A DNA stretch of 53,997 bases. Source: a virus. Its lineage: Duplodnaviria; Caudoviricetes. Positions within the stretch are counted from its first letter, which is position 1. Each line of letters opens with the position of its first letter. The DNA is taken from positions 1 to 53,997 of the IMG/VR virus record IMGVR_UViG_3300033153_006956; one strand, written 5' to 3'. Under the pieces are notes generated by a model, which made no database searches, had not been told where the DNA came from, and was given only the letters and a program-made list of their open reading frames with translations. Shown piece after piece: positions 1 to 53,997 of the stretch. A program made the position numbers and the translations under genes.

Positions 1-342
1 GATACTAGAGGATACTCTATGTCCTTGTTGCGGCAAGTCTTTTGCCCGTTTGTTTTTTGCTGCGAGACATTCGGACTGTAGGTTATAATCGTCAGTATCG
101 AAAAACTCTTGTTTCATGATTGTATCCTTTTTGTTGTTTTTCTCTCGGGTTTTTTTCTTTTTTTCTCAGCCAAAACCGCCAGGTAGAAGCATTTTTCAAT
201 CGGCAAATTATACTCTTTTGATTGTCCTTTTAACCGTAAACCAATCAGTTTAGGTTTTATGGTTACTACAATCGGCCTATATTTGCCAACTTCAAACATT
301 TCTGCTTCTGTTTCCCGTGTTACGTTTTTTTTGGTTTTTGTC
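1..342. repeat. Terminal direct repeat, left copy (matches 53656-53997 with 16 substitutions)
   Basis: Manual alignment of the two ends, from GATACTAGAGGATACTC to TTGTC. Confidence 0.95.
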
Positions 343-344
343 AT
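114..344 (-). CDS. Small basic hypothetical protein (duplicated in the terminal overlap)
   Basis: ORF track; likely ATG at 344 (MTKTKKN) after GAGG. Confidence 0.6.
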   Translation of the reverse strand: MTKTKKNVTRETEAEMFEVGKYRPIVVTIKPKLIGLRLKGQSKEYNLPIEKCFYLAVLAEKKRKKPERKTTKRIQS

Positions 345-480
345 TTTTTCACCTCGAAAAAATGCTTTACAGTAAACCCGATTCACTCTTCAAATAACTG
401 ATAGTCTCAATACATACTATCCTTGTCGATTTTTCCGCAATCGACCGATTTTTTTCCGGCGATTTTTTTCGCCGCTAATT

Positions 481-509
481 ATTATACGCTTCGCATTTTT
501 TTTGTTCAA
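481..509 (-). promoter_or_regulatory. Promoter TTGAAC-N17-TATAAT, member of the GAACAAA...CGTA promoter family
   Basis: Near-consensus -35/-10 with an A-rich upstream tract; the same architecture recurs at several intergenic sites. Confidence 0.75.
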
Positions 510-633
510 GATTTTTTTTGGTTTTTTTTTTCGATTTTTTCAAAATTTTTTTTCGTGTCATAGAACAGGGCCAGGCATTGTCGAGATACAACAAAAGAGA
601 TATTACTGATACTTATTTATCTTATTACCTTCA

Positions 634-657
634 GGAAATCAGGAATTATCACTCGCT
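634..657. repeat. 24-bp direct repeat GGAAATCAGGAATTATCACTCGCT, copy 1
   Basis: Exact match to 5807-5830. Confidence 0.9.
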
Positions 658-866
658 ACTTCCTCATCATTCACAATCTCTACTTCAGTCCATCCCGCCA
701 AATGAACCACCCTCCCATTCTCATCCTGACAAAATGAGTACATACCATCCAGATGGTCAAAATACACCACATCATCAGTCTTAATGGCCGGTGCTCCTGG
801 TGGCACGCTCATATCCCTATCCACTACCCTTATTTTACTGCCTCTTGGCACATCATACAGCTTCAT
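639..866 (-). CDS. Hypothetical phage protein (75 aa)
   Basis: GGAGG RBS; phage-like small beta protein (FDHLDGMYSFC). Confidence 0.7.
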   Translation of the reverse strand: MKLYDVPRGSKIRVVDRDMSVPPGAPAIKTDDVVYFDHLDGMYSFCQDENGRVVHLAGWTEVEIVNDEEVASDNS

Positions 867-870
867 TTTT

Positions 871-942
871 TCACCTCCATAAGTTCTGGTTTATCATATC
901 GCCGTTATCAAGTCGTTTGCCTCGAAATTTTATATTTCTCAT
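871..942 (-). pseudogene. Truncated YopX-like N-terminal fragment (MRNIKFRGKRLDNG)
   Basis: Matches the characteristic YopX start motif MRxIKFRGK; stop after 23 codons. Confidence 0.55.
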
Positions 943-1103
943 TTCTTCACCTCTGCTTTTTTCATCTCTTCCTAAAGACCAGCCGGTGGCCTGATTGGCT
1001 AAATCAGAGCTATCGTGCAGGAGTCGAACCTGCTCAGGCCGCCACAGACCATCATTTTCGCTGGCAACCACGCCACCACCGGCTTTATTCAGTTTTCAAT
1101 TTT

Positions 1104-1505
1104 TTAGCCACAACCAGAGCCAGAGCCGCAACCAGAGCCATAGCCATAGCCAGAGCCGCAGCCAGAGCCATAGCCAGAGCCACAACCAGAGCCATAGCCA
1201 TCCCCAGAGCCACCGCCAGAGCCATAGCCAGAGCCATCCCCAGAGCCACCGCCAGAGCCATAGCCATCCCCAGAGCCACAACCATCCCCAGAGCCGCAGC
1301 CATGGCCACAGTCATAGCCACAGCCATAGCCATAGCCAGAGCCATAGCCAGAGCCATCCCCAGAGCCACCGCCATAGCCACAATCATCCTCAGAGCCACA
1401 ACCAGAGCCATAGCCATAGCCGCAACCAGAGCCATAGCCATAGCCACAACCAGAGCCGCAGCCATAGCCACAACCAGAACCATCGCCATCCTTTATACTT
1501 TCCAT
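1104..1505 (-). CDS. Gly-X repeat protein (GSG/GYG/GCG/GDG), Cys-rich
   Basis: 6-bp periodic DNA, Gly at every second residue, overlapping the upstream DUF6948-like ORF as commonly seen in phages. Confidence 0.7.
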   Translation of the reverse strand: MESIKDGDGSGCGYGCGSGCGYGYGSGCGYGYGSGCGSEDDCGYGGGSGDGSGYGSGYGYGCGYDCGHGCGSGDGCGSGDGYGSGGGSGDGSGYGSGGGSGDGYGSGCGSGYGSGCGSGYGYGSGCGSGSGCG

Positions 1506-1864
1506 TGGGGGACCTCCTCTATACTTTCCTGTGCTTTCAGGGTACAGGGGATAATCTCGATTGTTTCTGTAAGCGTGATTTTTGAAACCGGCACAGAGAA
1601 TCGACAGCTTTTAGGTTTAGAAACCCCATCAGTGGCTAATTGTGATAGAGATGCCGCTCCAGCCCAATAGTGGATACGCCTGGAATTTACCAAAACAGAC
1701 TCTTTCCCTGCTCTTTTTTGCAAATACCCCACATGAACACCAGCTGAGTATGTGCGGATTACTACATACTCCATACCATCAAGCTGGTGTGCTCTTTGGT
1801 GAACACAGTCTTTGCGGATATATTCTACCTCATCAATTTTTATTGTTTTAACATCTGTACTCAT
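1493..1864 (-). CDS. DUF6948-like phage protein
   Basis: YVVIRTYSAGVHVG...RRIHYWAGAASLSQLA motif; AAGGAG RBS. Confidence 0.75.
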   Translation of the reverse strand: MSTDVKTIKIDEVEYIRKDCVHQRAHQLDGMEYVVIRTYSAGVHVGYLQKRAGKESVLVNSRRIHYWAGAASLSQLATDGVSKPKSCRFSVPVSKITLTETIEIIPCTLKAQESIEEVPQWKV

Positions 1865-1939
1865 AATACTCTCCTTTTCAGTTTTCTTTTTACCTTCGAT
1901 TTTCTTTTTGTTTTTTTTTTATGCCCCCATATCCCTTTC

Positions 1940-1976
1940 AAAAGAGGGCTGAGTGCCCCTGACACGACACCCAGCC
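1940..1976 (-). terminator. Putative intrinsic terminator after the E1 gene
   Basis: GGCTGGGTG/CACTCAGCC stem followed by CTCTTTT on the minus strand. Confidence 0.5.
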
Positions 1977-2000
1977 ACACACGAGATGAAGGAGATGAGT

Positions 2001-2759
2001 TCATTTTGGCCTCGTTTCTTCCAGACCTAGTGGTATAGTTGACATTCTTTGAGTCTCGAATATAAAATCTCTCACTAATGGTATTTCATTGAGCCAGTTC
2101 GCCAATTGAGATACCATTAGACCTGCTGCAATACAGGCCCCATACATCGTCATTCTATCCGTACAACTGCCGTCAAATGCCTCTGTATCACTAAACAATG
2201 TTTGGCGATAGTAGTCTCTTGCGGCCCCGTCCGCCAGTGGAATAGTGATTATCCTCATCACTCTGGTCGTCATTCGGGCATCAATCCACAACCCCTGCAA
2301 ATTCTCTTTCGGGTATAATGGTGTTGTCGGAAAGGCTGTTTTGGTCTTTGCCTCCATTGTCACCTTCTGCCATATCGCTTCCCTTGCCTGCATCTTGTCA
2401 ACACAGCAGAAAAATACATCCGTAGCTAGAAGGTATTTAGGAAGCACCTTTTCAAATTCCCAGAAGAAACCACTAAAAGTGGTGTCCTGGGTGGTCAACT
2501 GGTGTTCAAGGATATGGGCTTTGTGGTGTCTAATATCCCCCCTATCCCACCCTTGAGTCCCTACATTCTTCAGCTCCACCTTGTCGGGGTCAGCTCCATA
2601 CAGCTTCTTGTGCCCCATTGCCGCCAGAAGAATAGCGACTTGCCGACCAACTGCCCCAAGACCAGCTATGCCGATTGTTAATCCCCGATACTTTTGCAGG
2701 GGTAAAGAATCCTTAAACCGCAAATCTGCTGTCTCTTTTTGTTTCTTATTTTGTGTCAT
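2001..2759 (-). CDS. ThiF/E1-like ubiquitin-like activating adenylyltransferase
   Basis: GLGAVG nucleotide-binding loop, DPDKVELKN..TQ, CCVD, DARM and a C-terminal GSCT Cys. Confidence 0.88.
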   Translation of the reverse strand: MTQNKKQKETADLRFKDSLPLQKYRGLTIGIAGLGAVGRQVAILLAAMGHKKLYGADPDKVELKNVGTQGWDRGDIRHHKAHILEHQLTTQDTTFSGFFWEFEKVLPKYLLATDVFFCCVDKMQAREAIWQKVTMEAKTKTAFPTTPLYPKENLQGLWIDARMTTRVMRIITIPLADGAARDYYRQTLFSDTEAFDGSCTDRMTMYGACIAAGLMVSQLANWLNEIPLVRDFIFETQRMSTIPLGLEETRPK

Positions 2760-2827
2760 TTTTCATCTCCTCATTCAAGTATCATTATCTCATTTGGTTT
2801 AAGCATAGATTCCCCTTAGAATTTTAC

Positions 2828-3853
2828 TCATTCCCACCCATATTTTAGCATTTCTAGTTCCTCGTCAGTATATTCCTCATCAAACCGGCTGTTCTTTAGT
2901 CCCATACTGGCGAGGCTGGCCTCCCTGTTGGTGTCTTTATTTGTTACCTGAAATATCTTACTTTTGTTACCTTGTTTGTTTTTATTCTTTCTGGTGTTGC
3001 CTTTTCTTCCGCTGTTTTTCTTCCCAGTAACTCTCACCTCTGCCGCACGGAGGGTAAGTGGGTCAAAGTCCTCGACAATCCGTCCCCATCTCAATATTTC
3101 CACCGGAGTGTAACCTTTCGTTCTGGCGATATTGTATTCTGTCAGTGTCAAGATGGTAGATGACCTTATCCATTCGCTTATTATATATTGTTTTATCCCC
3201 TGTTGGCCAGCAGATTGAACGAGTCTTTTCCGGTAAGACTCGCCACTACGGGGGTTTTGGCGGAATCCTATTTGTCTCCCCTCCATTACAGTAGGCGATT
3301 GTAGAGCTGGTGCGGGTCGTTTGATATTTTTTTTGTATTCTTTGTTCCACTCACTACTTTTTGCGTCCCAAATAGAGGACGTCCAGTCTACATACAGAGT
3401 CAAGGGCACGGCGGCGTGCATTTCTATTCCTGGTATCTTCAAGGCTGCATGGAGTTCAGCAAAATGTTCTTCGCCACCCCCAAGTATTATCATTATGGCA
3501 TAGTCCGTTCCCCTCAAAAGTTTATCTTCAAGAGTCGAAATATCTACAGAGCTGGGAGATGGTTTCCCAGCAGAAAATGGATGAGTGTGAATCCATACCC
3601 GCATACAGTTGGATGGGTCAACCCCCCGCCTGGCGTTCCTCTCCACATGTTTTGCCAGTGCCATATCTTCTAACTCTGTAGTTGCAGAGGTATTCTCTTG
3701 ACTAACGGTTTGGAAGTCAATAACAGTTAGCGGATTCTCTTTCTCGGTTATCCCAAATCCGCTAATCTCTAAATTACCGGCTTTCTTCATAAACCATCGT
3801 ATTTTGGCCCATGCTGTTGGTGAAATTGTGAGTCTTTTGTTTTCTTTTTTCAT
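2828..3853 (-). CDS. JAB/JAMM (Mov34/MPN) metallopeptidase with a long C-terminal extension
   Basis: N-terminal Glu in LEISGFG and a WIHTHP...PSSVD metal-binding motif. Confidence 0.85.
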   Translation of the reverse strand: MKKENKRLTISPTAWAKIRWFMKKAGNLEISGFGITEKENPLTVIDFQTVSQENTSATTELEDMALAKHVERNARRGVDPSNCMRVWIHTHPFSAGKPSPSSVDISTLEDKLLRGTDYAIMIILGGGEEHFAELHAALKIPGIEMHAAVPLTLYVDWTSSIWDAKSSEWNKEYKKNIKRPAPALQSPTVMEGRQIGFRQNPRSGESYRKRLVQSAGQQGIKQYIISEWIRSSTILTLTEYNIARTKGYTPVEILRWGRIVEDFDPLTLRAAEVRVTGKKNSGRKGNTRKNKNKQGNKSKIFQVTNKDTNREASLASMGLKNSRFDEEYTDEELEMLKYGWE

Positions 3854-4929
3854 TGGTCTTTCCTTTCATTTTTGGTATCCTTCATATCTTTCATATTCTC
3901 CACGTTCTCCACGTTCTCCACGTTCTCCATGCAGCGTGGACATTTATCCAGACAGTTAATGCAAAGTGTGCTTCCGCACTCAGAACATGCGGCAGAGTGC
4001 TCTTGACAAATTTGTCTCCCACAGGAACTACATGTTTTCTGGGAGTAAGAACAAAGAGAGCAAAGAACTCGTGCCTTTTTTTTCGTCTCCGCACAAATAT
4101 AACAGTGCATGGTAGTCCTCTTAGGGGCACATTTCTTACAGTATGTAGTACCACATGTATCACAAGCAACTATTTCCTCCCGTGGAACCCATCTCCTACA
4201 GTGCCCCTCGGAGCACCAACCGCCTTGTTGGTCAGTGAACGTCACCAGGGGGGAATAGGCTCCTCTCGCACTGTAATTTTTCAGTATAATAACGAATGTG
4301 TTATAGGCGGTAATAATATCCCAGTTCACGGTAGCATGAGCCATAAGCTGGGCTGATTGTCCCATACACAGGTTCCCCATAGAGGCGTGGGGATGGAGTC
4401 TACCGGAACTTCCCTTGTGTGGCACATCTGTTGCTTTCAACCTGAAATTTAGTCGGCCCCCCTCTTGTCTTTCCCCCATAACATGTACTACAAAATGGTT
4501 AAACGGCACTTTCAATCCTCTATGGGACAAGATTATAGTCGGCTGTGGGATATCAAGAGAAAACCACGAGTGAGCCGGATTATCAGAAAATTCCAATACC
4601 CATCCATCCGGTAAACTATTGAAAAATCCATCCAGGTTTCTTTTAGATAGATACCCCTTAAAGTGGTCTCCCACGACCATAGCTGCTCTTATCGCTAGAC
4701 GGTGGGCATCAACTAACTTATGGGCTGCCGATTCTAGCGCGGAGGCCATGCCAATCCAACTTTCACAACTTCTCGCTTCCGCGACTCCCTCTCTGATTAT
4801 CCTCAAACCTCGTCTCCTCGGGAGTGTACTGAGCTGTCGTATTTTAGCCCGAAATGCTTTCCCCGCCAGTTCTGGACTATGTTCACTGGTGAAGACAGTT
4901 TTTGTTTTCTCTTTTGTTCCCTTTACCAT
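3850..4929 (-). CDS. Prokaryotic E2-like protein fused to a multi-CxxC zinc-finger tail
   Basis: HPHASMGNLC resembles the E2 HPN...GxIC active site; about 10 Cys/His ligand pairs at the C-terminus; likely start 4929 after GGAG. Confidence 0.7.
   Translation of the reverse strand: MVKGTKEKTKTVFTSEHSPELAGKAFRAKIRQLSTLPRRRGLRIIREGVAEARSCESWIGMASALESAAHKLVDAHRLAIRAAMVVGDHFKGYLSKRNLDGFFNSLPDGWVLEFSDNPAHSWFSLDIPQPTIILSHRGLKVPFNHFVVHVMGERQEGGRLNFRLKATDVPHKGSSGRLHPHASMGNLCMGQSAQLMAHATVNWDIITAYNTFVIILKNYSARGAYSPLVTFTDQQGGWCSEGHCRRWVPREEIVACDTCGTTYCKKCAPKRTTMHCYICAETKKKARVLCSLCSYSQKTCSSCGRQICQEHSAACSECGSTLCINCLDKCPRCMENVENVENVENMKDMKDTKNERKDQ
3895..3930. repeat. 9-bp tandem repeat encoding ENV x3
   Basis: TTCTCCACG repeated. 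Confidence 0.8.
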
Positions 4930-5020
4930 TTTATCATCTCCAAAAAAGCTGGGGTTATTCACCTTTATGGGTCCTTTATGGTTTTGGAATAACCCCAGCA
5001 CCCAAGATTGATTACAGGAG

Positions 5021-5266
5021 CTATACTTCCTTTGCTCCCTTCATATTGCTGGGGACGATAATGACAAAGTCCCCATCCTTAAGTACGCATTTTGAAGGCT
5101 CGGGGACAGGCTCACCGTTGACAACAACCGACAAGTTCTTGGGGTTTTGAATCCCCAGTTCGCCGTAGAGAGCTTCCTGTGCTGTCATTCCCTTTGCAAT
5201 CTGGACTACCCTAGTTGACCCCGTGCCTTTATTACTGACCAGTGTGATTTTACCGTTCATACCCAT
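5021..5266 (-). CDS. ThiS/MoaD-like beta-grasp ubiquitin-like protein
   Basis: 81 aa; VVVNGE...LKDGDFVIIVP...KGA signature; AAAGGA RBS; first gene of the E2-JAB-E1 run. Confidence 0.85.
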   Translation of the reverse strand: MGMNGKITLVSNKGTGSTRVVQIAKGMTAQEALYGELGIQNPKNLSVVVNGEPVPEPSKCVLKDGDFVIIVPSNMKGAKEV

Positions 5267-5293
5267 TTTTCTGTTCCTTTCTTGTCTAACTAC

Positions 5294-5530
5294 TTAATTA
5301 ACCTCTTTTACCACTATTCCCCGACCCCTCGCCACTGTTTTTACCAGGTTTTTATGCTTCGTAGTTGTTATACAGTGGAAAATACTGGACTCGGGCATCA
5401 CAATCTCATCCCCGTCCCACCTCGCAATAACAACCCCATACGACTTCAGGTTTTCCCCATCCGTACTGATTGCCCCTTCCAACGGATAGCCACTTAGGAA
5501 GGCTGAAACTACATCTATATTCTTTGCCAT
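5294..5530 (-). CDS. Hypothetical phage protein (STDG..LKSYG..IA motif)
   Basis: ORF track; likely start 5530; an in-frame hydrophobic segment lies upstream from 5656. Confidence 0.6.
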   Translation of the reverse strand: MAKNIDVVSAFLSGYPLEGAISTDGENLKSYGVVIARWDGDEIVMPESSIFHCITTTKHKNLVKTVARGRGIVVKEVN

Positions 5531-5702
5531 AGGCAATCCCCTTTCCCCCATCTCCATCAAACTATCAATCTTTGCATCTATACTTAGCCACACAATCACA
5601 ATAGTAGTGTATAAACATACCGCTAAAATCAAATTATTAGTATTATGGTTTTTCATTTTTTCCTGCCTTATCCTCGAAAATTTTTTATTTTTTTTCCTAC
5701 AC

Positions 5703-5733
5703 TTTATACGCCGCACAAAAAAAAAGTTTGCAA
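5703..5733 (-). promoter_or_regulatory. Putative promoter for the ubiquitin-like block (TTGCAA...GCGTATAAA)
   Basis: Shares the GCGTATA -10 element with the other promoters; -35 and spacing are weaker. Confidence 0.5.
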
Positions 5734-5806
5734 AAAAATAAAAAATTTTTCGCAAAAAAGTTAAATCGTATTATCTTTTTATCATTTTTGAGATAAAAAA
5801 ATCGCC

Positions 5807-5830
5807 GGAAATCAGGAATTATCACTCGCT
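5807..5830. repeat. 24-bp direct repeat, copy 2
   Basis: Exact match to 634-657. Confidence 0.9.
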
Positions 5831-5870
5831 GACTGTCCGGCTAGAAATGCACCCCTGCAAATAAAAACCG

Positions 5871-5975
5871 CTATTCTTCACAGTAAAGGGGCATACCCCC
5901 CTTATAGTGGTCTGGTTTTGGTCTCGGCAACACCCACGCTAGGTTTTTCTTTTGTGTCTCACTATTATATCCCAT
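5871..5975 (-). pseudogene. 34-aa ORF, possibly a truncated gene (MGYNSETQKKNLAWVLPRPKPDHYKGGMPLYCEE)
   Basis: Manual translation; coupled to the upstream stop and ends about 40 bp from the 24-bp repeat. Confidence 0.4.
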
Positions 5976-6339
5976 TTTTGAACTCCGGCGGTAAAATTAC
6001 ATTCGATGGGCAATCCGTGAACATTTTCCCTATTTTGCAGGGGGAAATTCCAGCTAACCCTGTCCCAATCGGTGTTACTAGAAATACCAACTCTGGGCGT
6101 GCTCGTGCGTAGGACAAAAAAGATTTCACATACTCGTGGATAACACAGAGAGGTAAAGTCTTTAAGTTTTTATCTTTTGTAGGGATAGCGAAGGACTGAC
6201 CTTGTAACCCATACCCCTGTCCATACACAGCCCCAAACTCTTCTGCCGCCTGCTTTGCCGCACCCGCACCGTGTCTACCCGCCTCATTCGACCCAAACAC
6301 AAAAATCTCGTTATCTTTTAGCTCTGTGATAAATTCCAT
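5965..6339 (-). CDS. A1S_2505-like phage protein (macrodomain-like)
   Basis: EIFVFGSNEAGRHGAGAA...VTPIGTGLAG motifs; likely start 6339. Confidence 0.75.
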   Translation of the reverse strand: MEFITELKDNEIFVFGSNEAGRHGAGAAKQAAEEFGAVYGQGYGLQGQSFAIPTKDKNLKTLPLCVIHEYVKSFLSYARARPELVFLVTPIGTGLAGISPCKIGKMFTDCPSNVILPPEFKNGI

Positions 6340-6818
6340 TATTCTACTTTTTGCTCCACTAAACATATTGTATCGTTGTGGTCTCCACCGTGACAAACCA
6401 GACAAACCGCTATCTTCTCGAACCCTCTACTCTTCGACATCCCCACGCTATCATACCCCAAACTGATAACCCTTGCCCTGTCATTCAGTATTCCTGGCAA
6501 AGCATTTTTAATTTTAGTGAGGTGTCCAATATACTTGCCGTTATACTTTTCTCTCGACTTGCGGATGTTGTATGGTGGGTCAAGAATCACGGTATCAAAT
6601 TGCAGGGGGGTGGTAGTAACAAACTCGAACGCATCACTGCACACATCGGGTCGGAACTCATTGGACAAATCAACCCTGAACTCATTTACACCAAGTCTGA
6701 CTTTACCCGCAAATAAATTGAGAGTCTTGCCCACGCACCAATGCTCAACCCACGTTTTGAGTTTCGGCTGCTCAAAAGTCCATCGTTTAGGGGGTTGTTG
6801 TAGATATGTTATTTCCAT
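6339..6818 (-). CDS. Small amino-methyltransferase-like protein
   Basis: LNLFAG (SAM-binding) and DPPY catalytic motif. Confidence 0.7.
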   Translation of the reverse strand: MEITYLQQPPKRWTFEQPKLKTWVEHWCVGKTLNLFAGKVRLGVNEFRVDLSNEFRPDVCSDAFEFVTTTPLQFDTVILDPPYNIRKSREKYNGKYIGHLTKIKNALPGILNDRARVISLGYDSVGMSKSRGFEKIAVCLVCHGGDHNDTICLVEQKVE

Positions 6819-6929
6819 TTTTCTTTCCTTTCAATTTTTTTCGCCTCTTTTTAGAGAAGACTCTGTCGTAGTTTCGTCCATACTCTTCATGACTTACGAA
6901 GCAGGGTCGTCTGCGGCTTCCCTTACTCA

Positions 6930-7151
6930 TTATTTTTTACTCCCGAACCAATGTATTCCAAGCCAAACCATAAGTCCTATCATAATCCATCCAAACAACG
7001 GCTGTGCTGTCCACCTGTGGGTGACGTACTGGCTGAGGGTGGGAAGTGGTTTGTAGACAGCCAAGAATAAATCCGTCAGCCCCACCACCAGTATCAAACT
7101 AATGCCAATCCATCCCGTCACTTTGAATGGTTTTGTTTTCCACTTGTCCAC
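6930..7151 (-). CDS. Small two-TM membrane protein
   Basis: Two hydrophobic segments; AAGGAGG RBS. Confidence 0.65.
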   Translation of the reverse strand: MDKWKTKPFKVTGWIGISLILVVGLTDLFLAVYKPLPTLSQYVTHRWTAQPLFGWIMIGLMVWLGIHWFGSKK

Positions 7152-7155
7152 GCTG

Positions 7156-7707
7156 CTATCCTCCTTTCAGTAATTCCACATCACTTTCAACTTCGTCCCC
7201 CCATACATCCCAACCCTTTGTCTTTTCTCTGGCAAATAACTCAATTCGGGGTAGGTCTCCAACAAGTCTAACAATTTCATCTCTAATTTGTGGTGGTTTG
7301 GCGGAGTGTCTGGTGCGTGGGAACATTTGTATTTGTTTAACAGATTTGCAAATTCGTTTTGGATGTCCCTTCTTGGCAAACAAACATAATTCTGCGTTCC
7401 CATTTGTCCAGTGCCCCATCCCAGAGTAGATTCCCTTTCCCAGCGGATTGAGTTTAACCCACGTAAAAGCACATGTCCTATACCAGAACCCCCAGGCTTT
7501 AATGACACTTAAAGCCTCCTGTAGCATTGGCATTGTAGCCCAGCAGAATAAGGCACAATCTTTGTCTACTAGCTGATTTATTGGTAACTGTTTGATTGCT
7601 TCAAGCGACATAGTGGGATATGTTATTCCACCTAACCTGGGCAAATTCCCTTTTTTATCGGAGTAGTTCCAGGGTGGGTCAGCATAGATTATTTGATATT
7701 TTTTCAT
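7156..7707 (-). CDS. MT-A70 family adenine methyltransferase
   Basis: YQIIYADPPW, FTWVK, HSAKP, RIELFAR, GWDVWG. Confidence 0.9.
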   Translation of the reverse strand: MKKYQIIYADPPWNYSDKKGNLPRLGGITYPTMSLEAIKQLPINQLVDKDCALFCWATMPMLQEALSVIKAWGFWYRTCAFTWVKLNPLGKGIYSGMGHWTNGNAELCLFAKKGHPKRICKSVKQIQMFPRTRHSAKPPQIRDEIVRLVGDLPRIELFAREKTKGWDVWGDEVESDVELLKGG

Positions 7708-8405
7708 ATTTTTGTCCTCGTCCCCCGATACTTGATGACCGCCTTGTACAGCTCTTCCAGCGACCGGACATCCTGCTCGTTATGTTTCATTATATAGTCC
7801 AACGCTGGTTGATGTCCGGCCAAAGCATCCTGCCATACCTCCATATTAAACGGCAGTCCCTTTGACTTAATGCCGAGTAGACGACAAGCATTTTGCATTG
7901 ACCGTTTAGATAATTTGAACTTGGCTTTTACAATATCAAAAACATCAATAACTTTAATCTGCTTCCATTCTGGGAATCCTTCGACACCCCACTTGGCTGC
8001 TCGTGTTCGCAGGAAGGGGATGTCGTGTCGCTGATACCGCCCACCGGTATCTTTACCGTAATAAACCACCAGTGTATCAAACTCCCAGACATCCTTGCAG
8101 AATTGTTCCATTAGTCGTTTGTCTTTAGTTCCTGTACCGTCCATCAATGGTTTTTTTATCTCCGCTGGTGTGATGCTTCTCTTAATAATATCGCCGTCCA
8201 TTCGTTTGATACAATACGTCAACACGAAGCCCCAATCAGCATCAAGACTGCCCCCGCTCTCTATGTCAAGAAACCCAATTCGTTCCTCCTTCTGTCGAGC
8301 TTTATCGTAGCACTTGGGGTGGGTAAAACCATTATGCCGATGCTTGCAGCGGAAATTATATCTGTCCAAGATTTCTGTTTTTAGCATATTATTTAAGTTA
8401 ATCAT
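7704..8405 (-). CDS. RNase H-like DEDD 3'-5' exonuclease
   Basis: FLDIE, HDIPFL and HNEQDV motifs. Confidence 0.8.
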   Translation of the reverse strand: MINLNNMLKTEILDRYNFRCKHRHNGFTHPKCYDKARQKEERIGFLDIESGGSLDADWGFVLTYCIKRMDGDIIKRSITPAEIKKPLMDGTGTKDKRLMEQFCKDVWEFDTLVVYYGKDTGGRYQRHDIPFLRTRAAKWGVEGFPEWKQIKVIDVFDIVKAKFKLSKRSMQNACRLLGIKSKGLPFNMEVWQDALAGHQPALDYIMKHNEQDVRSLEELYKAVIKYRGTRTKI

Positions 8406-8406
8406 T

Positions 8407-8943
8407 TTAGCTCCTTATAAAATTTTTATTGTCCGGTTTACCCGACATAATAACTTTAATGCGATGCCAGGAGACAGGGTAATAATTGTTGTTATCCACA
8501 CCTATGTCATATTGTTTACTTTCCAGAGTAAGTTGCCCATGAGAATGACCAAAAAGTTGCCACGAATTATAATGACTACATTCCCATGTTCTCATCGCGT
8601 AATGGCACACAACTACTAAATTCCCATCAATTCGTTTACGCCAAATATATTTAGCACTTTTCGGTTGCCAGTGGTCGTGACTCCCAACAAGCAATATATG
8701 TGTCCCCTGCAATCGTCTGATATATTTTTTGTAAACATCTTCTTTCTTGTTAAGCCAGCAAAAGTCTCCAGCATGTATGGTTACATCTTGTGGTTGAACA
8801 ACACTATTAAAATTCCAGATAAGTTGTTCATCCATTTGCTCGACACTGGAAAAAGGCCTATTGCAATATTTAATTATTTTTTCATGCCCATAATGCTCAT
8901 CTGCTGTGAACCAATACATCATCTTATCCCTTTTTTCAACCAC
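8407..8943 (-). CDS. Calcineurin-like metallophosphoesterase
   Basis: ADEH, AGDF, GSHD and GHSH motifs. Confidence 0.88.
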   Translation of the reverse strand: MVEKRDKMMYWFTADEHYGHEKIIKYCNRPFSSVEQMDEQLIWNFNSVVQPQDVTIHAGDFCWLNKKEDVYKKYIRRLQGTHILLVGSHDHWQPKSAKYIWRKRIDGNLVVVCHYAMRTWECSHYNSWQLFGHSHGQLTLESKQYDIGVDNNNYYPVSWHRIKVIMSGKPDNKNFIRS

Positions 8944-9350
8944 TTTTCAAATTCTCGGAGAGTTGAGAATATTTTCTGTGCGTGATATTGCAACCAGTAG
9001 TGTTGAGAGTGTCCGGTAGTACAAATTATGTAAACCGGTTTCTGGAAGAGACAACCATATACTATTTCCATAACAGTCCCGTATTTTTCATTACCGTCCA
9101 AGATAACTGCCACCCCCATCGAGTCCCTCATTGCTCTTAAATCCCGTACGACTATCTCAGCAGCATTTCCAGTATATAGTCTCCCATTTTCACATTTTCC
9201 ATCTTCTATTACATCTTCTCGTGCTTCCTTTGTGTCGTAGAATGGGTTATAAAATTCAACATTCAGTTTTTCCTCTATCCTTAACTCCCAGTTTCTCATA
9301 TATTGTCGTGAGGGGAAAGGGTGTGCGAGATACAGTTTAAGTTTTTCCAT
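8919..9350 (-). CDS. Nucleoside 2-deoxyribosyltransferase-like protein
   Basis: YLAHPF, YNP, D...GTVME pattern. Confidence 0.7.
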   Translation of the reverse strand: MEKLKLYLAHPFPSRQYMRNWELRIEEKLNVEFYNPFYDTKEAREDVIEDGKCENGRLYTGNAAEIVVRDLRAMRDSMGVAVILDGNEKYGTVMEIVYGCLFQKPVYIICTTGHSQHYWLQYHAQKIFSTLREFEKWLKKGIR

Positions 9351-9852
9351 TTACTTTATCCTTCAAAATTTCGTGCAATAATCCTTGGGCATTGAAAATT
9401 ACCCCGCAAATAGAGTCTTCGATTGTTACGGGGCCGTGATTATCAGATGCTGGAAATCCATCAAACAACAACCATGTAGACAAGAAATGTCTTGCTAGCC
9501 CATCGAGATATACATCTTGTGGTATGCCTTTTTTCCAGTTGTCCCAATCACGTAAACTCCCGTCAGATTGAACACGATGTTTCCCAATATATTCAACATA
9601 ATGTCTTAACACTGATGGAGACAACGCTTTCACATAACTAGGTTTATTGGCTAAGGTATCACGAGTAGCCCCCCCTGCAAACGTCCTCATCTTTTTAGAT
9701 ATATCAATAGCATCCTCATTGGCATTTCCTCTTACTCCCATCTGTTCTATGTCCATATTCTTTGTATTCTCAATCTTATGTTCTTGCACCAATCTGTGCA
9801 TTTCTTCATTTGTCATTCGTCTTTCCTTTCTCCAGCATTTCCATACTTGCAA
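9337..9852 (-). CDS. dATP/dGTP diphosphohydrolase-like (DUF5664) protein
   Basis: RTFAGGATRD...KP...DNWKKGIP...RH pattern; true start probably the internal MTNEE. Confidence 0.7.
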   Translation of the reverse strand: MQVWKCWRKERRMTNEEMHRLVQEHKIENTKNMDIEQMGVRGNANEDAIDISKKMRTFAGGATRDTLANKPSYVKALSPSVLRHYVEYIGKHRVQSDGSLRDWDNWKKGIPQDVYLDGLARHFLSTWLLFDGFPASDNHGPVTIEDSICGVIFNAQGLLHEILKDKVNGKT

Positions 9853-9861
9853 ACTCTGTGT

Positions 9862-11034
9862 TTATACCCATTTTAGTAGCCTTGTTTTCTCCAACGATTT
9901 ATAAATATCTGGTGTCAGCTTGTACCAAATTTCACTCCCTTCTTCCTGTGCCTCTAAGAGACCACTAAACACAAACTGATTTGCGATTGGCCCAAGCTCT
10001 CTTGTTGTACTCCGGCATGCCTGGGCTAACTGATTTAATGGTGCTGCCGGCCTGTGTGCACCACGCCGGAATAGAAACAACATCAATCGTTGTCGAATCA
10101 AGCTCAAACTATCCAGCACTACTCGCTTAATTAACCACATATCAGAATCATTCCATCTATCTCTTTCGTCAGCAAAGGCATGTGCGTGTCCCAGGTTTAT
10201 TAGTTGTTGTACTATGCGAGTTGCCAGCTCAGGTCTTGTGGCCGTCTCATTCGCCGATGTGGTTCTCATTAGTGCCAGCAAGTCGGCCAAAATTTGAACT
10301 TCCTCTCTCATTTCTGCCGGTAACTCTGGGACTTTCACATCATCCTTTTCACACATCAGTATTATCTGGGTTATGGTTGCTTGTACTAATTTACGGAGCC
10401 ATTCTTTCCATTCCTTCTTGCCTTCCATCGCAGTTATAACTCTGTTGAGATTTTTAACCCTCTGTGTGTGGCCTAGACGTAAACGGTTTATTCTAATGGA
10501 CAAAAACCTCTGCCCCAACTGCTGGTGTTTCTCCATAAATGCATCAATAGCATCTGTTACGCAGGCTATCATACCAAAACCGGCCTCATATTCCCTCACC
10601 CCAACCTTCCCCGATGCTTTACTACAATATTGGTCATAGAGGTCTCTAAATTCCCCCAACACCTTGTCTACCAGGTTTCTACCGGCTTCCATTAGTGCCG
10701 TAAAATCTTTCCATATTAATACATTCCCGTTCAACTGCAATACCAGTGAAGGGTCTTCACCTTTCTCATCACTGTACCCGCTTATCAGAGCGTTCTCAGT
10801 GGGCGTAGTCAACAACAAACATCTTGGATGGCCTCTCATTGTTAATACTGTTTCCGTTTTTCCTGAACCAGGAGGCCCGATAAAATACATCCAGAGAGCC
10901 TCATATAATTTTGGGTGGTATGCAGCGGTTAATACCGCCACAAAACAATCAATTATCAATTCATCATCCTTCTCAAACTGAAGGATTTTCCCATATGCTT
11001 TCTTGATGATTTGCAGGGGGGATTTCTCATCCAT
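9862..11034 (-). CDS. MCM-like AAA+ ATPase/helicase with a C-terminal winged helix
   Basis: Walker A GPPGSGKT, Walker B-like IWKDF, GQRF arginine region; located in the replication module. Confidence 0.7.
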   Translation of the reverse strand: MDEKSPLQIIKKAYGKILQFEKDDELIIDCFVAVLTAAYHPKLYEALWMYFIGPPGSGKTETVLTMRGHPRCLLLTTPTENALISGYSDEKGEDPSLVLQLNGNVLIWKDFTALMEAGRNLVDKVLGEFRDLYDQYCSKASGKVGVREYEAGFGMIACVTDAIDAFMEKHQQLGQRFLSIRINRLRLGHTQRVKNLNRVITAMEGKKEWKEWLRKLVQATITQIILMCEKDDVKVPELPAEMREEVQILADLLALMRTTSANETATRPELATRIVQQLINLGHAHAFADERDRWNDSDMWLIKRVVLDSLSLIRQRLMLFLFRRGAHRPAAPLNQLAQACRSTTRELGPIANQFVFSGLLEAQEEGSEIWYKLTPDIYKSLEKTRLLKWV

Positions 11035-11519
11035 TACTTCTCCTTTTTGTACCGTCTTCTCAAGTAGGTTCGGGATAATAAGGGGAGGGTCAGGATATGA
11101 TAATGCCCTCCCCCTATTCCACTAACAATCGAGACAAGCGACTGGGTTTTGATTGTTTTCCGATAGTCCCCTTCCCCTACTTCCCACATAAAACGAGGAA
11201 GAAAATACCACAAACCCTTTTGAATTACAGAGCAACTCACAGCGGATACCCAAGTAGCATTACCATATCCAGGTATCTGAGGAAGGTCGGCTGCTGCCCC
11301 CAGAAGGTCTTCAATGTAGTCTGGATAATTTATGGTTACAAACAGGTGGTTGTGCACACCCATAAATTGTCGATGCTTAAGATTGGGAGCACCGAGTTGG
11401 AATATACTCCCAATCCTAATATACCGACCATCCACCTTGCCCCCATCCTTTTTAGACCTTCGGTGAGTATATATTCTAGTGTTGTTAAATTTAGCAGCTT
11501 CTTTTTGGATAAGTTTCAT
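11034..11519 (-). CDS. Hypothetical replication-associated protein
   Basis: Coupled between the SSB-like gene and the helicase. Confidence 0.65.
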   Translation of the reverse strand: MKLIQKEAAKFNNTRIYTHRRSKKDGGKVDGRYIRIGSIFQLGAPNLKHRQFMGVHNHLFVTINYPDYIEDLLGAAADLPQIPGYGNATWVSAVSCSVIQKGLWYFLPRFMWEVGEGDYRKTIKTQSLVSIVSGIGGGHYHILTLPLLSRTYLRRRYKKEK

Positions 11520-11530
11520 ACCACTTAGCC

Positions 11531-12037
11531 TTAATTGGTGGGTATTTCTTCAACAGCTTCTGGGGCCTCATCTATGGAGTCCATTCGTTCTAATATCCTA
11601 TGATTTACCCACGGTTCACCCCCTTCTTTTCTGGGGGTTCTAGTGGTGGAGATTCGCAACAGCGTGCCGATGTTCTCATACAGAACATCTAGACCCTCGG
11701 CGAGTTTATTGATGGGTTCACCAGCCAAGACAGATGCCAGAGTTTTTAAGCCCACGAAATTTCTGGCAGTCCATCCAAACATTCCACTTATGTCGAAAGA
11801 TTTACCTTCAAGCTCACCCTGTTGAATTTGCACAGTAGCTCGTATTTGAAGAACATCCTTCTTGAGTTTGGGGTCATTTACTTTGTTGGCCTGAACATTC
11901 GACAACGCACAGATTGTCTCCCCATTTGGTGGTTCCCACCTATAAAAAGATGCTGCGTCTTCGTAGTAACTCTCACTCTCCGCTAAAATTTTCGCAAATT
12001 CTGGGTCACCCATAGCTTCTTGTAATGTTGGATTCAT
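11531..12037 (-). CDS. Putative single-stranded DNA-binding protein (DUF669-like OB fold)
   Basis: Near the Sak4-like ATPase; beta-rich with an acidic C-terminal tail. Confidence 0.55.
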   Translation of the reverse strand: MNPTLQEAMGDPEFAKILAESESYYEDAASFYRWEPPNGETICALSNVQANKVNDPKLKKDVLQIRATVQIQQGELEGKSFDISGMFGWTARNFVGLKTLASVLAGEPINKLAEGLDVLYENIGTLLRISTTRTPRKEGGEPWVNHRILERMDSIDEAPEAVEEIPTN

Positions 12038-12073
12038 TCTTTTTCTCCTTTGTTTAGGTTTAATTATTGTTTT

Positions 12074-12610
12074 TTACAATAGTATTTTCAATGCTCTTAC
12101 TATCCCAACAAATAATGCGTCTTTCACTTTCTGCTCAACTGGCAGATTCTCGTATGGTACACAACAAGGATGCTCCCTCTTTTCGGGGTCTTTCACCTCC
12201 CCATATTTCCACCCTTCTGCATATTTTTCTTTTAGCCAGCTCTCATGTGAAGCTGAACAGCCGGCTTCTGGATTATCAAGATGAAACTGAACTCCATTTA
12301 TAGCACTTTTTTTCTGCCAGTCTGGTGCAGCACCCCAAGGTAATTGACTAAAATCACCTGTTAATTCACAATAAACTCTGTTTGTTTCGTGTGCTACCTG
12401 TGCAATCTGCTCTATTGTCATTTTTTTTCTTCCTTTCAAATTATTGTTACTTGAATTCCTTCTTTTCTTTTTCTTTCTTCTTTTTTTTGGTTTACTTTCC
12501 TCCTCACAATATGGGCACATATCTGGGAACTGGGTATGCCCAGCCAAATGGTCAAACCACATATCCTCGCCCTGTTCAGTTAGATACTCTGCCATATCAC
12601 CCATTGCCAT
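12074..12610 (-). CDS. RyR-domain protein (domain starts at M64, 12421)
   Basis: IAQVAHETNR...HESW...GWKYG..KD....HPCCVPY..LP motif. Confidence 0.8.
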   Translation of the reverse strand: MAMGDMAEYLTEQGEDMWFDHLAGHTQFPDMCPYCEEESKPKKRRKKKKRRNSSNNNLKGRKKMTIEQIAQVAHETNRVYCELTGDFSQLPWGAAPDWQKKSAINGVQFHLDNPEAGCSASHESWLKEKYAEGWKYGEVKDPEKREHPCCVPYENLPVEQKVKDALFVGIVRALKILL

Positions 12611-13535
12611 TCTCTTTTCTTGATTTACTCACAGCCTCATCATATGCCTTTTTGAGAACATCCCAACCACCAATCATTGGAACTTCTAGACTTGCTACCA
12701 AATTGGGGACACCACGTTGTTTGCCCTCCATTGCTTTTCTCTCCGTTGGTTTGGTATAGAGGTGATACCTGGTTTTCACTTCTTCTTTAGCCCCTCTTAT
12801 AGTTCTTCCTTTTATAACCACATCAGTTTTTTCTTTGCGGGTAGTACTGTTTATAGTCAAGTGGAGTTCTGCCTTTCGTACTATGGGGCCAACATATCCC
12901 TTTGAAAGTATAGGCCTAATCTTAGTGGATGCCTTAAACGTAATAGGGTCTGTTTCTTCAACATAGGTTAAATGCCCAATAACCGCCCAGGTGTAGCCGA
13001 CACTCTCAATTTCGCTGAGGATTCTTTTAATCCTCCCCTGCAAAAGAGAATGCCCATGTCCCTTCTGGCCATACTCCCCTATATCCTCATAAGTTTTAGC
13101 CGCCGAGCTTTTTTCATCCAGCAAGTGTGTTGATTCAAGTTCAACCAGCCCGTCATGGGTGTCAAAAATAACGCGGCCCCACCTACGTTTACCTCCTTTA
13201 GCATCAGCTATCAACTTATCGAGAATGGCTCGGTGAATTTCATAAGCAGTTTTCCCTGTTTTTTTCGCCGCCTCATAGATATTAAAGTAGCCGCTTTTCC
13301 GCCCAGGAACACCATTAGCACCACGCTCATAATCTATTGTTACGGCGTTGGGGATACTGCCAGCAAAGGTGCTCTTCCCTTCTCCGGACAAACCAGTGAT
13401 ATACAGTCGTGCTTCTTCTAATGTGCAGGGGTTATATCCAGTTGTTAACCCAAGTGCCACATAGTCCGCCGGCAGTGGTATATTTGCAGGGGTTGTGGAT
13501 ACAACTACGTTACTTTTTGCATCTACATTTACCAT
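12597..13535 (-). CDS. Sak4-like AAA_24 ATPase (recombinase)
   Basis: GLSGEGKST Walker A, IDYERG, IFDT Walker B, IGH; close to the nuclease and SSB-like genes. Confidence 0.75.
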   Translation of the reverse strand: MVNVDAKSNVVVSTTPANIPLPADYVALGLTTGYNPCTLEEARLYITGLSGEGKSTFAGSIPNAVTIDYERGANGVPGRKSGYFNIYEAAKKTGKTAYEIHRAILDKLIADAKGGKRRWGRVIFDTHDGLVELESTHLLDEKSSAAKTYEDIGEYGQKGHGHSLLQGRIKRILSEIESVGYTWAVIGHLTYVEETDPITFKASTKIRPILSKGYVGPIVRKAELHLTINSTTRKEKTDVVIKGRTIRGAKEEVKTRYHLYTKPTERKAMEGKQRGVPNLVASLEVPMIGGWDVLKKAYDEAVSKSRKENGNG

Positions 13536-13574
13536 AATCGTCTTTCCAACTCATTTCCCTAAAAATTTCCTTAA

Positions 13575-13805
13575 TTATTCAATCCTCAATTCTTGAAATA
13601 ACCTCTTAAACGCCCGATTCTCTATATACCATCCTTTGTGTGGCGGGACGAACGGCACGTTAGGGTCAACAGTACACAACTGGGTTTTATCCAGCAGAAT
13701 CACCTTCGCCCTAGGTTGACAACCACTATTCAGTATCATTAAAAGCATCAATAACACCAATACGGTCGCCATCATCGACTGCCTTATCAAATTTCCTCTT
13801 CGCAT
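13575..13805 (-). CDS. Putative o-spanin lipoprotein
   Basis: Hydrophobic signal with NSGC lipobox; overlaps the upstream TM protein in another frame. Confidence 0.5.
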   Translation of the reverse strand: MRRGNLIRQSMMATVLVLLMLLMILNSGCQPRAKVILLDKTQLCTVDPNVPFVPPHKGWYIENRAFKRLFQELRIE

Positions 13806-13911
13806 TTCTTTTCGCCTTTGCTTTCGGAGACAAGTAGTATTTGTAAATAATAGTTATCAGCCCAGCCAGTGCTGCCACCGCCGCCGCTACCTGTGTAATG
13901 ACGTTAATCAT
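13726..13911 (-). CDS. Putative i-spanin-like N-terminal TM protein
   Basis: N-terminal TM helix; located between the holin-like and lipoprotein genes. Confidence 0.45.
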   Translation of the reverse strand: MINVITQVAAAVAALAGLITIIYKYYLSPKAKAKRNAKRKFDKAVDDGDRIGVIDAFNDTE

Positions 13912-14273
13912 CGTACAATCTTCTTATCTGCTGTTAGTCTACCATAAAACGCCATAGCAGCACCAATAAGAGATACAATAGAAGACACCCATTCGACTAT
14001 GCCGGTAGATTCAGCTTCGATATTTTCAGCTAAAGATTCTTTATCAAATAATCGTAATATCATCGCCACCACTACAATAATAGAACCCCACAAACTCTTT
14101 GATTGATACCATTTTTTTGTTTCCATTTTTTTCTCCATTTTTTTCTCCATTTTTGTGTTTATTGACCTATTTATTCCTTCCCCTGCCACCACCGGATCTC
14201 CTGGAATTACGACCGCCTCTATTTGGTTTAACATCGCCTGGTTTACCAACTCTTGGCGTTCCTCCACATTCAC
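13908..14273 (-). CDS. Holin-like membrane protein
   Basis: KKWYQSKSLW followed by two TM helices and YGR. Confidence 0.6.
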   Translation of the reverse strand: MNVEERQELVNQAMLNQIEAVVIPGDPVVAGEGINRSINTKMEKKMEKKMETKKWYQSKSLWGSIIVVVAMILRLFDKESLAENIEAESTGIVEWVSSIVSLIGAAMAFYGRLTADKKIVR

Positions 14274-14278
14274 CTTTT

Positions 14279-15325
14279 TTAGCCATTTTCTTTCCCTTCT
14301 AATTTCTTTACTTTTTCTGTTTTTGGAACTTCTCTAACTTCATAATACTGGTCGATGAGTGATGGCCAAGCTGACACATCGGAACTACATAAAGCATAGT
14401 ATGGACAGACCTTCCGGTTGTAAACACATCGACTTCTGGTTAAGTCTTTGGAGAATAATCGGGGGGCTGGTTCCTGCCCCCACAAGTCGAGGGTATGTGA
14501 GAGTGCGTTCATTATCTCGGAGTTGTGAATATCCTCGTTGAAGATAATCGCATCCGATCTCATCGGGTCTTCAGCCTGAGTTTCATACCATTCCTTTACT
14601 CTCTGAACGTAAGCCTCGAACGGGGTACAGCCTAGCTTGGCAGCCATCTTCTCGTCTTTACCACAGAGTTTAATGGTGGGTACTTGAATCATATCAAGGA
14701 TGAAACCCCTAATCTTATCTCCCCATTCTTCTTGGGCTGCCATCATCCGATAGAACCGAGCCTGAACACAATAAAGAAACCCCGTCAAAATAGATGAGAA
14801 ATTCTCACCAGTAGTTTTGGCATCACGAATCCATACTGACCCATCCCGTTTATCTCTCACTACCCAGTCAGCTATCCATACACAGGGAATAGTCGCATTG
14901 GGTGCGAAACATTCTTTCCGTTCTTCTCTGCAAATAGTCTCCATATTTTTACTGGGTGGAAACTTTTCCCAGAAGATGGTAACTATCGCCAGAGCTTTCT
15001 GGTACAAATGATTGAGGTCATTCGCAGCTCTGGCTAAATCACCAGTCAAATCTTCACCCGCCTTAATCCTCTCGACCAATTTCGAGTGTTGCTTGATTAC
15101 ATCCTGATGAATTTTCTCCTGCCCAGCCTTACCAGCTTTCAATAATCTGTGGACAAGCTGGCCGGTGGTAGCACCTTTACTGTATTGTCTCACTTTCGGC
15201 CTGATAGCTATCCGGTATTTGTAGTAGAACAATCTCTCACACCTGAGACCATCCACGATAGAGGACGCACTAATCGGTCTCTTTTGGTCTACCAGATTAT
15301 CCTGCAACCACTGTTCAGCTTTCAT
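14279..15325 (-). CDS. PD-(D/E)xK Cas4/RecB-like exonuclease
   Basis: N-terminal Cys, G..VH, IAD...RDAKTT, Q..FY and C-terminal C...CPY..LC. Confidence 0.8.
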   Translation of the reverse strand: MKAEQWLQDNLVDQKRPISASSIVDGLRCERLFYYKYRIAIRPKVRQYSKGATTGQLVHRLLKAGKAGQEKIHQDVIKQHSKLVERIKAGEDLTGDLARAANDLNHLYQKALAIVTIFWEKFPPSKNMETICREERKECFAPNATIPCVWIADWVVRDKRDGSVWIRDAKTTGENFSSILTGFLYCVQARFYRMMAAQEEWGDKIRGFILDMIQVPTIKLCGKDEKMAAKLGCTPFEAYVQRVKEWYETQAEDPMRSDAIIFNEDIHNSEIMNALSHTLDLWGQEPAPRLFSKDLTRSRCVYNRKVCPYYALCSSDVSAWPSLIDQYYEVREVPKTEKVKKLEGKENG

Positions 15326-15641
15326 CTTGTTTTTCCTCCGGCCTACTTAATTTATCTTCTGGGGGGTGCTCAAGTTCATCGACACGACTATTTAACTCTG
15401 TAAGACCAACTAATACTGCTTCACTGAGCCTAATAAACCTATTCTTACACACATCTGATTCATCTTCTGTTTTCTTTCGCAATCGTTGAGATTCTCCCTT
15501 CAACCAATCGACACTGTTCCCCAGGGCCTCAATTTTTGTGGTAGTGCCCTCACACCATTCTACTATCTTCCGTGCCCCGATAACTAGTGCCAAAGCAGCA
15601 GCACCAATCACAATACCTACACCTATAAACGTGGCCGCCAT
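15315..15641 (-). CDS. Membrane-anchored coiled-coil hypothetical protein
   Basis: N-terminal TM; AAGGAG RBS. Confidence 0.6.
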   Translation of the reverse strand: MAATFIGVGIVIGAAALALVIGARKIVEWCEGTTTKIEALGNSVDWLKGESQRLRKKTEDESDVCKNRFIRLSEAVLVGLTELNSRVDELEHPPEDKLSRPEEKQDES

Positions 15642-15946
15642 TATATGTTCTCCTTTAATTTTCTGTTTCTAATAATCGGATAAAATTCAGAATCCAGATG
15701 ATTAAGAAGCCGCACCAACTCTGACAGTGTGAGGTCTCGACTCCAAATCCATTTCCGTAACTCCTTCTGTTTTAACTTCATCTCCTTCGCCAGCTTCTCC
15801 ACAGTACAGTCCTGCTCTTTCATTACAGCGAGAACATCCTCTGCAATCTTCATCCGTAACCTCTCGTATAACATCCTCCGTCTGCTGGTTGGAAGAACCT
15901 GGAATATCCTATGTAGTTGTCTAAGAACAGATTTCATTTTTTCCAT
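15641..15946 (-). CDS. XRE-like helix-turn-helix protein
   Basis: TVEKLAKEMKLKQKELRKW...DLTLSEL pattern; first gene after a promoter. Confidence 0.6.
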   Translation of the reverse strand: MEKMKSVLRQLHRIFQVLPTSRRRMLYERLRMKIAEDVLAVMKEQDCTVEKLAKEMKLKQKELRKWIWSRDLTLSELVRLLNHLDSEFYPIIRNRKLKENI

Positions 15947-15982
15947 TTTTCACCAAAAAAATTTTGCGACTTTGTGCTACTT

Positions 15983-16012
15983 ATAATACGCGGGTCGTTC
16001 GGATTTGTTCAG
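15983..16012 (-). promoter_or_regulatory. Promoter CTGAACAAA-...-GCGTATTAT
   Basis: Member of the conserved promoter family; TTTTTCTGAGC tandem repeat immediately upstream (about 16024-16055). Confidence 0.65.
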
Positions 16013-16069
16013 ATTTTTTTAATTTTTTCTGAGCTTTTTCTGAGCTTTTTCTGAATTTTTTTGTACGAT

Positions 16070-16117
16070 AAAAATAAAAACTGGGCGGAAGAAAAGGAAG
16101 CCCTAATCCACCGCCCA
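16070..16117 (-). terminator. Putative intrinsic terminator
   Basis: TGGGCGG/CCGCCCA stem followed by GTTTTTATTTT on the minus strand. Confidence 0.5.
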
Positions 16118-16162
16118 TTTGCAGGGGTCTATTTTATATCGGCGAAAATCGCTCGCCTACAT

Positions 16163-16192
16163 ACTATACGTTGCTGGTTCAAATTTGTTCGT
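16163..16192 (-). promoter_or_regulatory. Promoter ACGAACAAA-...-CGTATAGT
   Basis: Member of the conserved promoter family, 18-nt spacer. Confidence 0.55.
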
Positions 16193-16209
16193 AAAAAAAT
16201 AATTTTTTT

Positions 16210-16371
16210 TTATTTTTTTTTCATCTTCCCAGCGACTTTTCTCAATGTAGAGTACGCCACCGCCAGCCGCTGCTTGTAGTCTGGAAATTCTTTTTTCATA
16301 GCAGTATTAGCCATAAATCGAGCGATAAACTTCTTACCCTTCTCCCCAGACTTAGGTTTTGGTATCGGCAT
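16210..16371 (-). CDS. 53-aa basic protein MPIPKPKSGE...FIARFM...EFPDYKQRLAVAYS
   Basis: Manual translation; GAGG RBS; coupled to the upstream gene. Confidence 0.65.
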   Translation of the reverse strand: MPIPKPKSGEKGKKFIARFMANTAMKKEFPDYKQRLAVAYSTLRKVAGKMKKK

Positions 16372-16964
16372 TATTCTATCACCTCGGGGAGTATTTCATA
16401 ACTGTTTTTCAGAGCATAAGTTAGCATCAGGTGAGCAAGGAATGTCCCCAGTTGTCCCCGCCTTGTTCTTTTTCGAGACCTCCAGGGTATCCAGAGGATA
16501 TGAAACCCATACTTAGCGAATACCATCCCCAGACGGTTCAGTAAGATTTCGGTATCCGGTATATGCGGGTTCTGTTGAAGGATTTCTGCTGGCGTCAGTT
16601 CAATTAACAGATATGGAAACTCGCACTGAGATAACTTCCTGAAACTCTTGGCTTGCCTCACCGCGTCCCTGGGGTTAAAGATGTTCTTATAAAGTTCTCG
16701 TTGCCCCGCCTTTCGTTCAATAACACAGCAGTCAGGGTATTTCGCCAGCCGATAATCCCCATACGGCAAGGCAATCTTTCTCGTCTTCACCTTAATCAGA
16801 ATCTGCTTTCGTGGCCGTTCAGGGTGCACAATCTTTAGTGTTGCTGGGAACTTAATAGGGCATCGCTCTCTGCTGTCCACATCCACAGTGATAGTGGACG
16901 GAATATTAAACCGGCTTTGTAAGTCAGCTTTCGTCATTTTAACCACGCCCAAACTCTTCGACAT
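16371..16964 (-). CDS. ERCC4/XPF-like nuclease (resolvase candidate)
   Basis: LPYGDY...VIERK motif. Confidence 0.7.
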   Translation of the reverse strand: MSKSLGVVKMTKADLQSRFNIPSTITVDVDSRERCPIKFPATLKIVHPERPRKQILIKVKTRKIALPYGDYRLAKYPDCCVIERKAGQRELYKNIFNPRDAVRQAKSFRKLSQCEFPYLLIELTPAEILQQNPHIPDTEILLNRLGMVFAKYGFHILWIPWRSRKRTRRGQLGTFLAHLMLTYALKNSYEILPEVIE

Positions 16965-17314
16965 TTAATATGGCTAACTTCTTTATGAGAGATGTCGTAT
17001 ATATATGCTATTATATACTGCTTTATGCCATCTGTCAACATCTTTCTAATTGTTAATACATCTGACGAAGATAATTTTCGGTTGTGATTACCATCACTTA
17101 CCCGTCTCCGAAAACTAACTGTTCGTTTTAACCCCCGAAGATGATGGGATGTGTGAACACCACGAGTCATTACTTGAAGATTTTCTATGTTATTGTTTGC
17201 TGAATTACCATCTTTATGGTGAACTACCTCATTTTCGGATAACTCTCTCCCAAGAACTCTCTCCATCATGATTCGTGAAGCTGTATATCTTTTGTATCTA
17301 AATCGTTTCTTCAT
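16934..17314 (-). CDS. HNH homing endonuclease with a C-terminal HTH
   Basis: VVHHKDGN..NN...NL...H..HH. Confidence 0.85.
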   Translation of the reverse strand: MKKRFRYKRYTASRIMMERVLGRELSENEVVHHKDGNSANNNIENLQVMTRGVHTSHHLRGLKRTVSFRRRVSDGNHNRKLSSSDVLTIRKMLTDGIKQYIIAYIYDISHKEVSHIKCRRVWAWLK

Positions 17315-19923
17315 TTTATTGTTCTTTCATACTCAATGGGAATACTTCTTCCCAATTCTTGTTCTAAAACCTTCATAAGTGGTGGGTTTGTCAAGTGTTT
17401 TTTCGCTATCTCGTCCACTTTTTCTACCTCGTCATAAGGGGTATCAATGGTAATAGAATCATACTTATTGGTACAGATAACCGACCTCATTCTGTTACGT
17501 CTCAGTTCCTGCAAGATAACAAACTGTGAACTCAATGGTATCTGCCCGCTTCCCAGTGTCTGTATCGGGAAGTTACAAATCTCGTTCATAGCACCCATCG
17601 CATTTGACATCCCCCTCCCGAATGTTCGGCTCCATCCTGTCGGTAATTCCAAATAGCCCTGCTTGGCCACTGTCTCAATTAACTCGTCCTGCCACGCCTT
17701 AAATACAGGGTGCTCTGCATACCAAGTATCAATATGTGCCTTCGCCTGCTCGAATGGTATCTCCAGTCCACAATCAGAACGTGCTGTCATCTGGTACGCC
17801 TTTGGCCCACCACGATAAATAATCAAAAAGTTCAAAGCCTTCGATGACCTGTACTCCTTCGTGTCTTTCACCTCAGATATTGGGAGAGTCAGCAAATGTG
17901 GGTACAGTGAGTAGGTCGTGTTTAAGTGGATACTCTGTCCTGGATTTTGGTACACATCCATCAGCACCGGACATCCAGACAGGAAGGCAGCCATCCGCAA
18001 TTCAATCTGGCTGAAGTCATAAGTTCTAAGAGTGCCAGCGTGGAATCTTGATTTCAAGCACGCCTTCACTGGCCGTGGGAAAGTTTGTGCTGGCGGCTTA
18101 CGTGGTGTTATCCTCCCCTGTATAGTCCCCCCCTTTTTCTCTTCCCCATTCGTACCACCCTTCTCGAACACTGTGGGAACCGGATACCATACAGGCCAAA
18201 ACCAGCCGGTTTTACGGTCTCGATAAATAATGCCCTCTCGTGGATGTGTGAGCATTTTGTTGGTATATGTATTTCTTAAATGTGAATATTCATCGTACAC
18301 TTTCATTTGCTCTGCTACTTCCCGCAACTCCCCCTCCGGCAGATACTGTAAAACCAAATTCACGTTAGCCTTGTTAGCACTTATTTCTTTTCTGACTTTA
18401 GTTCGCTCGACTCTTTTATCCCCCTGCAAATTACATTCCTCAATGGCGGCGGTCATAAATTCTACTTTTGATTTCCTCGACCCCTCCCCTCCGAAGACAA
18501 CCCCACTTTCTTCCCCTTTTTCTAATGCCCCGATACAAATTTTTTCATACTCATCATTGACAGCCTGCAATTTGGGGATGTCTATTCGTTCCCCAGCCTT
18601 CTCCATCCCCACTACATTCCAGATAATATCATTTCTCATCTTGGCACATACGCTGCCGAGTTTGGCGGAATCAGGACCATATCTGATTTTGATTCTCTCG
18701 TCTATTTCTTCCCCAAGTACAAGAGTAGCAGCGGCATCAAGACAGTTGTAGTACAGAAGGTCTGGGTCTCTGGCCGTCCCCGCATTTCCCTTTGAGCCAG
18801 TTACATTCAACCCCTGATAGTTAGCTATACCATACAGGAGAGACAATTCTTTTAAGCCCTTCTCTGGTTGACTCTCGTCCAGCAGAAAAGTTTTTATCAG
18901 CGTGTCGTCCACCGTCAAATGATTGGGGTCAAGTAGTCTGTCCAGTAGTGGGTCATTCATAATCAGGTACAGAAGGTCATACTTAAAATTTTGCCCCTGC
19001 AAAACACTCTTCGCACCTATAGCCCTTCTCACCCAGCTTCTGATTAGTTTCTGGTGTATAGGGTCGGCGAATATATAAACCGGAGTTCGTATCTTGCAGG
19101 GGCTGGAACTAAAATGAGTATCCCGATAAGCAAATGACACGGTAACTACTTGCTTCCCATAAGGCACTCCATCTACGTATTTGGATTTTGCAGGGGTAAA
19201 AACACTCTGATTAAACCCCTTCAGTATCCCGTAGGTTTCAATATCACAGGTCAACAGTGACGGCATTTTGTCTGGTACTTCCGCACCCAGTTCTGGTACA
19301 ATCTGTAGTTTATTTGGTACAAACTCCCCAGTCAGATACCGTCTCAACAGCATAAAGTGAGCCTGGATAGTACCCACCCTCTCTGGTTTTCTTCCAGGAT
19401 ACAGGATGGCTGGGTGATTAGTAAAGAAGAGAGTCGGCATCCTTGACAGTATTTCCATCGACATTGTTCCCTCTGTCAATCCCTGTAGCTTCAGCCCCTC
19501 CCCCAGACTCGACACCCCAGCTACCGACTTAGCGGCGTCAGCACCGCAGGCCAGCACCACTACCTCGTCATAGTTATCCAGCAGCTTCTGGATGTCGTAT
19601 AGTAGATGTGGCCGGCAGGCATTTATCTGTGTTTTGGTCGGTTTCTCTTTGATGGGCACACGACACCGGAGAGCATTGGACAAATAGATATCCACCAGCT
19701 CGGGTAGCTTGATAGCATTGATAAACTTCCCAAGAATATCACCACTCCATCCTATCCACGATTTACCGGCCTGGTCTTCGTGATAGCCAGGAGCCATTCC
19801 AACGACCAGCAGAGCACGGTTGTGTCCTCTAACCTCAAACTCCCGTGTGGGAATTCCAGGATTTATCGCCTCTTTACACAGTTGACAATCTTCACAATCT
19901 TGATGGCTCGGAAATTCAATCAT
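17311..19923 (-). CDS. polA: DNA polymerase family A with an N-terminal uracil-DNA glycosylase (family 4-like) domain and a 3'-5' exonuclease
   Basis: CxxC, GMAPG..ED..G...IG.SG, NALRC and HPA (UDG); DIET, NFKYD and YNCLD (exo); DFSQIELR, KALNF...Y and YDS (pol motifs A/B/C). Confidence 0.92.
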   Translation of the reverse strand: MIEFPSHQDCEDCQLCKEAINPGIPTREFEVRGHNRALLVVGMAPGYHEDQAGKSWIGWSGDILGKFINAIKLPELVDIYLSNALRCRVPIKEKPTKTQINACRPHLLYDIQKLLDNYDEVVVLACGADAAKSVAGVSSLGEGLKLQGLTEGTMSMEILSRMPTLFFTNHPAILYPGRKPERVGTIQAHFMLLRRYLTGEFVPNKLQIVPELGAEVPDKMPSLLTCDIETYGILKGFNQSVFTPAKSKYVDGVPYGKQVVTVSFAYRDTHFSSSPCKIRTPVYIFADPIHQKLIRSWVRRAIGAKSVLQGQNFKYDLLYLIMNDPLLDRLLDPNHLTVDDTLIKTFLLDESQPEKGLKELSLLYGIANYQGLNVTGSKGNAGTARDPDLLYYNCLDAAATLVLGEEIDERIKIRYGPDSAKLGSVCAKMRNDIIWNVVGMEKAGERIDIPKLQAVNDEYEKICIGALEKGEESGVVFGGEGSRKSKVEFMTAAIEECNLQGDKRVERTKVRKEISANKANVNLVLQYLPEGELREVAEQMKVYDEYSHLRNTYTNKMLTHPREGIIYRDRKTGWFWPVWYPVPTVFEKGGTNGEEKKGGTIQGRITPRKPPAQTFPRPVKACLKSRFHAGTLRTYDFSQIELRMAAFLSGCPVLMDVYQNPGQSIHLNTTYSLYPHLLTLPISEVKDTKEYRSSKALNFLIIYRGGPKAYQMTARSDCGLEIPFEQAKAHIDTWYAEHPVFKAWQDELIETVAKQGYLELPTGWSRTFGRGMSNAMGAMNEICNFPIQTLGSGQIPLSSQFVILQELRRNRMRSVICTNKYDSITIDTPYDEVEKVDEIAKKHLTNPPLMKVLEQELGRSIPIEYERTIK

Positions 19924-20067
19924 CTTTTTTCTTTTTTTTCATCCAAAGAGCGGCGTGTGTGGTCTACCAACCCGCCCTGACCACACCAGAGACCTCCCAG
20001 CTTACCCGCAGGTTTGCCTATCTCGCAGTCACCGCCGCCCAAAAATTAAAAAAATTTCTGTCTATTT

Positions 20068-20097
20068 AATGTACGCCTGGCAATTTGATTTGTTCAA
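20068..20097 (-). promoter_or_regulatory. Promoter TTGAACAAA-...-GCGTACATT upstream of the polymerase
   Basis: Member of the conserved promoter family, 18-nt spacer. Confidence 0.65.
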
Positions 20098-20173
20098 AAA
20101 AAAAATAAAAAAAAAGTGAGTTTGAACACGATTTTAGCGAAAAAAATTAAGTGGGTGAAAAAAATTTCTGTGT

Positions 20174-23100
20174 TCACCTAAGTGTCTGTGTGAGTGGGAG
20201 ATACGTTTCGAGGGCAGTCGGCTGGCTTTCTATATCCCTCGTCATTTCTGACAATCCAGCCTGCGAAACCATATGCCCGAACAGTGGTTGGTATGCTTTT
20301 GGAAATCCCTTCAGTATCCTGTTTAGCCTGCTAATCTCACGCCGATTCTGTACGGCTTTAATGTCAGATTTTTTCAGTTGGAGCGGCCCAAGTTCTGGGT
20401 ACGCCTTTTGAAATTTCTCATTTATTCTTCCCGCTTTATCCACATCATTTTCAGATAGAGCCTCTAAATACTCACGCCGGTATGCTCGCACTTTCTCCCG
20501 CTGGGACAATAACCATTTGGCTGCTCCATACTCTGCCTGCTGTGAACTTGGGGATAGCCCCATCGCTCTCAATGCCAACTGCCAGGGTGAGTAAGCTCCA
20601 ATCAATGCGTGTTTATCATTGTAAACAGGGATACGACCATCCGGCAGCCTGTTCTCATAATCAGCGTTCTTGGGGCCGAGTGTTTTATACAATCGGCGGA
20701 GTGCTAAACCACTGGGGATTAACATCGCCGCCGACCGCTTAATATGTTCTGCTTCCCCAGTTGCGAGGGATTTAACCGCTGACCCAGCTATACTGGCGAT
20801 AGGAGGAACAAGTGGGAATGGGTAGAATGGAGCGTTCTCATATGTTGGAAAAGGTAAAGCCCCATACATCAGCCCCTGACTTATATCCGCCCCTAAAAGA
20901 TTCTTAGCCCCGATATAGGCGGCGGTGGATGCGGCAGCGGTTCTCCCAATTGTGGTGAGTCTGCCAGCTCCTTCTCCCCATCTCAGTGAGGAAGTAAGAA
21001 AACCAAGATACCGCAACGGGAAGTGCATAAACTGACGTGCTGGCCCCCACATACCCAATAATGCTCTCGGCATACCAAGCGGCCCGCCCGCGAAGTGTCC
21101 AACGTGCATCATATTAGCACCAAACTCAAGGGCGTTGGCTGCAACCTGTTTCTCAGTTAAACCCTTTAGTGTGGCAGTCGCCAAGTAACCTTGCTTTCCT
21201 GAATAGAATCCAAGTAGTCTATTGAATGTCTCCGAGCCACCAAATGGAGATAACATTATTTTCTTTACTGTTTCCCAGGTTGTTCCTGCTCTACCAACAG
21301 CAGTCAATCCTTCCTTCATTCTATCCCCTGTCATCAATGCTCTTGTTACATTTGCTGCCTTTCCCGATGCCTTAACAAAATCGGGGAAAGCAATATCAAA
21401 AGCTGCATCTGCTTTCGTTCCCTTTAGAAGTTCATCTGCATATACTTTCACTTTCGGCATAAGTTCTTTGAAGCCTCTGAATATTCCAGTCATACCAATT
21501 CCTGGGGTGTGCATAAGGGTAATAAAATTCTGGAGAAGGTTCTTGGATATTGGGGACATATTTAATCCAAGAGTTGAAAGATAAAAATACTCCCCAATCT
21601 TTGCTCCAAGAGACTCAGAACTTAGAGAACTAAAATCACTGTAGTATTTTGCCAGCCACTTCTTCGTGTCTGGTGGCAACATTTTTTGGGGCAGTGGGTG
21701 AATAGTAAGCCACGTCATCATTCTATCTTTCACCTCACCAAACCGAACACTCCGTATAAAAGACTTCCAGGGTTTCATCCCCCTCATAAAAGGAGTTAAT
21801 TCGTGAGCCAAATATGTATTTTGCCAACCTCTAGTTTTATCAATAATTGGGTTGATAAGACTACTGAAACCATGTACAATTTTTCCTGGTACTGTAGGGT
21901 GTGCCACATCCGCTATGTGCCAGGCGTATGTAGAGGCTGTCGTAGTTAAGTATCTTCTAAGAGCTGGGATTACTCTCATATCGTAATGGGCTGGCTCAGT
22001 TAAAATACCTGCCACCTCTGCAATCTTCCTGTCAAATTTAGCAGACCCCGCCGCCGACCGCAACTCTCCGGCGACTTGAGCTAAAGCCCCTTCCCTGACT
22101 ATCCTGTTTCCCAAACGAGCCGAGATGTTAGAGCCAGCTCCTTTTAATGTATCGAGCACATTTCTAGTAAAGGAGGATGCCTGTACAACTGGGTCACTTA
22201 TTCTCTCAACACTTGCCCAAGAAGACCGGATAACATCCTCCATTCCTGCACCACTTCTTTTGACAATTTCCTGTAACCACCCAGTTATAGGGGTCATCCC
22301 CAGCTGCTCTGCTCGCCGTAACTGCTCCCATCTGCCAATGCTAAGTCCAGAAACCTTCTTTAGGTTGCTTGAAACATACGCATCAACCACGCCCTCCAGC
22401 TTAGCAGTATATTGTTTCCGGCTGCCCATCCAGTTTGCCAAACCTCTTGACTGTAGCCGACTGTATCGGGAATGTTCAGGGAAGTACCACTTTTGCCAGA
22501 ATCCTAGATGGGTTCCTTTTGTTTGTAACTCCGCCCTTATTACCTTTTCTTTTATAGGGTCTGGAAATATTTCTTTCCAGTAAGAATCAAGCCAGTTTCG
22601 TATCTTTTGGCTTGTACTAACCAATTCACGCCCCATTTTTTTCTGTAGACCAGGGAACAAAACTTTGGCTTTTATCTCATTCATCCCCAGTTTTCTTGCT
22701 CTTGCATTCCAAACTTTCAGAAATGCCTCAGTGCCACCCTCTGTATGTAATCCCTTTTGGTATGCCCACGACATTAACTGCTGGTCATTAGTAAGCCGAA
22801 ACCCAAAGGCATTACTCAAACTCTCGCTGTGTTTATGCAAGAAATTTCCAGTTGCCTTGCCCCATTCAGCCAACGCCTTAAAAGCTCCTTTAACATTACG
22901 AAGATTCTCAAAGGCACTATGCGTGAGAGATTCTATTGCGAAAGGTGCTTTGTCCGCCATTCCACGACCAATCTTGAACAGGACATCCGCTTTCCCCAGT
23001 GGCACCTTCAAAGCCAACAATGCCCCAATAATAAAAATTGGGTTTGTTGATATATCCACAAGGGTTTTAGTAATCGGATTTTTATTTTTCCCCTGCAAAA

Positions 23101-23317
23101 AATGTCCAGAAATTGTTTTCATTTCGGCAGGGGTTAAGGATTGCGGACTAAAAATCGCACGGGTAGCTGCGTCAACATCTCCTCTTAAAAGCAGATTGGA
23201 AAATGCAAGTTGTGGGCGGTCGTAAATCGTAATTGGAAAATCCCCAGCGTCCAGTTCCCACATTGGATTTTCATCATTCCTGAGAACAAAACCTGGGGCC
23301 TTAAATAAATCGTCCAT
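20174..23317 (-). CDS. Large internal virion/ejection protein
   Basis: 1047 aa, helical, last gene of the structural operon as in podoviruses. Confidence 0.6.
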   Translation of the reverse strand: MDDLFKAPGFVLRNDENPMWELDAGDFPITIYDRPQLAFSNLLLRGDVDAATRAIFSPQSLTPAEMKTISGHFLQGKNKNPITKTLVDISTNPIFIIGALLALKVPLGKADVLFKIGRGMADKAPFAIESLTHSAFENLRNVKGAFKALAEWGKATGNFLHKHSESLSNAFGFRLTNDQQLMSWAYQKGLHTEGGTEAFLKVWNARARKLGMNEIKAKVLFPGLQKKMGRELVSTSQKIRNWLDSYWKEIFPDPIKEKVIRAELQTKGTHLGFWQKWYFPEHSRYSRLQSRGLANWMGSRKQYTAKLEGVVDAYVSSNLKKVSGLSIGRWEQLRRAEQLGMTPITGWLQEIVKRSGAGMEDVIRSSWASVERISDPVVQASSFTRNVLDTLKGAGSNISARLGNRIVREGALAQVAGELRSAAGSAKFDRKIAEVAGILTEPAHYDMRVIPALRRYLTTTASTYAWHIADVAHPTVPGKIVHGFSSLINPIIDKTRGWQNTYLAHELTPFMRGMKPWKSFIRSVRFGEVKDRMMTWLTIHPLPQKMLPPDTKKWLAKYYSDFSSLSSESLGAKIGEYFYLSTLGLNMSPISKNLLQNFITLMHTPGIGMTGIFRGFKELMPKVKVYADELLKGTKADAAFDIAFPDFVKASGKAANVTRALMTGDRMKEGLTAVGRAGTTWETVKKIMLSPFGGSETFNRLLGFYSGKQGYLATATLKGLTEKQVAANALEFGANMMHVGHFAGGPLGMPRALLGMWGPARQFMHFPLRYLGFLTSSLRWGEGAGRLTTIGRTAAASTAAYIGAKNLLGADISQGLMYGALPFPTYENAPFYPFPLVPPIASIAGSAVKSLATGEAEHIKRSAAMLIPSGLALRRLYKTLGPKNADYENRLPDGRIPVYNDKHALIGAYSPWQLALRAMGLSPSSQQAEYGAAKWLLSQREKVRAYRREYLEALSENDVDKAGRINEKFQKAYPELGPLQLKKSDIKAVQNRREISRLNRILKGFPKAYQPLFGHMVSQAGLSEMTRDIESQPTALETYLPLTQTLR

Positions 23318-23326
23318 ATTTTCCTT

Positions 23327-23749
23327 CTAAATAATTCGTTCCCCTGGGACAGTCGGCATTTGCCCCCCACTGGAAAGAATAGCCTGGAGCATTGCAGTTT
23401 GGGCCATTTGCTTTTGTTGGGATAATTGAGGCAGCATAGACTGGTAGTAAACATCTTCTGGGCTAGCGGCCATTTGTGCTTCTATTTGTTGTCTTTGCAG
23501 GGGTTGGTCTATCACCAAGGTTTGTGTGTGTTTTTTTATCTGATTCATTATCATTTGAAGGAGAAAAAGAGCACCAAGACCTGTGCTTATTGCCCCCCCA
23601 GGGGCAGCTTTGGCCGCAGCACCAAGTCCCTTACCCGACATTAGCATTTTCAGGAAGCCTTCTTTTACAGCTTCTGCTCCAGCAGTTCCAGTCGCTTTAC
23701 TCCCAAATCCGGCAATAGTAGGAATAACTCCTGTTGTTCCATCTGGCAT
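23327..23749 (-). CDS. Internal virion (pilot/ejection)-like protein
   Basis: Gly/Ala/Gln-rich with a hydrophobic segment; position. Confidence 0.5.
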   Translation of the reverse strand: MPDGTTGVIPTIAGFGSKATGTAGAEAVKEGFLKMLMSGKGLGAAAKAAPGGAISTGLGALFLLQMIMNQIKKHTQTLVIDQPLQRQQIEAQMAASPEDVYYQSMLPQLSQQKQMAQTAMLQAILSSGGQMPTVPGERII

Positions 23750-23761
23750 TTCTTGTCTCCT

Positions 23762-24166
23762 TTATCTCAACAAACTCAAATAAGATGAGGGGACGCCGCC
23801 GCCGCCGGAGATACTGGCAGCCTGTTGTCCCATCCCACTCATCGCCTGCATTAAGCCCATCAGCATTGCGGTTTGTCTCCCCCGACTCGCCTCCAACATC
23901 CGCATTGTTTCCAGCTCTCGACTTTCCCTTTTTTCCTCTTTACGGAATCCAAGTAATTGCTTCATAAGAGCTTCCATCCGCTCTTGCTCCCGTTTCCCCA
24001 TCTCTGCTTGGGTTTTTTGGCTTTTTATCATTGCTTCTATCTGACGCATACCAATATTCTTTTGGCCCAAAGCCTCATATCCTTTTAGCCCAAAATGTGC
24101 CGCACCTCCCGCCACTATCCAAGGAAGAAGTTTCAATGCTAGTGCTGTTGTTGTTATTGGCTCCAT
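23762..24166 (-). CDS. Internal virion (pilot/ejection)-like protein
   Basis: Likely start MEPITTT after GAAGGAG; hydrophobic N-terminus and coiled coil. Confidence 0.5.
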   Translation of the reverse strand: MEPITTTALALKLLPWIVAGGAAHFGLKGYEALGQKNIGMRQIEAMIKSQKTQAEMGKREQERMEALMKQLLGFRKEEKRESRELETMRMLEASRGRQTAMLMGLMQAMSGMGQQAASISGGGGVPSSYLSLLR

Positions 24167-24167
24167 T

Positions 24168-25676
24168 TTAATCTCCTTCATCCCAGGGGAAAGCCCCAAT
24201 TTCTTCTGCTCCAAATTCTGGTTCTTCTCTGCCAAGCCCTGTCATATATGCTTCTCTCATCGCATCCTGCTTGGCGGCGAGTCTATCTATCAATTCTTTT
24301 GGCATACCTTTGAATAGGTCTCCCTTAAACAATTCTATAATTTCATCCCCACCCATCATACTTGCATTTTTATATATCCTTGTTGCGATGTCGATTTGCT
24401 CCTCAATACTTGACTCAGGGGCAGCACGAAGTGGTTTGAGTCGCCCCATTGGGCCATTAAGCCAATCACTTACTACTTGACCGACTTTTGGTTTCTTCCC
24501 AGCTTCTTCTCCAACTGCACCTGCCGAAATTGGTATATCTACATTCTGCAAGTTCAGAAGAGAGTTCTTGGCCGCCTGGATTTGGAGAAGCTGTTTCTCC
24601 AATACCCCAAGCTCTTTGCCTTTTTTTGATAATCTTTCTTTCTTTGGCCTAGCCTCATAGACAAGTCCTTTTCTTGTTATTTTGGTTTTTGGTAGTTCAC
24701 CTCTAAATATTGCCTCTTTCGCCATCTGAAGATTTTTTACTCCACCAACAAAAGGAACCACAGTTTGCCACCATTTAAGAGTTATATCTTCTTCGGGTAT
24801 AAATAGTGCGTCTCCCTCCCCCTTCAAACTATTCACTCGTTCCCCCGTTACTCTCTCCGCTGCTGTGAGGACTCTATACATTCCCTGAACATCACTTTTG
24901 CGTATTTGTGTACCAACCAATTTACTATTCGATACCTCATTTCCAGGGGTCAGCATCCCCACAGTAAGACCTGTTATATTACTTCTCTGTAATTCTTTTT
25001 CAACAGCCTTTTGCCACCCACCAGGTTCCCCTGCTGGAATGTCAAACAAAGGTTCACCGACCATATCGGGGTCTTTCCTTAAGTTTTCAAGGCTTTTAGC
25101 CTTTTCAGTATTATATATAGTAGTCTCTTTATCGATTGAATCTACCATCTGTTGATACTTAATATCACGAGCTTCCTTATCAGCTTCCCCCGCCATATTC
25201 AGTTTGGTTAATTCAAATAAAGCCCTTGTATTTTCCCCAAGAGCATTTATTGCGTTCATATTTCCGATAAAACCCATCGCCTGAGCTTCCTGTATAACAG
25301 GTAAAATATTTTTTTCAATATGCTCTGTATGCAACCTATGCGTAAGTTTTACATTATCACTACTGTGCTGTGCCCGCAAATTTTCCAAGGCTACCCTGTG
25401 TTTCCGTTCGGCCTCTGCGTTTCTTAAACTCTCAGCCGCTCGTCTATCTGAAACCGCCGCCTGCATAGCTGCCACAGCCTGTCGACTACTTGCTCCAATC
25501 TGTGCAGTCCGAACTTGTGCCCCAGCCTGTATCTTCCCCCGCTCGGTAGCTCCAGCCTGCCTCATAGACTCAAGCAGCCGATTCTCCGCAAGTGCTCTCG
25601 CCCGCCCTGCCGACTCCAACACTCCTGGAGCCATTTGTCCGCCCACACTTGGCCTTGGTTCTTGTGCTCTTGCCAT
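24168..25676 (-). CDS. Internal virion protein, coiled-coil
   Basis: Position and composition. Confidence 0.5.
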   Translation of the reverse strand: MARAQEPRPSVGGQMAPGVLESAGRARALAENRLLESMRQAGATERGKIQAGAQVRTAQIGASSRQAVAAMQAAVSDRRAAESLRNAEAERKHRVALENLRAQHSSDNVKLTHRLHTEHIEKNILPVIQEAQAMGFIGNMNAINALGENTRALFELTKLNMAGEADKEARDIKYQQMVDSIDKETTIYNTEKAKSLENLRKDPDMVGEPLFDIPAGEPGGWQKAVEKELQRSNITGLTVGMLTPGNEVSNSKLVGTQIRKSDVQGMYRVLTAAERVTGERVNSLKGEGDALFIPEEDITLKWWQTVVPFVGGVKNLQMAKEAIFRGELPKTKITRKGLVYEARPKKERLSKKGKELGVLEKQLLQIQAAKNSLLNLQNVDIPISAGAVGEEAGKKPKVGQVVSDWLNGPMGRLKPLRAAPESSIEEQIDIATRIYKNASMMGGDEIIELFKGDLFKGMPKELIDRLAAKQDAMREAYMTGLGREEPEFGAEEIGAFPWDEGD

Positions 25677-25681
25677 ATTTT

Positions 25682-26773
25682 TTAACTCCTATACCATACA
25701 GGGGTCATTGCCTTTGAACCGCCGCCCCTCGCTGCCGCTTCTGATATTCCGTATTTATAACCAGCCTCCTCCATCCTAGCGTATTTTTGAGCTGGAGTTT
25801 CTGGAGCTGGGCCTCTCGCTGCTATATTTGCTCTTATCTCTGCATTTCTTGACGCCACTAAATCACTAGCGAATGTCACCAACGGCATGACATCCATAGA
25901 GAACACCGGAGTCTGCACTATCCAATTAGCTATATTTTCCATCTCAGTACCTCTCATTTGCTCTATTGCAAGATTGAACTGACTCAACTGCATATCATAA
26001 GCGTCATTTGCCTGGGACAGATACCGCAGTGTCTCAACGTGTTGCTGTTCCTGGAAACTCTTATACATATCTTCTTTCCATTGAAGTTCATTACTGGCGT
26101 TCATATATGTCAGACTCTGCTGCTCGGCCAACTGCCGGTAGCTGGTCTCAATCTGGCTCTGTGTAGTAGAGAGAGTTTGTGCCTTCTTCGCTTGGAACTG
26201 TTGGTATTCTTTACTATCAACACCATATTTCTGAACAACCTGGTCTTCATATTCACTCATCGACCCAATAACACCCTGTACAGCAGCGTTCATAGCGTGA
26301 GCTTTCGCAAAATCTCTTCCCTGAGAGATTTCTGCATTTATACTATCGAGCCTATTTAGAGCCTGTCTAGTCCGCAGTTCCGCCGACTGCACATATTCCC
26401 CAGCTTTCTCTGCCGCCGCCCCCCACGCCTCAGAAGCCTTTTGCCGTCTCCCCATGGCCTCCGTCTGTAGCTCAGCCAGTCTCCGCATAGTAGCCTCAGT
26501 TCCAGCACCTTTCAGTGCCAGAGCTTGTGCCGCCTTTGCCGCCTCTTGTTTTTTTGCAGCCGCTTGTGTTCCAAAACCTTTTATCGCCGCTTTAACTTCT
26601 GGCAACTGCTGCCCAGGAACATCGGCGGTACTTGGAATTGGCACTTGTTTAGTCTTTTCCGCTATATCTTTAACAGCTTCCCGAAACACATCATACTTAA
26701 AAGGGTCTTCCCCCTGTCCCAGTGTTGAGGGGTCTTTCAAAAACATACCTGGACTTGTCGTAATATCTGGCAT
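25682..26773 (-). CDS. Internal virion protein, Ala/Gln-rich coiled-coil
   Basis: Position and composition. Confidence 0.5.
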   Translation of the reverse strand: MPDITTSPGMFLKDPSTLGQGEDPFKYDVFREAVKDIAEKTKQVPIPSTADVPGQQLPEVKAAIKGFGTQAAAKKQEAAKAAQALALKGAGTEATMRRLAELQTEAMGRRQKASEAWGAAAEKAGEYVQSAELRTRQALNRLDSINAEISQGRDFAKAHAMNAAVQGVIGSMSEYEDQVVQKYGVDSKEYQQFQAKKAQTLSTTQSQIETSYRQLAEQQSLTYMNASNELQWKEDMYKSFQEQQHVETLRYLSQANDAYDMQLSQFNLAIEQMRGTEMENIANWIVQTPVFSMDVMPLVTFASDLVASRNAEIRANIAARGPAPETPAQKYARMEEAGYKYGISEAAARGGGSKAMTPVWYRS

Positions 26774-26830
26774 TATATTATTCCTTTCCCCTTTATTATA
26801 CCATCAATCACTCTCTTTGTCAATTACGAA

Positions 26831-29449
26831 TTAGCTTGTTGCTGCATATCTACTATACCCTATTGTTACCGGAATCTCAATAGCGGTAAGTTCAAAACTT
26901 GTCCCACAGCTAATTTGTTCTATATATGGCTCAACCGTAATACCGTCTGCAACAATAACCCCTGCATCTGCCGCTGGGTTTTCACTTATCGCAAGAGTCT
27001 CATCCGTGCTGGCCTCAAGACTCGTGCCGCCATTTCGGTATGCCCCAATTCTCCAATACCCGTTGGCGTTGCCGGAAACCCCACTGGTGTTGACAACCTT
27101 GACGACCATCCCCTTCATAGTCCATCGGCGGAATTTCGAGACCATCCCCTCTATTTGCAGGGGCCACATTCTGGCACTAAAAGGAACTGGACTAATCGAA
27201 TATCTATCCCCTGCCGCAATCGCTGACCCGAAAGCTGACACAGTCAAATCCCCAGATGCTACCCCAGTAATTTCTCTGGCAGTCCCAGCATTATCCCCTG
27301 TTGTCATATACACCATCGCCCCTACCATATCAGCGTGGAAGGTGGCAGACGCATCGAGGATATGAGTTCCACCAGACGAGGCGGTATCAACAACCCCATC
27401 CAGTGTGAGTCCTGTACTTAATCCCCACATTGTCCCAGTACCAGTTTCTGTGTCATCAGGACGCACGATAAGCCCAGTAGCCGTAATGAAGTAAGCCCGT
27501 GTTTTTTTGCCGGTTGTAATATCCGGAGTTTGTGAACACGCCACAAAGTTGGCCCCCTCAATCATAGTAACCATTTGGGTGGCGTGCCATACCACCAGCA
27601 TTTCCTTCTGAGTTACATTTAGGAAGAACGAAGCATCGAGTTGAGAATCATAGGCACTCTGGATATCGGCCAGCTCATCCCTCCACTCGATAGATAACAC
27701 ACGATTAGCCGCCGAGATTTGTCCCATACTCCCATTGGTGGCATTAAGTACCATTAGATTGCTGCCAGTAATCATAAGGATACTATTACCGACCGCGTGT
27801 GCCGCTGCCTTACCAACCAGCCCACGATTTTCGTGAAGTACAGTATATACCAACGGCTGTTTATCAACAGACTTGAAGACGTGAACAACAGCATTTGGCT
27901 CCAGGATAAACATAGAGTCCCCCGCGGTTATATATCGTAGTGGTCTTCCCTCTTCTGCACAGCCGGTTCGTTTGTTGTAGGTCGTGAAATATTCCGCCGA
28001 CACGTGTTCTGGACTGCTGTTCAGGGTATCATATCCACCATCTGTGCTGCTGGCCTGTGCCATAAACGTTAATCCCTGATACCGCCCTATCGTTCCAGAC
28101 TGTGGAGGAGCACTGACAATATCTTTTTCTGGGTCAAACATCCGCTGGAATGGCAGAGCTTCATCCAACACAGTCCCGAGAGTGACCGTCAGTGGTGCAT
28201 CCCAAAGTCCTTCATTGGCTGGCATATCCAACGTTTGTTCTTTATAGTAAACCGCTCCACCACTGGTTATAGCGTCCCCCAAATCAATAGTCCTGAATAC
28301 TTCCACCTTATCGAACAGGGCATTAAATCCTGCAAATGTGCTTGACCCGACACTCAGCACAGCATCATCAGCAGGGAAATTCAAAACAGCCTTGCAGTGT
28401 TCCTCCGGCTCTGTTGTACTTTCTCCACCACCTGTCAAATAAGCACCACTAAGGGAAAAATCACTACCCGTTTCACTTACGGCGAGGCCATATGCATTTC
28501 CAGCAGAGCCTCGTGTTATGGCCTCTAAAAGTACAGTAGTTGACCCAGCTCTTGCTGAGACTGTTGCCGATGAATCCCCGTTAATAGCATCGGCCAATGC
28601 TATACAGTGGGCGGCGACCGTAGCAGACCCCGCCGCCGAGATTGTAACATCTGAACCACTATCAATATACTCATAAGTTCTACCCCCGATAGTAAACACA
28701 TCACCAGCTACCATTAGACCGTTATCTGCACCACCAGAGTCAAATGTAATTGTTCCAGTAGCCTTAGTGGTTTTCATTATGTCCAATGACACCACTAATG
28801 GGGCGCTCAACGCTGAATAAATCCCTCTTGTGGAATCATAAAACCTCCAAGCTACTCTATATTTCCCATTCCCCCGAAGTTGATAACTGGAATCTACACT
28901 CTTAGTGTCTGGGTCAGTTAGGGCAGTCAACTCTTCATCATAGACACCAGGGCCGGAACTCACACAAGTTAGAGAAGACCCATTCCAATAAACTGTCTTG
29001 GTTGCCTTCCCATCCACAGCAATCATCAAGTATCCGCCATCTACTGCACAACTCATCTCAGTCGTACTGGTAATTCCACTTCCCGACTGTGCCCATATTT
29101 CAATAGGAGTCTCCCAGGTAGCCCCATTATCATCTGTATAAAATAAATCTACTGCCTCATTATCATTATCATCCCCTTCATCCCATCGCACCACAAATCC
29201 ACGATACACGGTTGACGTCCCTCGTTTCTGGAATGTAACAGCCTGCATAAAAGAAGGGTCATTTATATCATCTAAGTCCACAACTTCAGTCATCCCATAA
29301 AACTTATGGAGTCCCCCCAAGAACCGACCGTCCACGCCAACCAACCGACCAAACTTACCGGCAGGGACTTCCACAGACGGCACACTCGTGTCCATCATAG
29401 GGGCTTTAATATAGTATGGTACAATGTCAATCGAACTTGGCGCTGGCAT
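26831..29449 (-). CDS. Tail nozzle/tubular protein B-like (beta-propeller)
   Basis: 872 aa, beta-rich, Asp-box-like YTDDNGATW; precedes the ejection proteins. Confidence 0.55.
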   Translation of the reverse strand: MPAPSSIDIVPYYIKAPMMDTSVPSVEVPAGKFGRLVGVDGRFLGGLHKFYGMTEVVDLDDINDPSFMQAVTFQKRGTSTVYRGFVVRWDEGDDNDNEAVDLFYTDDNGATWETPIEIWAQSGSGITSTTEMSCAVDGGYLMIAVDGKATKTVYWNGSSLTCVSSGPGVYDEELTALTDPDTKSVDSSYQLRGNGKYRVAWRFYDSTRGIYSALSAPLVVSLDIMKTTKATGTITFDSGGADNGLMVAGDVFTIGGRTYEYIDSGSDVTISAAGSATVAAHCIALADAINGDSSATVSARAGSTTVLLEAITRGSAGNAYGLAVSETGSDFSLSGAYLTGGGESTTEPEEHCKAVLNFPADDAVLSVGSSTFAGFNALFDKVEVFRTIDLGDAITSGGAVYYKEQTLDMPANEGLWDAPLTVTLGTVLDEALPFQRMFDPEKDIVSAPPQSGTIGRYQGLTFMAQASSTDGGYDTLNSSPEHVSAEYFTTYNKRTGCAEEGRPLRYITAGDSMFILEPNAVVHVFKSVDKQPLVYTVLHENRGLVGKAAAHAVGNSILMITGSNLMVLNATNGSMGQISAANRVLSIEWRDELADIQSAYDSQLDASFFLNVTQKEMLVVWHATQMVTMIEGANFVACSQTPDITTGKKTRAYFITATGLIVRPDDTETGTGTMWGLSTGLTLDGVVDTASSGGTHILDASATFHADMVGAMVYMTTGDNAGTAREITGVASGDLTVSAFGSAIAAGDRYSISPVPFSARMWPLQIEGMVSKFRRWTMKGMVVKVVNTSGVSGNANGYWRIGAYRNGGTSLEASTDETLAISENPAADAGVIVADGITVEPYIEQISCGTSFELTAIEIPVTIGYSRYAATS

Positions 29450-29646
29450 TATTTGTTTTTCTCCTTTATTCCTGGGAGTTCACCAGAAATTTGTATTTTA
29501 TGGGTAATATCTATATCTTTGCTGCTATTCGACTCTACCGCCATTATCTTAATCCCTTTTTTTATTTTGTCAGCGAAAGTTTGTTTGGTTGTATAACCAC
29601 TCCGGAGAATATTACCACTATCATCATATTCTATATAATATGGCAT
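29449..29646 (-). CDS. Small tail-associated hypothetical protein
   Basis: Coupled to the tail fibre gene. Confidence 0.5.
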   Translation of the reverse strand: MPYYIEYDDSGNILRSGYTTKQTFADKIKKGIKIMAVESNSSKDIDITHKIQISGELPGIKEKNK

Positions 29647-31535
29647 TATTTACCCTTTGATTCATCCGCTGACATACTACGAAATTTTGCGTCTATAGCA
29701 TCACTAGCAACAGTATCATATTCTGCCTTAAGATAGTATGTAACAGACCCAGCGGGTGGAAAATGTACTGCACTTATAGATGACCCCCATTCTGCATCAG
29801 GGGAATAATTGAAAGTTCCATCCCACTGAGCTATAAGAGTTGACCCATAATACAAATATAAATGTACTCCAGTACTGCTAGTGGTTGAACTAGTATAATG
29901 CCACATCATAGAACCAAATATTTGAGTCATGCCACCCAAACTTGTATATGTGAGTGTCTGAACAGTAACCTCAGTTTGAACTTGTAAATTTATACTACCA
30001 GCGGTATAAGCAGTTTCGTAAACTTTAGTAGCATCATCAGCTATTTTTTCAGTTTCCACCGCTAATCCATTTATTTTTTCTGTGGTAATACTCAGAGCGT
30101 TTAAATGAACTGTATCAATCGTATCGGCCTCTATAATCCCACCGTGCATAATTTTGTTGCCTGCTGCTGGATAAGGAGTCCCGCCGTCATTGTAACACAT
30201 CGCCCATTTATCAGCACCCAAAATATCTGCTAGAGTATTGGTGGTTTTGAATGTGGTATTTGAGCTGTCCAAATCCCAGTAGATGTACTTGTTAGTATCG
30301 CCGGTTATCTCGGATGCTATTGTGTATTCTATTCCCTTGTACCGGAGAACCCCAGTCGTCCACAATACCTTAGCCGTACCAGCACCCGAAACATCTTCAG
30401 TTCCACTACCATAGCTCCATAGTTTTGTTATATTTGCTGCCGAAAGCTCTTCTCCCACTATCCCCACGTTATCAATTTTATTCGCAAAGTGCAGTGTCGG
30501 TACTGTTGTACCAGTTGTAGTATAAATCGCCCCAATTAAAAGACCTATGGCCGTATCCCTCATTTGTGTATATGTTCCAGTAGCCCCGACAGTGGAATTA
30601 ACAGCCGACCCATCCACATAGAGAGTTATTCCAGTCGCCGCATTAGTTCCCCCTGTACTATCATATGTTGCAACCACAAGATGCCAACCCTCAGACAGGG
30701 CGGCATCTGTTGTTCTCCAGCGCCCTCCGCCATCTGTTTCATCAATAAGACTCATCCGCAACTTCCCGTCTACAGTAAGATAAAGTGCCCACTCTCTTAT
30801 ACTATTTTGATTTGATTTACTCAAGATGTACTGACGAGTTCCAGGAGTTGAAGTTACATAAATCCACGCCCATATACTAAACGGATTAGAGCCAGAGTCA
30901 TCAAAACTCAAAGCGGCATCATCGTCAACCGCCACTGAATATTGTCCGTCCAAGTCAAAACAAGTATTAGTTTTTCCAGTCGCAGTTAAGTTTGAGGCAT
31001 CAGTGGATGATGTTCCATCCAAACCAGCAGTCCCCTCAGCGTTATCTACTGTCGTACCAGTAGTCTCATTCAACAACCAGTGAGCTACAAGATTCGCCGA
31101 TATGTCCAGTTGACCCCCCTGATGAAATATAATGCCGTCCGTGACTGGTATATCGGAAGTCAACACGGAGCTTGGCGTTGCAGCCCCGCCTACATAGTTT
31201 GTAATCCCGACCCCAGGTGGCCCAGGCGGCCCTGGAACCCCCTGTGGCCCAACTAATCCCTCGAAGTTATAATTATAATTGATATTCCCCGCTGGTAGTA
31301 CAGAGTTGACAAGTGCTGCTATTTGTTGGGTCTCCGAGGGTTCAACCCCTGCAAATATGCTGGCCGTATTATTCAACATACTCTCCCGAATAGTTGCACC
31401 TCCGCCCCACGGAACTACATATCCAAGTCCCCCGTAAAAAGTTGGCTTATCTATGGCCGGTATAAATTCTCCGGTCAGCCTCGGCATAAGAGCAACATTC
31501 GCCGCCTCGCCAGATTGTGCTATTACTTCTGCCAT
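29646..31535 (-). CDS. Tail fibre with a collagen-like segment and a LamG/ConA-like domain
   Basis: GPQGVPGPPGPPG; LVAHWLLNE...WHLVVATYD...IDNV; ITTEKI-type repeats. Confidence 0.75.
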   Translation of the reverse strand: MAEVIAQSGEAANVALMPRLTGEFIPAIDKPTFYGGLGYVVPWGGGATIRESMLNNTASIFAGVEPSETQQIAALVNSVLPAGNINYNYNFEGLVGPQGVPGPPGPPGVGITNYVGGAATPSSVLTSDIPVTDGIIFHQGGQLDISANLVAHWLLNETTGTTVDNAEGTAGLDGTSSTDASNLTATGKTNTCFDLDGQYSVAVDDDAALSFDDSGSNPFSIWAWIYVTSTPGTRQYILSKSNQNSIREWALYLTVDGKLRMSLIDETDGGGRWRTTDAALSEGWHLVVATYDSTGGTNAATGITLYVDGSAVNSTVGATGTYTQMRDTAIGLLIGAIYTTTGTTVPTLHFANKIDNVGIVGEELSAANITKLWSYGSGTEDVSGAGTAKVLWTTGVLRYKGIEYTIASEITGDTNKYIYWDLDSSNTTFKTTNTLADILGADKWAMCYNDGGTPYPAAGNKIMHGGIIEADTIDTVHLNALSITTEKINGLAVETEKIADDATKVYETAYTAGSINLQVQTEVTVQTLTYTSLGGMTQIFGSMMWHYTSSTTSSTGVHLYLYYGSTLIAQWDGTFNYSPDAEWGSSISAVHFPPAGSVTYYLKAEYDTVASDAIDAKFRSMSADESKGK

Positions 31536-31801
31536 TTATTTTCCTTCAACCAACGCCATAAAAATTTAGCAGCATCAATAGTTGCAGGGGTTCCATCCTT
31601 AAAGTGCATACACGAATCGCAAAAGCCAGAAGCCTCCAGTGATTCGTGGAACGCTGAGTGGAAAGCCCTAAAATCATTTCCTGTCAAAATTGCCATTTCC
31701 AGCAATCCTCCGGCTTTTTCAATAACATCGGTGGCTCCATCAATAGCATCCACAAAATCTATTTTGTACTTTGTCCCATTAAAAGAGTGAGTATGTATCA
31801 T
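31523..31801 (-). CDS. Hypothetical protein with an HExxE zincin-like motif
   Basis: AFHESLEA. Confidence 0.5.
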   Translation of the reverse strand: MIHTHSFNGTKYKIDFVDAIDGATDVIEKAGGLLEMAILTGNDFRAFHSAFHESLEASGFCDSCMHFKDGTPATIDAAKFLWRWLKENKWQK

Positions 31802-31803
31802 TC

Positions 31804-32712
31804 TTAATACCTCCGATTGTCGAAGTTGTCTCCATGCAGATGAGTTGCGTCCTGTACGTTGCTGTAATAGGCAGAGAGACGAACATGGCGAATTGCTTCC
31901 GCGTATGCTTTTTCGATATTAGCAGCACGACCAAGACCCTCAATCTGGGCGATAGTCTTTGCGGCGTGTAGAGCGACCACCATATCTAATCCCTTGTGGA
32001 TTGCAGGGGCTATTTCGTAGATAATCTCGCCATCATCAGTAGTTGGAACTGTGGTGAGTGCCGGAGTTAATGTAGCTGCTCGTGTGGCATTGTTGTAGGC
32101 TGATATAGTTCTTTCCTGCTGGTAGTTTCCTGTTACCGTAGTCCCTATCACATTCACAATCCTGAATGTACATCCGACATAAGCATCGTGATGAGTATCC
32201 AAAGTACCAACAGTCGGGGTAGCCCCAAAAGTTGCGATAGTCCCACCAGCATTTAGAGTACATTCCCCGTGATGAAGTCTGGCGATGCCGGCTGGTGTGT
32301 ATTCTACTGTTAATTCAGCGCCGAGACTTAAAAATCCGGTACTCTGGAATCTAATTACATTTCCTTCAACCCAGAGAAATCTACCAAGTGGGTTATACTG
32401 ACCACGAGAGGAATAAAATATTCTCCCCCCGCCAGAAGTCCCTTCGTAGATGGCTTCTATCGACCCTACCGTATAAGGCAGGATATACTCGGTTGTTCCA
32501 GAGGCAAGAGTAATAGTAACACGGCCAACAGCAGGTGTTAAAGCATTGCGATTTTTTTCACCAAGCACCAAAATATACGAAAGTTCAATTTGCTTAATGA
32601 GGTCAGCATCGCTGTATTTTGCTTTAACTGTTGGCTCATCAATATGTTTTCTAATATCCGCCAATGCACGGGTTAAGAATGAATCAGCGTAATCTGTTGC
32701 CGTTATTGCCAT
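31804..32712 (-). CDS. Head-tail adaptor / tail tubular protein A-like
   Basis: IR..IDEP...YSDADL and TLASGTTEYILP pattern; position. Confidence 0.6.
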   Translation of the reverse strand: MAITATDYADSFLTRALADIRKHIDEPTVKAKYSDADLIKQIELSYILVLGEKNRNALTPAVGRVTITLASGTTEYILPYTVGSIEAIYEGTSGGGRIFYSSRGQYNPLGRFLWVEGNVIRFQSTGFLSLGAELTVEYTPAGIARLHHGECTLNAGGTIATFGATPTVGTLDTHHDAYVGCTFRIVNVIGTTVTGNYQQERTISAYNNATRAATLTPALTTVPTTDDGEIIYEIAPAIHKGLDMVVALHAAKTIAQIEGLGRAANIEKAYAEAIRHVRLSAYYSNVQDATHLHGDNFDNRRY

Positions 32713-32885
32713 TAGTTTTCTCCTTTATCCCCGATTTTGTTAAGAGTTTCTTTTATCGCGTATAGAATATTACTAACGGCTATCTCTTTCTCAAATGCCT
32801 CTGTGTCCATTTTCTTCTTTCTGATTAGAAGTTCGGCTTCAGTCTCTAGTAAAAATCTATATAGCGATTTATATTTTTTGCTCAT
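32712..32885 (-). CDS. 57-aa hypothetical protein
   Basis: Manual translation (MSKKYKSLYRF...); fills the gap with coupled start and stop. Confidence 0.55.
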   Translation of the reverse strand: MSKKYKSLYRFLLETEAELLIRKKKMDTEAFEKEIAVSNILYAIKETLNKIGDKGEN

Positions 32886-33049
32886 GATAATTTCGTTAAT
32901 GCAATTATTAAAGCTATAATTGCGGAACCGGCAACCGACCAGGCGAACAGAGTATACTTAAAATGATGGGTAAGATGGTTACTCAGTGATTTCTTTATCC
33001 AGCAAACATCGGTTTCTATTTTAATTATCTTCTCTATTATTTCACTCAT
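32882..33049 (-). CDS. 55-aa membrane protein, XhlA/holin-like
   Basis: Manual translation: coiled IETDVCWIK..L.NHL.H followed by a C-terminal TM. Confidence 0.5.
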   Translation of the reverse strand: MSEIIEKIIKIETDVCWIKKSLSNHLTHHFKYTLFAWSVAGSAIIALIIALTKLS

Positions 33050-33052
33050 TTT

Positions 33053-33424
33053 TTACACCTTTTTTACACTCTCTAAAGACTCAATAGATTTGAAAATTGG
33101 TAAACTAATTTCGTATGCGTAAATTATGGCGATTGGATAAGTTGTTGGCCTCCCGCTTAATTTCCAGTTACCATCAGCATCCATTGTAGTAGTAACAATT
33201 TTTCCCCTCTTGGTTACTGGACTTTCGCAGGTCGGCTTCCCATTCTCGGAAATTTTGCTAACCAACGCATCGATTTTTTCACCCCAGCTGTCGAGAACAA
33301 TTTTTGCTCCCTTCGGTGGTTCAACTCTCCCTTTTGTTCCGCTATCAACTCTGGCAAAGAACGTGGCTCTGACATTTTTCTTCTCCTGATTTTCCTTGTT
33401 TTCAGTATAAGCGTATCTGCTCAC
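33053..33424 (-). CDS. Hypothetical virion-region protein
   Basis: ORF track, coupled. Confidence 0.55.
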   Translation of the reverse strand: MSRYAYTENKENQEKKNVRATFFARVDSGTKGRVEPPKGAKIVLDSWGEKIDALVSKISENGKPTCESPVTKRGKIVTTTMDADGNWKLSGRPTTYPIAIIYAYEISLPIFKSIESLESVKKV

Positions 33425-33648
33425 AATCTACCTCTCACTTTCCGATGGGGGAATTTCCATCTACCCCTTGTTGCCAATCTGAACCAAGCATGGTCGAACA
33501 AGCTCATAGCTATTAAGTTCCCACAGTACACACTAGCTACCTGCATCCGTGCCTTTTGGTCTATATCACCGCCCACAAGCGGCATCTTTGGCATCCAGGG
33601 GAATATAGCCTGCACACTAAATCTATTTGTTTTACTCTCAAACGCCAT
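33421..33648 (-). CDS. Hypothetical virion-region protein
   Basis: ORF track, coupled. Confidence 0.55.
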   Translation of the reverse strand: MAFESKTNRFSVQAIFPWMPKMPLVGGDIDQKARMQVASVYCGNLIAMSLFDHAWFRLATRGRWKFPHRKVRGRL

Positions 33649-34223
33649 TAGTCTGCCGCTCCGAATTTACCTTTCGTGAACAAATTACCATCATCTGATA
33701 TATCCGCCTCACAGAGTTTTTCGCTCCCATCATCTCGATAGATTATCAACTCGCTGTTCGTTTTATCCGTGACAGTTTTATTTCTCAAGGCCTCGTACAG
33801 ATAATTTATTGCTTTAAGAACACTGCAATCCTTACCCATATCACCAGCCGCCAAATCACTCATTGGTTCTGCCCACATCTCATCAACAGTTGCCGCTATT
33901 GACACCTCCGTGGACCCGTCCCATCGTAGTTCACCGTGAGCAATACAAGTATCATTATCAGCATGGGGGGAACCACCCGCCTGCTTAAAAATAGTTACTC
34001 TATAAATTCCTGCTGTAGTTATCGCCGCAGGAAAATCTACAGAGTAATAATTTCCATCGTGGTCTGTCATTGGAACATCATAATTATCCACATTGGAATC
34101 ATTCCACACTTCCCAAGTATCGCCACCATCAACATTATCAAAGACCTTATCATCTGTTTTTCTGTGTATGATAGCATATAGCGTACTGCCTTCATCAAAA
34201 TTATGATAAATTTCATTCGCCAT
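33648..34223 (-). CDS. Virion structural protein (Ig-like candidate)
   Basis: Beta-rich, G.Y pattern; position. Confidence 0.55.
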   Translation of the reverse strand: MANEIYHNFDEGSTLYAIIHRKTDDKVFDNVDGGDTWEVWNDSNVDNYDVPMTDHDGNYYSVDFPAAITTAGIYRVTIFKQAGGSPHADNDTCIAHGELRWDGSTEVSIAATVDEMWAEPMSDLAAGDMGKDCSVLKAINYLYEALRNKTVTDKTNSELIIYRDDGSEKLCEADISDDGNLFTKGKFGAAD

Positions 34224-34416
34224 CGATTGATTTTTTCTCCCCCACTTTTTCTTGTTTCTTCTGTTGCTTCTCCTGTTGCTTCTCCTGTTGCTCCTCTTGT
34301 TGTTTTATAATTTTACTTTTGACAATTTCCATCTGTTGATTAACACGCTGTAGGTTACCAACATGGATTTCCCTCTCCAGTTGTAACTTACCATATTGTT
34401 CCAAAAGTTTTTCCAT
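34213..34416 (-). CDS. Small coiled-coil protein with QQEK repeats
   Basis: ORF track. Confidence 0.55.
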   Translation of the reverse strand: MEKLLEQYGKLQLEREIHVGNLQRVNQQMEIVKSKIIKQQEEQQEKQQEKQQKKQEKVGEKKSIDGE

Positions 34417-34420
34417 TTTT

Positions 34421-34621
34421 CTATCCCTTAAAAGTATCTATCTGTGTTAAATAATCATCAATCTTTTCCAATCCCGCAACGATGGGGTCAATAAACATCG
34501 CCTGAGACCTTGCCAGGTCTTTCTCGTACTTCTTCTTTTTAGCTAATAGTTCTTCGCGAGTAAAATTATCAACCTTAGTGGTTGTAATTTCTATATGGTC
34601 TTTGTCAATTACTTTTATCAT
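34421..34621 (-). CDS. Small tail-fibre-associated protein
   Basis: ORF track; follows the fibre gene. Confidence 0.55.
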   Translation of the reverse strand: MIKVIDKDHIEITTTKVDNFTREELLAKKKKYEKDLARSQAMFIDPIVAGLEKIDDYLTQIDTFKG

Positions 34622-34631
34622 AATTTTATCC

Positions 34632-36284
34632 TTATGTTCCCCCTATTTGAATTACACTTATATTGGCACTGCCTATTGTCAAATCTACATCCCCGCCATT
34701 ATCGTGTCTAACTCTAAAATCTATATCTTTGGTTGCCGCAACGTCAAGCAGCCCAACAATGCTCGAAGAACAATTTTTATCCGCCGCAACAAATTCAATT
34801 TTACATCTGCAATTATTCTGTATTGTCCCGTCAACAAATATTGCTCCTTCAAATTCAACATTAGCCGTGTCTGATTTTCCATCAAAATGAGCTGAAATTT
34901 TATAGATGCCTGCCTTTGTTATTGTGATTTTAGTATTTGCTCCATCAGCCGTGCAGTTATTAGCCGCTCCATTCGTAGCAGTTCCAGTAAGTTTAGTATA
35001 AGTTGCTCCTGTTCCTATTGTTTGAGCAACGTCATTGTCGGAAATATATATTTCAGCAAAAGCAAGTCCGGCAGTTCCTGCAAAAATAACATCGCCGGTA
35101 GAACTTACCTGTAATTCGTTAGTACCGTCCCCAATTTTAGCAGCACCTGTAACGTCAAGAGCAACAGTTGGAGCGACATTAGAACCTATCCTGAAATCGC
35201 CTGCGTGAGAACTATCGCCGCCTGCTGAGTATATCGCCCAGTTTGCAGTAGCCCCAGTAATAGCTGGTAATTTCAATCCATAAGCAGCAGTTACTGGCAC
35301 GCCAGCAATTAAACTGAGAGCAACCCCTCTGAATAATGCTACATCTGAAAAAGTAGGCGGGGACGCAAAATGATTGGCTATAGAAATACTTGCTTTGAAT
35401 CCACTTGCCTCAGCACACGTACCTGTATATCCGCTATTGAGAGCGACTGCTATATCACCACTAACACCAGAAAGCTCGCTCACATTATCAGAAGATGACG
35501 CAAGTCTCGCCGCAAAACCCATACTTCTGTACTGCTGATTTGCAACAGACGGTTCGCCGGTTATATCTATCGACATACCTTGATAAGTTGATGTCAAGCC
35601 TGTTTGGCTATTTATAATACCAGCACTTGAATCAGGCGTTGTGTTTATGCCGAGATAGGCAAATTTACCTGTACCGGTTGTTAATAGATTTTCATTGCCA
35701 AAACTAATCGCACCTCCACTATCGGTAATCGAGCCATTGGCTAAGGTGAGAGTGCCTATGGTAGCACCACTATCAATGCCGTTTAGAGTACCGCCATTTA
35801 TGTCAAACGCCGAGCCTTCAATTTCATTCGCACCAGCCGTCAGTTTACCAGTAAGATTGAAAGCACCTATGTTGGTGGCTGTGAGGTTAGTTATGGCGGC
35901 GTTGGCCATAGCAGCAGTGTTTGTTGCACCTTCTAATTGCAAAGTGAGATTTGACACCTCACCAATTTGAGTAAAAAACTTTATGTCTTTGGCTGTATTT
36001 GTATTATAAAACGTAAGGTCATCAAAAACATCGAGGATACTATGGTTGTTTGTAGCAGCATCCACGCTGAAAGTAGAAGCAGTAACAGTGTCCGCCGTTA
36101 CAGCATTATCTTTCAGCAACACCCCATCGATGGTTACGCCGTTGCCGGCTCCTTCCTCGCTAATAGTGTCAGTAATAAAAGAATTAGCAGTAATACTAAA
36201 CGCACCGGCATCCCAATCGGCAGTTAGACCTTGACTACCGTCTCTTAATACAACTAAACCCCGTAATATTTCCTGCATATCCAT
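34632..36284 (-). CDS. Tail fibre/spike protein
   Basis: LTADWDAG, ITDSGGAISFGNENL and TNG-rich repeats; C1q-like C-terminus (ITITKAGIYKIS). Confidence 0.7.
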   Translation of the reverse strand: MDMQEILRGLVVLRDGSQGLTADWDAGAFSITANSFITDTISEEGAGNGVTIDGVLLKDNAVTADTVTASTFSVDAATNNHSILDVFDDLTFYNTNTAKDIKFFTQIGEVSNLTLQLEGATNTAAMANAAITNLTATNIGAFNLTGKLTAGANEIEGSAFDINGGTLNGIDSGATIGTLTLANGSITDSGGAISFGNENLLTTGTGKFAYLGINTTPDSSAGIINSQTGLTSTYQGMSIDITGEPSVANQQYRSMGFAARLASSSDNVSELSGVSGDIAVALNSGYTGTCAEASGFKASISIANHFASPPTFSDVALFRGVALSLIAGVPVTAAYGLKLPAITGATANWAIYSAGGDSSHAGDFRIGSNVAPTVALDVTGAAKIGDGTNELQVSSTGDVIFAGTAGLAFAEIYISDNDVAQTIGTGATYTKLTGTATNGAANNCTADGANTKITITKAGIYKISAHFDGKSDTANVEFEGAIFVDGTIQNNCRCKIEFVAADKNCSSSIVGLLDVAATKDIDFRVRHDNGGDVDLTIGSANISVIQIGGT

Positions 36285-36818
36285 TTAGTATATTCTAAAA
36301 ATAGGTATAACCCCGAGATTACCACTATCACTATCTATATCCGTAAGTTCAATAAACATTTCGCAACAACCTTCCGCGTCAAACGCCAGTTTAGCCAGCC
36401 CATTATCACCGGCATTATCACCATACCCAATCTCTGTTGGCCAATACCTTGCAGTATTAGACAGCGTATCCGCGTATTTTCCGGTGTGTGCAGAACCTTT
36501 ACTGCCGCCGTAGGGTGTACTTATAACCTGCTGTGCTCCAATTATAGCATCTCCGGTACAAACTATCTCCGCACCACCGTTTTCACCATAGACAAAAATC
36601 TTGTAACTAAATGTATCACCATCTGGATTCCCGCCATCTTGAGCATCCCCGATAAACGCAACCACGACACCATTTGTCCCAATCGGCAACTCAACAATTT
36701 TCGCAACCGGCCTAAGACTCCAACTCTTGGTTGTGTTTCCTAGGGGGGTATCACCAGTTGTAACTATTACATCTTTGCGACCTATCATCCAACCAGACTT
36801 AAAAGTATGAATCAGCAT
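36285..36818 (-). CDS. Virion structural protein, paralog of 37862-38371
   Basis: Shared E.P.G.N, YADT and A.L.FD..G motifs. Confidence 0.6.
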   Translation of the reverse strand: MLIHTFKSGWMIGRKDVIVTTGDTPLGNTTKSWSLRPVAKIVELPIGTNGVVVAFIGDAQDGGNPDGDTFSYKIFVYGENGGAEIVCTGDAIIGAQQVISTPYGGSKGSAHTGKYADTLSNTARYWPTEIGYGDNAGDNGLAKLAFDAEGCCEMFIELTDIDSDSGNLGVIPIFRIY

Positions 36819-36825
36819 TTATCTT

Positions 36826-37203
36826 TTACCCCTGCAAAATCCTTTGTCTATTTTCTTGATTCTCCCCATCCTCGTTTATTCTGTTTGTGGTGTAGTCTCT
36901 GGCGTTCTGCTGGATTGCCCTGGCCATTTTAGTCGCCGAGATGGGGGCAAACAAACGCTGGCGGAATTCTTCTGCTTTCTTCCTGTCAAATTCCGCCAGT
37001 GAATGGCCGATATGCAGGAAGTCGGTGAAGATGCCAAACGCCCTATCTTTAGCCCACCGCCCAATTACAAAGGTGTCGGCTATCCTATGATGGTAGAGGA
37101 AAAAACTGTCGGCGTCTTTTGCAGGGGGGACTGTTTTAATCCACCTACTGAGTTCTCCACCCAGAATTTCGTGCTGAGCTCTATCATACATGCAAGGTAT
37201 CAT
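36826..37203 (-). CDS. Hypothetical virion-region protein
   Basis: ORF track; GGAG RBS. Confidence 0.6.
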   Translation of the reverse strand: MIPCMYDRAQHEILGGELSRWIKTVPPAKDADSFFLYHHRIADTFVIGRWAKDRAFGIFTDFLHIGHSLAEFDRKKAEEFRQRLFAPISATKMARAIQQNARDYTTNRINEDGENQENRQRILQG

Positions 37204-37214
37204 ATAATTATCTC

Positions 37215-37847
37215 CTACGCAGCGTATCTATCTCTTAGGGCTAAACCACGTACCCGACTCTCCTCACCCTCTGCCGGAATCTCCGAGCCGTGTCCATCGT
37301 TGTACAGTCGCCGTATTTCAGCAGCAGTGAGGGTATCACTAAATAACATTACATTGTCTATCCCGCCATTAAAATAACCACTGCCTTCAAGTCTCCCAAT
37401 ATCCAAATCACTGGCAGTAAAGGCAGCGGTGGCAGTAATGACAACGTGATGCCAGGCACCAGCAGTTAAAGTCGAGGCCACTGCCCCATTAACATATATA
37501 ATTTCTGTAGACGACCCAAAACCATTAACAGTGACTGTGCCGTTAACTACCGTAATATAATTAGTGCCGTCAAGGTCGATAAGGTAGTCAGTAACATTTA
37601 CAGCGTCTGGATTGCACCAAAGAGAAATGGTCTTTACACTACCAGCTTGGTTACCAACATTTATCCACCGGATAGTGTTGAGGTCTAATGCATTGTTTAT
37701 TTTTCCAGCTATATCGGCAGTATCAGTGTTATATGGTGTTGATATTTGTGTGAACACCCCATTAGCAGTGCCCACAACATCTTCAACAACAGAAGACGCT
37801 GTGTTATCATTCATCGGCCAGTGGGCTATTGGAGTTAATCTTGCCAT
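37215..37847 (-). CDS. LamG/ConA-like domain protein
   Basis: IAHWPMND, TISLW, WHHVVIT, FNGGIDNVMLFS. Confidence 0.8.
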   Translation of the reverse strand: MARLTPIAHWPMNDNTASSVVEDVVGTANGVFTQISTPYNTDTADIAGKINNALDLNTIRWINVGNQAGSVKTISLWCNPDAVNVTDYLIDLDGTNYITVVNGTVTVNGFGSSTEIIYVNGAVASTLTAGAWHHVVITATAAFTASDLDIGRLEGSGYFNGGIDNVMLFSDTLTAAEIRRLYNDGHGSEIPAEGEESRVRGLALRDRYAA

Positions 37848-37861
37848 CTTGAACCCCCATT

Positions 37862-38371
37862 TTAATAGCCCGAAATTAGAACAGTGCAGTCACGGTCGAA
37901 AGTTCCATAGCCATGAAATGCCACTAAATCATATCCACATAGGTCAAACACGAGTCTCGCCCAAGCATCTGTACCAGGCTCCACAGCCGCCACAGTTTTG
38001 AGCCACTTATTGTTAGTGATGGTTATAGTATCCGCATATTCAAGTCCAGAAAGAGATGAGATACTTGAAGCCTGTTGTCCGGTTGTTACATCGAGAGTAC
38101 ATGCTCTGGACAAATCAGCTTTGCCATCAGAATCTAATCGACCTAACCATACATCTATATAGGTAAGGTCATCATTATTGGTTGATGTAAGAAACGAGAC
38201 TTCAATAGTGTTGATACCGGTTGGGATTTCCTTATAAACAAAATTATCCAGACCGGCATTGGTTGTAAGGTTTCTTTCTCCTACTGCCAGTGTATCATCA
38301 GCGGCGGCGGCAGTGGCATCTATTACCCCAATGTTAATCCAGGGCATCCGAATTGTTTTTAGTGCCAACAT
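37862..38371 (-). CDS. Virion structural protein, paralog of 36285-36818
   Basis: Likely start 38371 after AAGGAG; shared motifs. Confidence 0.6.
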   Translation of the reverse strand: MLALKTIRMPWINIGVIDATAAAADDTLAVGERNLTTNAGLDNFVYKEIPTGINTIEVSFLTSTNNDDLTYIDVWLGRLDSDGKADLSRACTLDVTTGQQASSISSLSGLEYADTITITNNKWLKTVAAVEPGTDAWARLVFDLCGYDLVAFHGYGTFDRDCTVLISGY

Positions 38372-38449
38372 TCTTAACTCCTTAAAAGTTAAAGGGGGAC
38401 TGACGGGTGGGGGTGACCCGCCAATCAATCCCCCTTATTTTTGGTGCTA

Positions 38450-39403
38450 TTAACTGTCAGTTGCGGGATTTAGAATCGCAGCACTTGCGGCCTCAACGTT
38501 GGTATAATAGTTTTGTGCTGTCAACATTCCAGCAGTAGCGTTGGGGGCTGTACCGTCCTTGCCTCCGTGATGAAGATTATTGATGCAGACACCGGTTGTA
38601 CTTGCGTGTACTGTCAAAGTTAATCCGGCACTGGCATCCAAATTATTCATCGCATTGTTGATAACTTCCCAATCATAACCGGCAGCAGTATCAGCATCAA
38701 CTACGTGTTCATTCCAATCACCACGCCAGATATTATCGTATAGTTTCAGGCGAGTTACAGCACCCTCACAGTCGATGCTACAAAGAGATAAGTCCCCACC
38801 AGCAACATTGTAGAAGCGACAACCACGAATAGTTACATCAGTAAGTCCGGTTGTAAGGATTATCTGGACAGCGGCTTCGGCATCATTAGCTGACGCATAG
38901 AACATACAGTTATCCAAAGTAAATCCGTGAGCACCAGCTTGAACATCCATCATCGCCACGTTTGCGTCTATGGTATTGTAGAAGACCAAGTTGTACATCG
39001 AACAGTTGCTATTCCGGATGTCGATACAAGCGTCAGTAGCCCCAGCGAGAGTAAATTTGGGCCGTCTTGTTCCAACCCCTAAACCGATAATAGTAATACC
39101 TGCCTTATCTACACAGAATTCATCAGTTGTAGTACCACTAACGTTATTATCATTGGTATCTGCGATTGTCTCAGCGTGATTAGCAGCAATCAGAATAATA
39201 TCTCCGGCATCATTGGAACAACGGCTTATTGCATAATTCACAGTTGAGAAGGGCTTGTCCCAACTCGCCCCCTGGCCTTCAACAGCAGAGTTCGCAGCAT
39301 TTCCAGAATTGATGTCAACATAAAAAACACTCCCACCGGCAGCGGCGGCATCAGCGGCATAGCCGCTCCAGCCAAATCTGGTTATTGAATCATAAATATT
39401 CAT
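38450..39403 (-). CDS. Right-handed beta-helix (pectin-lyase-like) virion protein
   Basis: FYVD, G.SWDKPFST..YAI and Asn/Cys ladders. Confidence 0.7.
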   Translation of the reverse strand: MNIYDSITRFGWSGYAADAAAAGGSVFYVDINSGNAANSAVEGQGASWDKPFSTVNYAISRCSNDAGDIILIAANHAETIADTNDNNVSGTTTDEFCVDKAGITIIGLGVGTRRPKFTLAGATDACIDIRNSNCSMYNLVFYNTIDANVAMMDVQAGAHGFTLDNCMFYASANDAEAAVQIILTTGLTDVTIRGCRFYNVAGGDLSLCSIDCEGAVTRLKLYDNIWRGDWNEHVVDADTAAGYDWEVINNAMNNLDASAGLTLTVHASTTGVCINNLHHGGKDGTAPNATAGMLTAQNYYTNVEAASAAILNPATDS

Positions 39404-39444
39404 CCTTCATTTCCCCTAAAAACTAAATTAATCTACACTTTTAA

Positions 39445-40422
39445 TTATGCAGCGAAATCGGTTGAGGTTTTACTCCCCAGACCAAGATACCCAACAGCTC
39501 CAGCTTCACAACCATAGCAACCCATCTCAAACGATGCTGAGACATCGCCGACCGGATAAGCGTCACCCTTACCAGAAGCAACCCGCAGATTGACCATTAT
39601 TGCTTTAGTGGAGCTGTCAAGGTCAATGGCATCACCAGCAGAAGTATCGTAGTTGACAATCAAACAGTCCTTAATAATTGGGTAGTTAATTGCTGCTGCA
39701 TCAAGGTCAAGAGCCGCATTTGTCCAATCACCAATAAAAGTACAGTTCTCGATTGTCAGGAAATCGTGCTCATCAGCTTCTGTAATGATAGCATCAGTGT
39801 TGTCTCCGCTACAGAGATTTCTGAATACACAATTCTTGATAGTACATTGGTCAGTCTTATCCTCAAGTGTTATACACCCAAGAATTTCCTTGGTGCTCAC
39901 TGTCTCGAAGAATTCAAGTCCGTCCAGCGTCACATAATCAGACCCACTCTTGATGTCAATAGCTCTGGTTGTGCCATCAGTGTCCCCACCAACAATTCGT
40001 AAGTTCATCACGGTAATATTATCGCCGTTGATTTCGATAGTTGTTGAGGCATCAGTTCCACCAAGTGTCAGAGTCGGTCTTGCTGAGCCGGAACCAAGAC
40101 CAATAATGGTAACCTGGTTGACATCAATATCAAGGTCGGCAGCACCACTCAGCGTTTCAGCGTGATTGGGAGCGACCAGAATAACATCACCTTGGTCAGC
40201 AGTACATAAGCCAATCGCATAGTCGATAGTGGCCAGTGGTTGTTCAAAGGAATGTCCGTGAGTAGCATCATCGGCATCCAAGGCATTAGTGTGCTGGCTA
40301 TCAACAAACAGGATTTGAGCTTCACTTAATAGAGTAACACCAAGGTTAGACAGGTAGGGCATAACCGCCCATCCATACTTCTTAATTAAATCACTTACCA
40401 AAAACGGATTTGTAGCAGCCAT
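39445..40422 (-). CDS. Right-handed beta-helix virion protein, paralog of 38450-39403
   Basis: LFVD, GHSF..PLATIDYAI, GDVILVAPNHAET, TIIGLG. Confidence 0.7.
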   Translation of the reverse strand: MAATNPFLVSDLIKKYGWAVMPYLSNLGVTLLSEAQILFVDSQHTNALDADDATHGHSFEQPLATIDYAIGLCTADQGDVILVAPNHAETLSGAADLDIDVNQVTIIGLGSGSARPTLTLGGTDASTTIEINGDNITVMNLRIVGGDTDGTTRAIDIKSGSDYVTLDGLEFFETVSTKEILGCITLEDKTDQCTIKNCVFRNLCSGDNTDAIITEADEHDFLTIENCTFIGDWTNAALDLDAAAINYPIIKDCLIVNYDTSAGDAIDLDSSTKAIMVNLRVASGKGDAYPVGDVSASFEMGCYGCEAGAVGYLGLGSKTSTDFAA

Positions 40423-40441
40423 TTTTTCATCTCCTAAACTA

Positions 40442-40624
40442 TTACGCTGGTTGAACTGCTCTCAGTTGCCATCTTCGCAAGTACGCCCTTGCCTCATTGA
40501 TTATTTGTGGTTTATTCTCTAACGCACCAATGAGTAGATTGCATCGGACACAGAGCAACCCTCGTATTTGACCTGTATGACGATTATGGTCGAGACTTAA
40601 TTTAGTCTTTACACTATTCATCAC
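40442..40624 (-). pseudogene. Endonuclease VII C-terminal remnant
   Basis: LDHN..TGQIRGLLC..CN without the N-terminal CxxC. Confidence 0.6.
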
Positions 40625-40652
40625 AGACCAAAAACTAATCTATTTTACTTTG

Positions 40653-40692
40653 AGGGCGAAGGGGCAGCATTTTCCAGCTACCCCTGCACCTT
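40653..40692 (-). terminator. GC-rich hairpin downstream of the capsid gene
   Basis: GGGGTAGC/GCTGCCCC stem. Confidence 0.4.
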
Positions 40693-40751
40693 ACTTTTTA
40701 TGAGCGTCCTAATGCTCTAATTTTGATATTCGTTGTAACTCCTTGCTGTTA

Positions 40752-42344
40752 TTAAGCCTCTGTCAACCCAGTAAGTTTGACCCCTCTCGGGTCTATAGGG
40801 GCTATCAACTGGTACTGCCAGAAGGGGGCCTCAAGAACATCCAACGCCTGCCCACTTGTTCCTCTAGCTACCATAAAGATGCCAGTATGCCCACCAACGG
40901 GGGCTAAGAACTGGATCTCACCATCCATGCCGGCACCTACATTCAACCGGTTATCACCGCTACTAATTGTTGGGGGAACATATCGTTTGATATTCCCACC
41001 CTGTAGTTTAATAGCATACAGACGATTCTTCAAGCACAGGGGGTCAACAACCCATCTGAGAACTCGACCGTTAAACTCATAATTCACCTCAGACCAACCA
41101 CCCCTAGCGTTCAAAGATTTACCCTGTCGGTCATAGAATTGGCGGTTGTTGTACAGGCCGTATTGCTGAAGGTGTTTCTGGGTAACGCCATTCGTAGTCA
41201 AAATAGTATCGACAGTCAGACCAGGATACGCATCCAGGTACTGGCCGACATACTTATTCAGCACATCCTCAGTCAACGGGCCATTAACTGCCGCCACCGA
41301 AGACTTGAACTGTGGGTAAAGAGCGAGACCAAGTGCCTCGGAACTTGCACTTCCGCCCATCAGATTCCCTGAACTTTTCATCCAGTCCTCAAGTCCCCAA
41401 GTAGACATCGGGCGAGTTCCACCTGTATACTGACTACAACCAGCATTTACTATGTAGTCATACTGAACGATAGCTTTACTGGCCGCAGCGGTCCAACCAT
41501 GTGTGGTATCGTAATCCTGGATTGAACCATCATCATCACCAATACCAACACAGTCAAATGTTCGACTGATATAATCCACCCTTTGAATCATCACATGAAT
41601 CTTGTTAGTCCCATCGGTATTGAGAATGTCTGTCCCATCCAGAGCTGTACCATCACAAAGTGTTCCGCCGGCTGTTCCATCACTATTATCCACAAAATCA
41701 ATCATCATACCAGGACGGAAATTATGGATAGTTCCATACCTTTCATCAATGGTAACCGTTACCACATTACTGGAATCACTAACACTTGTAACAGAGCCAA
41801 GAATTTTTGTCTCATAAGTTGAAGTGCCAGTAACAGACATTGAGTGGAAACTTGTTGCTTCTATCATCGCCCTTAGCTTACCAACTGCCTTGATGTCTCT
41901 CGCCACTGACTTAATTTGTGTGGCAGAGAGAGCGTCAGCCTGCATCCACGCGACTGGAACACTAAAGTTACCAGTATTGTAGTGGAGAGACAACTGACGT
42001 TTCAAACTACCGGCGTGTGCAGCTTCCAACGCATTTGGGAACGGTGTTGACGTTTCAGCCGTATAAAACTGCAACATCTGTGCTTGTTTACCAGTTGTAG
42101 TACCAGCTACCATTGCTGGGCCGAGAGGATCTCCATACTTCATAACACCGGAAATGCCAGCATCATAAATATGGATTACTTTCCAGTCTCTGCCGAGCAT
42201 GCTAGTCTCATCTCTCTTAACACCAACGGATGTGGCAATTATATCTTTGAAAAACGGAGCTACCAGTGGCAGGCTCTCGTGCATGACTTTGGGCAACTCT
42301 TCTCTCATAAAGTTAGAGAGATTTTCTATGGCCGTATCTCCCAT
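40752..42344 (-). CDS. Major capsid protein (HK97-like, probably with an insertion)
   Basis: Follows the scaffold; WGLEDW, GGW..V...FNG.....VDP and C-terminal PRGVKLTGL patterns. Confidence 0.72.
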   Translation of the reverse strand: MGDTAIENLSNFMREELPKVMHESLPLVAPFFKDIIATSVGVKRDETSMLGRDWKVIHIYDAGISGVMKYGDPLGPAMVAGTTTGKQAQMLQFYTAETSTPFPNALEAAHAGSLKRQLSLHYNTGNFSVPVAWMQADALSATQIKSVARDIKAVGKLRAMIEATSFHSMSVTGTSTYETKILGSVTSVSDSSNVVTVTIDERYGTIHNFRPGMMIDFVDNSDGTAGGTLCDGTALDGTDILNTDGTNKIHVMIQRVDYISRTFDCVGIGDDDGSIQDYDTTHGWTAAASKAIVQYDYIVNAGCSQYTGGTRPMSTWGLEDWMKSSGNLMGGSASSEALGLALYPQFKSSVAAVNGPLTEDVLNKYVGQYLDAYPGLTVDTILTTNGVTQKHLQQYGLYNNRQFYDRQGKSLNARGGWSEVNYEFNGRVLRWVVDPLCLKNRLYAIKLQGGNIKRYVPPTISSGDNRLNVGAGMDGEIQFLAPVGGHTGIFMVARGTSGQALDVLEAPFWQYQLIAPIDPRGVKLTGLTEA

Positions 42345-42400
42345 TACTCATCTCCTTAATTAAACACATTTACTTTCTACAAAACGTCTAGCGAGACTAA

Positions 42401-43402
42401 CTATTTTACTTTGTTGGCAAGACTCTGAACCATCTTTTGTCCGAGTCTTTTCACCACGTTGTCCTCATAGTCTGCCTCAGTTGATGGTATCCTCTCAATT
42501 TTGTCATTGGATTGGACTTCAGCTGGGAGACCTCCAGTCGGCCCAAGGGCTGCCAACACATTCGATATGGCAGATTGCTTGGACGACTTTGATGGGATAC
42601 CGTATTTTTTCAGCTCCGACCTCACAGTCTGTATAGAGTTCTGAATCATTCCGGCCCCAAATTTCTCCTGCGTATATGGAGAAGCCAAAATCTTTCCACG
42701 AACATCTCGATGTACCATCGCTAGAATAACTTCACGCTTATCCCCCCGATTCTCTTCGGGGGTTTCACTTATTATTTTACCAAAGAATTCATCTTTGTCA
42801 ACACTTTCTTTGCACATTCTCAAAATTTCTTTTTCAGCCTCAGCAATCTGTGCCTGCTTGGCCTGCTCAAGAATATCCTTAGTTTCATCGTCAAGTTGGT
42901 CTTTCCCGATTTTCTTGTCAGAATCCACAGTTTTGTCCTTTTTGCTGCCCTGTTTATCCAGCTCATCGTTGAACATTTTAACCATCTCCTCCTGGTCGAC
43001 TCCAAGAACCCCTGCAAGTTTCCTAATATCCGAAGTATCCACGTTATCCGACTTCATAACCTTCTCAAAAGCCTCTTTAATTTCTATTCCCGAAGCTGCC
43101 CCCTTCCGCATCTCGGCAGCTTCCCTCATCAATTTATCAGCACCAGCAGATTTACTGGCATATTCCTTCAATTCATCCAATGTCAGCAACTTTGTTTCAC
43201 CACCAATCTTGACCTCATAATTCTCAGGCTCCTTCTTGCCGCCCTCATTATCACCTTTGTCACCTTTGTTACCTTTGTCGCCGGCATCACCTCCATCGCC
43301 GGCATTGCCGTCTTCACCACCGCCACCTGTACCTTCGCCATCGTTGTCGAAACATCTTTGGATACCACCAAGCATCATCCATTTTTTCCATAAATCAAAC
43401 AT
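42401..43402 (-). CDS. Capsid scaffolding protein
   Basis: Acidic Gly-rich N-terminus, YEVKIGGE..LTLDEL...SK.AGAD motif; between portal and capsid. Confidence 0.7.
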   Translation of the reverse strand: MFDLWKKWMMLGGIQRCFDNDGEGTGGGGEDGNAGDGGDAGDKGNKGDKGDNEGGKKEPENYEVKIGGETKLLTLDELKEYASKSAGADKLMREAAEMRKGAASGIEIKEAFEKVMKSDNVDTSDIRKLAGVLGVDQEEMVKMFNDELDKQGSKKDKTVDSDKKIGKDQLDDETKDILEQAKQAQIAEAEKEILRMCKESVDKDEFFGKIISETPEENRGDKREVILAMVHRDVRGKILASPYTQEKFGAGMIQNSIQTVRSELKKYGIPSKSSKQSAISNVLAALGPTGGLPAEVQSNDKIERIPSTEADYEDNVVKRLGQKMVQSLANKVK

Positions 43403-43452
43403 TTTGTGCTCCTTTCCTCCCATACAGTATTTGCAGGGGGTAGAACTTAGAG

Positions 43453-45501
43453 TTACATTACCGGCATTTCTTCTCCACCAACGGCACCGGCTCCAGCCAT
43501 TGGTTCACGTTCTAGCAGTCGTTTAACCTCGTCAATTTGAGCCACAGATTCTTCAGCCGCCTCCTCGCCGTACGGCATCATGTCTGGATATTGACCCATC
43601 CCGTTAAGATGCTCCTCCCTATGCTCAACGAATTTCTTTCTCACCTCTGACGATGTAAGATAAAATTCCGGCCTCGCCATAAAAGCATCCAGCACCATCA
43701 GGTGAACCTGGTGCATATCTCGCTCAGAAAAAGTGATATTCCCTGGGATACGACCATCATTAAACAGGATAAGATTTTCAAGGGTCGCTCTCCTATAGTT
43801 CTGCCACTCTATCTCATTTCCAACGGGGAGGTCGAGGGACATCTTACGGACTTTAATATTGTATTCTGTTGGGGTTATAACACCCCCCTTCAGGGCATCT
43901 TTCAATTCGATTTTCTGCTGTTCTTTGGAACGTGGCACAGCAGAGGCAACACTGATAACTATTTCATCTGGGTGTGGGATGGCATTTTCTGTGAGTCTAA
44001 GTTTACCTGTACTTGGGTCTATTTGTATTCCAGCTACCGTGTCATCCAAATGAGTTATATCCAAGACTTTCTTGTCGTCCCACATCAATCTGGCAATATC
44101 AAGAATGACTCGGTAGCAGTTACTGAATCCCTCGGCGAGAACTTTGGCAGTGGGTGTGATGGGAACGTTGCTGGTTTCATACAGGAAGCCAAGCCCTGAG
44201 GATGAGTCCACCCTCCCAGGTGCTCCGCCCCCCATAAGCTCTGTTGGTTGATTAGCTATATTATTTTGGAGAGCAACTCCCAGTTTCACAATTTCTGACG
44301 GCAGCGTGCCGGTGTTGGAGGGGGATATGTTGTAGGGCTTGTGGTCAGGTGCGACTGGGTCAGGTTCATACCTAGCTCGTTTCACTCCGTCCTTCCCTCT
44401 TGTGATTCTGGCGACTACACCTGTAGTGGTCGGCTCCATAAGAATACCATACAAATCCCAGTCTTTAAGATTCTGGAACTGTCTGGCAATAGCTTCTTCC
44501 ATCTCACAATTTATTGGAATAAGAGTATCAACAAAACTGCGGCCCCAGAAATTACCAATCTCAACATCAGATATAACCTGTGCTGGGAATTGTCTTCTTT
44601 CCTGCTTATAATTCCGCCGGTCTAGCAACTTCCCACCAGCATAGAGCATATATTCATCCCAGTAACCATCTGGTGTTTTAGTCCAAATCTCGGCTACCTC
44701 TACAACCTTAACTTTGGTTTTATCGGCAGATTGACGACCAGCTCGACCGCTGCCCCCCGCCTTTGTTTCCATTGTGGTATAAGCTGTAGAACCTGATATT
44801 CCAATCGCAACAGAACCCTGGAATCTCTCCTTTTCATCTTGTGGGATTAAACCAACTGGTACTTCTATGGTGTCCATATCCTTATAGATTTTAGCTTTTT
44901 TTTCTCTCGTATTTGGTAGTTCTTTTACCCATTCAAGCGGAACCATCTTGACACGGGCTAGACCCTTTATTACTGCCGGACTATCGACCTCAATCGGGAT
45001 AGGTATAATTTCCCAGGGGGGCACAACCTCAATCCCGATAGAATCTGCATCAATTACCCAGGGAATCAAGGCAGTAGTTCCATACAACAATAATGTATTT
45101 ATGGCCTCTCTCTGAACTGATGACACTTTCGGGGCTGGAAAAATCGAATCAAGAACTACCTGCCCAACACTCGCCTTCCGCATACCATCAAGGCTTATTC
45201 CCTCTTTAGTAACGACTGGTGTGAGATTCAAGCCCATCAGTCTCCCCCGTTGTGCCTGATACTTGGAAACTATGTCCTCATACAGAAAATTAAGAACACC
45301 CTTCTCGTCATAATAACTAACCTGAATTTCTCCAGTTGTATAATTAAGATTAGAAAAATTTCGGCAGCCTCTCATATAATAACGGCAAATCCACCACCTA
45401 ATCGCCTGGGCGGCTCTCTTGGCTTTCCCCTCTTTTAATATAAACTTGACAGTTTGTTCCGCCTGGTCATTACTCTTGGGGAATGTAACGTTATAGGGCA
45501 T
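43453..45501 (-). CDS. Portal protein
   Basis: 682 aa after TerL; LLYGT, EVVPPWE, FWGRSFVD.LIPIN patterns typical of podovirus portals. Confidence 0.75.
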   Translation of the reverse strand: MPYNVTFPKSNDQAEQTVKFILKEGKAKRAAQAIRWWICRYYMRGCRNFSNLNYTTGEIQVSYYDEKGVLNFLYEDIVSKYQAQRGRLMGLNLTPVVTKEGISLDGMRKASVGQVVLDSIFPAPKVSSVQREAINTLLLYGTTALIPWVIDADSIGIEVVPPWEIIPIPIEVDSPAVIKGLARVKMVPLEWVKELPNTREKKAKIYKDMDTIEVPVGLIPQDEKERFQGSVAIGISGSTAYTTMETKAGGSGRAGRQSADKTKVKVVEVAEIWTKTPDGYWDEYMLYAGGKLLDRRNYKQERRQFPAQVISDVEIGNFWGRSFVDTLIPINCEMEEAIARQFQNLKDWDLYGILMEPTTTGVVARITRGKDGVKRARYEPDPVAPDHKPYNISPSNTGTLPSEIVKLGVALQNNIANQPTELMGGGAPGRVDSSSGLGFLYETSNVPITPTAKVLAEGFSNCYRVILDIARLMWDDKKVLDITHLDDTVAGIQIDPSTGKLRLTENAIPHPDEIVISVASAVPRSKEQQKIELKDALKGGVITPTEYNIKVRKMSLDLPVGNEIEWQNYRRATLENLILFNDGRIPGNITFSERDMHQVHLMVLDAFMARPEFYLTSSEVRKKFVEHREEHLNGMGQYPDMMPYGEEAAEESVAQIDEVKRLLEREPMAGAGAVGGEEMPVM

Positions 45502-45514
45502 CTTTTATCTCCTT

Positions 45515-45796
45515 TTATCCAAACTGTGTGATAGTCGCGGCAGGCTCGATTTCCCTTTTCTCTTCGGGTTGTGGACTGACGGATTTATCCTTAACCCCTG
45601 CACATAAATTCCTCAACACCCCCGCCGTCTTGAAATCTTTATCCACCATCGCCTGATAGAGCTTATACTCTCTGGTGGTCTCCTGTAAAAGTCGATGGAG
45701 TGTGGCGACCTGGCACTGTAGAGCTATAATACAACTTACCAGTAATATAAACATTGCTATAATGATGGATGCAATAACAGCTACGTTAATATTCAT
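45515..45796 (-). CDS. Small N-terminal TM protein
   Basis: ORF track; AAGGAG RBS. Confidence 0.6.
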   Translation of the reverse strand: MNINVAVIASIIIAMFILLVSCIIALQCQVATLHRLLQETTREYKLYQAMVDKDFKTAGVLRNLCAGVKDKSVSPQPEEKREIEPAATITQFG

Positions 45797-45806
45797 TTGA
45801 GACTCC

Positions 45807-46349
45807 TTATCCAGTTTTTGTCCCAGCTTTATTGTTCCAAAAACTCAAATATTCTTCGGCTTTCTTTACCTTTATAGATGCCTTTTCAAGATGACCAACG
45901 AGGAAATTACAATGCTGGCAAAGTAATCCTCTTATTTGCTTTGTTTTATGGTTATGGTCTAGGTGGAAACTCCTTTTGAATTCTGACTGATGGCGGCCAC
46001 AAATAGCACATCGATTATTTTGCTCCTTGGCTTTGTCATCAAATATAGTTGCTTTAAGGTTTATCTTATATTTATTTTTCCATTGGGACAATCTATTTCC
46101 CAACTTTATCTTCTCTAAATTTTGTTGGCGGCGTTCCTTTGCTTGTTTTAGCCGCTTATCTCGATGCTCCCAATAGTATCTTTTCCACCACCCAGGATTT
46201 TTAAGAGCAAGTTCTTTCCGCATCTCCCCTAGACAAATTTTGCAGTAACAGCCATATCCATTTTTAGCAGAACGATTCTTAGAGAACTCACCAACTGATT
46301 TAATTATACCACATCTGGGACATTTTTGCAACCCCTTTTTTATATTCAT
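45807..46349 (-). CDS. Endonuclease VII-family homing endonuclease
   Basis: N-terminal CxxC..CxxC; CAICG...LDHNH....IRGLLC..CN. Confidence 0.85.
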   Translation of the reverse strand: MNIKKGLQKCPRCGIIKSVGEFSKNRSAKNGYGCYCKICLGEMRKELALKNPGWWKRYYWEHRDKRLKQAKERRQQNLEKIKLGNRLSQWKNKYKINLKATIFDDKAKEQNNRCAICGRHQSEFKRSFHLDHNHKTKQIRGLLCQHCNFLVGHLEKASIKVKKAEEYLSFWNNKAGTKTG

Positions 46350-46354
46350 TTCAT

Positions 46355-49300
46355 TTACCTCGTTATAATATTAGGCTTATTTCTTGTTTTATATTTACCC
46401 TCATTTTGGGGGGAATAGAAATTAGCAAGAAGATTCCGCATTTCTTCAGCAGTTAAATCTGACGGATTGACTCCACTCAACAATGGCAGACCAGGGGCTA
46501 TTGGTTCACCAGATTTTATTTGTTGGGAGAGGGTTTTTTTTGCAGGGGCTTTGGCCGACTCACGCCCACGAGTATGAACAAGGAAGATGCTCATAGCAAC
46601 AGTATCAATAGCATCATCATATCGAAGAAGGGCTAGGTCTCTTGTAAAATTTTCAGTTTGTTCATAGAGGGCGGAGAAAGGCCACTCATTAACACGATGG
46701 TGTGGATACTTGATTTTACCGGCGTTGAATCTCCATTCCAAACCAGCAATGCGGTCACCCTTTGACATTCTGGCCGGATAGCGAATGGGGATAACGCGGG
46801 GAACCCAAATGCTAGATTCCCCCCCGCTAGCTCCTAGTTTTCTGGTAAACTCATTTACATACTCTCCCATTGAATCAACGAGATTCCCCTGTGTCCCACA
46901 GGCCTCAATACCGATAGCCCTCACCAGCCACTTTTGTCCCATCTCATATATTTTACGGTAGAAGACCGAATCTTTTACCTTGCCCAACCATAAGTCTAGT
47001 ACCCACAAACAGTTGTTGTGGTCAAAGCCGAGGATGGCTATGGAGCGATAATCGTTCTTTGCCTCAAGCCCACTGGCTGTATCCACTAGAGCCACCCTAT
47101 ACATAGACCCGAAAACTTTGTGGATTTGTCCCTGCTTTTTTTCTGTCTCGAAATCGGGAGCTTCTCCTGGATTACCCACACGTTTTCGTTCATTCCAGAA
47201 TACCTCTTTGGTGGAGGAAAGAAGATGAGCTTGCTCCTGTGGTTCCATCGTCCGATAGTCGGGGATGATGTATTCGTTGAAGTCTGGGTCAATTTGGAGA
47301 AGTTTGGTTTCGTCCGTGAGTGGGCGATTCAAATACTCACTGGAATACGCTGAAGTTCCAATCTCCATCTCCCGTGCACGCAAGAACTCAAGCGGCCAAG
47401 CTGCGTCCCAGAGAGCTTTGGTGCGGGTGGTGTCCTCAGCAACATAAACACGCCGCATCCATACCCCAAATCGAGGGTCATCACCCTCGCAGGCCCGATA
47501 CAGGAGACACCGGCGGTTTATCATAGTCCCAATCCAAAAAATTGCCGAGCCTTTGGCAAGCATTGGGATAATCTGTCGAAATAGAATCTGCTCATACTTC
47601 TCAGTGATAAGATATTGGGAATTAGAGGAACCACCAGTTGCCTCGGAGTCAAATTCAGGGTCGTCAAGTATAAAAAGTCGTGGCCGAGCACCACGTTTGC
47701 GGCCCATTACACTGAATCCCTCTATAACTGAACCATTCGCCAGATGGAGATGGTGGTGATTCCAGATGGCAGTTCCCCTTAGCGGTTTTATTACCCCGAA
47801 ATCAGCGGTTATTTGGGGATTCTCGGTAAGTTCTATCATCAATCTGTCAAACCGCCCCTCTATAAGGCGGTCTGTGGACATACCCATCGCAATACTGAAG
47901 TATGGGCGGGTGAGGGCCAACAGCAATGGGGCTTCCACACCTATCACAGTAGAGTTATGAACAAATATTCCCTCACAAAGAAAATTGGCGTTATCTTCCA
48001 CTTGAATATCATAAGCATCATCAGCTCCCCCATCTTCTATTGAGATAACTGGGTCCCAGTAAATATCCGATGTGGCGAGATTCATCAAGTCTTGACGGCC
48101 AGTTATTTCTGCAACTTTTTTTAGTTTTAGTCGGGTTATTCGATAATGATTATCAATTCGTATACCATATTTCTGCCGGAATTTCCACATCGAGAGAGGA
48201 AGTCTTTGTTTTTCTTCAAATGGAAAATAGATATTGTCAGTCGCATCGTGTCCAATTTCAATATTGTCAAGCAAAATCATTTTTCGCTTGATGCGAAAAC
48301 CTACCAAATCTCGAAACTTCAATCGTGCCTCTGCTGAAGAAATATGAAGTCCCCATGAATCAAACTCTTTATCATATTTAGAGTATTTCGCTTTCCTATA
48401 TGTATATCGGGAACGTATCCCCAACCTGAGAAGAGCCAGTTGTACATCTCGAATTAAATCTTTATTGGCCAGGGTAAGTGAGATTGACCCATTTTGTTTG
48501 CTGACTGTACCATCTGTATCAAAAAGGCCGCGAAGAAAAGCTGCAAGACATTCATCAGATGCTTCCCAAACAGCCTGTGGGATACGTTTTTCTGTTGATT
48601 TATGGCCAAATAATCCATGTTTTTTGATAAAATCTATTCCCCCATTGGTTATACTCCATCTTCCTTTTGCCTTGGTTTTACGTAACTGCCAATCTGGATG
48701 ATGCTTTACAGCCTTCAAGACAGTTTGAATAATCTCTTTATCGAATGTCGTAATCTGGCAACAACTGGTGGTGCTGCCGTCACCTGTTAATATCCCTAAC
48801 AACTCCGAGTCTAATATAGTCAATTTTCCTCTAGCCTGTGTGGGTAATGATGTTCGAGGAGTTGCGATTAAATCACCAATTTTTAAATCCCCCCCTGCTA
48901 TCCAAGTGTTATTAGTTAAGATACGGTGTTCTTTTGAGCAGAATACTCTATGGCCTTGTTTGGTTGTAATTTTGAGAAAAGATTTTTTACCAGAATACTC
49001 TACAGCTATTACTTTCTTCCAGGAAAGTTTAAGAGAAGAATCAAGGCTTAAAATCTTTTCTCCTTTTTTGATATTTTTTAATTTTTTGTATCCCGATAAA
49101 GTGGAGATTAAAGAGTCCCATCGCCCACATTTGGCGAAACCTCGTGGGGCAGCTTGTGCATTACGGCTCCACTGCCCCAAATCCCGTATGAGCTGGTAAT
49201 GAAAGTCAGGACTTTTCTTAAACCCGCTCTGATAGAAGGCTTCTCCTCTTGGGCGGAGATAGAGATTACGGAATAACACCCACGCATTTACCAAGTCTTC

Positions 49301-49408
49301 CGGAGTGTCCTGCTTGCGAAGTGTGGATAGACGGGCCTCCTTCTGCCCCTCTACAGTAAGAGTCGGATAATCCTCTGGAAGAGGATAATATGGATTGGTT
49401 TCGTTCAT
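46355..49408 (-). CDS. terL: Terminase large subunit containing an intein
   Basis: APRGFAK|ST Walker A split by the intein, RG.RP..FILDDPE Walker B, WIGT, SEYLN.P, VD.A, DDAID nuclease motifs. Confidence 0.92.
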   Translation of the reverse strand: MNETNPYYPLPEDYPTLTVEGQKEARLSTLRKQDTPEDLVNAWVLFRNLYLRPRGEAFYQSGFKKSPDFHYQLIRDLGQWSRNAQAAPRGFAKCGRWDSLISTLSGYKKLKNIKKGEKILSLDSSLKLSWKKVIAVEYSGKKSFLKITTKQGHRVFCSKEHRILTNNTWIAGGDLKIGDLIATPRTSLPTQARGKLTILDSELLGILTGDGSTTSCCQITTFDKEIIQTVLKAVKHHPDWQLRKTKAKGRWSITNGGIDFIKKHGLFGHKSTEKRIPQAVWEASDECLAAFLRGLFDTDGTVSKQNGSISLTLANKDLIRDVQLALLRLGIRSRYTYRKAKYSKYDKEFDSWGLHISSAEARLKFRDLVGFRIKRKMILLDNIEIGHDATDNIYFPFEEKQRLPLSMWKFRQKYGIRIDNHYRITRLKLKKVAEITGRQDLMNLATSDIYWDPVISIEDGGADDAYDIQVEDNANFLCEGIFVHNSTVIGVEAPLLLALTRPYFSIAMGMSTDRLIEGRFDRLMIELTENPQITADFGVIKPLRGTAIWNHHHLHLANGSVIEGFSVMGRKRGARPRLFILDDPEFDSEATGGSSNSQYLITEKYEQILFRQIIPMLAKGSAIFWIGTMINRRCLLYRACEGDDPRFGVWMRRVYVAEDTTRTKALWDAAWPLEFLRAREMEIGTSAYSSEYLNRPLTDETKLLQIDPDFNEYIIPDYRTMEPQEQAHLLSSTKEVFWNERKRVGNPGEAPDFETEKKQGQIHKVFGSMYRVALVDTASGLEAKNDYRSIAILGFDHNNCLWVLDLWLGKVKDSVFYRKIYEMGQKWLVRAIGIEACGTQGNLVDSMGEYVNEFTRKLGASGGESSIWVPRVIPIRYPARMSKGDRIAGLEWRFNAGKIKYPHHRVNEWPFSALYEQTENFTRDLALLRYDDAIDTVAMSIFLVHTRGRESAKAPAKKTLSQQIKSGEPIAPGLPLLSGVNPSDLTAEEMRNLLANFYSPQNEGKYKTRNKPNIITR
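47954..49129 (-). mobile_element. Intein (392 aa) with LAGLIDADG homing endonuclease
   Basis: Starts with Cys (CGRWDS), block B SKEHRI, LLGILTGDG and FLRGLFDTDG, ends VHN followed by Ser. Confidence 0.92.
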
Positions 49409-49634
49409 TTCTTAATCCTGGGAGCTTTAGCTTTTCTAATCGCAGGACCCATCTCTTTTTGTTATATTTTTTTGTGTGCCCCCGATATTGTTTGGGATTT
49501 TGTCTCTTATATTTACTTGTATATGCAAGATGACATTTCTTACATCTATAGAGGTAACGCCCCCGACGCAGATAAAAATCATCTGGGGGTAATAACTTTC
49601 CACAAGTTTTACATAGTTTATTTTTTTAACTCAT
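49409..49634 (-). pseudogene. Zinc-finger (HNH-associated) gene with an in-frame stop at codon 3
   Basis: ATG AGT TAA then KNKLCKTCGKLLPPDDFY...RCKKC; could also be a sequencing error. Confidence 0.5.
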
Positions 49635-49643
49635 CTTCTTTTT

Positions 49644-49946
49644 TTACATAGTGTCGGCTAGTTCTGCAAGAATATCCCCATGACAATCCAAAGGAGCACA
49701 ATAGCAGCCAAGAATTTTACCCCTTAGTTCACTTATATGTTCAATCACCCACCTGTTGTTTACCCCATTTATACGAATCTCATTACCTTTTTTTAACCAA
49801 GCCCATAACCACTGTTGATGCTTGTCGATTGCCTGGGGTCTGGTGGTGTGTGAGTTAATTCTAAAGGGGTTTCCCCAGGGGCTACCACGACCGATATACA
49901 CATCGTATGGGTCTACTTTACAATTAACTACAGTTGTTGTTTTCAT
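49644..49946 (-). CDS. DUF4326 family protein
   Basis: DVYIGRGSPWGNPF...LRGKILGCYCAPLDCHGD. Confidence 0.88.
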   Translation of the reverse strand: MKTTTVVNCKVDPYDVYIGRGSPWGNPFRINSHTTRPQAIDKHQQWLWAWLKKGNEIRINGVNNRWVIEHISELRGKILGCYCAPLDCHGDILAELADTM

Positions 49947-50590
49947 TTGGAATCCTCTAGAACTATGGGGAGTATTTTAATTATATTGAAGAGGGAAAGG
50001 ACAGAGGCTATACGGGCAGCCCACTCGAAGTTAGTAATGTCGTCTCCCATCATTATCACAATAGACGGCCATATCTCATCGATGAAGTTCTCGGTTTGTA
50101 CCTGCTCCCATACCAGACTAGCAACGTCAAGACTGGAGGGAATCTTCCAGCGAGTGGGGACTGGGATAGGAGGATAACCACCTGCGAAGAGGGCACGAAA
50201 CTGAACAACAACAGCAGGGAGACCCCATCTAGTGTTGAGAAATTCCTTAAAGCGAATCAACCGTTTTTCATCCTCAGATTTCTCTTGTAGGGGAATACCA
50301 AGAAAATTAGGTTTATCAGTAACCAGAGGTGTGGGTTCTGGTCTACCATCCTGGACTTCTGGTTCAGGCTCGGGGTATTGTTTAGATATAACTTCAGCTT
50401 CGGGGATAAGTTCAATATTAGGTTTAGATGAAGTCTCCGACTCCTGTATCATTTTCTCCTGACGTTGAAATTCCGTTAAAGTGTCCATTGTCTGCTTCTG
50501 CTCCTGTTGGTGGTTTGGAGATGTGGAGGCTACTTTTTCGTTCCCCCTCCCCGTTTTTGGTTGATTCACTCTTTGAGTTTTCATCTTCAT
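49943..50590 (-). CDS. Hypothetical protein
   Basis: ORF track; start uncertain because of overlap with the upstream ORF. Confidence 0.55.
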   Translation of the reverse strand: MKMKTQRVNQPKTGRGNEKVASTSPNHQQEQKQTMDTLTEFQRQEKMIQESETSSKPNIELIPEAEVISKQYPEPEPEVQDGRPEPTPLVTDKPNFLGIPLQEKSEDEKRLIRFKEFLNTRWGLPAVVVQFRALFAGGYPPIPVPTRWKIPSSLDVASLVWEQVQTENFIDEIWPSIVIMMGDDITNFEWAARIASVLSLFNIIKILPIVLEDSK

Positions 50591-50990
50591 TTTCCTTTTT
50601 TATTATGTCTGTTGATAATTCAGCCGGAGTTGTTTGCTCCTTCTGTCCTCTTAACACCGATTCAACAATATGCCCTGAAAATTTGTATTCCCCCCCGTCT
50701 TCTCCTACGAATTTTTTGGTGGCTATCATCATCATACCTGACCTCTCCATAGCGTCCACTACCAGCTGGTTGAGGTATTTGATGGTGGCAAGACGGGTGG
50801 AATCTTTGACCTTCTTCCCCTCGTCTTTAGCTATGGCCACGAGATGCTGGATAGATTCCTCAATAGTCCACCCCTCGTTGGCAAGAGAGGCCAGAATAGT
50901 GCCTGGGTCAGTAAAGCTGGCCAGCTGCTTGAGTTGTTTCTTGGTTAGTTTCTTGCGGGGAGTTTTAATTGCAATCTCGTTTTTCGCCAT
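50424..50990 (-). CDS. Terminase small subunit candidate
   Basis: Helical LVAIA...DSTRL.TIKYL pattern, upstream of TerL. Confidence 0.4.
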   Translation of the reverse strand: MAKNEIAIKTPRKKLTKKQLKQLASFTDPGTILASLANEGWTIEESIQHLVAIAKDEGKKVKDSTRLATIKYLNQLVVDAMERSGMMMIATKKFVGEDGGEYKFSGHIVESVLRGQKEQTTPAELSTDIIKKENEDENSKSESTKNGEGERKSSLHISKPPTGAEADNGHFNGISTSGENDTGVGDFI

Positions 50991-51430
50991 TAGTATATAC
51001 CTCCAACTTCGGGGGGGCTAGGGACGGGAAATGATTTCTCCTGTGCTTTACGGAAGCGGTCTATTTCATCCAGGTCAGGTTGTGAACAAATTTGACGATG
51101 GGTCTTTTTGTGTTCTCTCTTGAATTTCTTGTTATAAGCATTGCGGCAGTATTTACACTCATTCTGTAGCCCATCTTTCGTTTTTGGATGGTCAGTGAAG
51201 TAGGGGGGTGTTCCTGGATATATCTTGCCACATTTTCTACACCGCTTAAAACATTCAGGAAACTCAGAGTTTACACGGGCTATAATCCCCTGGGCGAGAG
51301 TGAGGGTTGAGATGTCGTCCTCACTAAAACTCAGGTCACAGAAGTTATCCCCGCCCAGTTCTTTGAGTGTCTCAATCCAGGCAATCAGATTATCGATTCT
51401 GTTTATGGTATTCGACATTTTTTTCGCCAC
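50990..51430 (-). CDS. Protein with an HNH-associated CxxC...CxxC zinc finger
   Basis: KRCRKCG...F...KDGLQNECKYC. Confidence 0.6.
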   Translation of the reverse strand: MAKKMSNTINRIDNLIAWIETLKELGGDNFCDLSFSEDDISTLTLAQGIIARVNSEFPECFKRCRKCGKIYPGTPPYFTDHPKTKDGLQNECKYCRNAYNKKFKREHKKTHRQICSQPDLDEIDRFRKAQEKSFPVPSPPEVGGIY

Positions 51431-51440
51431 CTTTCTACTT

Positions 51441-51470
51441 TATATACGTCCCCCCTGCAAATTTGTTCGG
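51441..51470 (-). promoter_or_regulatory. Promoter CCGAACAAA-...-CGTATATA upstream of the packaging genes
   Basis: Member of the conserved promoter family; its spacer contains a CCCCTGCA motif. Confidence 0.55.
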
Positions 51471-51684
51471 AAAAAACCGGAGAAATTCAAAAATATGTTA
51501 AAAATTTTTAACATCCAGTTCTCTGGACTTTTTAACCTAGGGTAGTATAACTTTTTTAACATAATATAGGTATAATTCTAAATAAAAAAAACGGGAAGTA
51601 ACTATTTTTAACATCGGCGTTTTTAGTGTGAAAAATGAGGATTTTAAGAGGATGTTAAGCTGGGGTATTTGTGTCATCTGGAGA

Positions 51685-51960
51685 TTATGGGAAATCTGGG
51701 GACTCTGGGGACTCTGGGGACTCTGGGAGTTTGTGGTCTCGGTACCCCATTGCCCGCTCGGTGATGAACTCGAGGCCCCTTTCGTAACCGAGGTCACTGT
51801 GTCGAGCGAAGTAACTAGTGAGGCAGGCGGCGGGTTCTGTCCACATCTCTGGGATGTTCTTGAGTTCGGTGGGGATTACTACCTGAACGGCATAGTCATC
51901 AGTGCCGCCCATTTTGAAAATGAACAACTCCATTACTCCGACTGGGGTTAGTTCTGACAT
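51685..51960 (-). CDS. Hypothetical protein with PES repeats at the C-terminus
   Basis: Likely start 51960 after GAGG; 9-bp TCTGGGGAC tandem repeat. Confidence 0.55.
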   Translation of the reverse strand: MSELTPVGVMELFIFKMGGTDDYAVQVVIPTELKNIPEMWTEPAACLTSYFARHSDLGYERGLEFITERAMGYRDHKLPESPESPESPDFP

Positions 51961-51974
51961 TTTTAGTTCCTCAA

Positions 51975-52045
51975 GGTGACTGGTGTAACTCGAATCCACA
52001 CTCTCAGCATCACAGGCTGATGTGCTGCCATTACACTACAGCCAT
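51975..52045 (-). tRNA. tRNA-His(GTG), non-canonical or degenerate
   Basis: TCAGC-CTGTGAT-GCTGA anticodon arm and TTCGA loop; lacks G-1, with 1:72 and T-stem mismatches. Confidence 0.65.
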
Positions 52046-52047
52046 AA

Positions 52048-52120
52048 TGGAGATAGTAGGAGTCGAACCTACGACAAACTGCTTGCAAAACAGTTGCTCT
52101 CCCGACTGAGCTATATCCCC
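52048..52120 (-). tRNA. tRNA-Ala(TGC)
   Basis: Full cloverleaf GGGGATA...TATCTCCA with G3:U70. Confidence 0.92.
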
Positions 52121-52123
52121 AAA

Positions 52124-52196
52124 TAGCGGGAGTGAGATTTGAACTCACGATTTCTGGCGTATGAGACCAGCGTCTTAACCACTCGACCATCCCGCA
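52124..52196 (-). tRNA. tRNA-Met(CAT), initiator-like acceptor stem
   Basis: Cloverleaf, CTCATAC anticodon loop, unpaired 1:72. Confidence 0.85.
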
Positions 52197-52203
52197 GCTA
52201 TTT

Positions 52204-52233
52204 ATTATACGCTGGGAGCGGCGGTTTGTTCAG
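52204..52233 (-). promoter_or_regulatory. Promoter CTGAACAAA-...-GCGTATAAT driving the tRNA cluster
   Basis: -10 ends 7 nt before tRNA-Met; member of the conserved promoter family. Confidence 0.75.
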
Positions 52234-52871
52234 TAAAAACCCCTGCAAAACGGAATTTTTTTGAAAAATTTTTGTATCCTTATATATAGCGTTTTTAGCG
52301 ATTTCGGGTTTTTTGGCGATTTTGTTAACTGGGTGGAGGTTGGTTTACGAGTCGGTAGGTCGGAAATCGGGAATTTTCACTTGGAAATTAAAACGAGTGT
52401 GGTCTTTGGCCTATATTTTTCGCTCCTCATGGGGGGCCGATGGGCAGTCAAGGGGGGAATTTTATTGTTGACGTTGTGGATTGTGGACGTTTTGTATAGG
52501 ATAGAATTGTTCAGGCAGTCTCGATTTTCGCGGAACGCATATACCGGAAAGCCCCCAGGCCGGCTGAAAAAAGATTAAAGTATTGTTCGCTGCCAAGACG
52601 ACACATTTGTTATGGTTTGAGTAACGAAACGAATCGGGTTTTATTAGGGATTAGAATTATGGAAACACCAAAAAACTATCAAAATGAAGTGAGATCCTCT
52701 AGCACATTCGATTATCTCTGGATTTTAACCATCCTAACAGAGCTTTGCATTGAGCATAAAATCACCATCGCCGAATATGACGCCCTGTACAATAACCTGC
52801 TCGATAATACTACGCCCTGCTAATATCTAACTGCCACGCCCGCAATCCCTTAGACACTATTTGCAGGGGCC

Positions 52872-52904
52872 AAAAAAAAAGACCGAACCTTTTACAGTCC
52901 GGTC
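52872..52904 (-). terminator. Intrinsic terminator
   Basis: AGACCGGAC/GTTCGGTCT stem followed by a long T tract on the minus strand. Confidence 0.7.
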
Positions 52905-53057
52905 TAATGATATTTGGTATGCTTTTGAAATGTTTTACCTTGCACTAAAAACAAGGCTCGTATATGCTGCATTTGCTGTACTTTGCGGTCGGTCTTTTGA
53001 GCCTTGTAGTCAATCCTATAGCCCTGTTCACTTTCCGTTTGACTGGTACAGCCAACC

Positions 53058-53312
53058 TTATTCGTTTTTTGCTGCTTTAATTTGCTGCTGATGTTCAAGG
53101 GCGTTTTTGTCAGTCGCCCTAACATAGGCATTGACCGAAAAAATCACGTTGTTATCCGTCTTTTTGTGTGGGTTCTCGATTGTGATTTCCGCCGGTATAT
53201 TACCGTGAGTCGAACATACCATCCTACTTTTGCCACTCGCACTCAATGGCAGTAATTTGTTAATGGGGGCGGTTATCACGAGATTATCATTCTTTTTTTC
53301 TACTGTAATCAT
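53058..53312 (-). CDS. Small phage protein (SASGKSRMVCSTHGN family)
   Basis: Recurrent S.SGKS..V.ST.GN motif; AAGGAG RBS. Confidence 0.7.
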   Translation of the reverse strand: MITVEKKNDNLVITAPINKLLPLSASGKSRMVCSTHGNIPAEITIENPHKKTDNNVIFSVNAYVRATDKNALEHQQQIKAAKNE

Positions 53313-53353
53313 TTTTTTGCTCCTTATCTAATTTACTCTTAATGTTTATTGGT

Positions 53354-53560
53354 TTAACTATCAACGTCAAATCCGTTTGCCTCTTCACCGTCAAGTTTAG
53401 CGTCACACAGTTTTTTTTGGATTTGCCCTAAAGTCATTGAAGCTACTAATTGACTATCAATAAACCCAAACGTCTCAATCAATGCATCGGCTAACTTGTC
53501 GGCACGTTCAAACATACTCGTCCCGTCTTCAGTTTTTGGTTTTTCCTTTGCCATAATCAA
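53354..53560 (-). CDS. Hypothetical protein
   Basis: ORF track, coupled. Confidence 0.55.
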   Translation of the reverse strand: MIMAKEKPKTEDGTSMFERADKLADALIETFGFIDSQLVASMTLGQIQKKLCDAKLDGEEANGFDVDS

Positions 53561-53772
53561 TCGTCCTTACTACTGACGTCTAACATAAAAACGTCCCTAC
53601 AGCTGGTATCCTTTGCACTACCAAAACCGGAATATCCCCTTTGCTGGTTTTTCAAGATACTAGAGGATACTCTATATCCTTGTTGCCGCAATTCTTTTGC
53701 CCGTTTGTTTTTTGCTGCGATACATTCGGACCGTAGGTTATAATCGTCAGTATCGAAAAACTCTTGTTTCAT
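53557..53772 (-). CDS. Hypothetical protein
   Basis: ORF track, coupled. Confidence 0.55.
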   Translation of the reverse strand: MKQEFFDTDDYNLRSECIAAKNKRAKELRQQGYRVSSSILKNQQRGYSGFGSAKDTSCRDVFMLDVSSKDD

Positions 53773-53997
53773 GATTGTATCCTTTTTGTTGTTTTTCTCT
53801 CGGGTTTTTGGCTTTCGACCTCAGCCAAAACCGCCAGGTAGAAGCATTTTTCAATCGGCAAATTATACTCTATTGATTGTCCGTTTAACCGTAAACCAAT
53901 CAGTTTAGGTTTTATGATTACTACAATCGGCCTATATTTGCCAACTTCAAACATTTCTGCTTCTGTTTCCCGTGTTACGTTTTCTTTGGTTCTTGTC
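53656..53997. repeat. Terminal direct repeat, right copy
   Basis: Matches 1-342. Confidence 0.95.

What the first reader, a model, noticed from the sequence alone, without database searches (positions are those of the whole stretch)
2001..5266. Phage-encoded complete ubiquitin-like conjugation operon: Ubl - E2(Zn fingers) - JAB - E1
Seen: four co-oriented genes, namely a beta-grasp Ubl (VNGE...LKDGD...KGA), an E2-like protein (HPH-x6-C), a JAMM peptidase (E...HTH...SxxD) and a ThiF/E1 (GLGAVG, candidate catalytic Cys in GSCT), with a promoter upstream and a terminator-like hairpin downstream. Known: bacterial E1-E2-JAB-Ubl operons exist, and some (Bil, CBASS Cap2/Cap3) are anti-phage systems that conjugate proteins. 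No thiamine or molybdopterin genes are nearby, so sulfur transfer for cofactor synthesis is unlikely. Inference: this phage carries its own protein-tagging system in an accessory, probably early region. It could modify host proteins, block host Ubl-based defence, or exclude competing phages. From memory these proteins resemble a family in Planctomycetota, which would hint at the host; this is unverified.
Basis: partly seen in the sequence, partly recalled or inferred. Interest (0 to 1): 0.92.

Follow-up and report, generated by a model that had tools for sequence, protein, structure and literature searches.

The report
Phage ubiquitin-like tagging cassette, E2 with zinc fingers
A complete 54-kb phage genome carries four adjacent genes that look like a self-contained ubiquitin-style protein-tagging kit (tag, activating enzyme, carrier enzyme fused to zinc fingers, trimming protease), a layout kept in several unrelated phages but untested in any of them.

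Summary
On the minus strand of 2001-5266 lie four co-oriented genes. They are a ThiS-like beta-grasp Ubl (81 aa), a 359-aa protein, a JAMM/JAB peptidase (341 aa) and a single-domain ThiF-type E1 (252 aa).

The 359-aa protein has a UBC/E2-like core and an invariant HPH-x6-C-x-G motif. It also has about 20 C-terminal cysteines in eight CxxC pairs.

The window is a whole virus record, rated 100% complete by CheckV. The same four-gene order recurs in six further viral records from at least three phage lineages, so host misassembly is unlikely.

All catalytic residues are conserved. Every Ubl ends in K/T-G followed by 1-9 extra residues, as in type II Bil tags that a JAB trims.

The cassette fails the defining features of Bil, CBASS Cap2/3, Bub and PRTRC. 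I read it as a new variant of bacterial-type Ubl conjugation systems, carried by phages next to their replication genes. Its target and role are unknown.

The upstream promoter, the "accessory/early" placement and the Planctomycetota host are not shown. The complex prediction never ran.

The parts
5294..5530 (-). 78-aa ORF of unknown family directly upstream of the Ubl; a possible fifth component
   Evidence: Homologues sit directly upstream of the Ubl in L002, L003 and L032, so 4 of 7 cassettes have it (A8). No Pfam or NCBIfam family matched. The nearest Atlas clusters are viral. The start at 5530 was chosen by homology and by a GGGGAAAGGGG stretch upstream. The longest ORF runs to 5755.
5021..5266 (-). 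Ubl: single beta-grasp, ThiS/MoaD-like, 81 aa. The conserved K76-G77 is followed by a four-residue tail, AKEV.
   Evidence: Pfam ThiS E 1.1e-4, above its cut-off. NCBIfam MoaD-family E 0.005. K-G is invariant in the three closest Ubls (A3). All 7 cassettes end in K/T-G plus 1-9 residues.
3850..4929 (-). E2-like carrier with three parts: an N-terminal helical bundle (residues ~16-107), a UBC-like core (~103-234) and a Cys-rich zinc-finger tail (239-333). An alternative GTG start lies at 5001.
4366..4395 (-). Predicted E2 active-site loop: H179-P-H181 ... C188 (codons 4395-4387 and 4368-4366)
   Evidence: H179, C188 and G190 are invariant, and P180 and H181 are at least 90% conserved, in 115 sequences. 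In the relative P0061 the same motif aligns onto the HPN and catalytic Cys stretch of UBE2C.
3931..4215 (-). Zinc-finger array: 19 Cys in residues 239-333, with eight CxxC pairs
   Evidence: Cys positions are. Twelve of these Cys columns (and C239, C244, C308) are at least 90% conserved in 115 sequences. There are weak IBR hits in 3 of 26 relatives (E 0.007-0.03) and a zf-AN1 hit at E 0.0087.
2828..3853 (-). JAB/JAMM metallopeptidase (residues ~1-170) with a ~170-residue C-terminal extension of unknown fold
   Evidence: PADLOC JAB E 7.4e-4. E29, H89, H91, S101 and D104 are invariant (A4; A7). The best solved relative by profile is the Caldiarchaeum Rpn11-like protein 6fjv at E 1e-4, then yeast Rpn11 at 0.009.
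2001..2759 (-). E1: single-domain ThiF/MoeB/UBA5-like adenylating enzyme, with C199 as the candidate thioester cysteine
   Evidence: Pfam ThiF E 1e-11. G33, G35, G38, D57, D121, R126 and C199 are invariant, and R14 is at least 90% conserved, in 29 sequences. PDB profile hits are ThiF 2.8e-9, MccB, UBA5 and BubCD. The Cys is kept in all 7 cassettes, 58-78 residues after the CVD Asp.
1947..1976 (-). Terminator-like hairpin 25 nt after the E1 stop
   Evidence: 11-pair stem with 7 G-C pairs and an 8-nt loop, followed by CTCTTTTGAA. This is a consensus match only.

Best explanation
This is a phage-encoded, self-contained ubiquitin-like conjugation cascade of the bacterial type. The steps below are inferred from the anatomy. 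None has been shown.

1. The JAB peptidase trims the four-residue tail (AKEV) from the pro-Ubl and exposes Gly77.
2. The small E1, probably a homodimer like ThiF, MoeB and UBA5, adenylates Gly77 and takes the Ubl as a thioester on Cys199.
3. The Ubl passes to Cys188 of the UBC-like protein, whose HPH motif stands in for the HPN of classical E2s.
4. That protein's variable N-terminal helical bundle and C-terminal RING/IBR-like zinc fingers choose the target, making it an E2/E3 hybrid. The Ubl ends up on a lysine of a host or phage protein.
5. The JAB may also reverse the mark.

The cassette is kept in every genome of this phage group and always sits beside replication and nucleotide-metabolism genes. 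I therefore think it serves the phage's own infection cycle, by modifying host or phage replication or take-over proteins, rather than being a sporadic defence moron. The target is unknown.
For: Shown here:
- All four gene types are present, co-oriented and tightly packed. The E2 stop and JAB start overlap by 4 nt.
- The catalytic residues of each enzyme are invariant across relatives: the E1 GxGxxG, D121, R126 and C199; the JAB E, HxH and SxxD; the E2-like H179, C188 and G190 in 115 sequences.
- The Ubl passes the Pfam ThiS cut-off.
- In all 7 cassettes the Ubl ends K/T-G plus 1-9 residues. That is the layout which, for type II BilA, the passages I read of PMC10557695 describe as JAB-processed.
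- One lineage (L034/L035) has a triple beta-grasp Ubl. The summary and passages I read of PMC11601603 describe 1-3 beta-grasp domains for Bil and Bub Ubls.

E2 fold:
- The AF2 model has pLDDT 88 and pTM 0.77.
- phmmer with the core of relative P0061 gave 17 PDB hits at E <= 10, of which 16 are E2 enzymes. HPH aligned on HPN, Cys on the catalytic Cys, and NAPGVYSPL on the E2 '...PNIDSPL' stretch.

Conservation of the module:
- The same gene order occurs in 6 further viral records.
- Of the five whose whole records were queried (G001-G005), all are CheckV 100% and three have direct terminal repeats. L035's record was not queried.
- G001-G003 are sister phages, with DNA polymerase 47-61% identical. 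G004 is distant (27-34%). G005 shares neither marker.

No partner genes for sulfur transfer were found in the 58 ORFs scanned.
Against: No conjugate, thioester or cleavage has been observed.

The link of the middle protein to E2s is weak at sequence level:
- 0 of 115 relatives reach the Pfam UQ_con cut-off. One reaches E 0.0037.
- The UQ_con and Prok-E2_B models find nothing in the three phage genomes even at E <= 10.
- The profile of the core found no E2 in the PDB.
- phmmer with the window's own core, and with L034's, found no E2. So 1 of 3 single cores tested made the link.
- Foldseek against the PDB gave nothing at E <= 0.001.

The Ubl is ThiS/MoaD-like rather than ubiquitin-like by sequence, and ThiS-type proteins are usually sulfur carriers.

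The zinc-finger tail is not universal. L033's version has only 5 Cys after the motif.

E1-Ubl-E2 contacts were not tested, because complex prediction never ran.
Confidence: 0.68

Rival explanations
1. This is a Bil-like anti-phage or superinfection-exclusion system that the phage carries as cargo. The chemistry is the same Ubl conjugation, but its purpose is to tag a structural protein of competing phages, as Bil tags the central tail fibre.
For: The characterised bacterial Ubl-E2-JAB-E1 operons named in the passages I read (Bil, type II CBASS) act in anti-phage defence (PMC11601596 and PMC11601603). PADLOC's CBASS-type E1-E2 and JAB models give weak hits to the E1 (4.4e-7) and the JAB (7.4e-4). 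More distant E1s of the same family (32-39% to the window's E1, ~49% to L034's) include one from a Pirellulales MAG and one on a 1.7-Mb contig, so relatives may also sit in bacterial chromosomes.
Against: The cassette is present in 4 of 4 genomes of this phage group, at the same place, while their DNA polymerases have diverged to 47-61% identity. That is core-like behaviour, not that of a moron. It lies in the replication module, not at a typical cargo site. The Bil-defining features are not met: the E1 is single-domain and the E2 keeps the upstream His. No close E1 relative was found in the representative genomes of 185,579 species (best 32% over part of the protein, a pattern-based scan).
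Confidence: 0.14
2. This is a sulfur-carrier system. ThiF adenylates the ThiS-like protein, which becomes a thiocarboxylate used to thiolate a metabolite, tRNA or DNA. The JAB only trims the carrier, as in QbsD/QbsE or Mec/CysO (both recalled, not checked here). The Cys/Zn protein would be a sulfurtransferase or scaffold rather than an E2.
For: The Ubl's only family hits are ThiS, MoaD and SAMP2. The E1's best family and PDB hits are ThiF. GenBank annotates the distant phage homologues as 'thiamine biosynthesis protein'. Nucleotide-modifying genes lie nearby: an MT-A70 methylase and a deoxyribosyltransferase-like gene.
Against: The E1 has no rhodanese domain. No cysteine desulfurase, PP-loop ATPase, ThiG/ThiH, MoaE or other acceptor enzyme was found in the 58 ORFs scanned. 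The E1 is far below the NCBIfam ThiF/MoeB equivalog cut-offs (40.5 bits against 159). The invariably linked middle gene models as a UBC fold with an E2-type HPH...C motif. The passages I read of Iyer et al. 2006 (PMC1779556) say that E1s in E2/JAB neighbourhoods never carry a rhodanese domain.
Confidence: 0.1
3. This is counter-defence by mimicry or decoy. The phage's JAB strips host Ubl or CD-NTase conjugates (Cap3-like), or its Ubl/E1/E2 titrate or mis-tag components of a host Bil/CBASS-type system.
For: JAB peptidases reverse conjugation in CBASS and Bil (passages of PMC11601596). One cassette's JAB (L033) gives a weak Cap3 hit (E 0.0049, far below the cut-off).
Against: A lone JAB would be enough for deconjugation. 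Here all four genes and all catalytic residues are kept together in 7 records. The host is unknown, so there is no evidence that it has such a system.
Confidence: 0.08

Closest known systems
Bil systems, type I and II (BilA Ubl, BilB E2, BilC JAB, BilD E1; Iyer 2006 operon classes 6c/6d)
   Same: There are four separate genes for Ubl, E2, JAB and E1. The Ubl has a conserved Gly followed by a short tail, as in type II BilA, where BilC trims it (PMC10557695 passages). Ubls carry 1-3 beta-grasp domains (PMC11601603). No separate E3 gene is present.
   Different: [quoted passage not shown] Here the E1 is a 225-270 aa single domain. By the passages of PMC1779556 and PMC10557695, Bil-type E2s lack the classical upstream His and use a His downstream of the Cys. 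Here an upstream HPH is invariant, and the E2 carries an extra helical bundle and zinc fingers. The carrier is a phage, not a bacterial defence island.
Classical E2 (UBC) enzymes, e.g. UBE2S, Ubc13, UBE2C
   Different: HPH replaces HPN. Sequence similarity is below family thresholds. The protein is fused to zinc fingers. The partner E1 is a minimal ThiF-like protein.
PRTRC cassette (ParB-Related, ThiF-Related Cassette; NCBIfam TIGR03734-03742)
   Same: It is an untested mobile-element cassette built around a ThiF-type E1. PRTRC_ThiF is the best or second-best NCBIfam hit for the E1s of the window, L002 and L003.
   Different: Scores are 30-39 bits against a cut-off of 144.75. No PRTRC A, B, C, E or F hit was found in any of the 6 cassettes scanned, and none of the 58 ORFs scanned matched a ParB family.
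Type II CBASS Cap2/Cap3 and Bub (6E) operons
   Same: They share E1/E2/JAB chemistry. BubCD and the PADLOC E1-E2 models are detectable relatives of the E1.
   Different: Cap2 is an E2-E1 fusion acting on a CD-NTase, and no CD-NTase family was matched among the 58 ORFs scanned. Bub uses E1 and E2 without catalytic Cys, plus a DUF6527 protease (PMC11601596). Here both Cys are invariant and no DUF6527 was found.
Caldiarchaeum-type 'eukaryote-like' operon (Ub, E1, E2, small RING, Rpn11-like)
   Same: The JAB's best solved relative by profile is the Caldiarchaeum Rpn11-like protein 6fjv (E 1e-4). The classical-type E2 motif and a RING-like zinc module both belong to the system, and here they are fused into one protein.
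   Different: The Ubl is ThiS/MoaD-like by sequence and the E1 is a minimal single domain. My knowledge of that operon's composition comes from titles and abstracts (PMC5654768 in the listing) and from recall. Burroughs et al. 2011 (PMC5938088) is not held.
JAB-ThiF clusters of PhiCrAss001-like Bacteroides phages and FpV4-like Flavobacterium phages
   Same: The ThiF is 25-29% identical over ~90% of the window's E1, in 70 GenBank phage records. In PhiCrAssBcn2 a Prok-JAB protein (E 5e-4) lies just upstream. Before it come a 444-aa protein with H-S-H...C-x-G and a 225-aa protein, which I read by eye as having a Ubl-like N-terminus. All lie in the replication module. BFVD fold hits of the E2 model include proteins of crAss-like phages (E 6.3e-3 and 0.059).
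   Different: Homology of the middle protein and of the Ubl is not established. hhalign gave E 0.007 at probability 5% for the middle protein, and E 0.11 for the Ubl. The proteins are annotated only as 'thiamine biosynthesis protein' or hypothetical.

Membership tests
UBC/E2 superfamily | UBC fold: a four-strand meander flanked by helices, with the active-site loop after the sheet | tested here: met
UBC/E2 superfamily | Catalytic Cys preceded by an HPN-type motif | tested here: met
   H179, C188 and G190 are invariant and P180 and H181 are at least 90% conserved in 115 sequences. The register with HPN...C of UBE2C is seen in the P0061 alignment. One cassette has HPY.
UBC/E2 superfamily | Match to Pfam UQ_con or Prok-E2 models above the curated cut-off | tested here: not met
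   0 of 115 reach the cut-off, and the best is E 0.0037. There is no match in G000-G002 at E <= 10. The core profile finds no E2 in the PDB.
Bil (type I/II) | [quoted passage not shown] | tested here: not met
   The E1 is 252 aa (225-270 in the other cassettes by the homologous start; 297 for L002's longest ORF) with one ThiF domain. The Bil architecture is taken from passages of PMC11601596.
Bil (type I/II) | E2 lacking the upstream His, with a conserved His after the Cys | tested here: not met
   The upstream HPH is invariant. No His column after C188 appears among the invariant or >=90% conserved columns listed.
Bil (type I/II) | Ubl with a conserved C-terminal Gly (with or without a short tail) and a JAB in the operon | tested here: met
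Type II CBASS (Cap2/Cap3) | E2-E1 fusion acting on a CD-NTase encoded in the operon | tested here: not met
   E2 and E1 are separate genes, and no CD-NTase family was matched among the 58 ORFs scanned.
Bub (6E) | E1 and E2 without catalytic Cys, plus the DUF6527 protease BubE | tested here: not met
   C199 and C188 are invariant. No DUF6527 hit was found.
PRTRC | NCBIfam PRTRC_ThiF, A, B, C (and ParB) above their cut-offs | tested here: not met
   PRTRC_ThiF scores 30-39 bits against 144.75. There are no A, B or C hits in the 6 cassettes.
ThiS-ThiF / MoaD-MoeB sulfur-carrier pathways | ThiS/MoaD-type carrier and ThiF-type adenylase | tested here: met
   Pfam ThiS 23.1 bits against 22.5, and ThiF 44.9 against 28.1. 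The NCBIfam equivalog cut-offs are missed by far (40.5 against 159).
ThiS-ThiF / MoaD-MoeB sulfur-carrier pathways | Sulfur donor and acceptor enzymes in the neighbourhood (rhodanese, desulfurase, ThiG/ThiH, MoaE) | tested here: not met
   None was found among the 58 window ORFs scanned with Pfam. Host-encoded partners cannot be excluded.
JAMM/JAB metallopeptidases | E ... HxH ... S-x-x-D zinc site | tested here: met
   E29, H89, H91, S101 and D104 are invariant. Profile hits to Rpn11-like proteins reach 1e-4. Pfam gives no hit for the window's protein itself.
RING / IBR (RBR) zinc fingers | Cross-brace or IBR-type binuclear Zn site | tested here: inconclusive
   Profile hits are TFIIH p44 at 9.6e-5 and RNF31 RBR at 9.7e-4. 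IBR appears at E 0.007-0.03 in 3 of 26 relatives. The Foldseek top rows are RBR and PHD fingers at E 0.13-0.3. The tail was not folded alone.

The most novel reading that the evidence does not exclude
Tailed phages of several lineages run their own ubiquitination-like pathway. This may include culturable PhiCrAss001-like and FpV4-like phages. One protein would unite an E2 core with RING/IBR-like zinc fingers, making an E2/E3 hybrid. It would tag host or phage replication or take-over proteins during infection. That would be a viral counterpart of the bacterial Bil/CBASS/Bub systems, and a new class of phage-directed post-translational control.
Probability: 0.35. Interest if true: 0.85.

Novelty: new variant of a known kind. 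Interest (0 to 1): 0.72.

Why it matters
In the papers I could read, ubiquitin-like conjugation in prokaryotes has been shown only for bacterial anti-phage systems (Bil, type II CBASS, Bub). Here the virus carries a complete-looking cascade, and it is kept across phage genomes whose polymerases have diverged to under 50% identity.

If it is active, phages can write a ubiquitin-type mark on proteins during infection. The E2-plus-zinc-finger fusion would then be a minimal E2/E3 solution of evolutionary interest.

Distant look-alike clusters lie in culturable crAss-like phages, where they are annotated only as 'thiamine biosynthesis protein'. They would make the question testable at the bench.

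My six literature searches found no paper describing a phage-encoded Ubl-E2-JAB-E1 cassette. One preprint (10.1101/2021.07.29.454249, passages) reports E1-like genes alone in Asgard viruses. Subscription papers and Burroughs et al. 2011 were not searchable. Supplementary tables of the Bil and Bub papers were not opened and may list phage-borne operons.

Tried and rejected
**Complex prediction**
It was never accepted: the queue was full and there was one machine error. So there is no test of binding.

**Fold and sequence searches on the E2-like protein**
- A single-sequence AF2 fold was useless (pLDDT 36).
- The word-based homologue search found only the protein itself.
- Foldseek against the PDB gave no match at E <= 0.001.
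- The VIA wide search was filled by helical-bundle matches to residues 16-107, so it said nothing on the core.
- The core profile A5 against the PDB gave one unrelated hit at E 0.49.
- phmmer with the window's core and with L034's core found no E2.
- The Pfam UQ_con and Prok-E2_B models found nothing in the three phage genomes.
- tblastn of the E2-like protein against 50,697 GenBank phages found no match.

**Locus searches**
- The search for related loci with the single E1 found nothing in viral contigs.
- The genome-contig scan with the E1 alignment returned 10 loci. All were partial matches or at most 32% identical over stretches above 100 residues, and none has an E2 motif or JAMM gene beside the match.

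**crAss comparison**
- hhalign of the crAss001-type 444-aa and 225-aa proteins against my profiles stayed weak (E 0.007 and 0.11). I do not claim homology for them.

**Host**
- Host assignment could not be tested.

**Readings rejected**
- Membership of Bil, Cap2/3, Bub or PRTRC, because defining features fail.
- A tail-assembly Ubl/JAB pair of the lambda gpI/gpK type, because the cassette is not in the structural module and includes an E1 and an E2.
- A misassembled host fragment.

Full report
**1. What is there**

The window is an entire IMG/VR virus record of 53,997 bp, rated 100% complete by CheckV. Nearly all genes lie on the minus strand. They include:
- a large terminase, here interrupted by an intein;
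- a family-A DNA polymerase;
- a Sak4-like annealing protein;
- a PD-(D/E)XK exonuclease;
- an MT-A70 methylase;
- a set of large unannotated, presumably structural, proteins.

The finding's four ORFs are exactly where stated:
- Ubl, 5266..5021;
- E2-like gene, 4929..3850 (an upstream GTG at 5001 is also open);
- JAB, 3853..2828, whose start overlaps the preceding stop by 4 nt;
- E1, 2759..2001.

A terminator-like hairpin follows the E1 (1976..1947). The sigma-70 scan did not confirm a promoter just upstream. Only a non-canonical TTGCAA-19-TATAAA, seen by eye, lies in the A+T-rich stretch near 5700.

**2. The three easy parts**

*Ubl.* It passes the Pfam ThiS cut-off (E 1.1e-4) and gives weak MoaD and SAMP2 hits.

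*E1.* It has one ThiF domain (E 1e-11). In an alignment of 29 relatives at 44-69% identity, the following are invariant: the glycines of the GxGxxG nucleotide loop, D57, D59, the CVD Asp121, R126 and Cys199. An N-terminal Arg14 is at least 90% conserved. By profile its nearest solved relatives are ThiF, MccB, UBA5, BubCD and the NEDD8 E1, over the N-terminal half only. That Cys199 is the thioester cysteine is an inference from its invariance and position. It lies 58-65 residues after the CVD Asp in the cassettes without the insertion and 78 in the window. I recall a spacing of about 57 in ThiF and MoeB.

*JAB.* It has no Pfam hit itself, but it hits PADLOC JAB models (7.4e-4). It keeps E29, H89-x-H91 and S101-x-x-D104 invariant. 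Its profile reaches the Caldiarchaeum Rpn11-like protein 6fjv at 1e-4 and yeast Rpn11 at 0.009. About 170 C-terminal residues are of unknown fold and are conserved only among the phage versions.

**3. The critical part: is the 359-aa protein an E2?**

Sequence libraries say nothing:
- Pfam gives only a weak zf-AN1 hit, and PADLOC and PHROGs give none. NCBIfam gives none.
- The word-based protein search found only the protein itself.

An exhaustive HMMER search found 116 representatives, 18 of them at E <= 1e-10. In the alignment of 115, H179, C188 and G190 are invariant. P180, H181, Y219 and fifteen Cys columns are at least 90% conserved.

With this alignment AlphaFold2 gave a confident model (pLDDT 88, pTM 0.77). 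Without it the model was useless (pLDDT 36). The model has three parts:
- a helical bundle (residues 16-107);
- a beta-meander (111-166), followed by the HPH...C loop and two long helices (190-217);
- a zinc-finger region (236-330).

Foldseek against the PDB gave nothing at E <= 0.001. The wide VIA search was swamped by helical bundles.

In the VIA second look at Foldseek's 999 best chains, the matches listed for the alpha/beta core are ubiquitin-conjugating enzymes:

At sequence level the results are mixed:
- One relative, P0061 (34-37% identical to the window's protein), gave 17 PDB hits at E <= 10 when its core alone was searched. Sixteen are E2s, the best at E 0.13. HPH falls on HPN, the Cys on the catalytic Cys, and a downstream Trp and an N-x-x-x-x-SPL stretch are in register.
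- P0061 also touches Pfam UQ_con (E 0.049, profile positions 66-117).
- Against this, the window's own core and L034's core found no E2.
- The core profile found none.
- The UQ_con and Prok-E2_B models found nothing in three phage genomes.

I conclude that the protein is very probably a highly diverged UBC-fold enzyme with a classical-type active site. This rests on fold prediction, motif and gene context, not on a significant sequence match.

**4. The zinc-finger tail**

Residues 239-333 hold 19 Cys, with eight CxxC pairs. The whole-protein profile hits several zinc modules:
- the C4C4 RING-like finger of TFIIH p44 (9.6e-5), RNF31/HOIP RBR (9.7e-4) and FYVE and RING fingers;
- IBR, weakly, in three close relatives (E 0.007-0.03).

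Foldseek's top PDB rows are RBR ligases and double PHD fingers, at E 0.13-0.3.

The tail varies in length, and in one cassette (L033) it is nearly lost. I read it as a variable target-binding or E3-like module. Which zinc-finger class it belongs to is open.

**5. Conservation of the cassette**

Scans of IMG/VR with the E1 and JAB alignments gave six further viral records with Ubl, E2-like, JAB and E1 in the same order:

| Locus | Contig size | Whole-record handle |
|---|---|---|
| L002/L030 | 59.5 kb | G001 |
| L003/L031 | 57.4 kb | G002 |
| L032 | 52.2 kb | G003 |
| L033 | 65.5 kb | G004 |
| L034 | 180 kb | G005 |
| L035 | 57.4 kb | not queried |

L035's locus is nearly the same as L034's.

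Three short metagenome contigs keep the JAB-E1 pair.

The five whole records queried (G001-G005) are all CheckV 100%, and three have direct terminal repeats.
- G001-G003 are sisters of the window's phage. Their DNA polymerase is 47-61% identical and a 530-aa virion-region protein is 51-72% identical.
- G004 is distant (27-34%).
- G005 shares neither marker.

Identity to the window's proteins falls to 33-50% (Ubl), 31-35% (JAB), 33-50% (E1) and 23-32% (E2-like, over the best local stretch). In the two most distant lineages only the active-site stretch still aligns directly to the window's E2-like protein. Their E2-like proteins still match other members of the 116-member family at E <= 1e-11. 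The catalytic residues persist throughout.

Every Ubl ends in K/T-G plus 1-9 residues. L034 and L035 have a triple beta-grasp Ubl.

No close E1 relative turned up in one genome per 185,579 prokaryote species. The best was 32% over part of the protein, by a pattern-based scan.

More distant E1s of ~218 aa are ~49% identical to L034's E1. They include one from a Pirellulales MAG and one on a 1.7-Mb contig. The wider family is therefore not strictly viral.

**6. Distant look-alikes in cultured phages**

tblastn of the E1 found 70 GenBank phage records at 25-29% identity over ~90% of the protein. They are PhiCrAss001-type Bacteroides phages, other crAss-like genomes and FpV4-type Flavobacterium phages. 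They are annotated 'thiamine biosynthesis protein' or hypothetical.

In PhiCrAssBcn2 the ThiF (Pfam 4.8e-16) is preceded by three genes:
- a Prok-JAB protein (E 5e-4);
- a 444-aa protein with H-S-H...C-x-G;
- a 225-aa protein whose N-terminus looks Ubl-like by eye.

All sit between the primase and uracil-DNA glycosylase genes. Fpv3 has the same neighbourhood.

Homology of the two upstream proteins to mine is not established. hhalign gave E 0.007 and 0.11. Foldseek against BFVD lists proteins of two crAss-like phages at E 6.3e-3 and 0.059. This is a lead, not a result.

**7. Mechanism and role**

The anatomy fits a JAB-primed E1-E2 relay as in type II Bil. That system's Ubl layout and JAB processing I read in passages of PMC10557695.

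The differences are a minimal E1, which I infer to be homodimeric, and a classical-motif E2 fused to zinc fingers that would supply target choice.

Two points suggest a function in the phage's own cycle rather than carried defence. The cassette is present in all four genomes of this phage group, and it sits in the replication module in every lineage, including the crAss and Fpv look-alikes. This is inference.

The rivals are an exclusion system, a sulfur carrier and counter-defence. They are set out with their evidence in the rival explanations.

**8. Comparison with known systems**

Defining features of Bil, Cap2/Cap3, Bub and PRTRC were tested and not met (family definitions from passages of PMC1779556, PMC10557695 and PMC11601596).

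PRTRC was raised by earlier notes of this scan. Here only PRTRC_ThiF matches, at 30-39 bits against a cut-off of 144.75.

Other earlier notes describe an unnamed E2-plus-zinc-chain family in phages and Planctomycetota. They agree with my reading but are not independent evidence.

**9. Verdict**

It is not supported in its trimmings: the promoter, the accessory/early placement, Bil/CBASS kinship and the host.

It is a new variant of a known kind of system. It is untested, and I found no description of it in the papers I could search.

Noticed in passing
window 46355-49408 (-): The large terminase subunit is interrupted by an intein with a LAGLIDADG homing endonuclease. Pfam gives Intein_splicing 2.3e-19 and LAGLIDADG_3 1.2e-18, over residues ~100-485. 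PHROGs terminase matches residues 486-956.
   Followed up: no
window 17311-19923 (-): The family-A DNA polymerase has an N-terminal uracil-DNA-glycosylase-superfamily domain (UDG 1.4e-13, residues 37-174). The fusion is kept full-length in the sister phages G001-G003.
   Followed up: partly
window 1105-1489: A tandem repeat of period 6/12/30, about 31 copies of a 12-mer. It reads on the minus strand as a Gly-Ser/Tyr/Cys repeat protein (ORF 1104-1505). L003 has a different repeat-rich ORF at its end.
   Followed up: no
window 5294-5530 (-): A 78-aa ORF directly upstream of the Ubl is conserved at the same place in L002, L003 and L032. It has no family. The nearest Atlas clusters are viral, with DUF8033 in 12-14% of members. 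It may be a fifth component or a regulator.
   Followed up: partly
window 1493-1864 (-): A DUF6948 protein (Pfam 1.1e-29) lies immediately downstream of the cassette's terminator-like hairpin. I did not look for it downstream of the E1 in the other cassettes.
   Followed up: no
L028 (Bacteroides phage PhiCrAssBcn2) 1354-5708; L029 (Flavobacterium phage Fpv3) 1649-5660: Cultured crAss-like and FpV4-like phages have a JAB-ThiF pair. A possible Ubl and a possible E2-like gene lie upstream of it, inside the replication module. The genes are annotated only as 'thiamine biosynthesis protein' or hypothetical.
   Followed up: partly
L034 / L035 2009-2746: A 245-aa Ubl made of three beta-grasp repeats and ending KG-A, next to a 710-aa E2-like protein and a 654-aa JAB. 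L034 lies in a 180-kb viral record with terminal repeats.
   Followed up: partly
window 12074-12610 (-): A phage protein with a RyR domain (Pfam 6.7e-12), next to the Sak4-like gene.
   Followed up: no

What the first reader, a model, noticed from the sequence alone, without database searches (positions are those of the whole stretch)
2292..52869. Genome-wide periodic inverted clusters of the octamer CCCCTGCA / TGCAGGGG
Seen (manual scan, may be incomplete): CCCCTGCA at 2292, 5852, 8704, 9672, 13035, 18421, 18994, 23090, 26959, 31346, 36829, 40681, 43009, 45595, 51452, 52240, and TGCAGGGG at 2695, 6036, 6601, 11012, 13424, 13485, 16120, 19095, 19189, 23496, 27156, 31583, 32002, 37120, 43432, 46541, 52862. 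That is 33 copies against about 1.6 expected for a random 8-mer on both strands, usually extended to CCCCTGCAA(A). The arrangement is ordered: all 12 CCCCTGCA-to-TGCAGGGG transitions span 0.1-1.35 kb, while all 12 reverse transitions (including across the circular join) span 2.0-4.9 kb. Inside genes the motif is read in several frames (LQG, FAG, PLQ, PA, PC), so selection acts on DNA, not protein. Inference: an evenly spaced, orientation-aware cis-signal. Candidates are Chi-like sites protecting against host helicase-nucleases in both directions, priming sites (no primase gene is evident), programmed nick sites as in T5 or phage tf, protein-bound loop anchors for packaging or ejection, or methylation marks.
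Basis: partly seen in the sequence, partly recalled or inferred. Interest (0 to 1): 0.88.

Follow-up and report, generated by a model that had tools for sequence, protein, structure and literature searches.

The report
Strand-alternating signal word across a phage family
This uncultured phage and its whole family carry 17 to 64 exact copies of one short DNA word per complete genome, set on alternating strands at even distances.

Summary
CCCCTGCA occurs 33 times (16 +, 17 -), against about 2 in dinucleotide shuffles and about 3 in coding DNA after synonymous-codon shuffling. All 12 '+ then -' gaps are 101-1340 bp. All 11 inner '- then +' gaps are 2.0-4.9 kb.

New here: the feature is family-wide. 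Thirteen related uncultured phage records (three incomplete; sheath-like protein 33-62% identical) each carry their own exact word. These are CCTCCGCAG, CCCCTGCAG, CCTCTGCAG, CCTCAGCAG, GCCCCGCAG and, in distant kin, CTGGRACCAC. Each word has 9-64 copies on both strands, each strand's sites are often more evenly spaced than chance, and '+ then -' pairs lie closer than '- then +' pairs in all 14 genomes. The word tracks the phage tree. Site positions turn over while the layout stays.

Best reading (about 0.38): Chi-like stop signals for a host RecBCD/AddAB-type helicase-nuclease. A facing pair is the smallest unit that saves a linear piece attacked from both ends. Weak points: no host was found, none of 804 sampled bacterial genomes from four phyla is enriched, and the phages carry their own recombination genes.

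Main rival (about 0.30): sites read by a phage protein from the packaging or structural module. The scan's notes hold one loosely similar case (e1-5942881), with another word and layout.

The parts
2292..2299 (+). CCCCTGCA site, continues AA; inside ORF 2001-2759
2695..2702 (-). site, continues AA; same ORF; faces 2292 (403 bp)
5852..5859 (+). site, continues AA; between ORFs
6036..6043 (-). site, continues AA; faces 5852 (184 bp)
6601..6608 (-). site, continues AT
8704..8711 (+). site, continues AT
9672..9679 (+). site, continues AA
11012..11019 (-). site, continues AA; codons 6-8 of ORF 9862-11034; faces 9672 (1340 bp)
13035..13042 (+). site, continues AA; in the AAA_24 (Sak4-like) gene
13424..13431 (-). 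site, continues CA; faces 13035 (389 bp)
13485..13492 (-). site, continues AA
16120..16127 (-). site, continues AA; between ORFs
18421..18428 (+). site, continues AA; in the DNA polymerase gene
18994..19001 (+). site, continues AA; in the DNA polymerase gene
19095..19102 (-). site, continues AG; faces 18994 (101 bp)
19189..19196 (-). site, continues AA
23090..23097 (+). site, continues AA; in the 1047-aa ORF
23496..23503 (-). site, continues AA; faces 23090 (406 bp)
26959..26966 (+). site, continues TC; sheath-like gene; same aligned place carries the local word in G1, G2, G266, G420 and G421
27156..27163 (-). site, continues AA; faces 26959 (197 bp)
31346..31353 (+). site, continues AA; aligned with a G1 site
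31583..31590 (-). site, continues AC; faces 31346 (237 bp)
32002..32009 (-). site, continues AT
36829..36836 (+). site, continues AA; last codons of ORF 36826-37203
37120..37127 (-). site, continues AA; faces 36829 (291 bp)
40681..40688 (+). site, continues CC; between ORFs
43009..43016 (+). site, continues AG
43432..43439 (-). site, continues AA; between ORFs; faces 43009 (423 bp)
45595..45602 (+). site, continues CA
46541..46548 (-). site, continues AA; end of the terminase gene; faces 45595 (946 bp)
51452..51459 (+). site, continues AA; between ORFs
52240..52247 (+). site, continues AA; between ORFs
52862..52869 (-). site, continues AA; between ORFs; faces 52240 (622 bp)

Best explanation
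The word is a Chi-like control signal for a host helicase-nuclease of the RecBCD/AddAB class, which enters phage DNA at free ends. The proposed reading strand is the G-rich one (5'-TTGCAGGGG-3' here, 5'-CTGCGGAGG-3' in most kin). It would be read on the 3'-ended strand from its 3' side, as for E. coli Chi. A '+' site (C-rich word on top) would then stop an enzyme moving rightwards, and a '-' site one moving leftwards. A linear molecule attacked from both ends keeps a duplex core only if it holds a '+' to the left of a '-'. For a permuted, terminally redundant genome, the two ends keep overlapping homology for circularisation under the same condition. The working unit is therefore a facing pair, and selection should spread tight facing pairs evenly along the genome. 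Shown: the enrichment, the exactness of the word, its independence from reading frame, the alternation, the even spacing within each strand, the pair order in 14 genomes, and the turnover of site positions. Inferred: that a host enzyme reads the word, which strand is read, and that the packaged DNA is permuted.
For: (1) The word is among the two or three commonest 8-mers in each of 13 of the 14 genomes, at one per 0.8-3.2 kb (about one per 4 kb in the incomplete G419). Known Chi-rich phages are similar: LLS has 23 Chi at one per 1.86 kb and P1 has 50 at one per 1.9 kb, with Chi the commonest octamer in both; MD8 has 32 (PMC12315714, sections 6 and 15 read).
(2) The mean shortest stretch from a random left end that holds a '+' then a '-' is shorter than with shuffled strand labels. 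Of the nine genomes, seven give p<=0.006, G265 gives p=0.022 and G5 gives p=0.059. In W it is 2854 bp against 5730 bp. All five further genomes give p<=0.041. In 14 of 14 genomes it is also shorter than for '- then +'.
(3) Pooled over nine genomes, the nearest opposite-strand site lies on the facing side for 245 of 364 sites. Under 100 bp there are 13 facing pairs and 0 back-to-back pairs.
(4) This pair order is the protective one only if the G-rich, CTG-starting strand is read as E. coli Chi is (geometry as stated in the legend of Fig. 3 of PMC12315714). That strand resembles the proteobacterial candidates GCTGGTGG, GCTGCTGG and GCTGGAGG (bioRxiv 2020.08.13.249359, Results read).
(5) Site positions turn over while the layout persists. 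Only 11 of 181 W-site-by-genome comparisons coincide (shifted control 1.0), and 4 of 18 with the nearest relative G5. So the density and order of sites matter, not their exact locations.
(7) A perfect TTGACA-17-TATAAT promoter on the gene strand and hairpin-plus-T-run terminators in kin point to a bacterial host.
Against: No host is known and no enriched host genome was found. Exact CCTCCGCAG is at background level in 151 Desulfobacterota, 201 genomes of the phylum of a Clostridia MAG and 201 Pseudomonadota. CCYCYGCAR is at background level in 251 Planctomycetota. That is 804 genomes in four samples. The family carries its own recombination set (AAA_24/Sak4-like, PD-(D/E)XK and ERCC4), whereas published Chi-rich phages lack one (abstract). 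Published Chi-rich phages show one dominant orientation (20 of 23 and 32 of 32), not a balance. The same 9-mer is kept in one clade whose members range from 38 to 55% G+C, which suits a phage-borne reader better than changing hosts. The distant kin use 10-12-letter words, longer than any known Chi. Covering 90% of permutations would need a terminal redundancy of 3.9-9.6 kb, about 8-17% of the genome by my arithmetic, which is large. One relative was binned in a 'Candidatus Bathyarchaeota' MAG, and archaea lack RecBCD/AddAB (recalled).
Confidence: 0.38

Rival explanations
1. The word is read by a phage-encoded protein from the packaging or structural module, such as the poorly conserved small proteins upstream of the terminase gene or the terminase itself. 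It would mark places for strand-specific nicking, packaging-linked cutting or DNA anchoring. The word and its reader would drift together along the phage tree.
For: The words map cleanly onto clades of the portal-like tree. One clade keeps CCTCCGCAG across 38-55% G+C. The only genes W shares with the complete, layout-bearing G418 are structural or packaging genes, including terminase and ORF 50424-50990. No enriched bacterial genome was found among 804 sampled. The very regular spacing in G417 (CV 0.22) suggests a mechanical ruler.
Against: No sequence-specific DNA-binding domain was found in any gene shared by all members (Pfam and PHROGs). Changing a reader together with 30-60 sites is a hard evolutionary step. 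No known packaging or nicking system uses balanced, facing pairs. Nothing in this model predicts which pair order should win.
Confidence: 0.3
2. The sites are strand-specific start signals for DNA synthesis, either primase recognition sites or paired leading-strand starts forming many small two-way origins. The CTG-starting strand would be the template.
For: Even spacing within each strand, at 2-3.5 kb, is what site-bound lagging-strand priming would need. The G-rich strand starts with CTG in all words but W's, and CTG is the E. coli DnaG start triplet (recalled). W shows no primase or helicase in the roughly 50 ORFs scanned.
Against: Known primases read three letters, not 8-12 (recalled). No primase lies in the genes shared by all members, and replication modules differ between members that keep the layout: G1 has an AAA_25 helicase-like gene that W lacks, and G418 shares none of W's replication genes. 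Okazaki priming gives no reason for facing pairs.
Confidence: 0.1
3. The word is the target of a DNA methyltransferase or a restriction-type system and serves as a methylation-dependent self mark.
For: The words end in GCAG, like the CAG-ending targets of Type III, BREX and Type IIG adenine methylases (recalled). W carries an MT-A70 methylase and G1 an N6_N4 methylase. W alone ends its word in GCAA and has 0 CTGCAG sites against 11.5 expected, so restriction pressure does shape the word.
Against: No methylase is shared by all members: the MT-A70 gene is found in 3 of 8 main-clade relatives. Targets of restriction systems are usually avoided, not enriched 17-70 fold. This model does not predict the layout.
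Confidence: 0.07
4. The word is a DNA-uptake-type or other hyper-abundant repeat of the host, copied passively into the phage.
For: The density (about one per kb), the exactness, the dialects, and in-place change of the word at conserved positions all recall DUS/USS dialects (recalled). Some tight pairs form terminator hairpins (G2 32214-32260).
Against: These look like lytic-type myophages; no integrase was seen in the ORFs scanned. No word-dense genome was found. Uptake signals have no reason to alternate strands or to sit at even distances.
Confidence: 0.04

Closest known systems
Chi sites in Chi-rich phages (E. coli phages LLS and P1, Pseudomonas phage MD8)
   Same: An exact 8-mer is the commonest octamer of the genome, at about one per 1-2 kb, in any reading frame. 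It is selected at the DNA level and its action depends on orientation (PMC12315714, abstract and sections 6 and 15).
   Different: Those phages lack recombination genes, have one dominant orientation, and cluster the sites near one end. Their word is known to be the host's Chi. In this family both strands are balanced, sites alternate in facing pairs, recombination genes are present, and no host or host enrichment is known.
DNA uptake sequences and their dialects (Neisseriaceae DUS, Pasteurellaceae USS); recalled, not tested by any search
   Same: Exact 9-12-mers at about one per kb. Lineage-specific dialects differ at one or two letters. The word changes in place at conserved positions. Inverted pairs sometimes serve as terminators.
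   Different: Those are features of competent bacterial chromosomes, with no strand alternation or even spacing. This family consists of phage genomes, and no dense host genome was found.
Programmed single-strand interruptions of T5, phiKMV and tf phages; recalled
   Same: A short consensus word recurs along a phage genome, and its positions are partly conserved.
   Different: As I recall it, those nicks lie on one strand only, are fewer (4-14 major ones), and are not in facing pairs. Whether nicks exist in this family could not be tested.
Stoperators of Cluster A mycobacteriophages and the 8-bp early-region word of freshwater phages (scan note e1-5942881)
   Same: Dozens of copies of one asymmetric short word occur across a phage genome.
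   Different: As I recall them, stoperators sit between genes, follow the direction of transcription, and go with a repressor gene. In this family 26 of 33 sites are inside genes. The strands are balanced (16:17) although all genes run one way.

Membership tests
Chi (RecBCD/AddAB hotspot) sites | The word is over-represented in the host chromosome | tested here: inconclusive
   The host is unknown. None of 804 genomes sampled from four phyla is enriched, and none of the 120 loci from the pair scan is word-dense. The sample is under 1% of the species held.
Chi (RecBCD/AddAB hotspot) sites | Action depends on orientation; the word is read on the 3'-ended strand from its 3' side | not testable with these tools
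   Only indirect evidence: the pair order is the protective one if the G-rich strand is read this way.
Chi (RecBCD/AddAB hotspot) sites | The host encodes a RecBCD or AddAB enzyme | not testable with these tools
   No host was identified. A sigma-70-type promoter and intrinsic terminators suggest a bacterium. One relative was binned with an archaeal MAG.
Chi-rich phages (as in PMC12315714) | The phage lacks its own recombination module and RecBCD inhibitor | tested here: not met
   AAA_24 (Sak4-like), PD-(D/E)XK and ERCC4 genes are present and shared by 7-8 of 8 main-clade relatives. The inhibitor status is unknown.
Chi-rich phages (as in PMC12315714) | The word is the commonest octamer, at about one per 2 kb | tested here: met
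   W has 33 copies in 54 kb, tied with a homopolymer run as the commonest 8-mer. Among complete kin the density is one per 0.8-3.2 kb.
DNA uptake sequences | Thousands of copies in a competent host genome | tested here: inconclusive
   No dense genome was found in the same samples as above.
T5/tf/phiKMV-type nick sites | Sites confined to one strand (recalled definition) | tested here: not met
   16 '+' and 17 '-' in W. Strands are roughly balanced in all 14 genomes.
T5/tf/phiKMV-type nick sites | Physical nicks in virion DNA | not testable with these tools
   No sequencing run could be listed.
Stoperator-type repressor sites | Orientation follows transcription, position is intergenic, and a repressor gene is present (recalled definition) | tested here: not met
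   All genes lie on one strand, yet the sites are 16:17. 26 of 33 sites are inside ORFs. No repressor was found.
Primase recognition sites | A primase is encoded, or a host primase has this specificity | tested here: not met
   No primase domain was found in the W ORFs scanned or in the genes shared by all members.

The most novel reading that the evidence does not exclude
A widespread family of uncultured sediment and peat phages carries a genome-wide punctuation code of a kind not yet described. An exact 8-12-letter word is laid on alternating strands as evenly spread facing pairs. It is read by a phage-borne factor, or by a host machine other than RecBCD/AddAB, and it evolves as lineage-specific dialects together with its reader. 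Even on the Chi reading, the rule that a facing pair is the protective unit would be a new design principle, and the words would be the first Chi sequences for uncultured hosts.
Probability: 0.3. Interest if true: 0.9.

Novelty: new variant of a known kind. Interest (0 to 1): 0.72.

Why it matters
At least 200 relatives of the sheath-like protein exist in public metagenomes, so this layout is a common and so far unremarked trait of environmental phages. If the word is a Chi-type signal, it gives the recombination hotspot sequence of hosts that nobody has grown. That offers a sequence-only way to link these phages to hosts, and it explains how permuted linear DNA survives attack from both ends. 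In both cases the dialects form a natural series for studying how a reader and dozens of its sites change together.

Tried and rejected
Ribosome-binding role: the G-rich strand contains GGAGG-like letters. However, only 3 of 16 (W), 5 of 22 (G1) and 8 of 34 (G2) sense G-rich sites precede the start of an ORF of 60 aa or more within 2-15 nt. Rejected as the general function.

Terminator hairpins: a few tight pairs look like terminators (G2 32214-32260, G1 17353-17385), but most tight pairs lie inside conserved coding DNA. W has no pair 50-80 bp apart.

Protein-level cause: rejected by frame diversity and codon shuffles.

Close cultured relatives: megablast of 13 kb against phage records found nothing. 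tblastn of the terminase ORF gave only matches under 28% identity, on the intein part, to helicases of SPO1-like phages.

Host search:
None has more than 5 copies per 8 kb.
- The four phylum samples showed no enrichment.
- The Atlas gave only a weak Planctomycetota hint for a JAB-like ORF.
- The listing of cluster members gave no names for 10 NCBI-sourced sheath relatives.
- For public sequencing runs, none was listed.

Reader search:
- Pfam and PHROGs found no sequence-specific DNA binder in the shared genes.
- The 1047-aa ORF has no PDB sequence match, and its sequence looks like a tape-measure or internal protein (my reading).
- The G1 terminase has no PDB sequence match.

Literature:
- Exact-string search for four 9-mers found two unrelated papers.
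- A five-term search for such a layout found no paper.
- A Chi-in-phages search found 30 papers, of which 12 were listed. I read the abstracts and named sections of two of them.
- Their supplementary tables (Table S3 of PMC12315714; Datasets S3-S5 of the preprint) were not seen, and they may list further Chi candidates.

Physical ends: the 'direct terminal repeats' of five kin are 114-127 nt, the size of assembler overlaps. They show circular assembly, not real ends.

Not used: structure prediction, complex prediction, read laying and the metagenome scan.

Full report
OBSERVATION. The window is a whole IMG/VR virus record of 53,997 bp, classed 'linear', with CheckV completeness 100. It has 44% G+C, and essentially all long ORFs lie on the minus strand. 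Dinucleotide shuffles give 2.03 on average and at most 7. The word is sharply defined. All 33 CCCTGCA are preceded by C, 29 continue with A and 23 with AA, and only two one-letter variants of the 9-mer reach three copies. Twenty-six sites lie in ORFs in all three frames and seven lie between ORFs. In 200 synonymous-codon shuffles that left the seven non-coding copies in place, the mean was 9.9 and the maximum 15. Coding needs therefore do not make the word.

LAYOUT. The 12 '+ then -' gaps are 101-1340 bp. The 11 inner '- then +' gaps are 2023-4911 bp. In 5000 shuffles of the strand labels, none reached the observed ratio of 8.7; a second run of 4000 gave p=0.0008. Strand switches are in excess (23, p about 0.013). 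Within each strand the sites are more evenly spaced than random placements: '+' CV 0.47, p=0.0008; '-' CV 0.61, p=0.02. Pairs do not sit at a fixed place relative to genes.

THE SAME LAYOUT WITH OTHER WORDS IN THE WHOLE FAMILY. Relatives found through the terminase and sheath-like proteins are syntenic with W at about 42% mean protein identity. They almost lack CCCCTGCA: G1, G2 and G3 have 3 copies each. Each relative carries its own exact word:
- CCTCCGCA(G): 44 copies in G1, 64 in G2, 47 in G265, 34 in G266, 46 in G421, and 17 in the 17-kb fragment G006.
- GCCCCTGCAGA: 32 copies of the CCCCTGCA core in G5.
- CCTCTGCA(G): 26 copies in G262.
- CCTCAGCAGA: 52 copies in G263 and 57 in G420.
- GCCCCGCAG: 32 copies in G264.
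- More distant kin (sheath-like protein 33-44% identical): CCTGGGACCACG, 19 copies in G417; CTGGGACCACC, 17 in G418; TCTGGAACCACG, 9 in G419.

Of 23 loci from the second sheath scan, 20 show a word of the first type among their top k-mers and two show the second type. One, a partial view of G419, showed none until the whole record was read. The near words differ only at letters 1, 3, 5 and 9 of xCxCxGCAR. W is the only one ending in A, and W has no CTGCAG (PstI-type) site against 11.5 expected, whereas G5 has 45. The odd last letter of W's word therefore looks like avoidance of a restriction site.

LAYOUT STATISTICS ACROSS 14 GENOMES. In the nine main-clade genomes first tested, facing gaps are shorter than back-to-back gaps in eight. 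The fold difference is 2.1-8.7, with p<0.05 in six; G266 shows none. Alternation is in excess in six. One statistic captures both features: the mean shortest stretch, from a random left end, that holds a '+' followed by a '-'. Compared with shuffled labels, seven of the nine genomes give p<=0.006, G265 gives p=0.022 and G5 gives p=0.059. All five further genomes give p<=0.041. In all 14 genomes it is also below the value for '- then +'. For the three distant genomes, the word's direction was fixed from G417's pattern, so only G418 and G419 are independent there. Pooled over the nine, the nearest opposite-strand site lies on the facing side for 245 of 364 sites. Under 100 bp there are 13 facing pairs and no back-to-back pair. 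G5 is the weakest case and shows instead a strand polarity along the map.

EVOLUTION. On a portal-like protein tree the words form clean clades: W with G5; G263 with G420, next to G262; and G1, G2, G265, G266 and G421 together (13 rows, G417 lacking the gene). The CCTCCGCAG clade spans 38-55% G+C. Between G1 and G2 (55% mean protein identity), 17 of 31 G1 sites in shared genes have a G2 site at the aligned place and orientation; two of these are counted twice through overlapping ORFs. For W, only 11 of 181 site-by-genome comparisons coincide, against 1.0 for shifted controls. Four of 18 coincide with its nearest relative, G5. One site in the sheath-like gene (26959+) carries the local word in five genomes of two other dialects. 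Site positions therefore turn over and words change in place, while number, alternation and spacing are kept.

GENES. Pfam and PHROGs identify the following in W:
- a terminase with an intein, and an endonuclease VII-like protein;
- a family A polymerase with a UDG-like N-terminal domain;
- HNH, ERCC4-like, PD-(D/E)XK and AAA_24 (Sak4-like) proteins;
- an MT-A70 methylase.

No primase, helicase or integrase was found among the roughly 50 ORFs scanned. Genes shared by all eight main-clade relatives are structural genes plus the polymerase, ERCC4 and PD-(D/E)XK genes.

MECHANISM. I favour a Chi-like signal for a host helicase-nuclease. Published Chi-rich phages show the same gross picture: Chi is the commonest octamer, at one per about 1.9 kb. 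P1 needs RecA and RecBCD to circularise through its terminal repeats (introductory text printed with the outline). The new element is geometric. If the G-rich, CTG-starting strand is read as E. coli Chi is read (top-strand Chi is active for an enzyme coming from the right), then '+' sites stop rightward enzymes and '-' sites stop leftward ones. A molecule attacked from both ends keeps a duplex core only if a '+' lies to the left of a '-'. The two ends of a permuted, redundant genome keep overlapping homology under the same condition. That makes the facing pair the working unit. It predicts alternation, tight facing pairs, even spread, and the absence of tight back-to-back pairs, all of which are seen. 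The predicted reading strand also resembles proteobacterial Chi candidates. That resemblance is a lead, not a test.

AGAINST THIS READING. No host is known. Among 804 sampled bacterial genomes of four phyla, none is enriched. The whole-collection pair scan found mostly scattered single inverted pairs plus a recurrent roughly 39-nt repeat in two Clostridia MAGs, and no locus was dense in the word. The phages carry their own recombination genes, unlike published Chi-rich phages. Orientation is balanced rather than one-sided. The same 9-mer persists across a wide G+C range. The distant kin use 10-12 letters. Covering 90% of permutations would need a redundancy of about 8-17% of the genome. One relative was binned with an archaeal MAG, although a perfect sigma-70 consensus promoter and intrinsic terminators point to bacteria. 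I therefore give the Chi-like reading 0.38. A phage-borne reader in the packaging or structural module gets 0.30, priming sites 0.10, a methylation-linked mark 0.07, and a host uptake-type repeat 0.04. The remainder is left open.

NOVELTY. The exact words appear in no held paper in this sense. A search for such a layout found nothing. I am not aware of a description of strand-alternating, facing-pair, evenly spread words in phage genomes. As a member of the Chi kind it fails one tested feature (lack of a recombination module), and the key feature (host enrichment) is open. I therefore file it as working like Chi, not as proven Chi: a new variant of a known kind, with a real chance of being something new.

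Noticed in passing
window 46355-49408 (-): The terminase large-subunit ORF is 1017 aa, against 614-615 aa in G1 and G2. It holds an intein: Intein_splicing at residues 108-485 and a LAGLIDADG_3 homing endonuclease at 286-370. The insert lies in the longest site-free gap (46541-51452).
   Followed up: partly
window, whole: There is no CTGCAG (PstI-type) site, against 11.5 +/- 3.4 expected, while relative G5 has 45. W's word ends in GCAA where all near dialects end in GCAG. This suggests a PstI-like restriction system in W's host.
   Followed up: partly
window 17038-17010 (-): A perfect sigma-70 consensus TTGACA-17-TATAAT (12 of 12) lies on the gene strand, inside the HNH ORF and upstream of the ERCC4 gene. 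It hints at a bacterial host that is not Bacteroidota.
   Followed up: no
window 1105-1489: A tandem array (period 12/24/30, about 31 copies of a 12-nt unit) fills ORF 1104-1505. It would encode a Gly-rich repeat protein next to a DUF6948 gene.
   Followed up: no
window 17311-19923 (-): The family A DNA polymerase carries an N-terminal UDG-superfamily domain (residues 37-174).
   Followed up: no
The Atlas places ORF 2828-3853 near JAB-domain clusters.
   Followed up: partly
G5 (L144-L146): Unlike the other genomes, G5 shows strand polarity of its word. Ten of the first 14 sites are '-' and 14 of the last 18 are '+', as if set by a replication or packaging direction.
   Followed up: no
L053, L068, L077, L078, L091, L092, L094, L097 and others (two Clostridia MAGs): A recurrent inverted repeat of about 39 nt, whose arms happen to be CCCCTGCAAA / TTTGCAGGGG, occurs on many contigs of two MAGs. 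It is probably an unrelated small repeat family.
   Followed up: no
G1 (L013 10061-11329, 12870-13931; L014 4640-6067): G1 carries an N6_N4 methylase, an AAA_25 (DnaB/RepA-like) ATPase and an AAA_23 (Rad50/SbcC-like) ATPase, all of which W lacks. Replication modules are swapped within the family.
   Followed up: no
window 51975-52196 (-): A cluster of three tRNA genes (His-GTG, Ala-TGC, Met-CAT) lies in the non-coding right end, between word sites 51452 and 52240.
   Followed up: no
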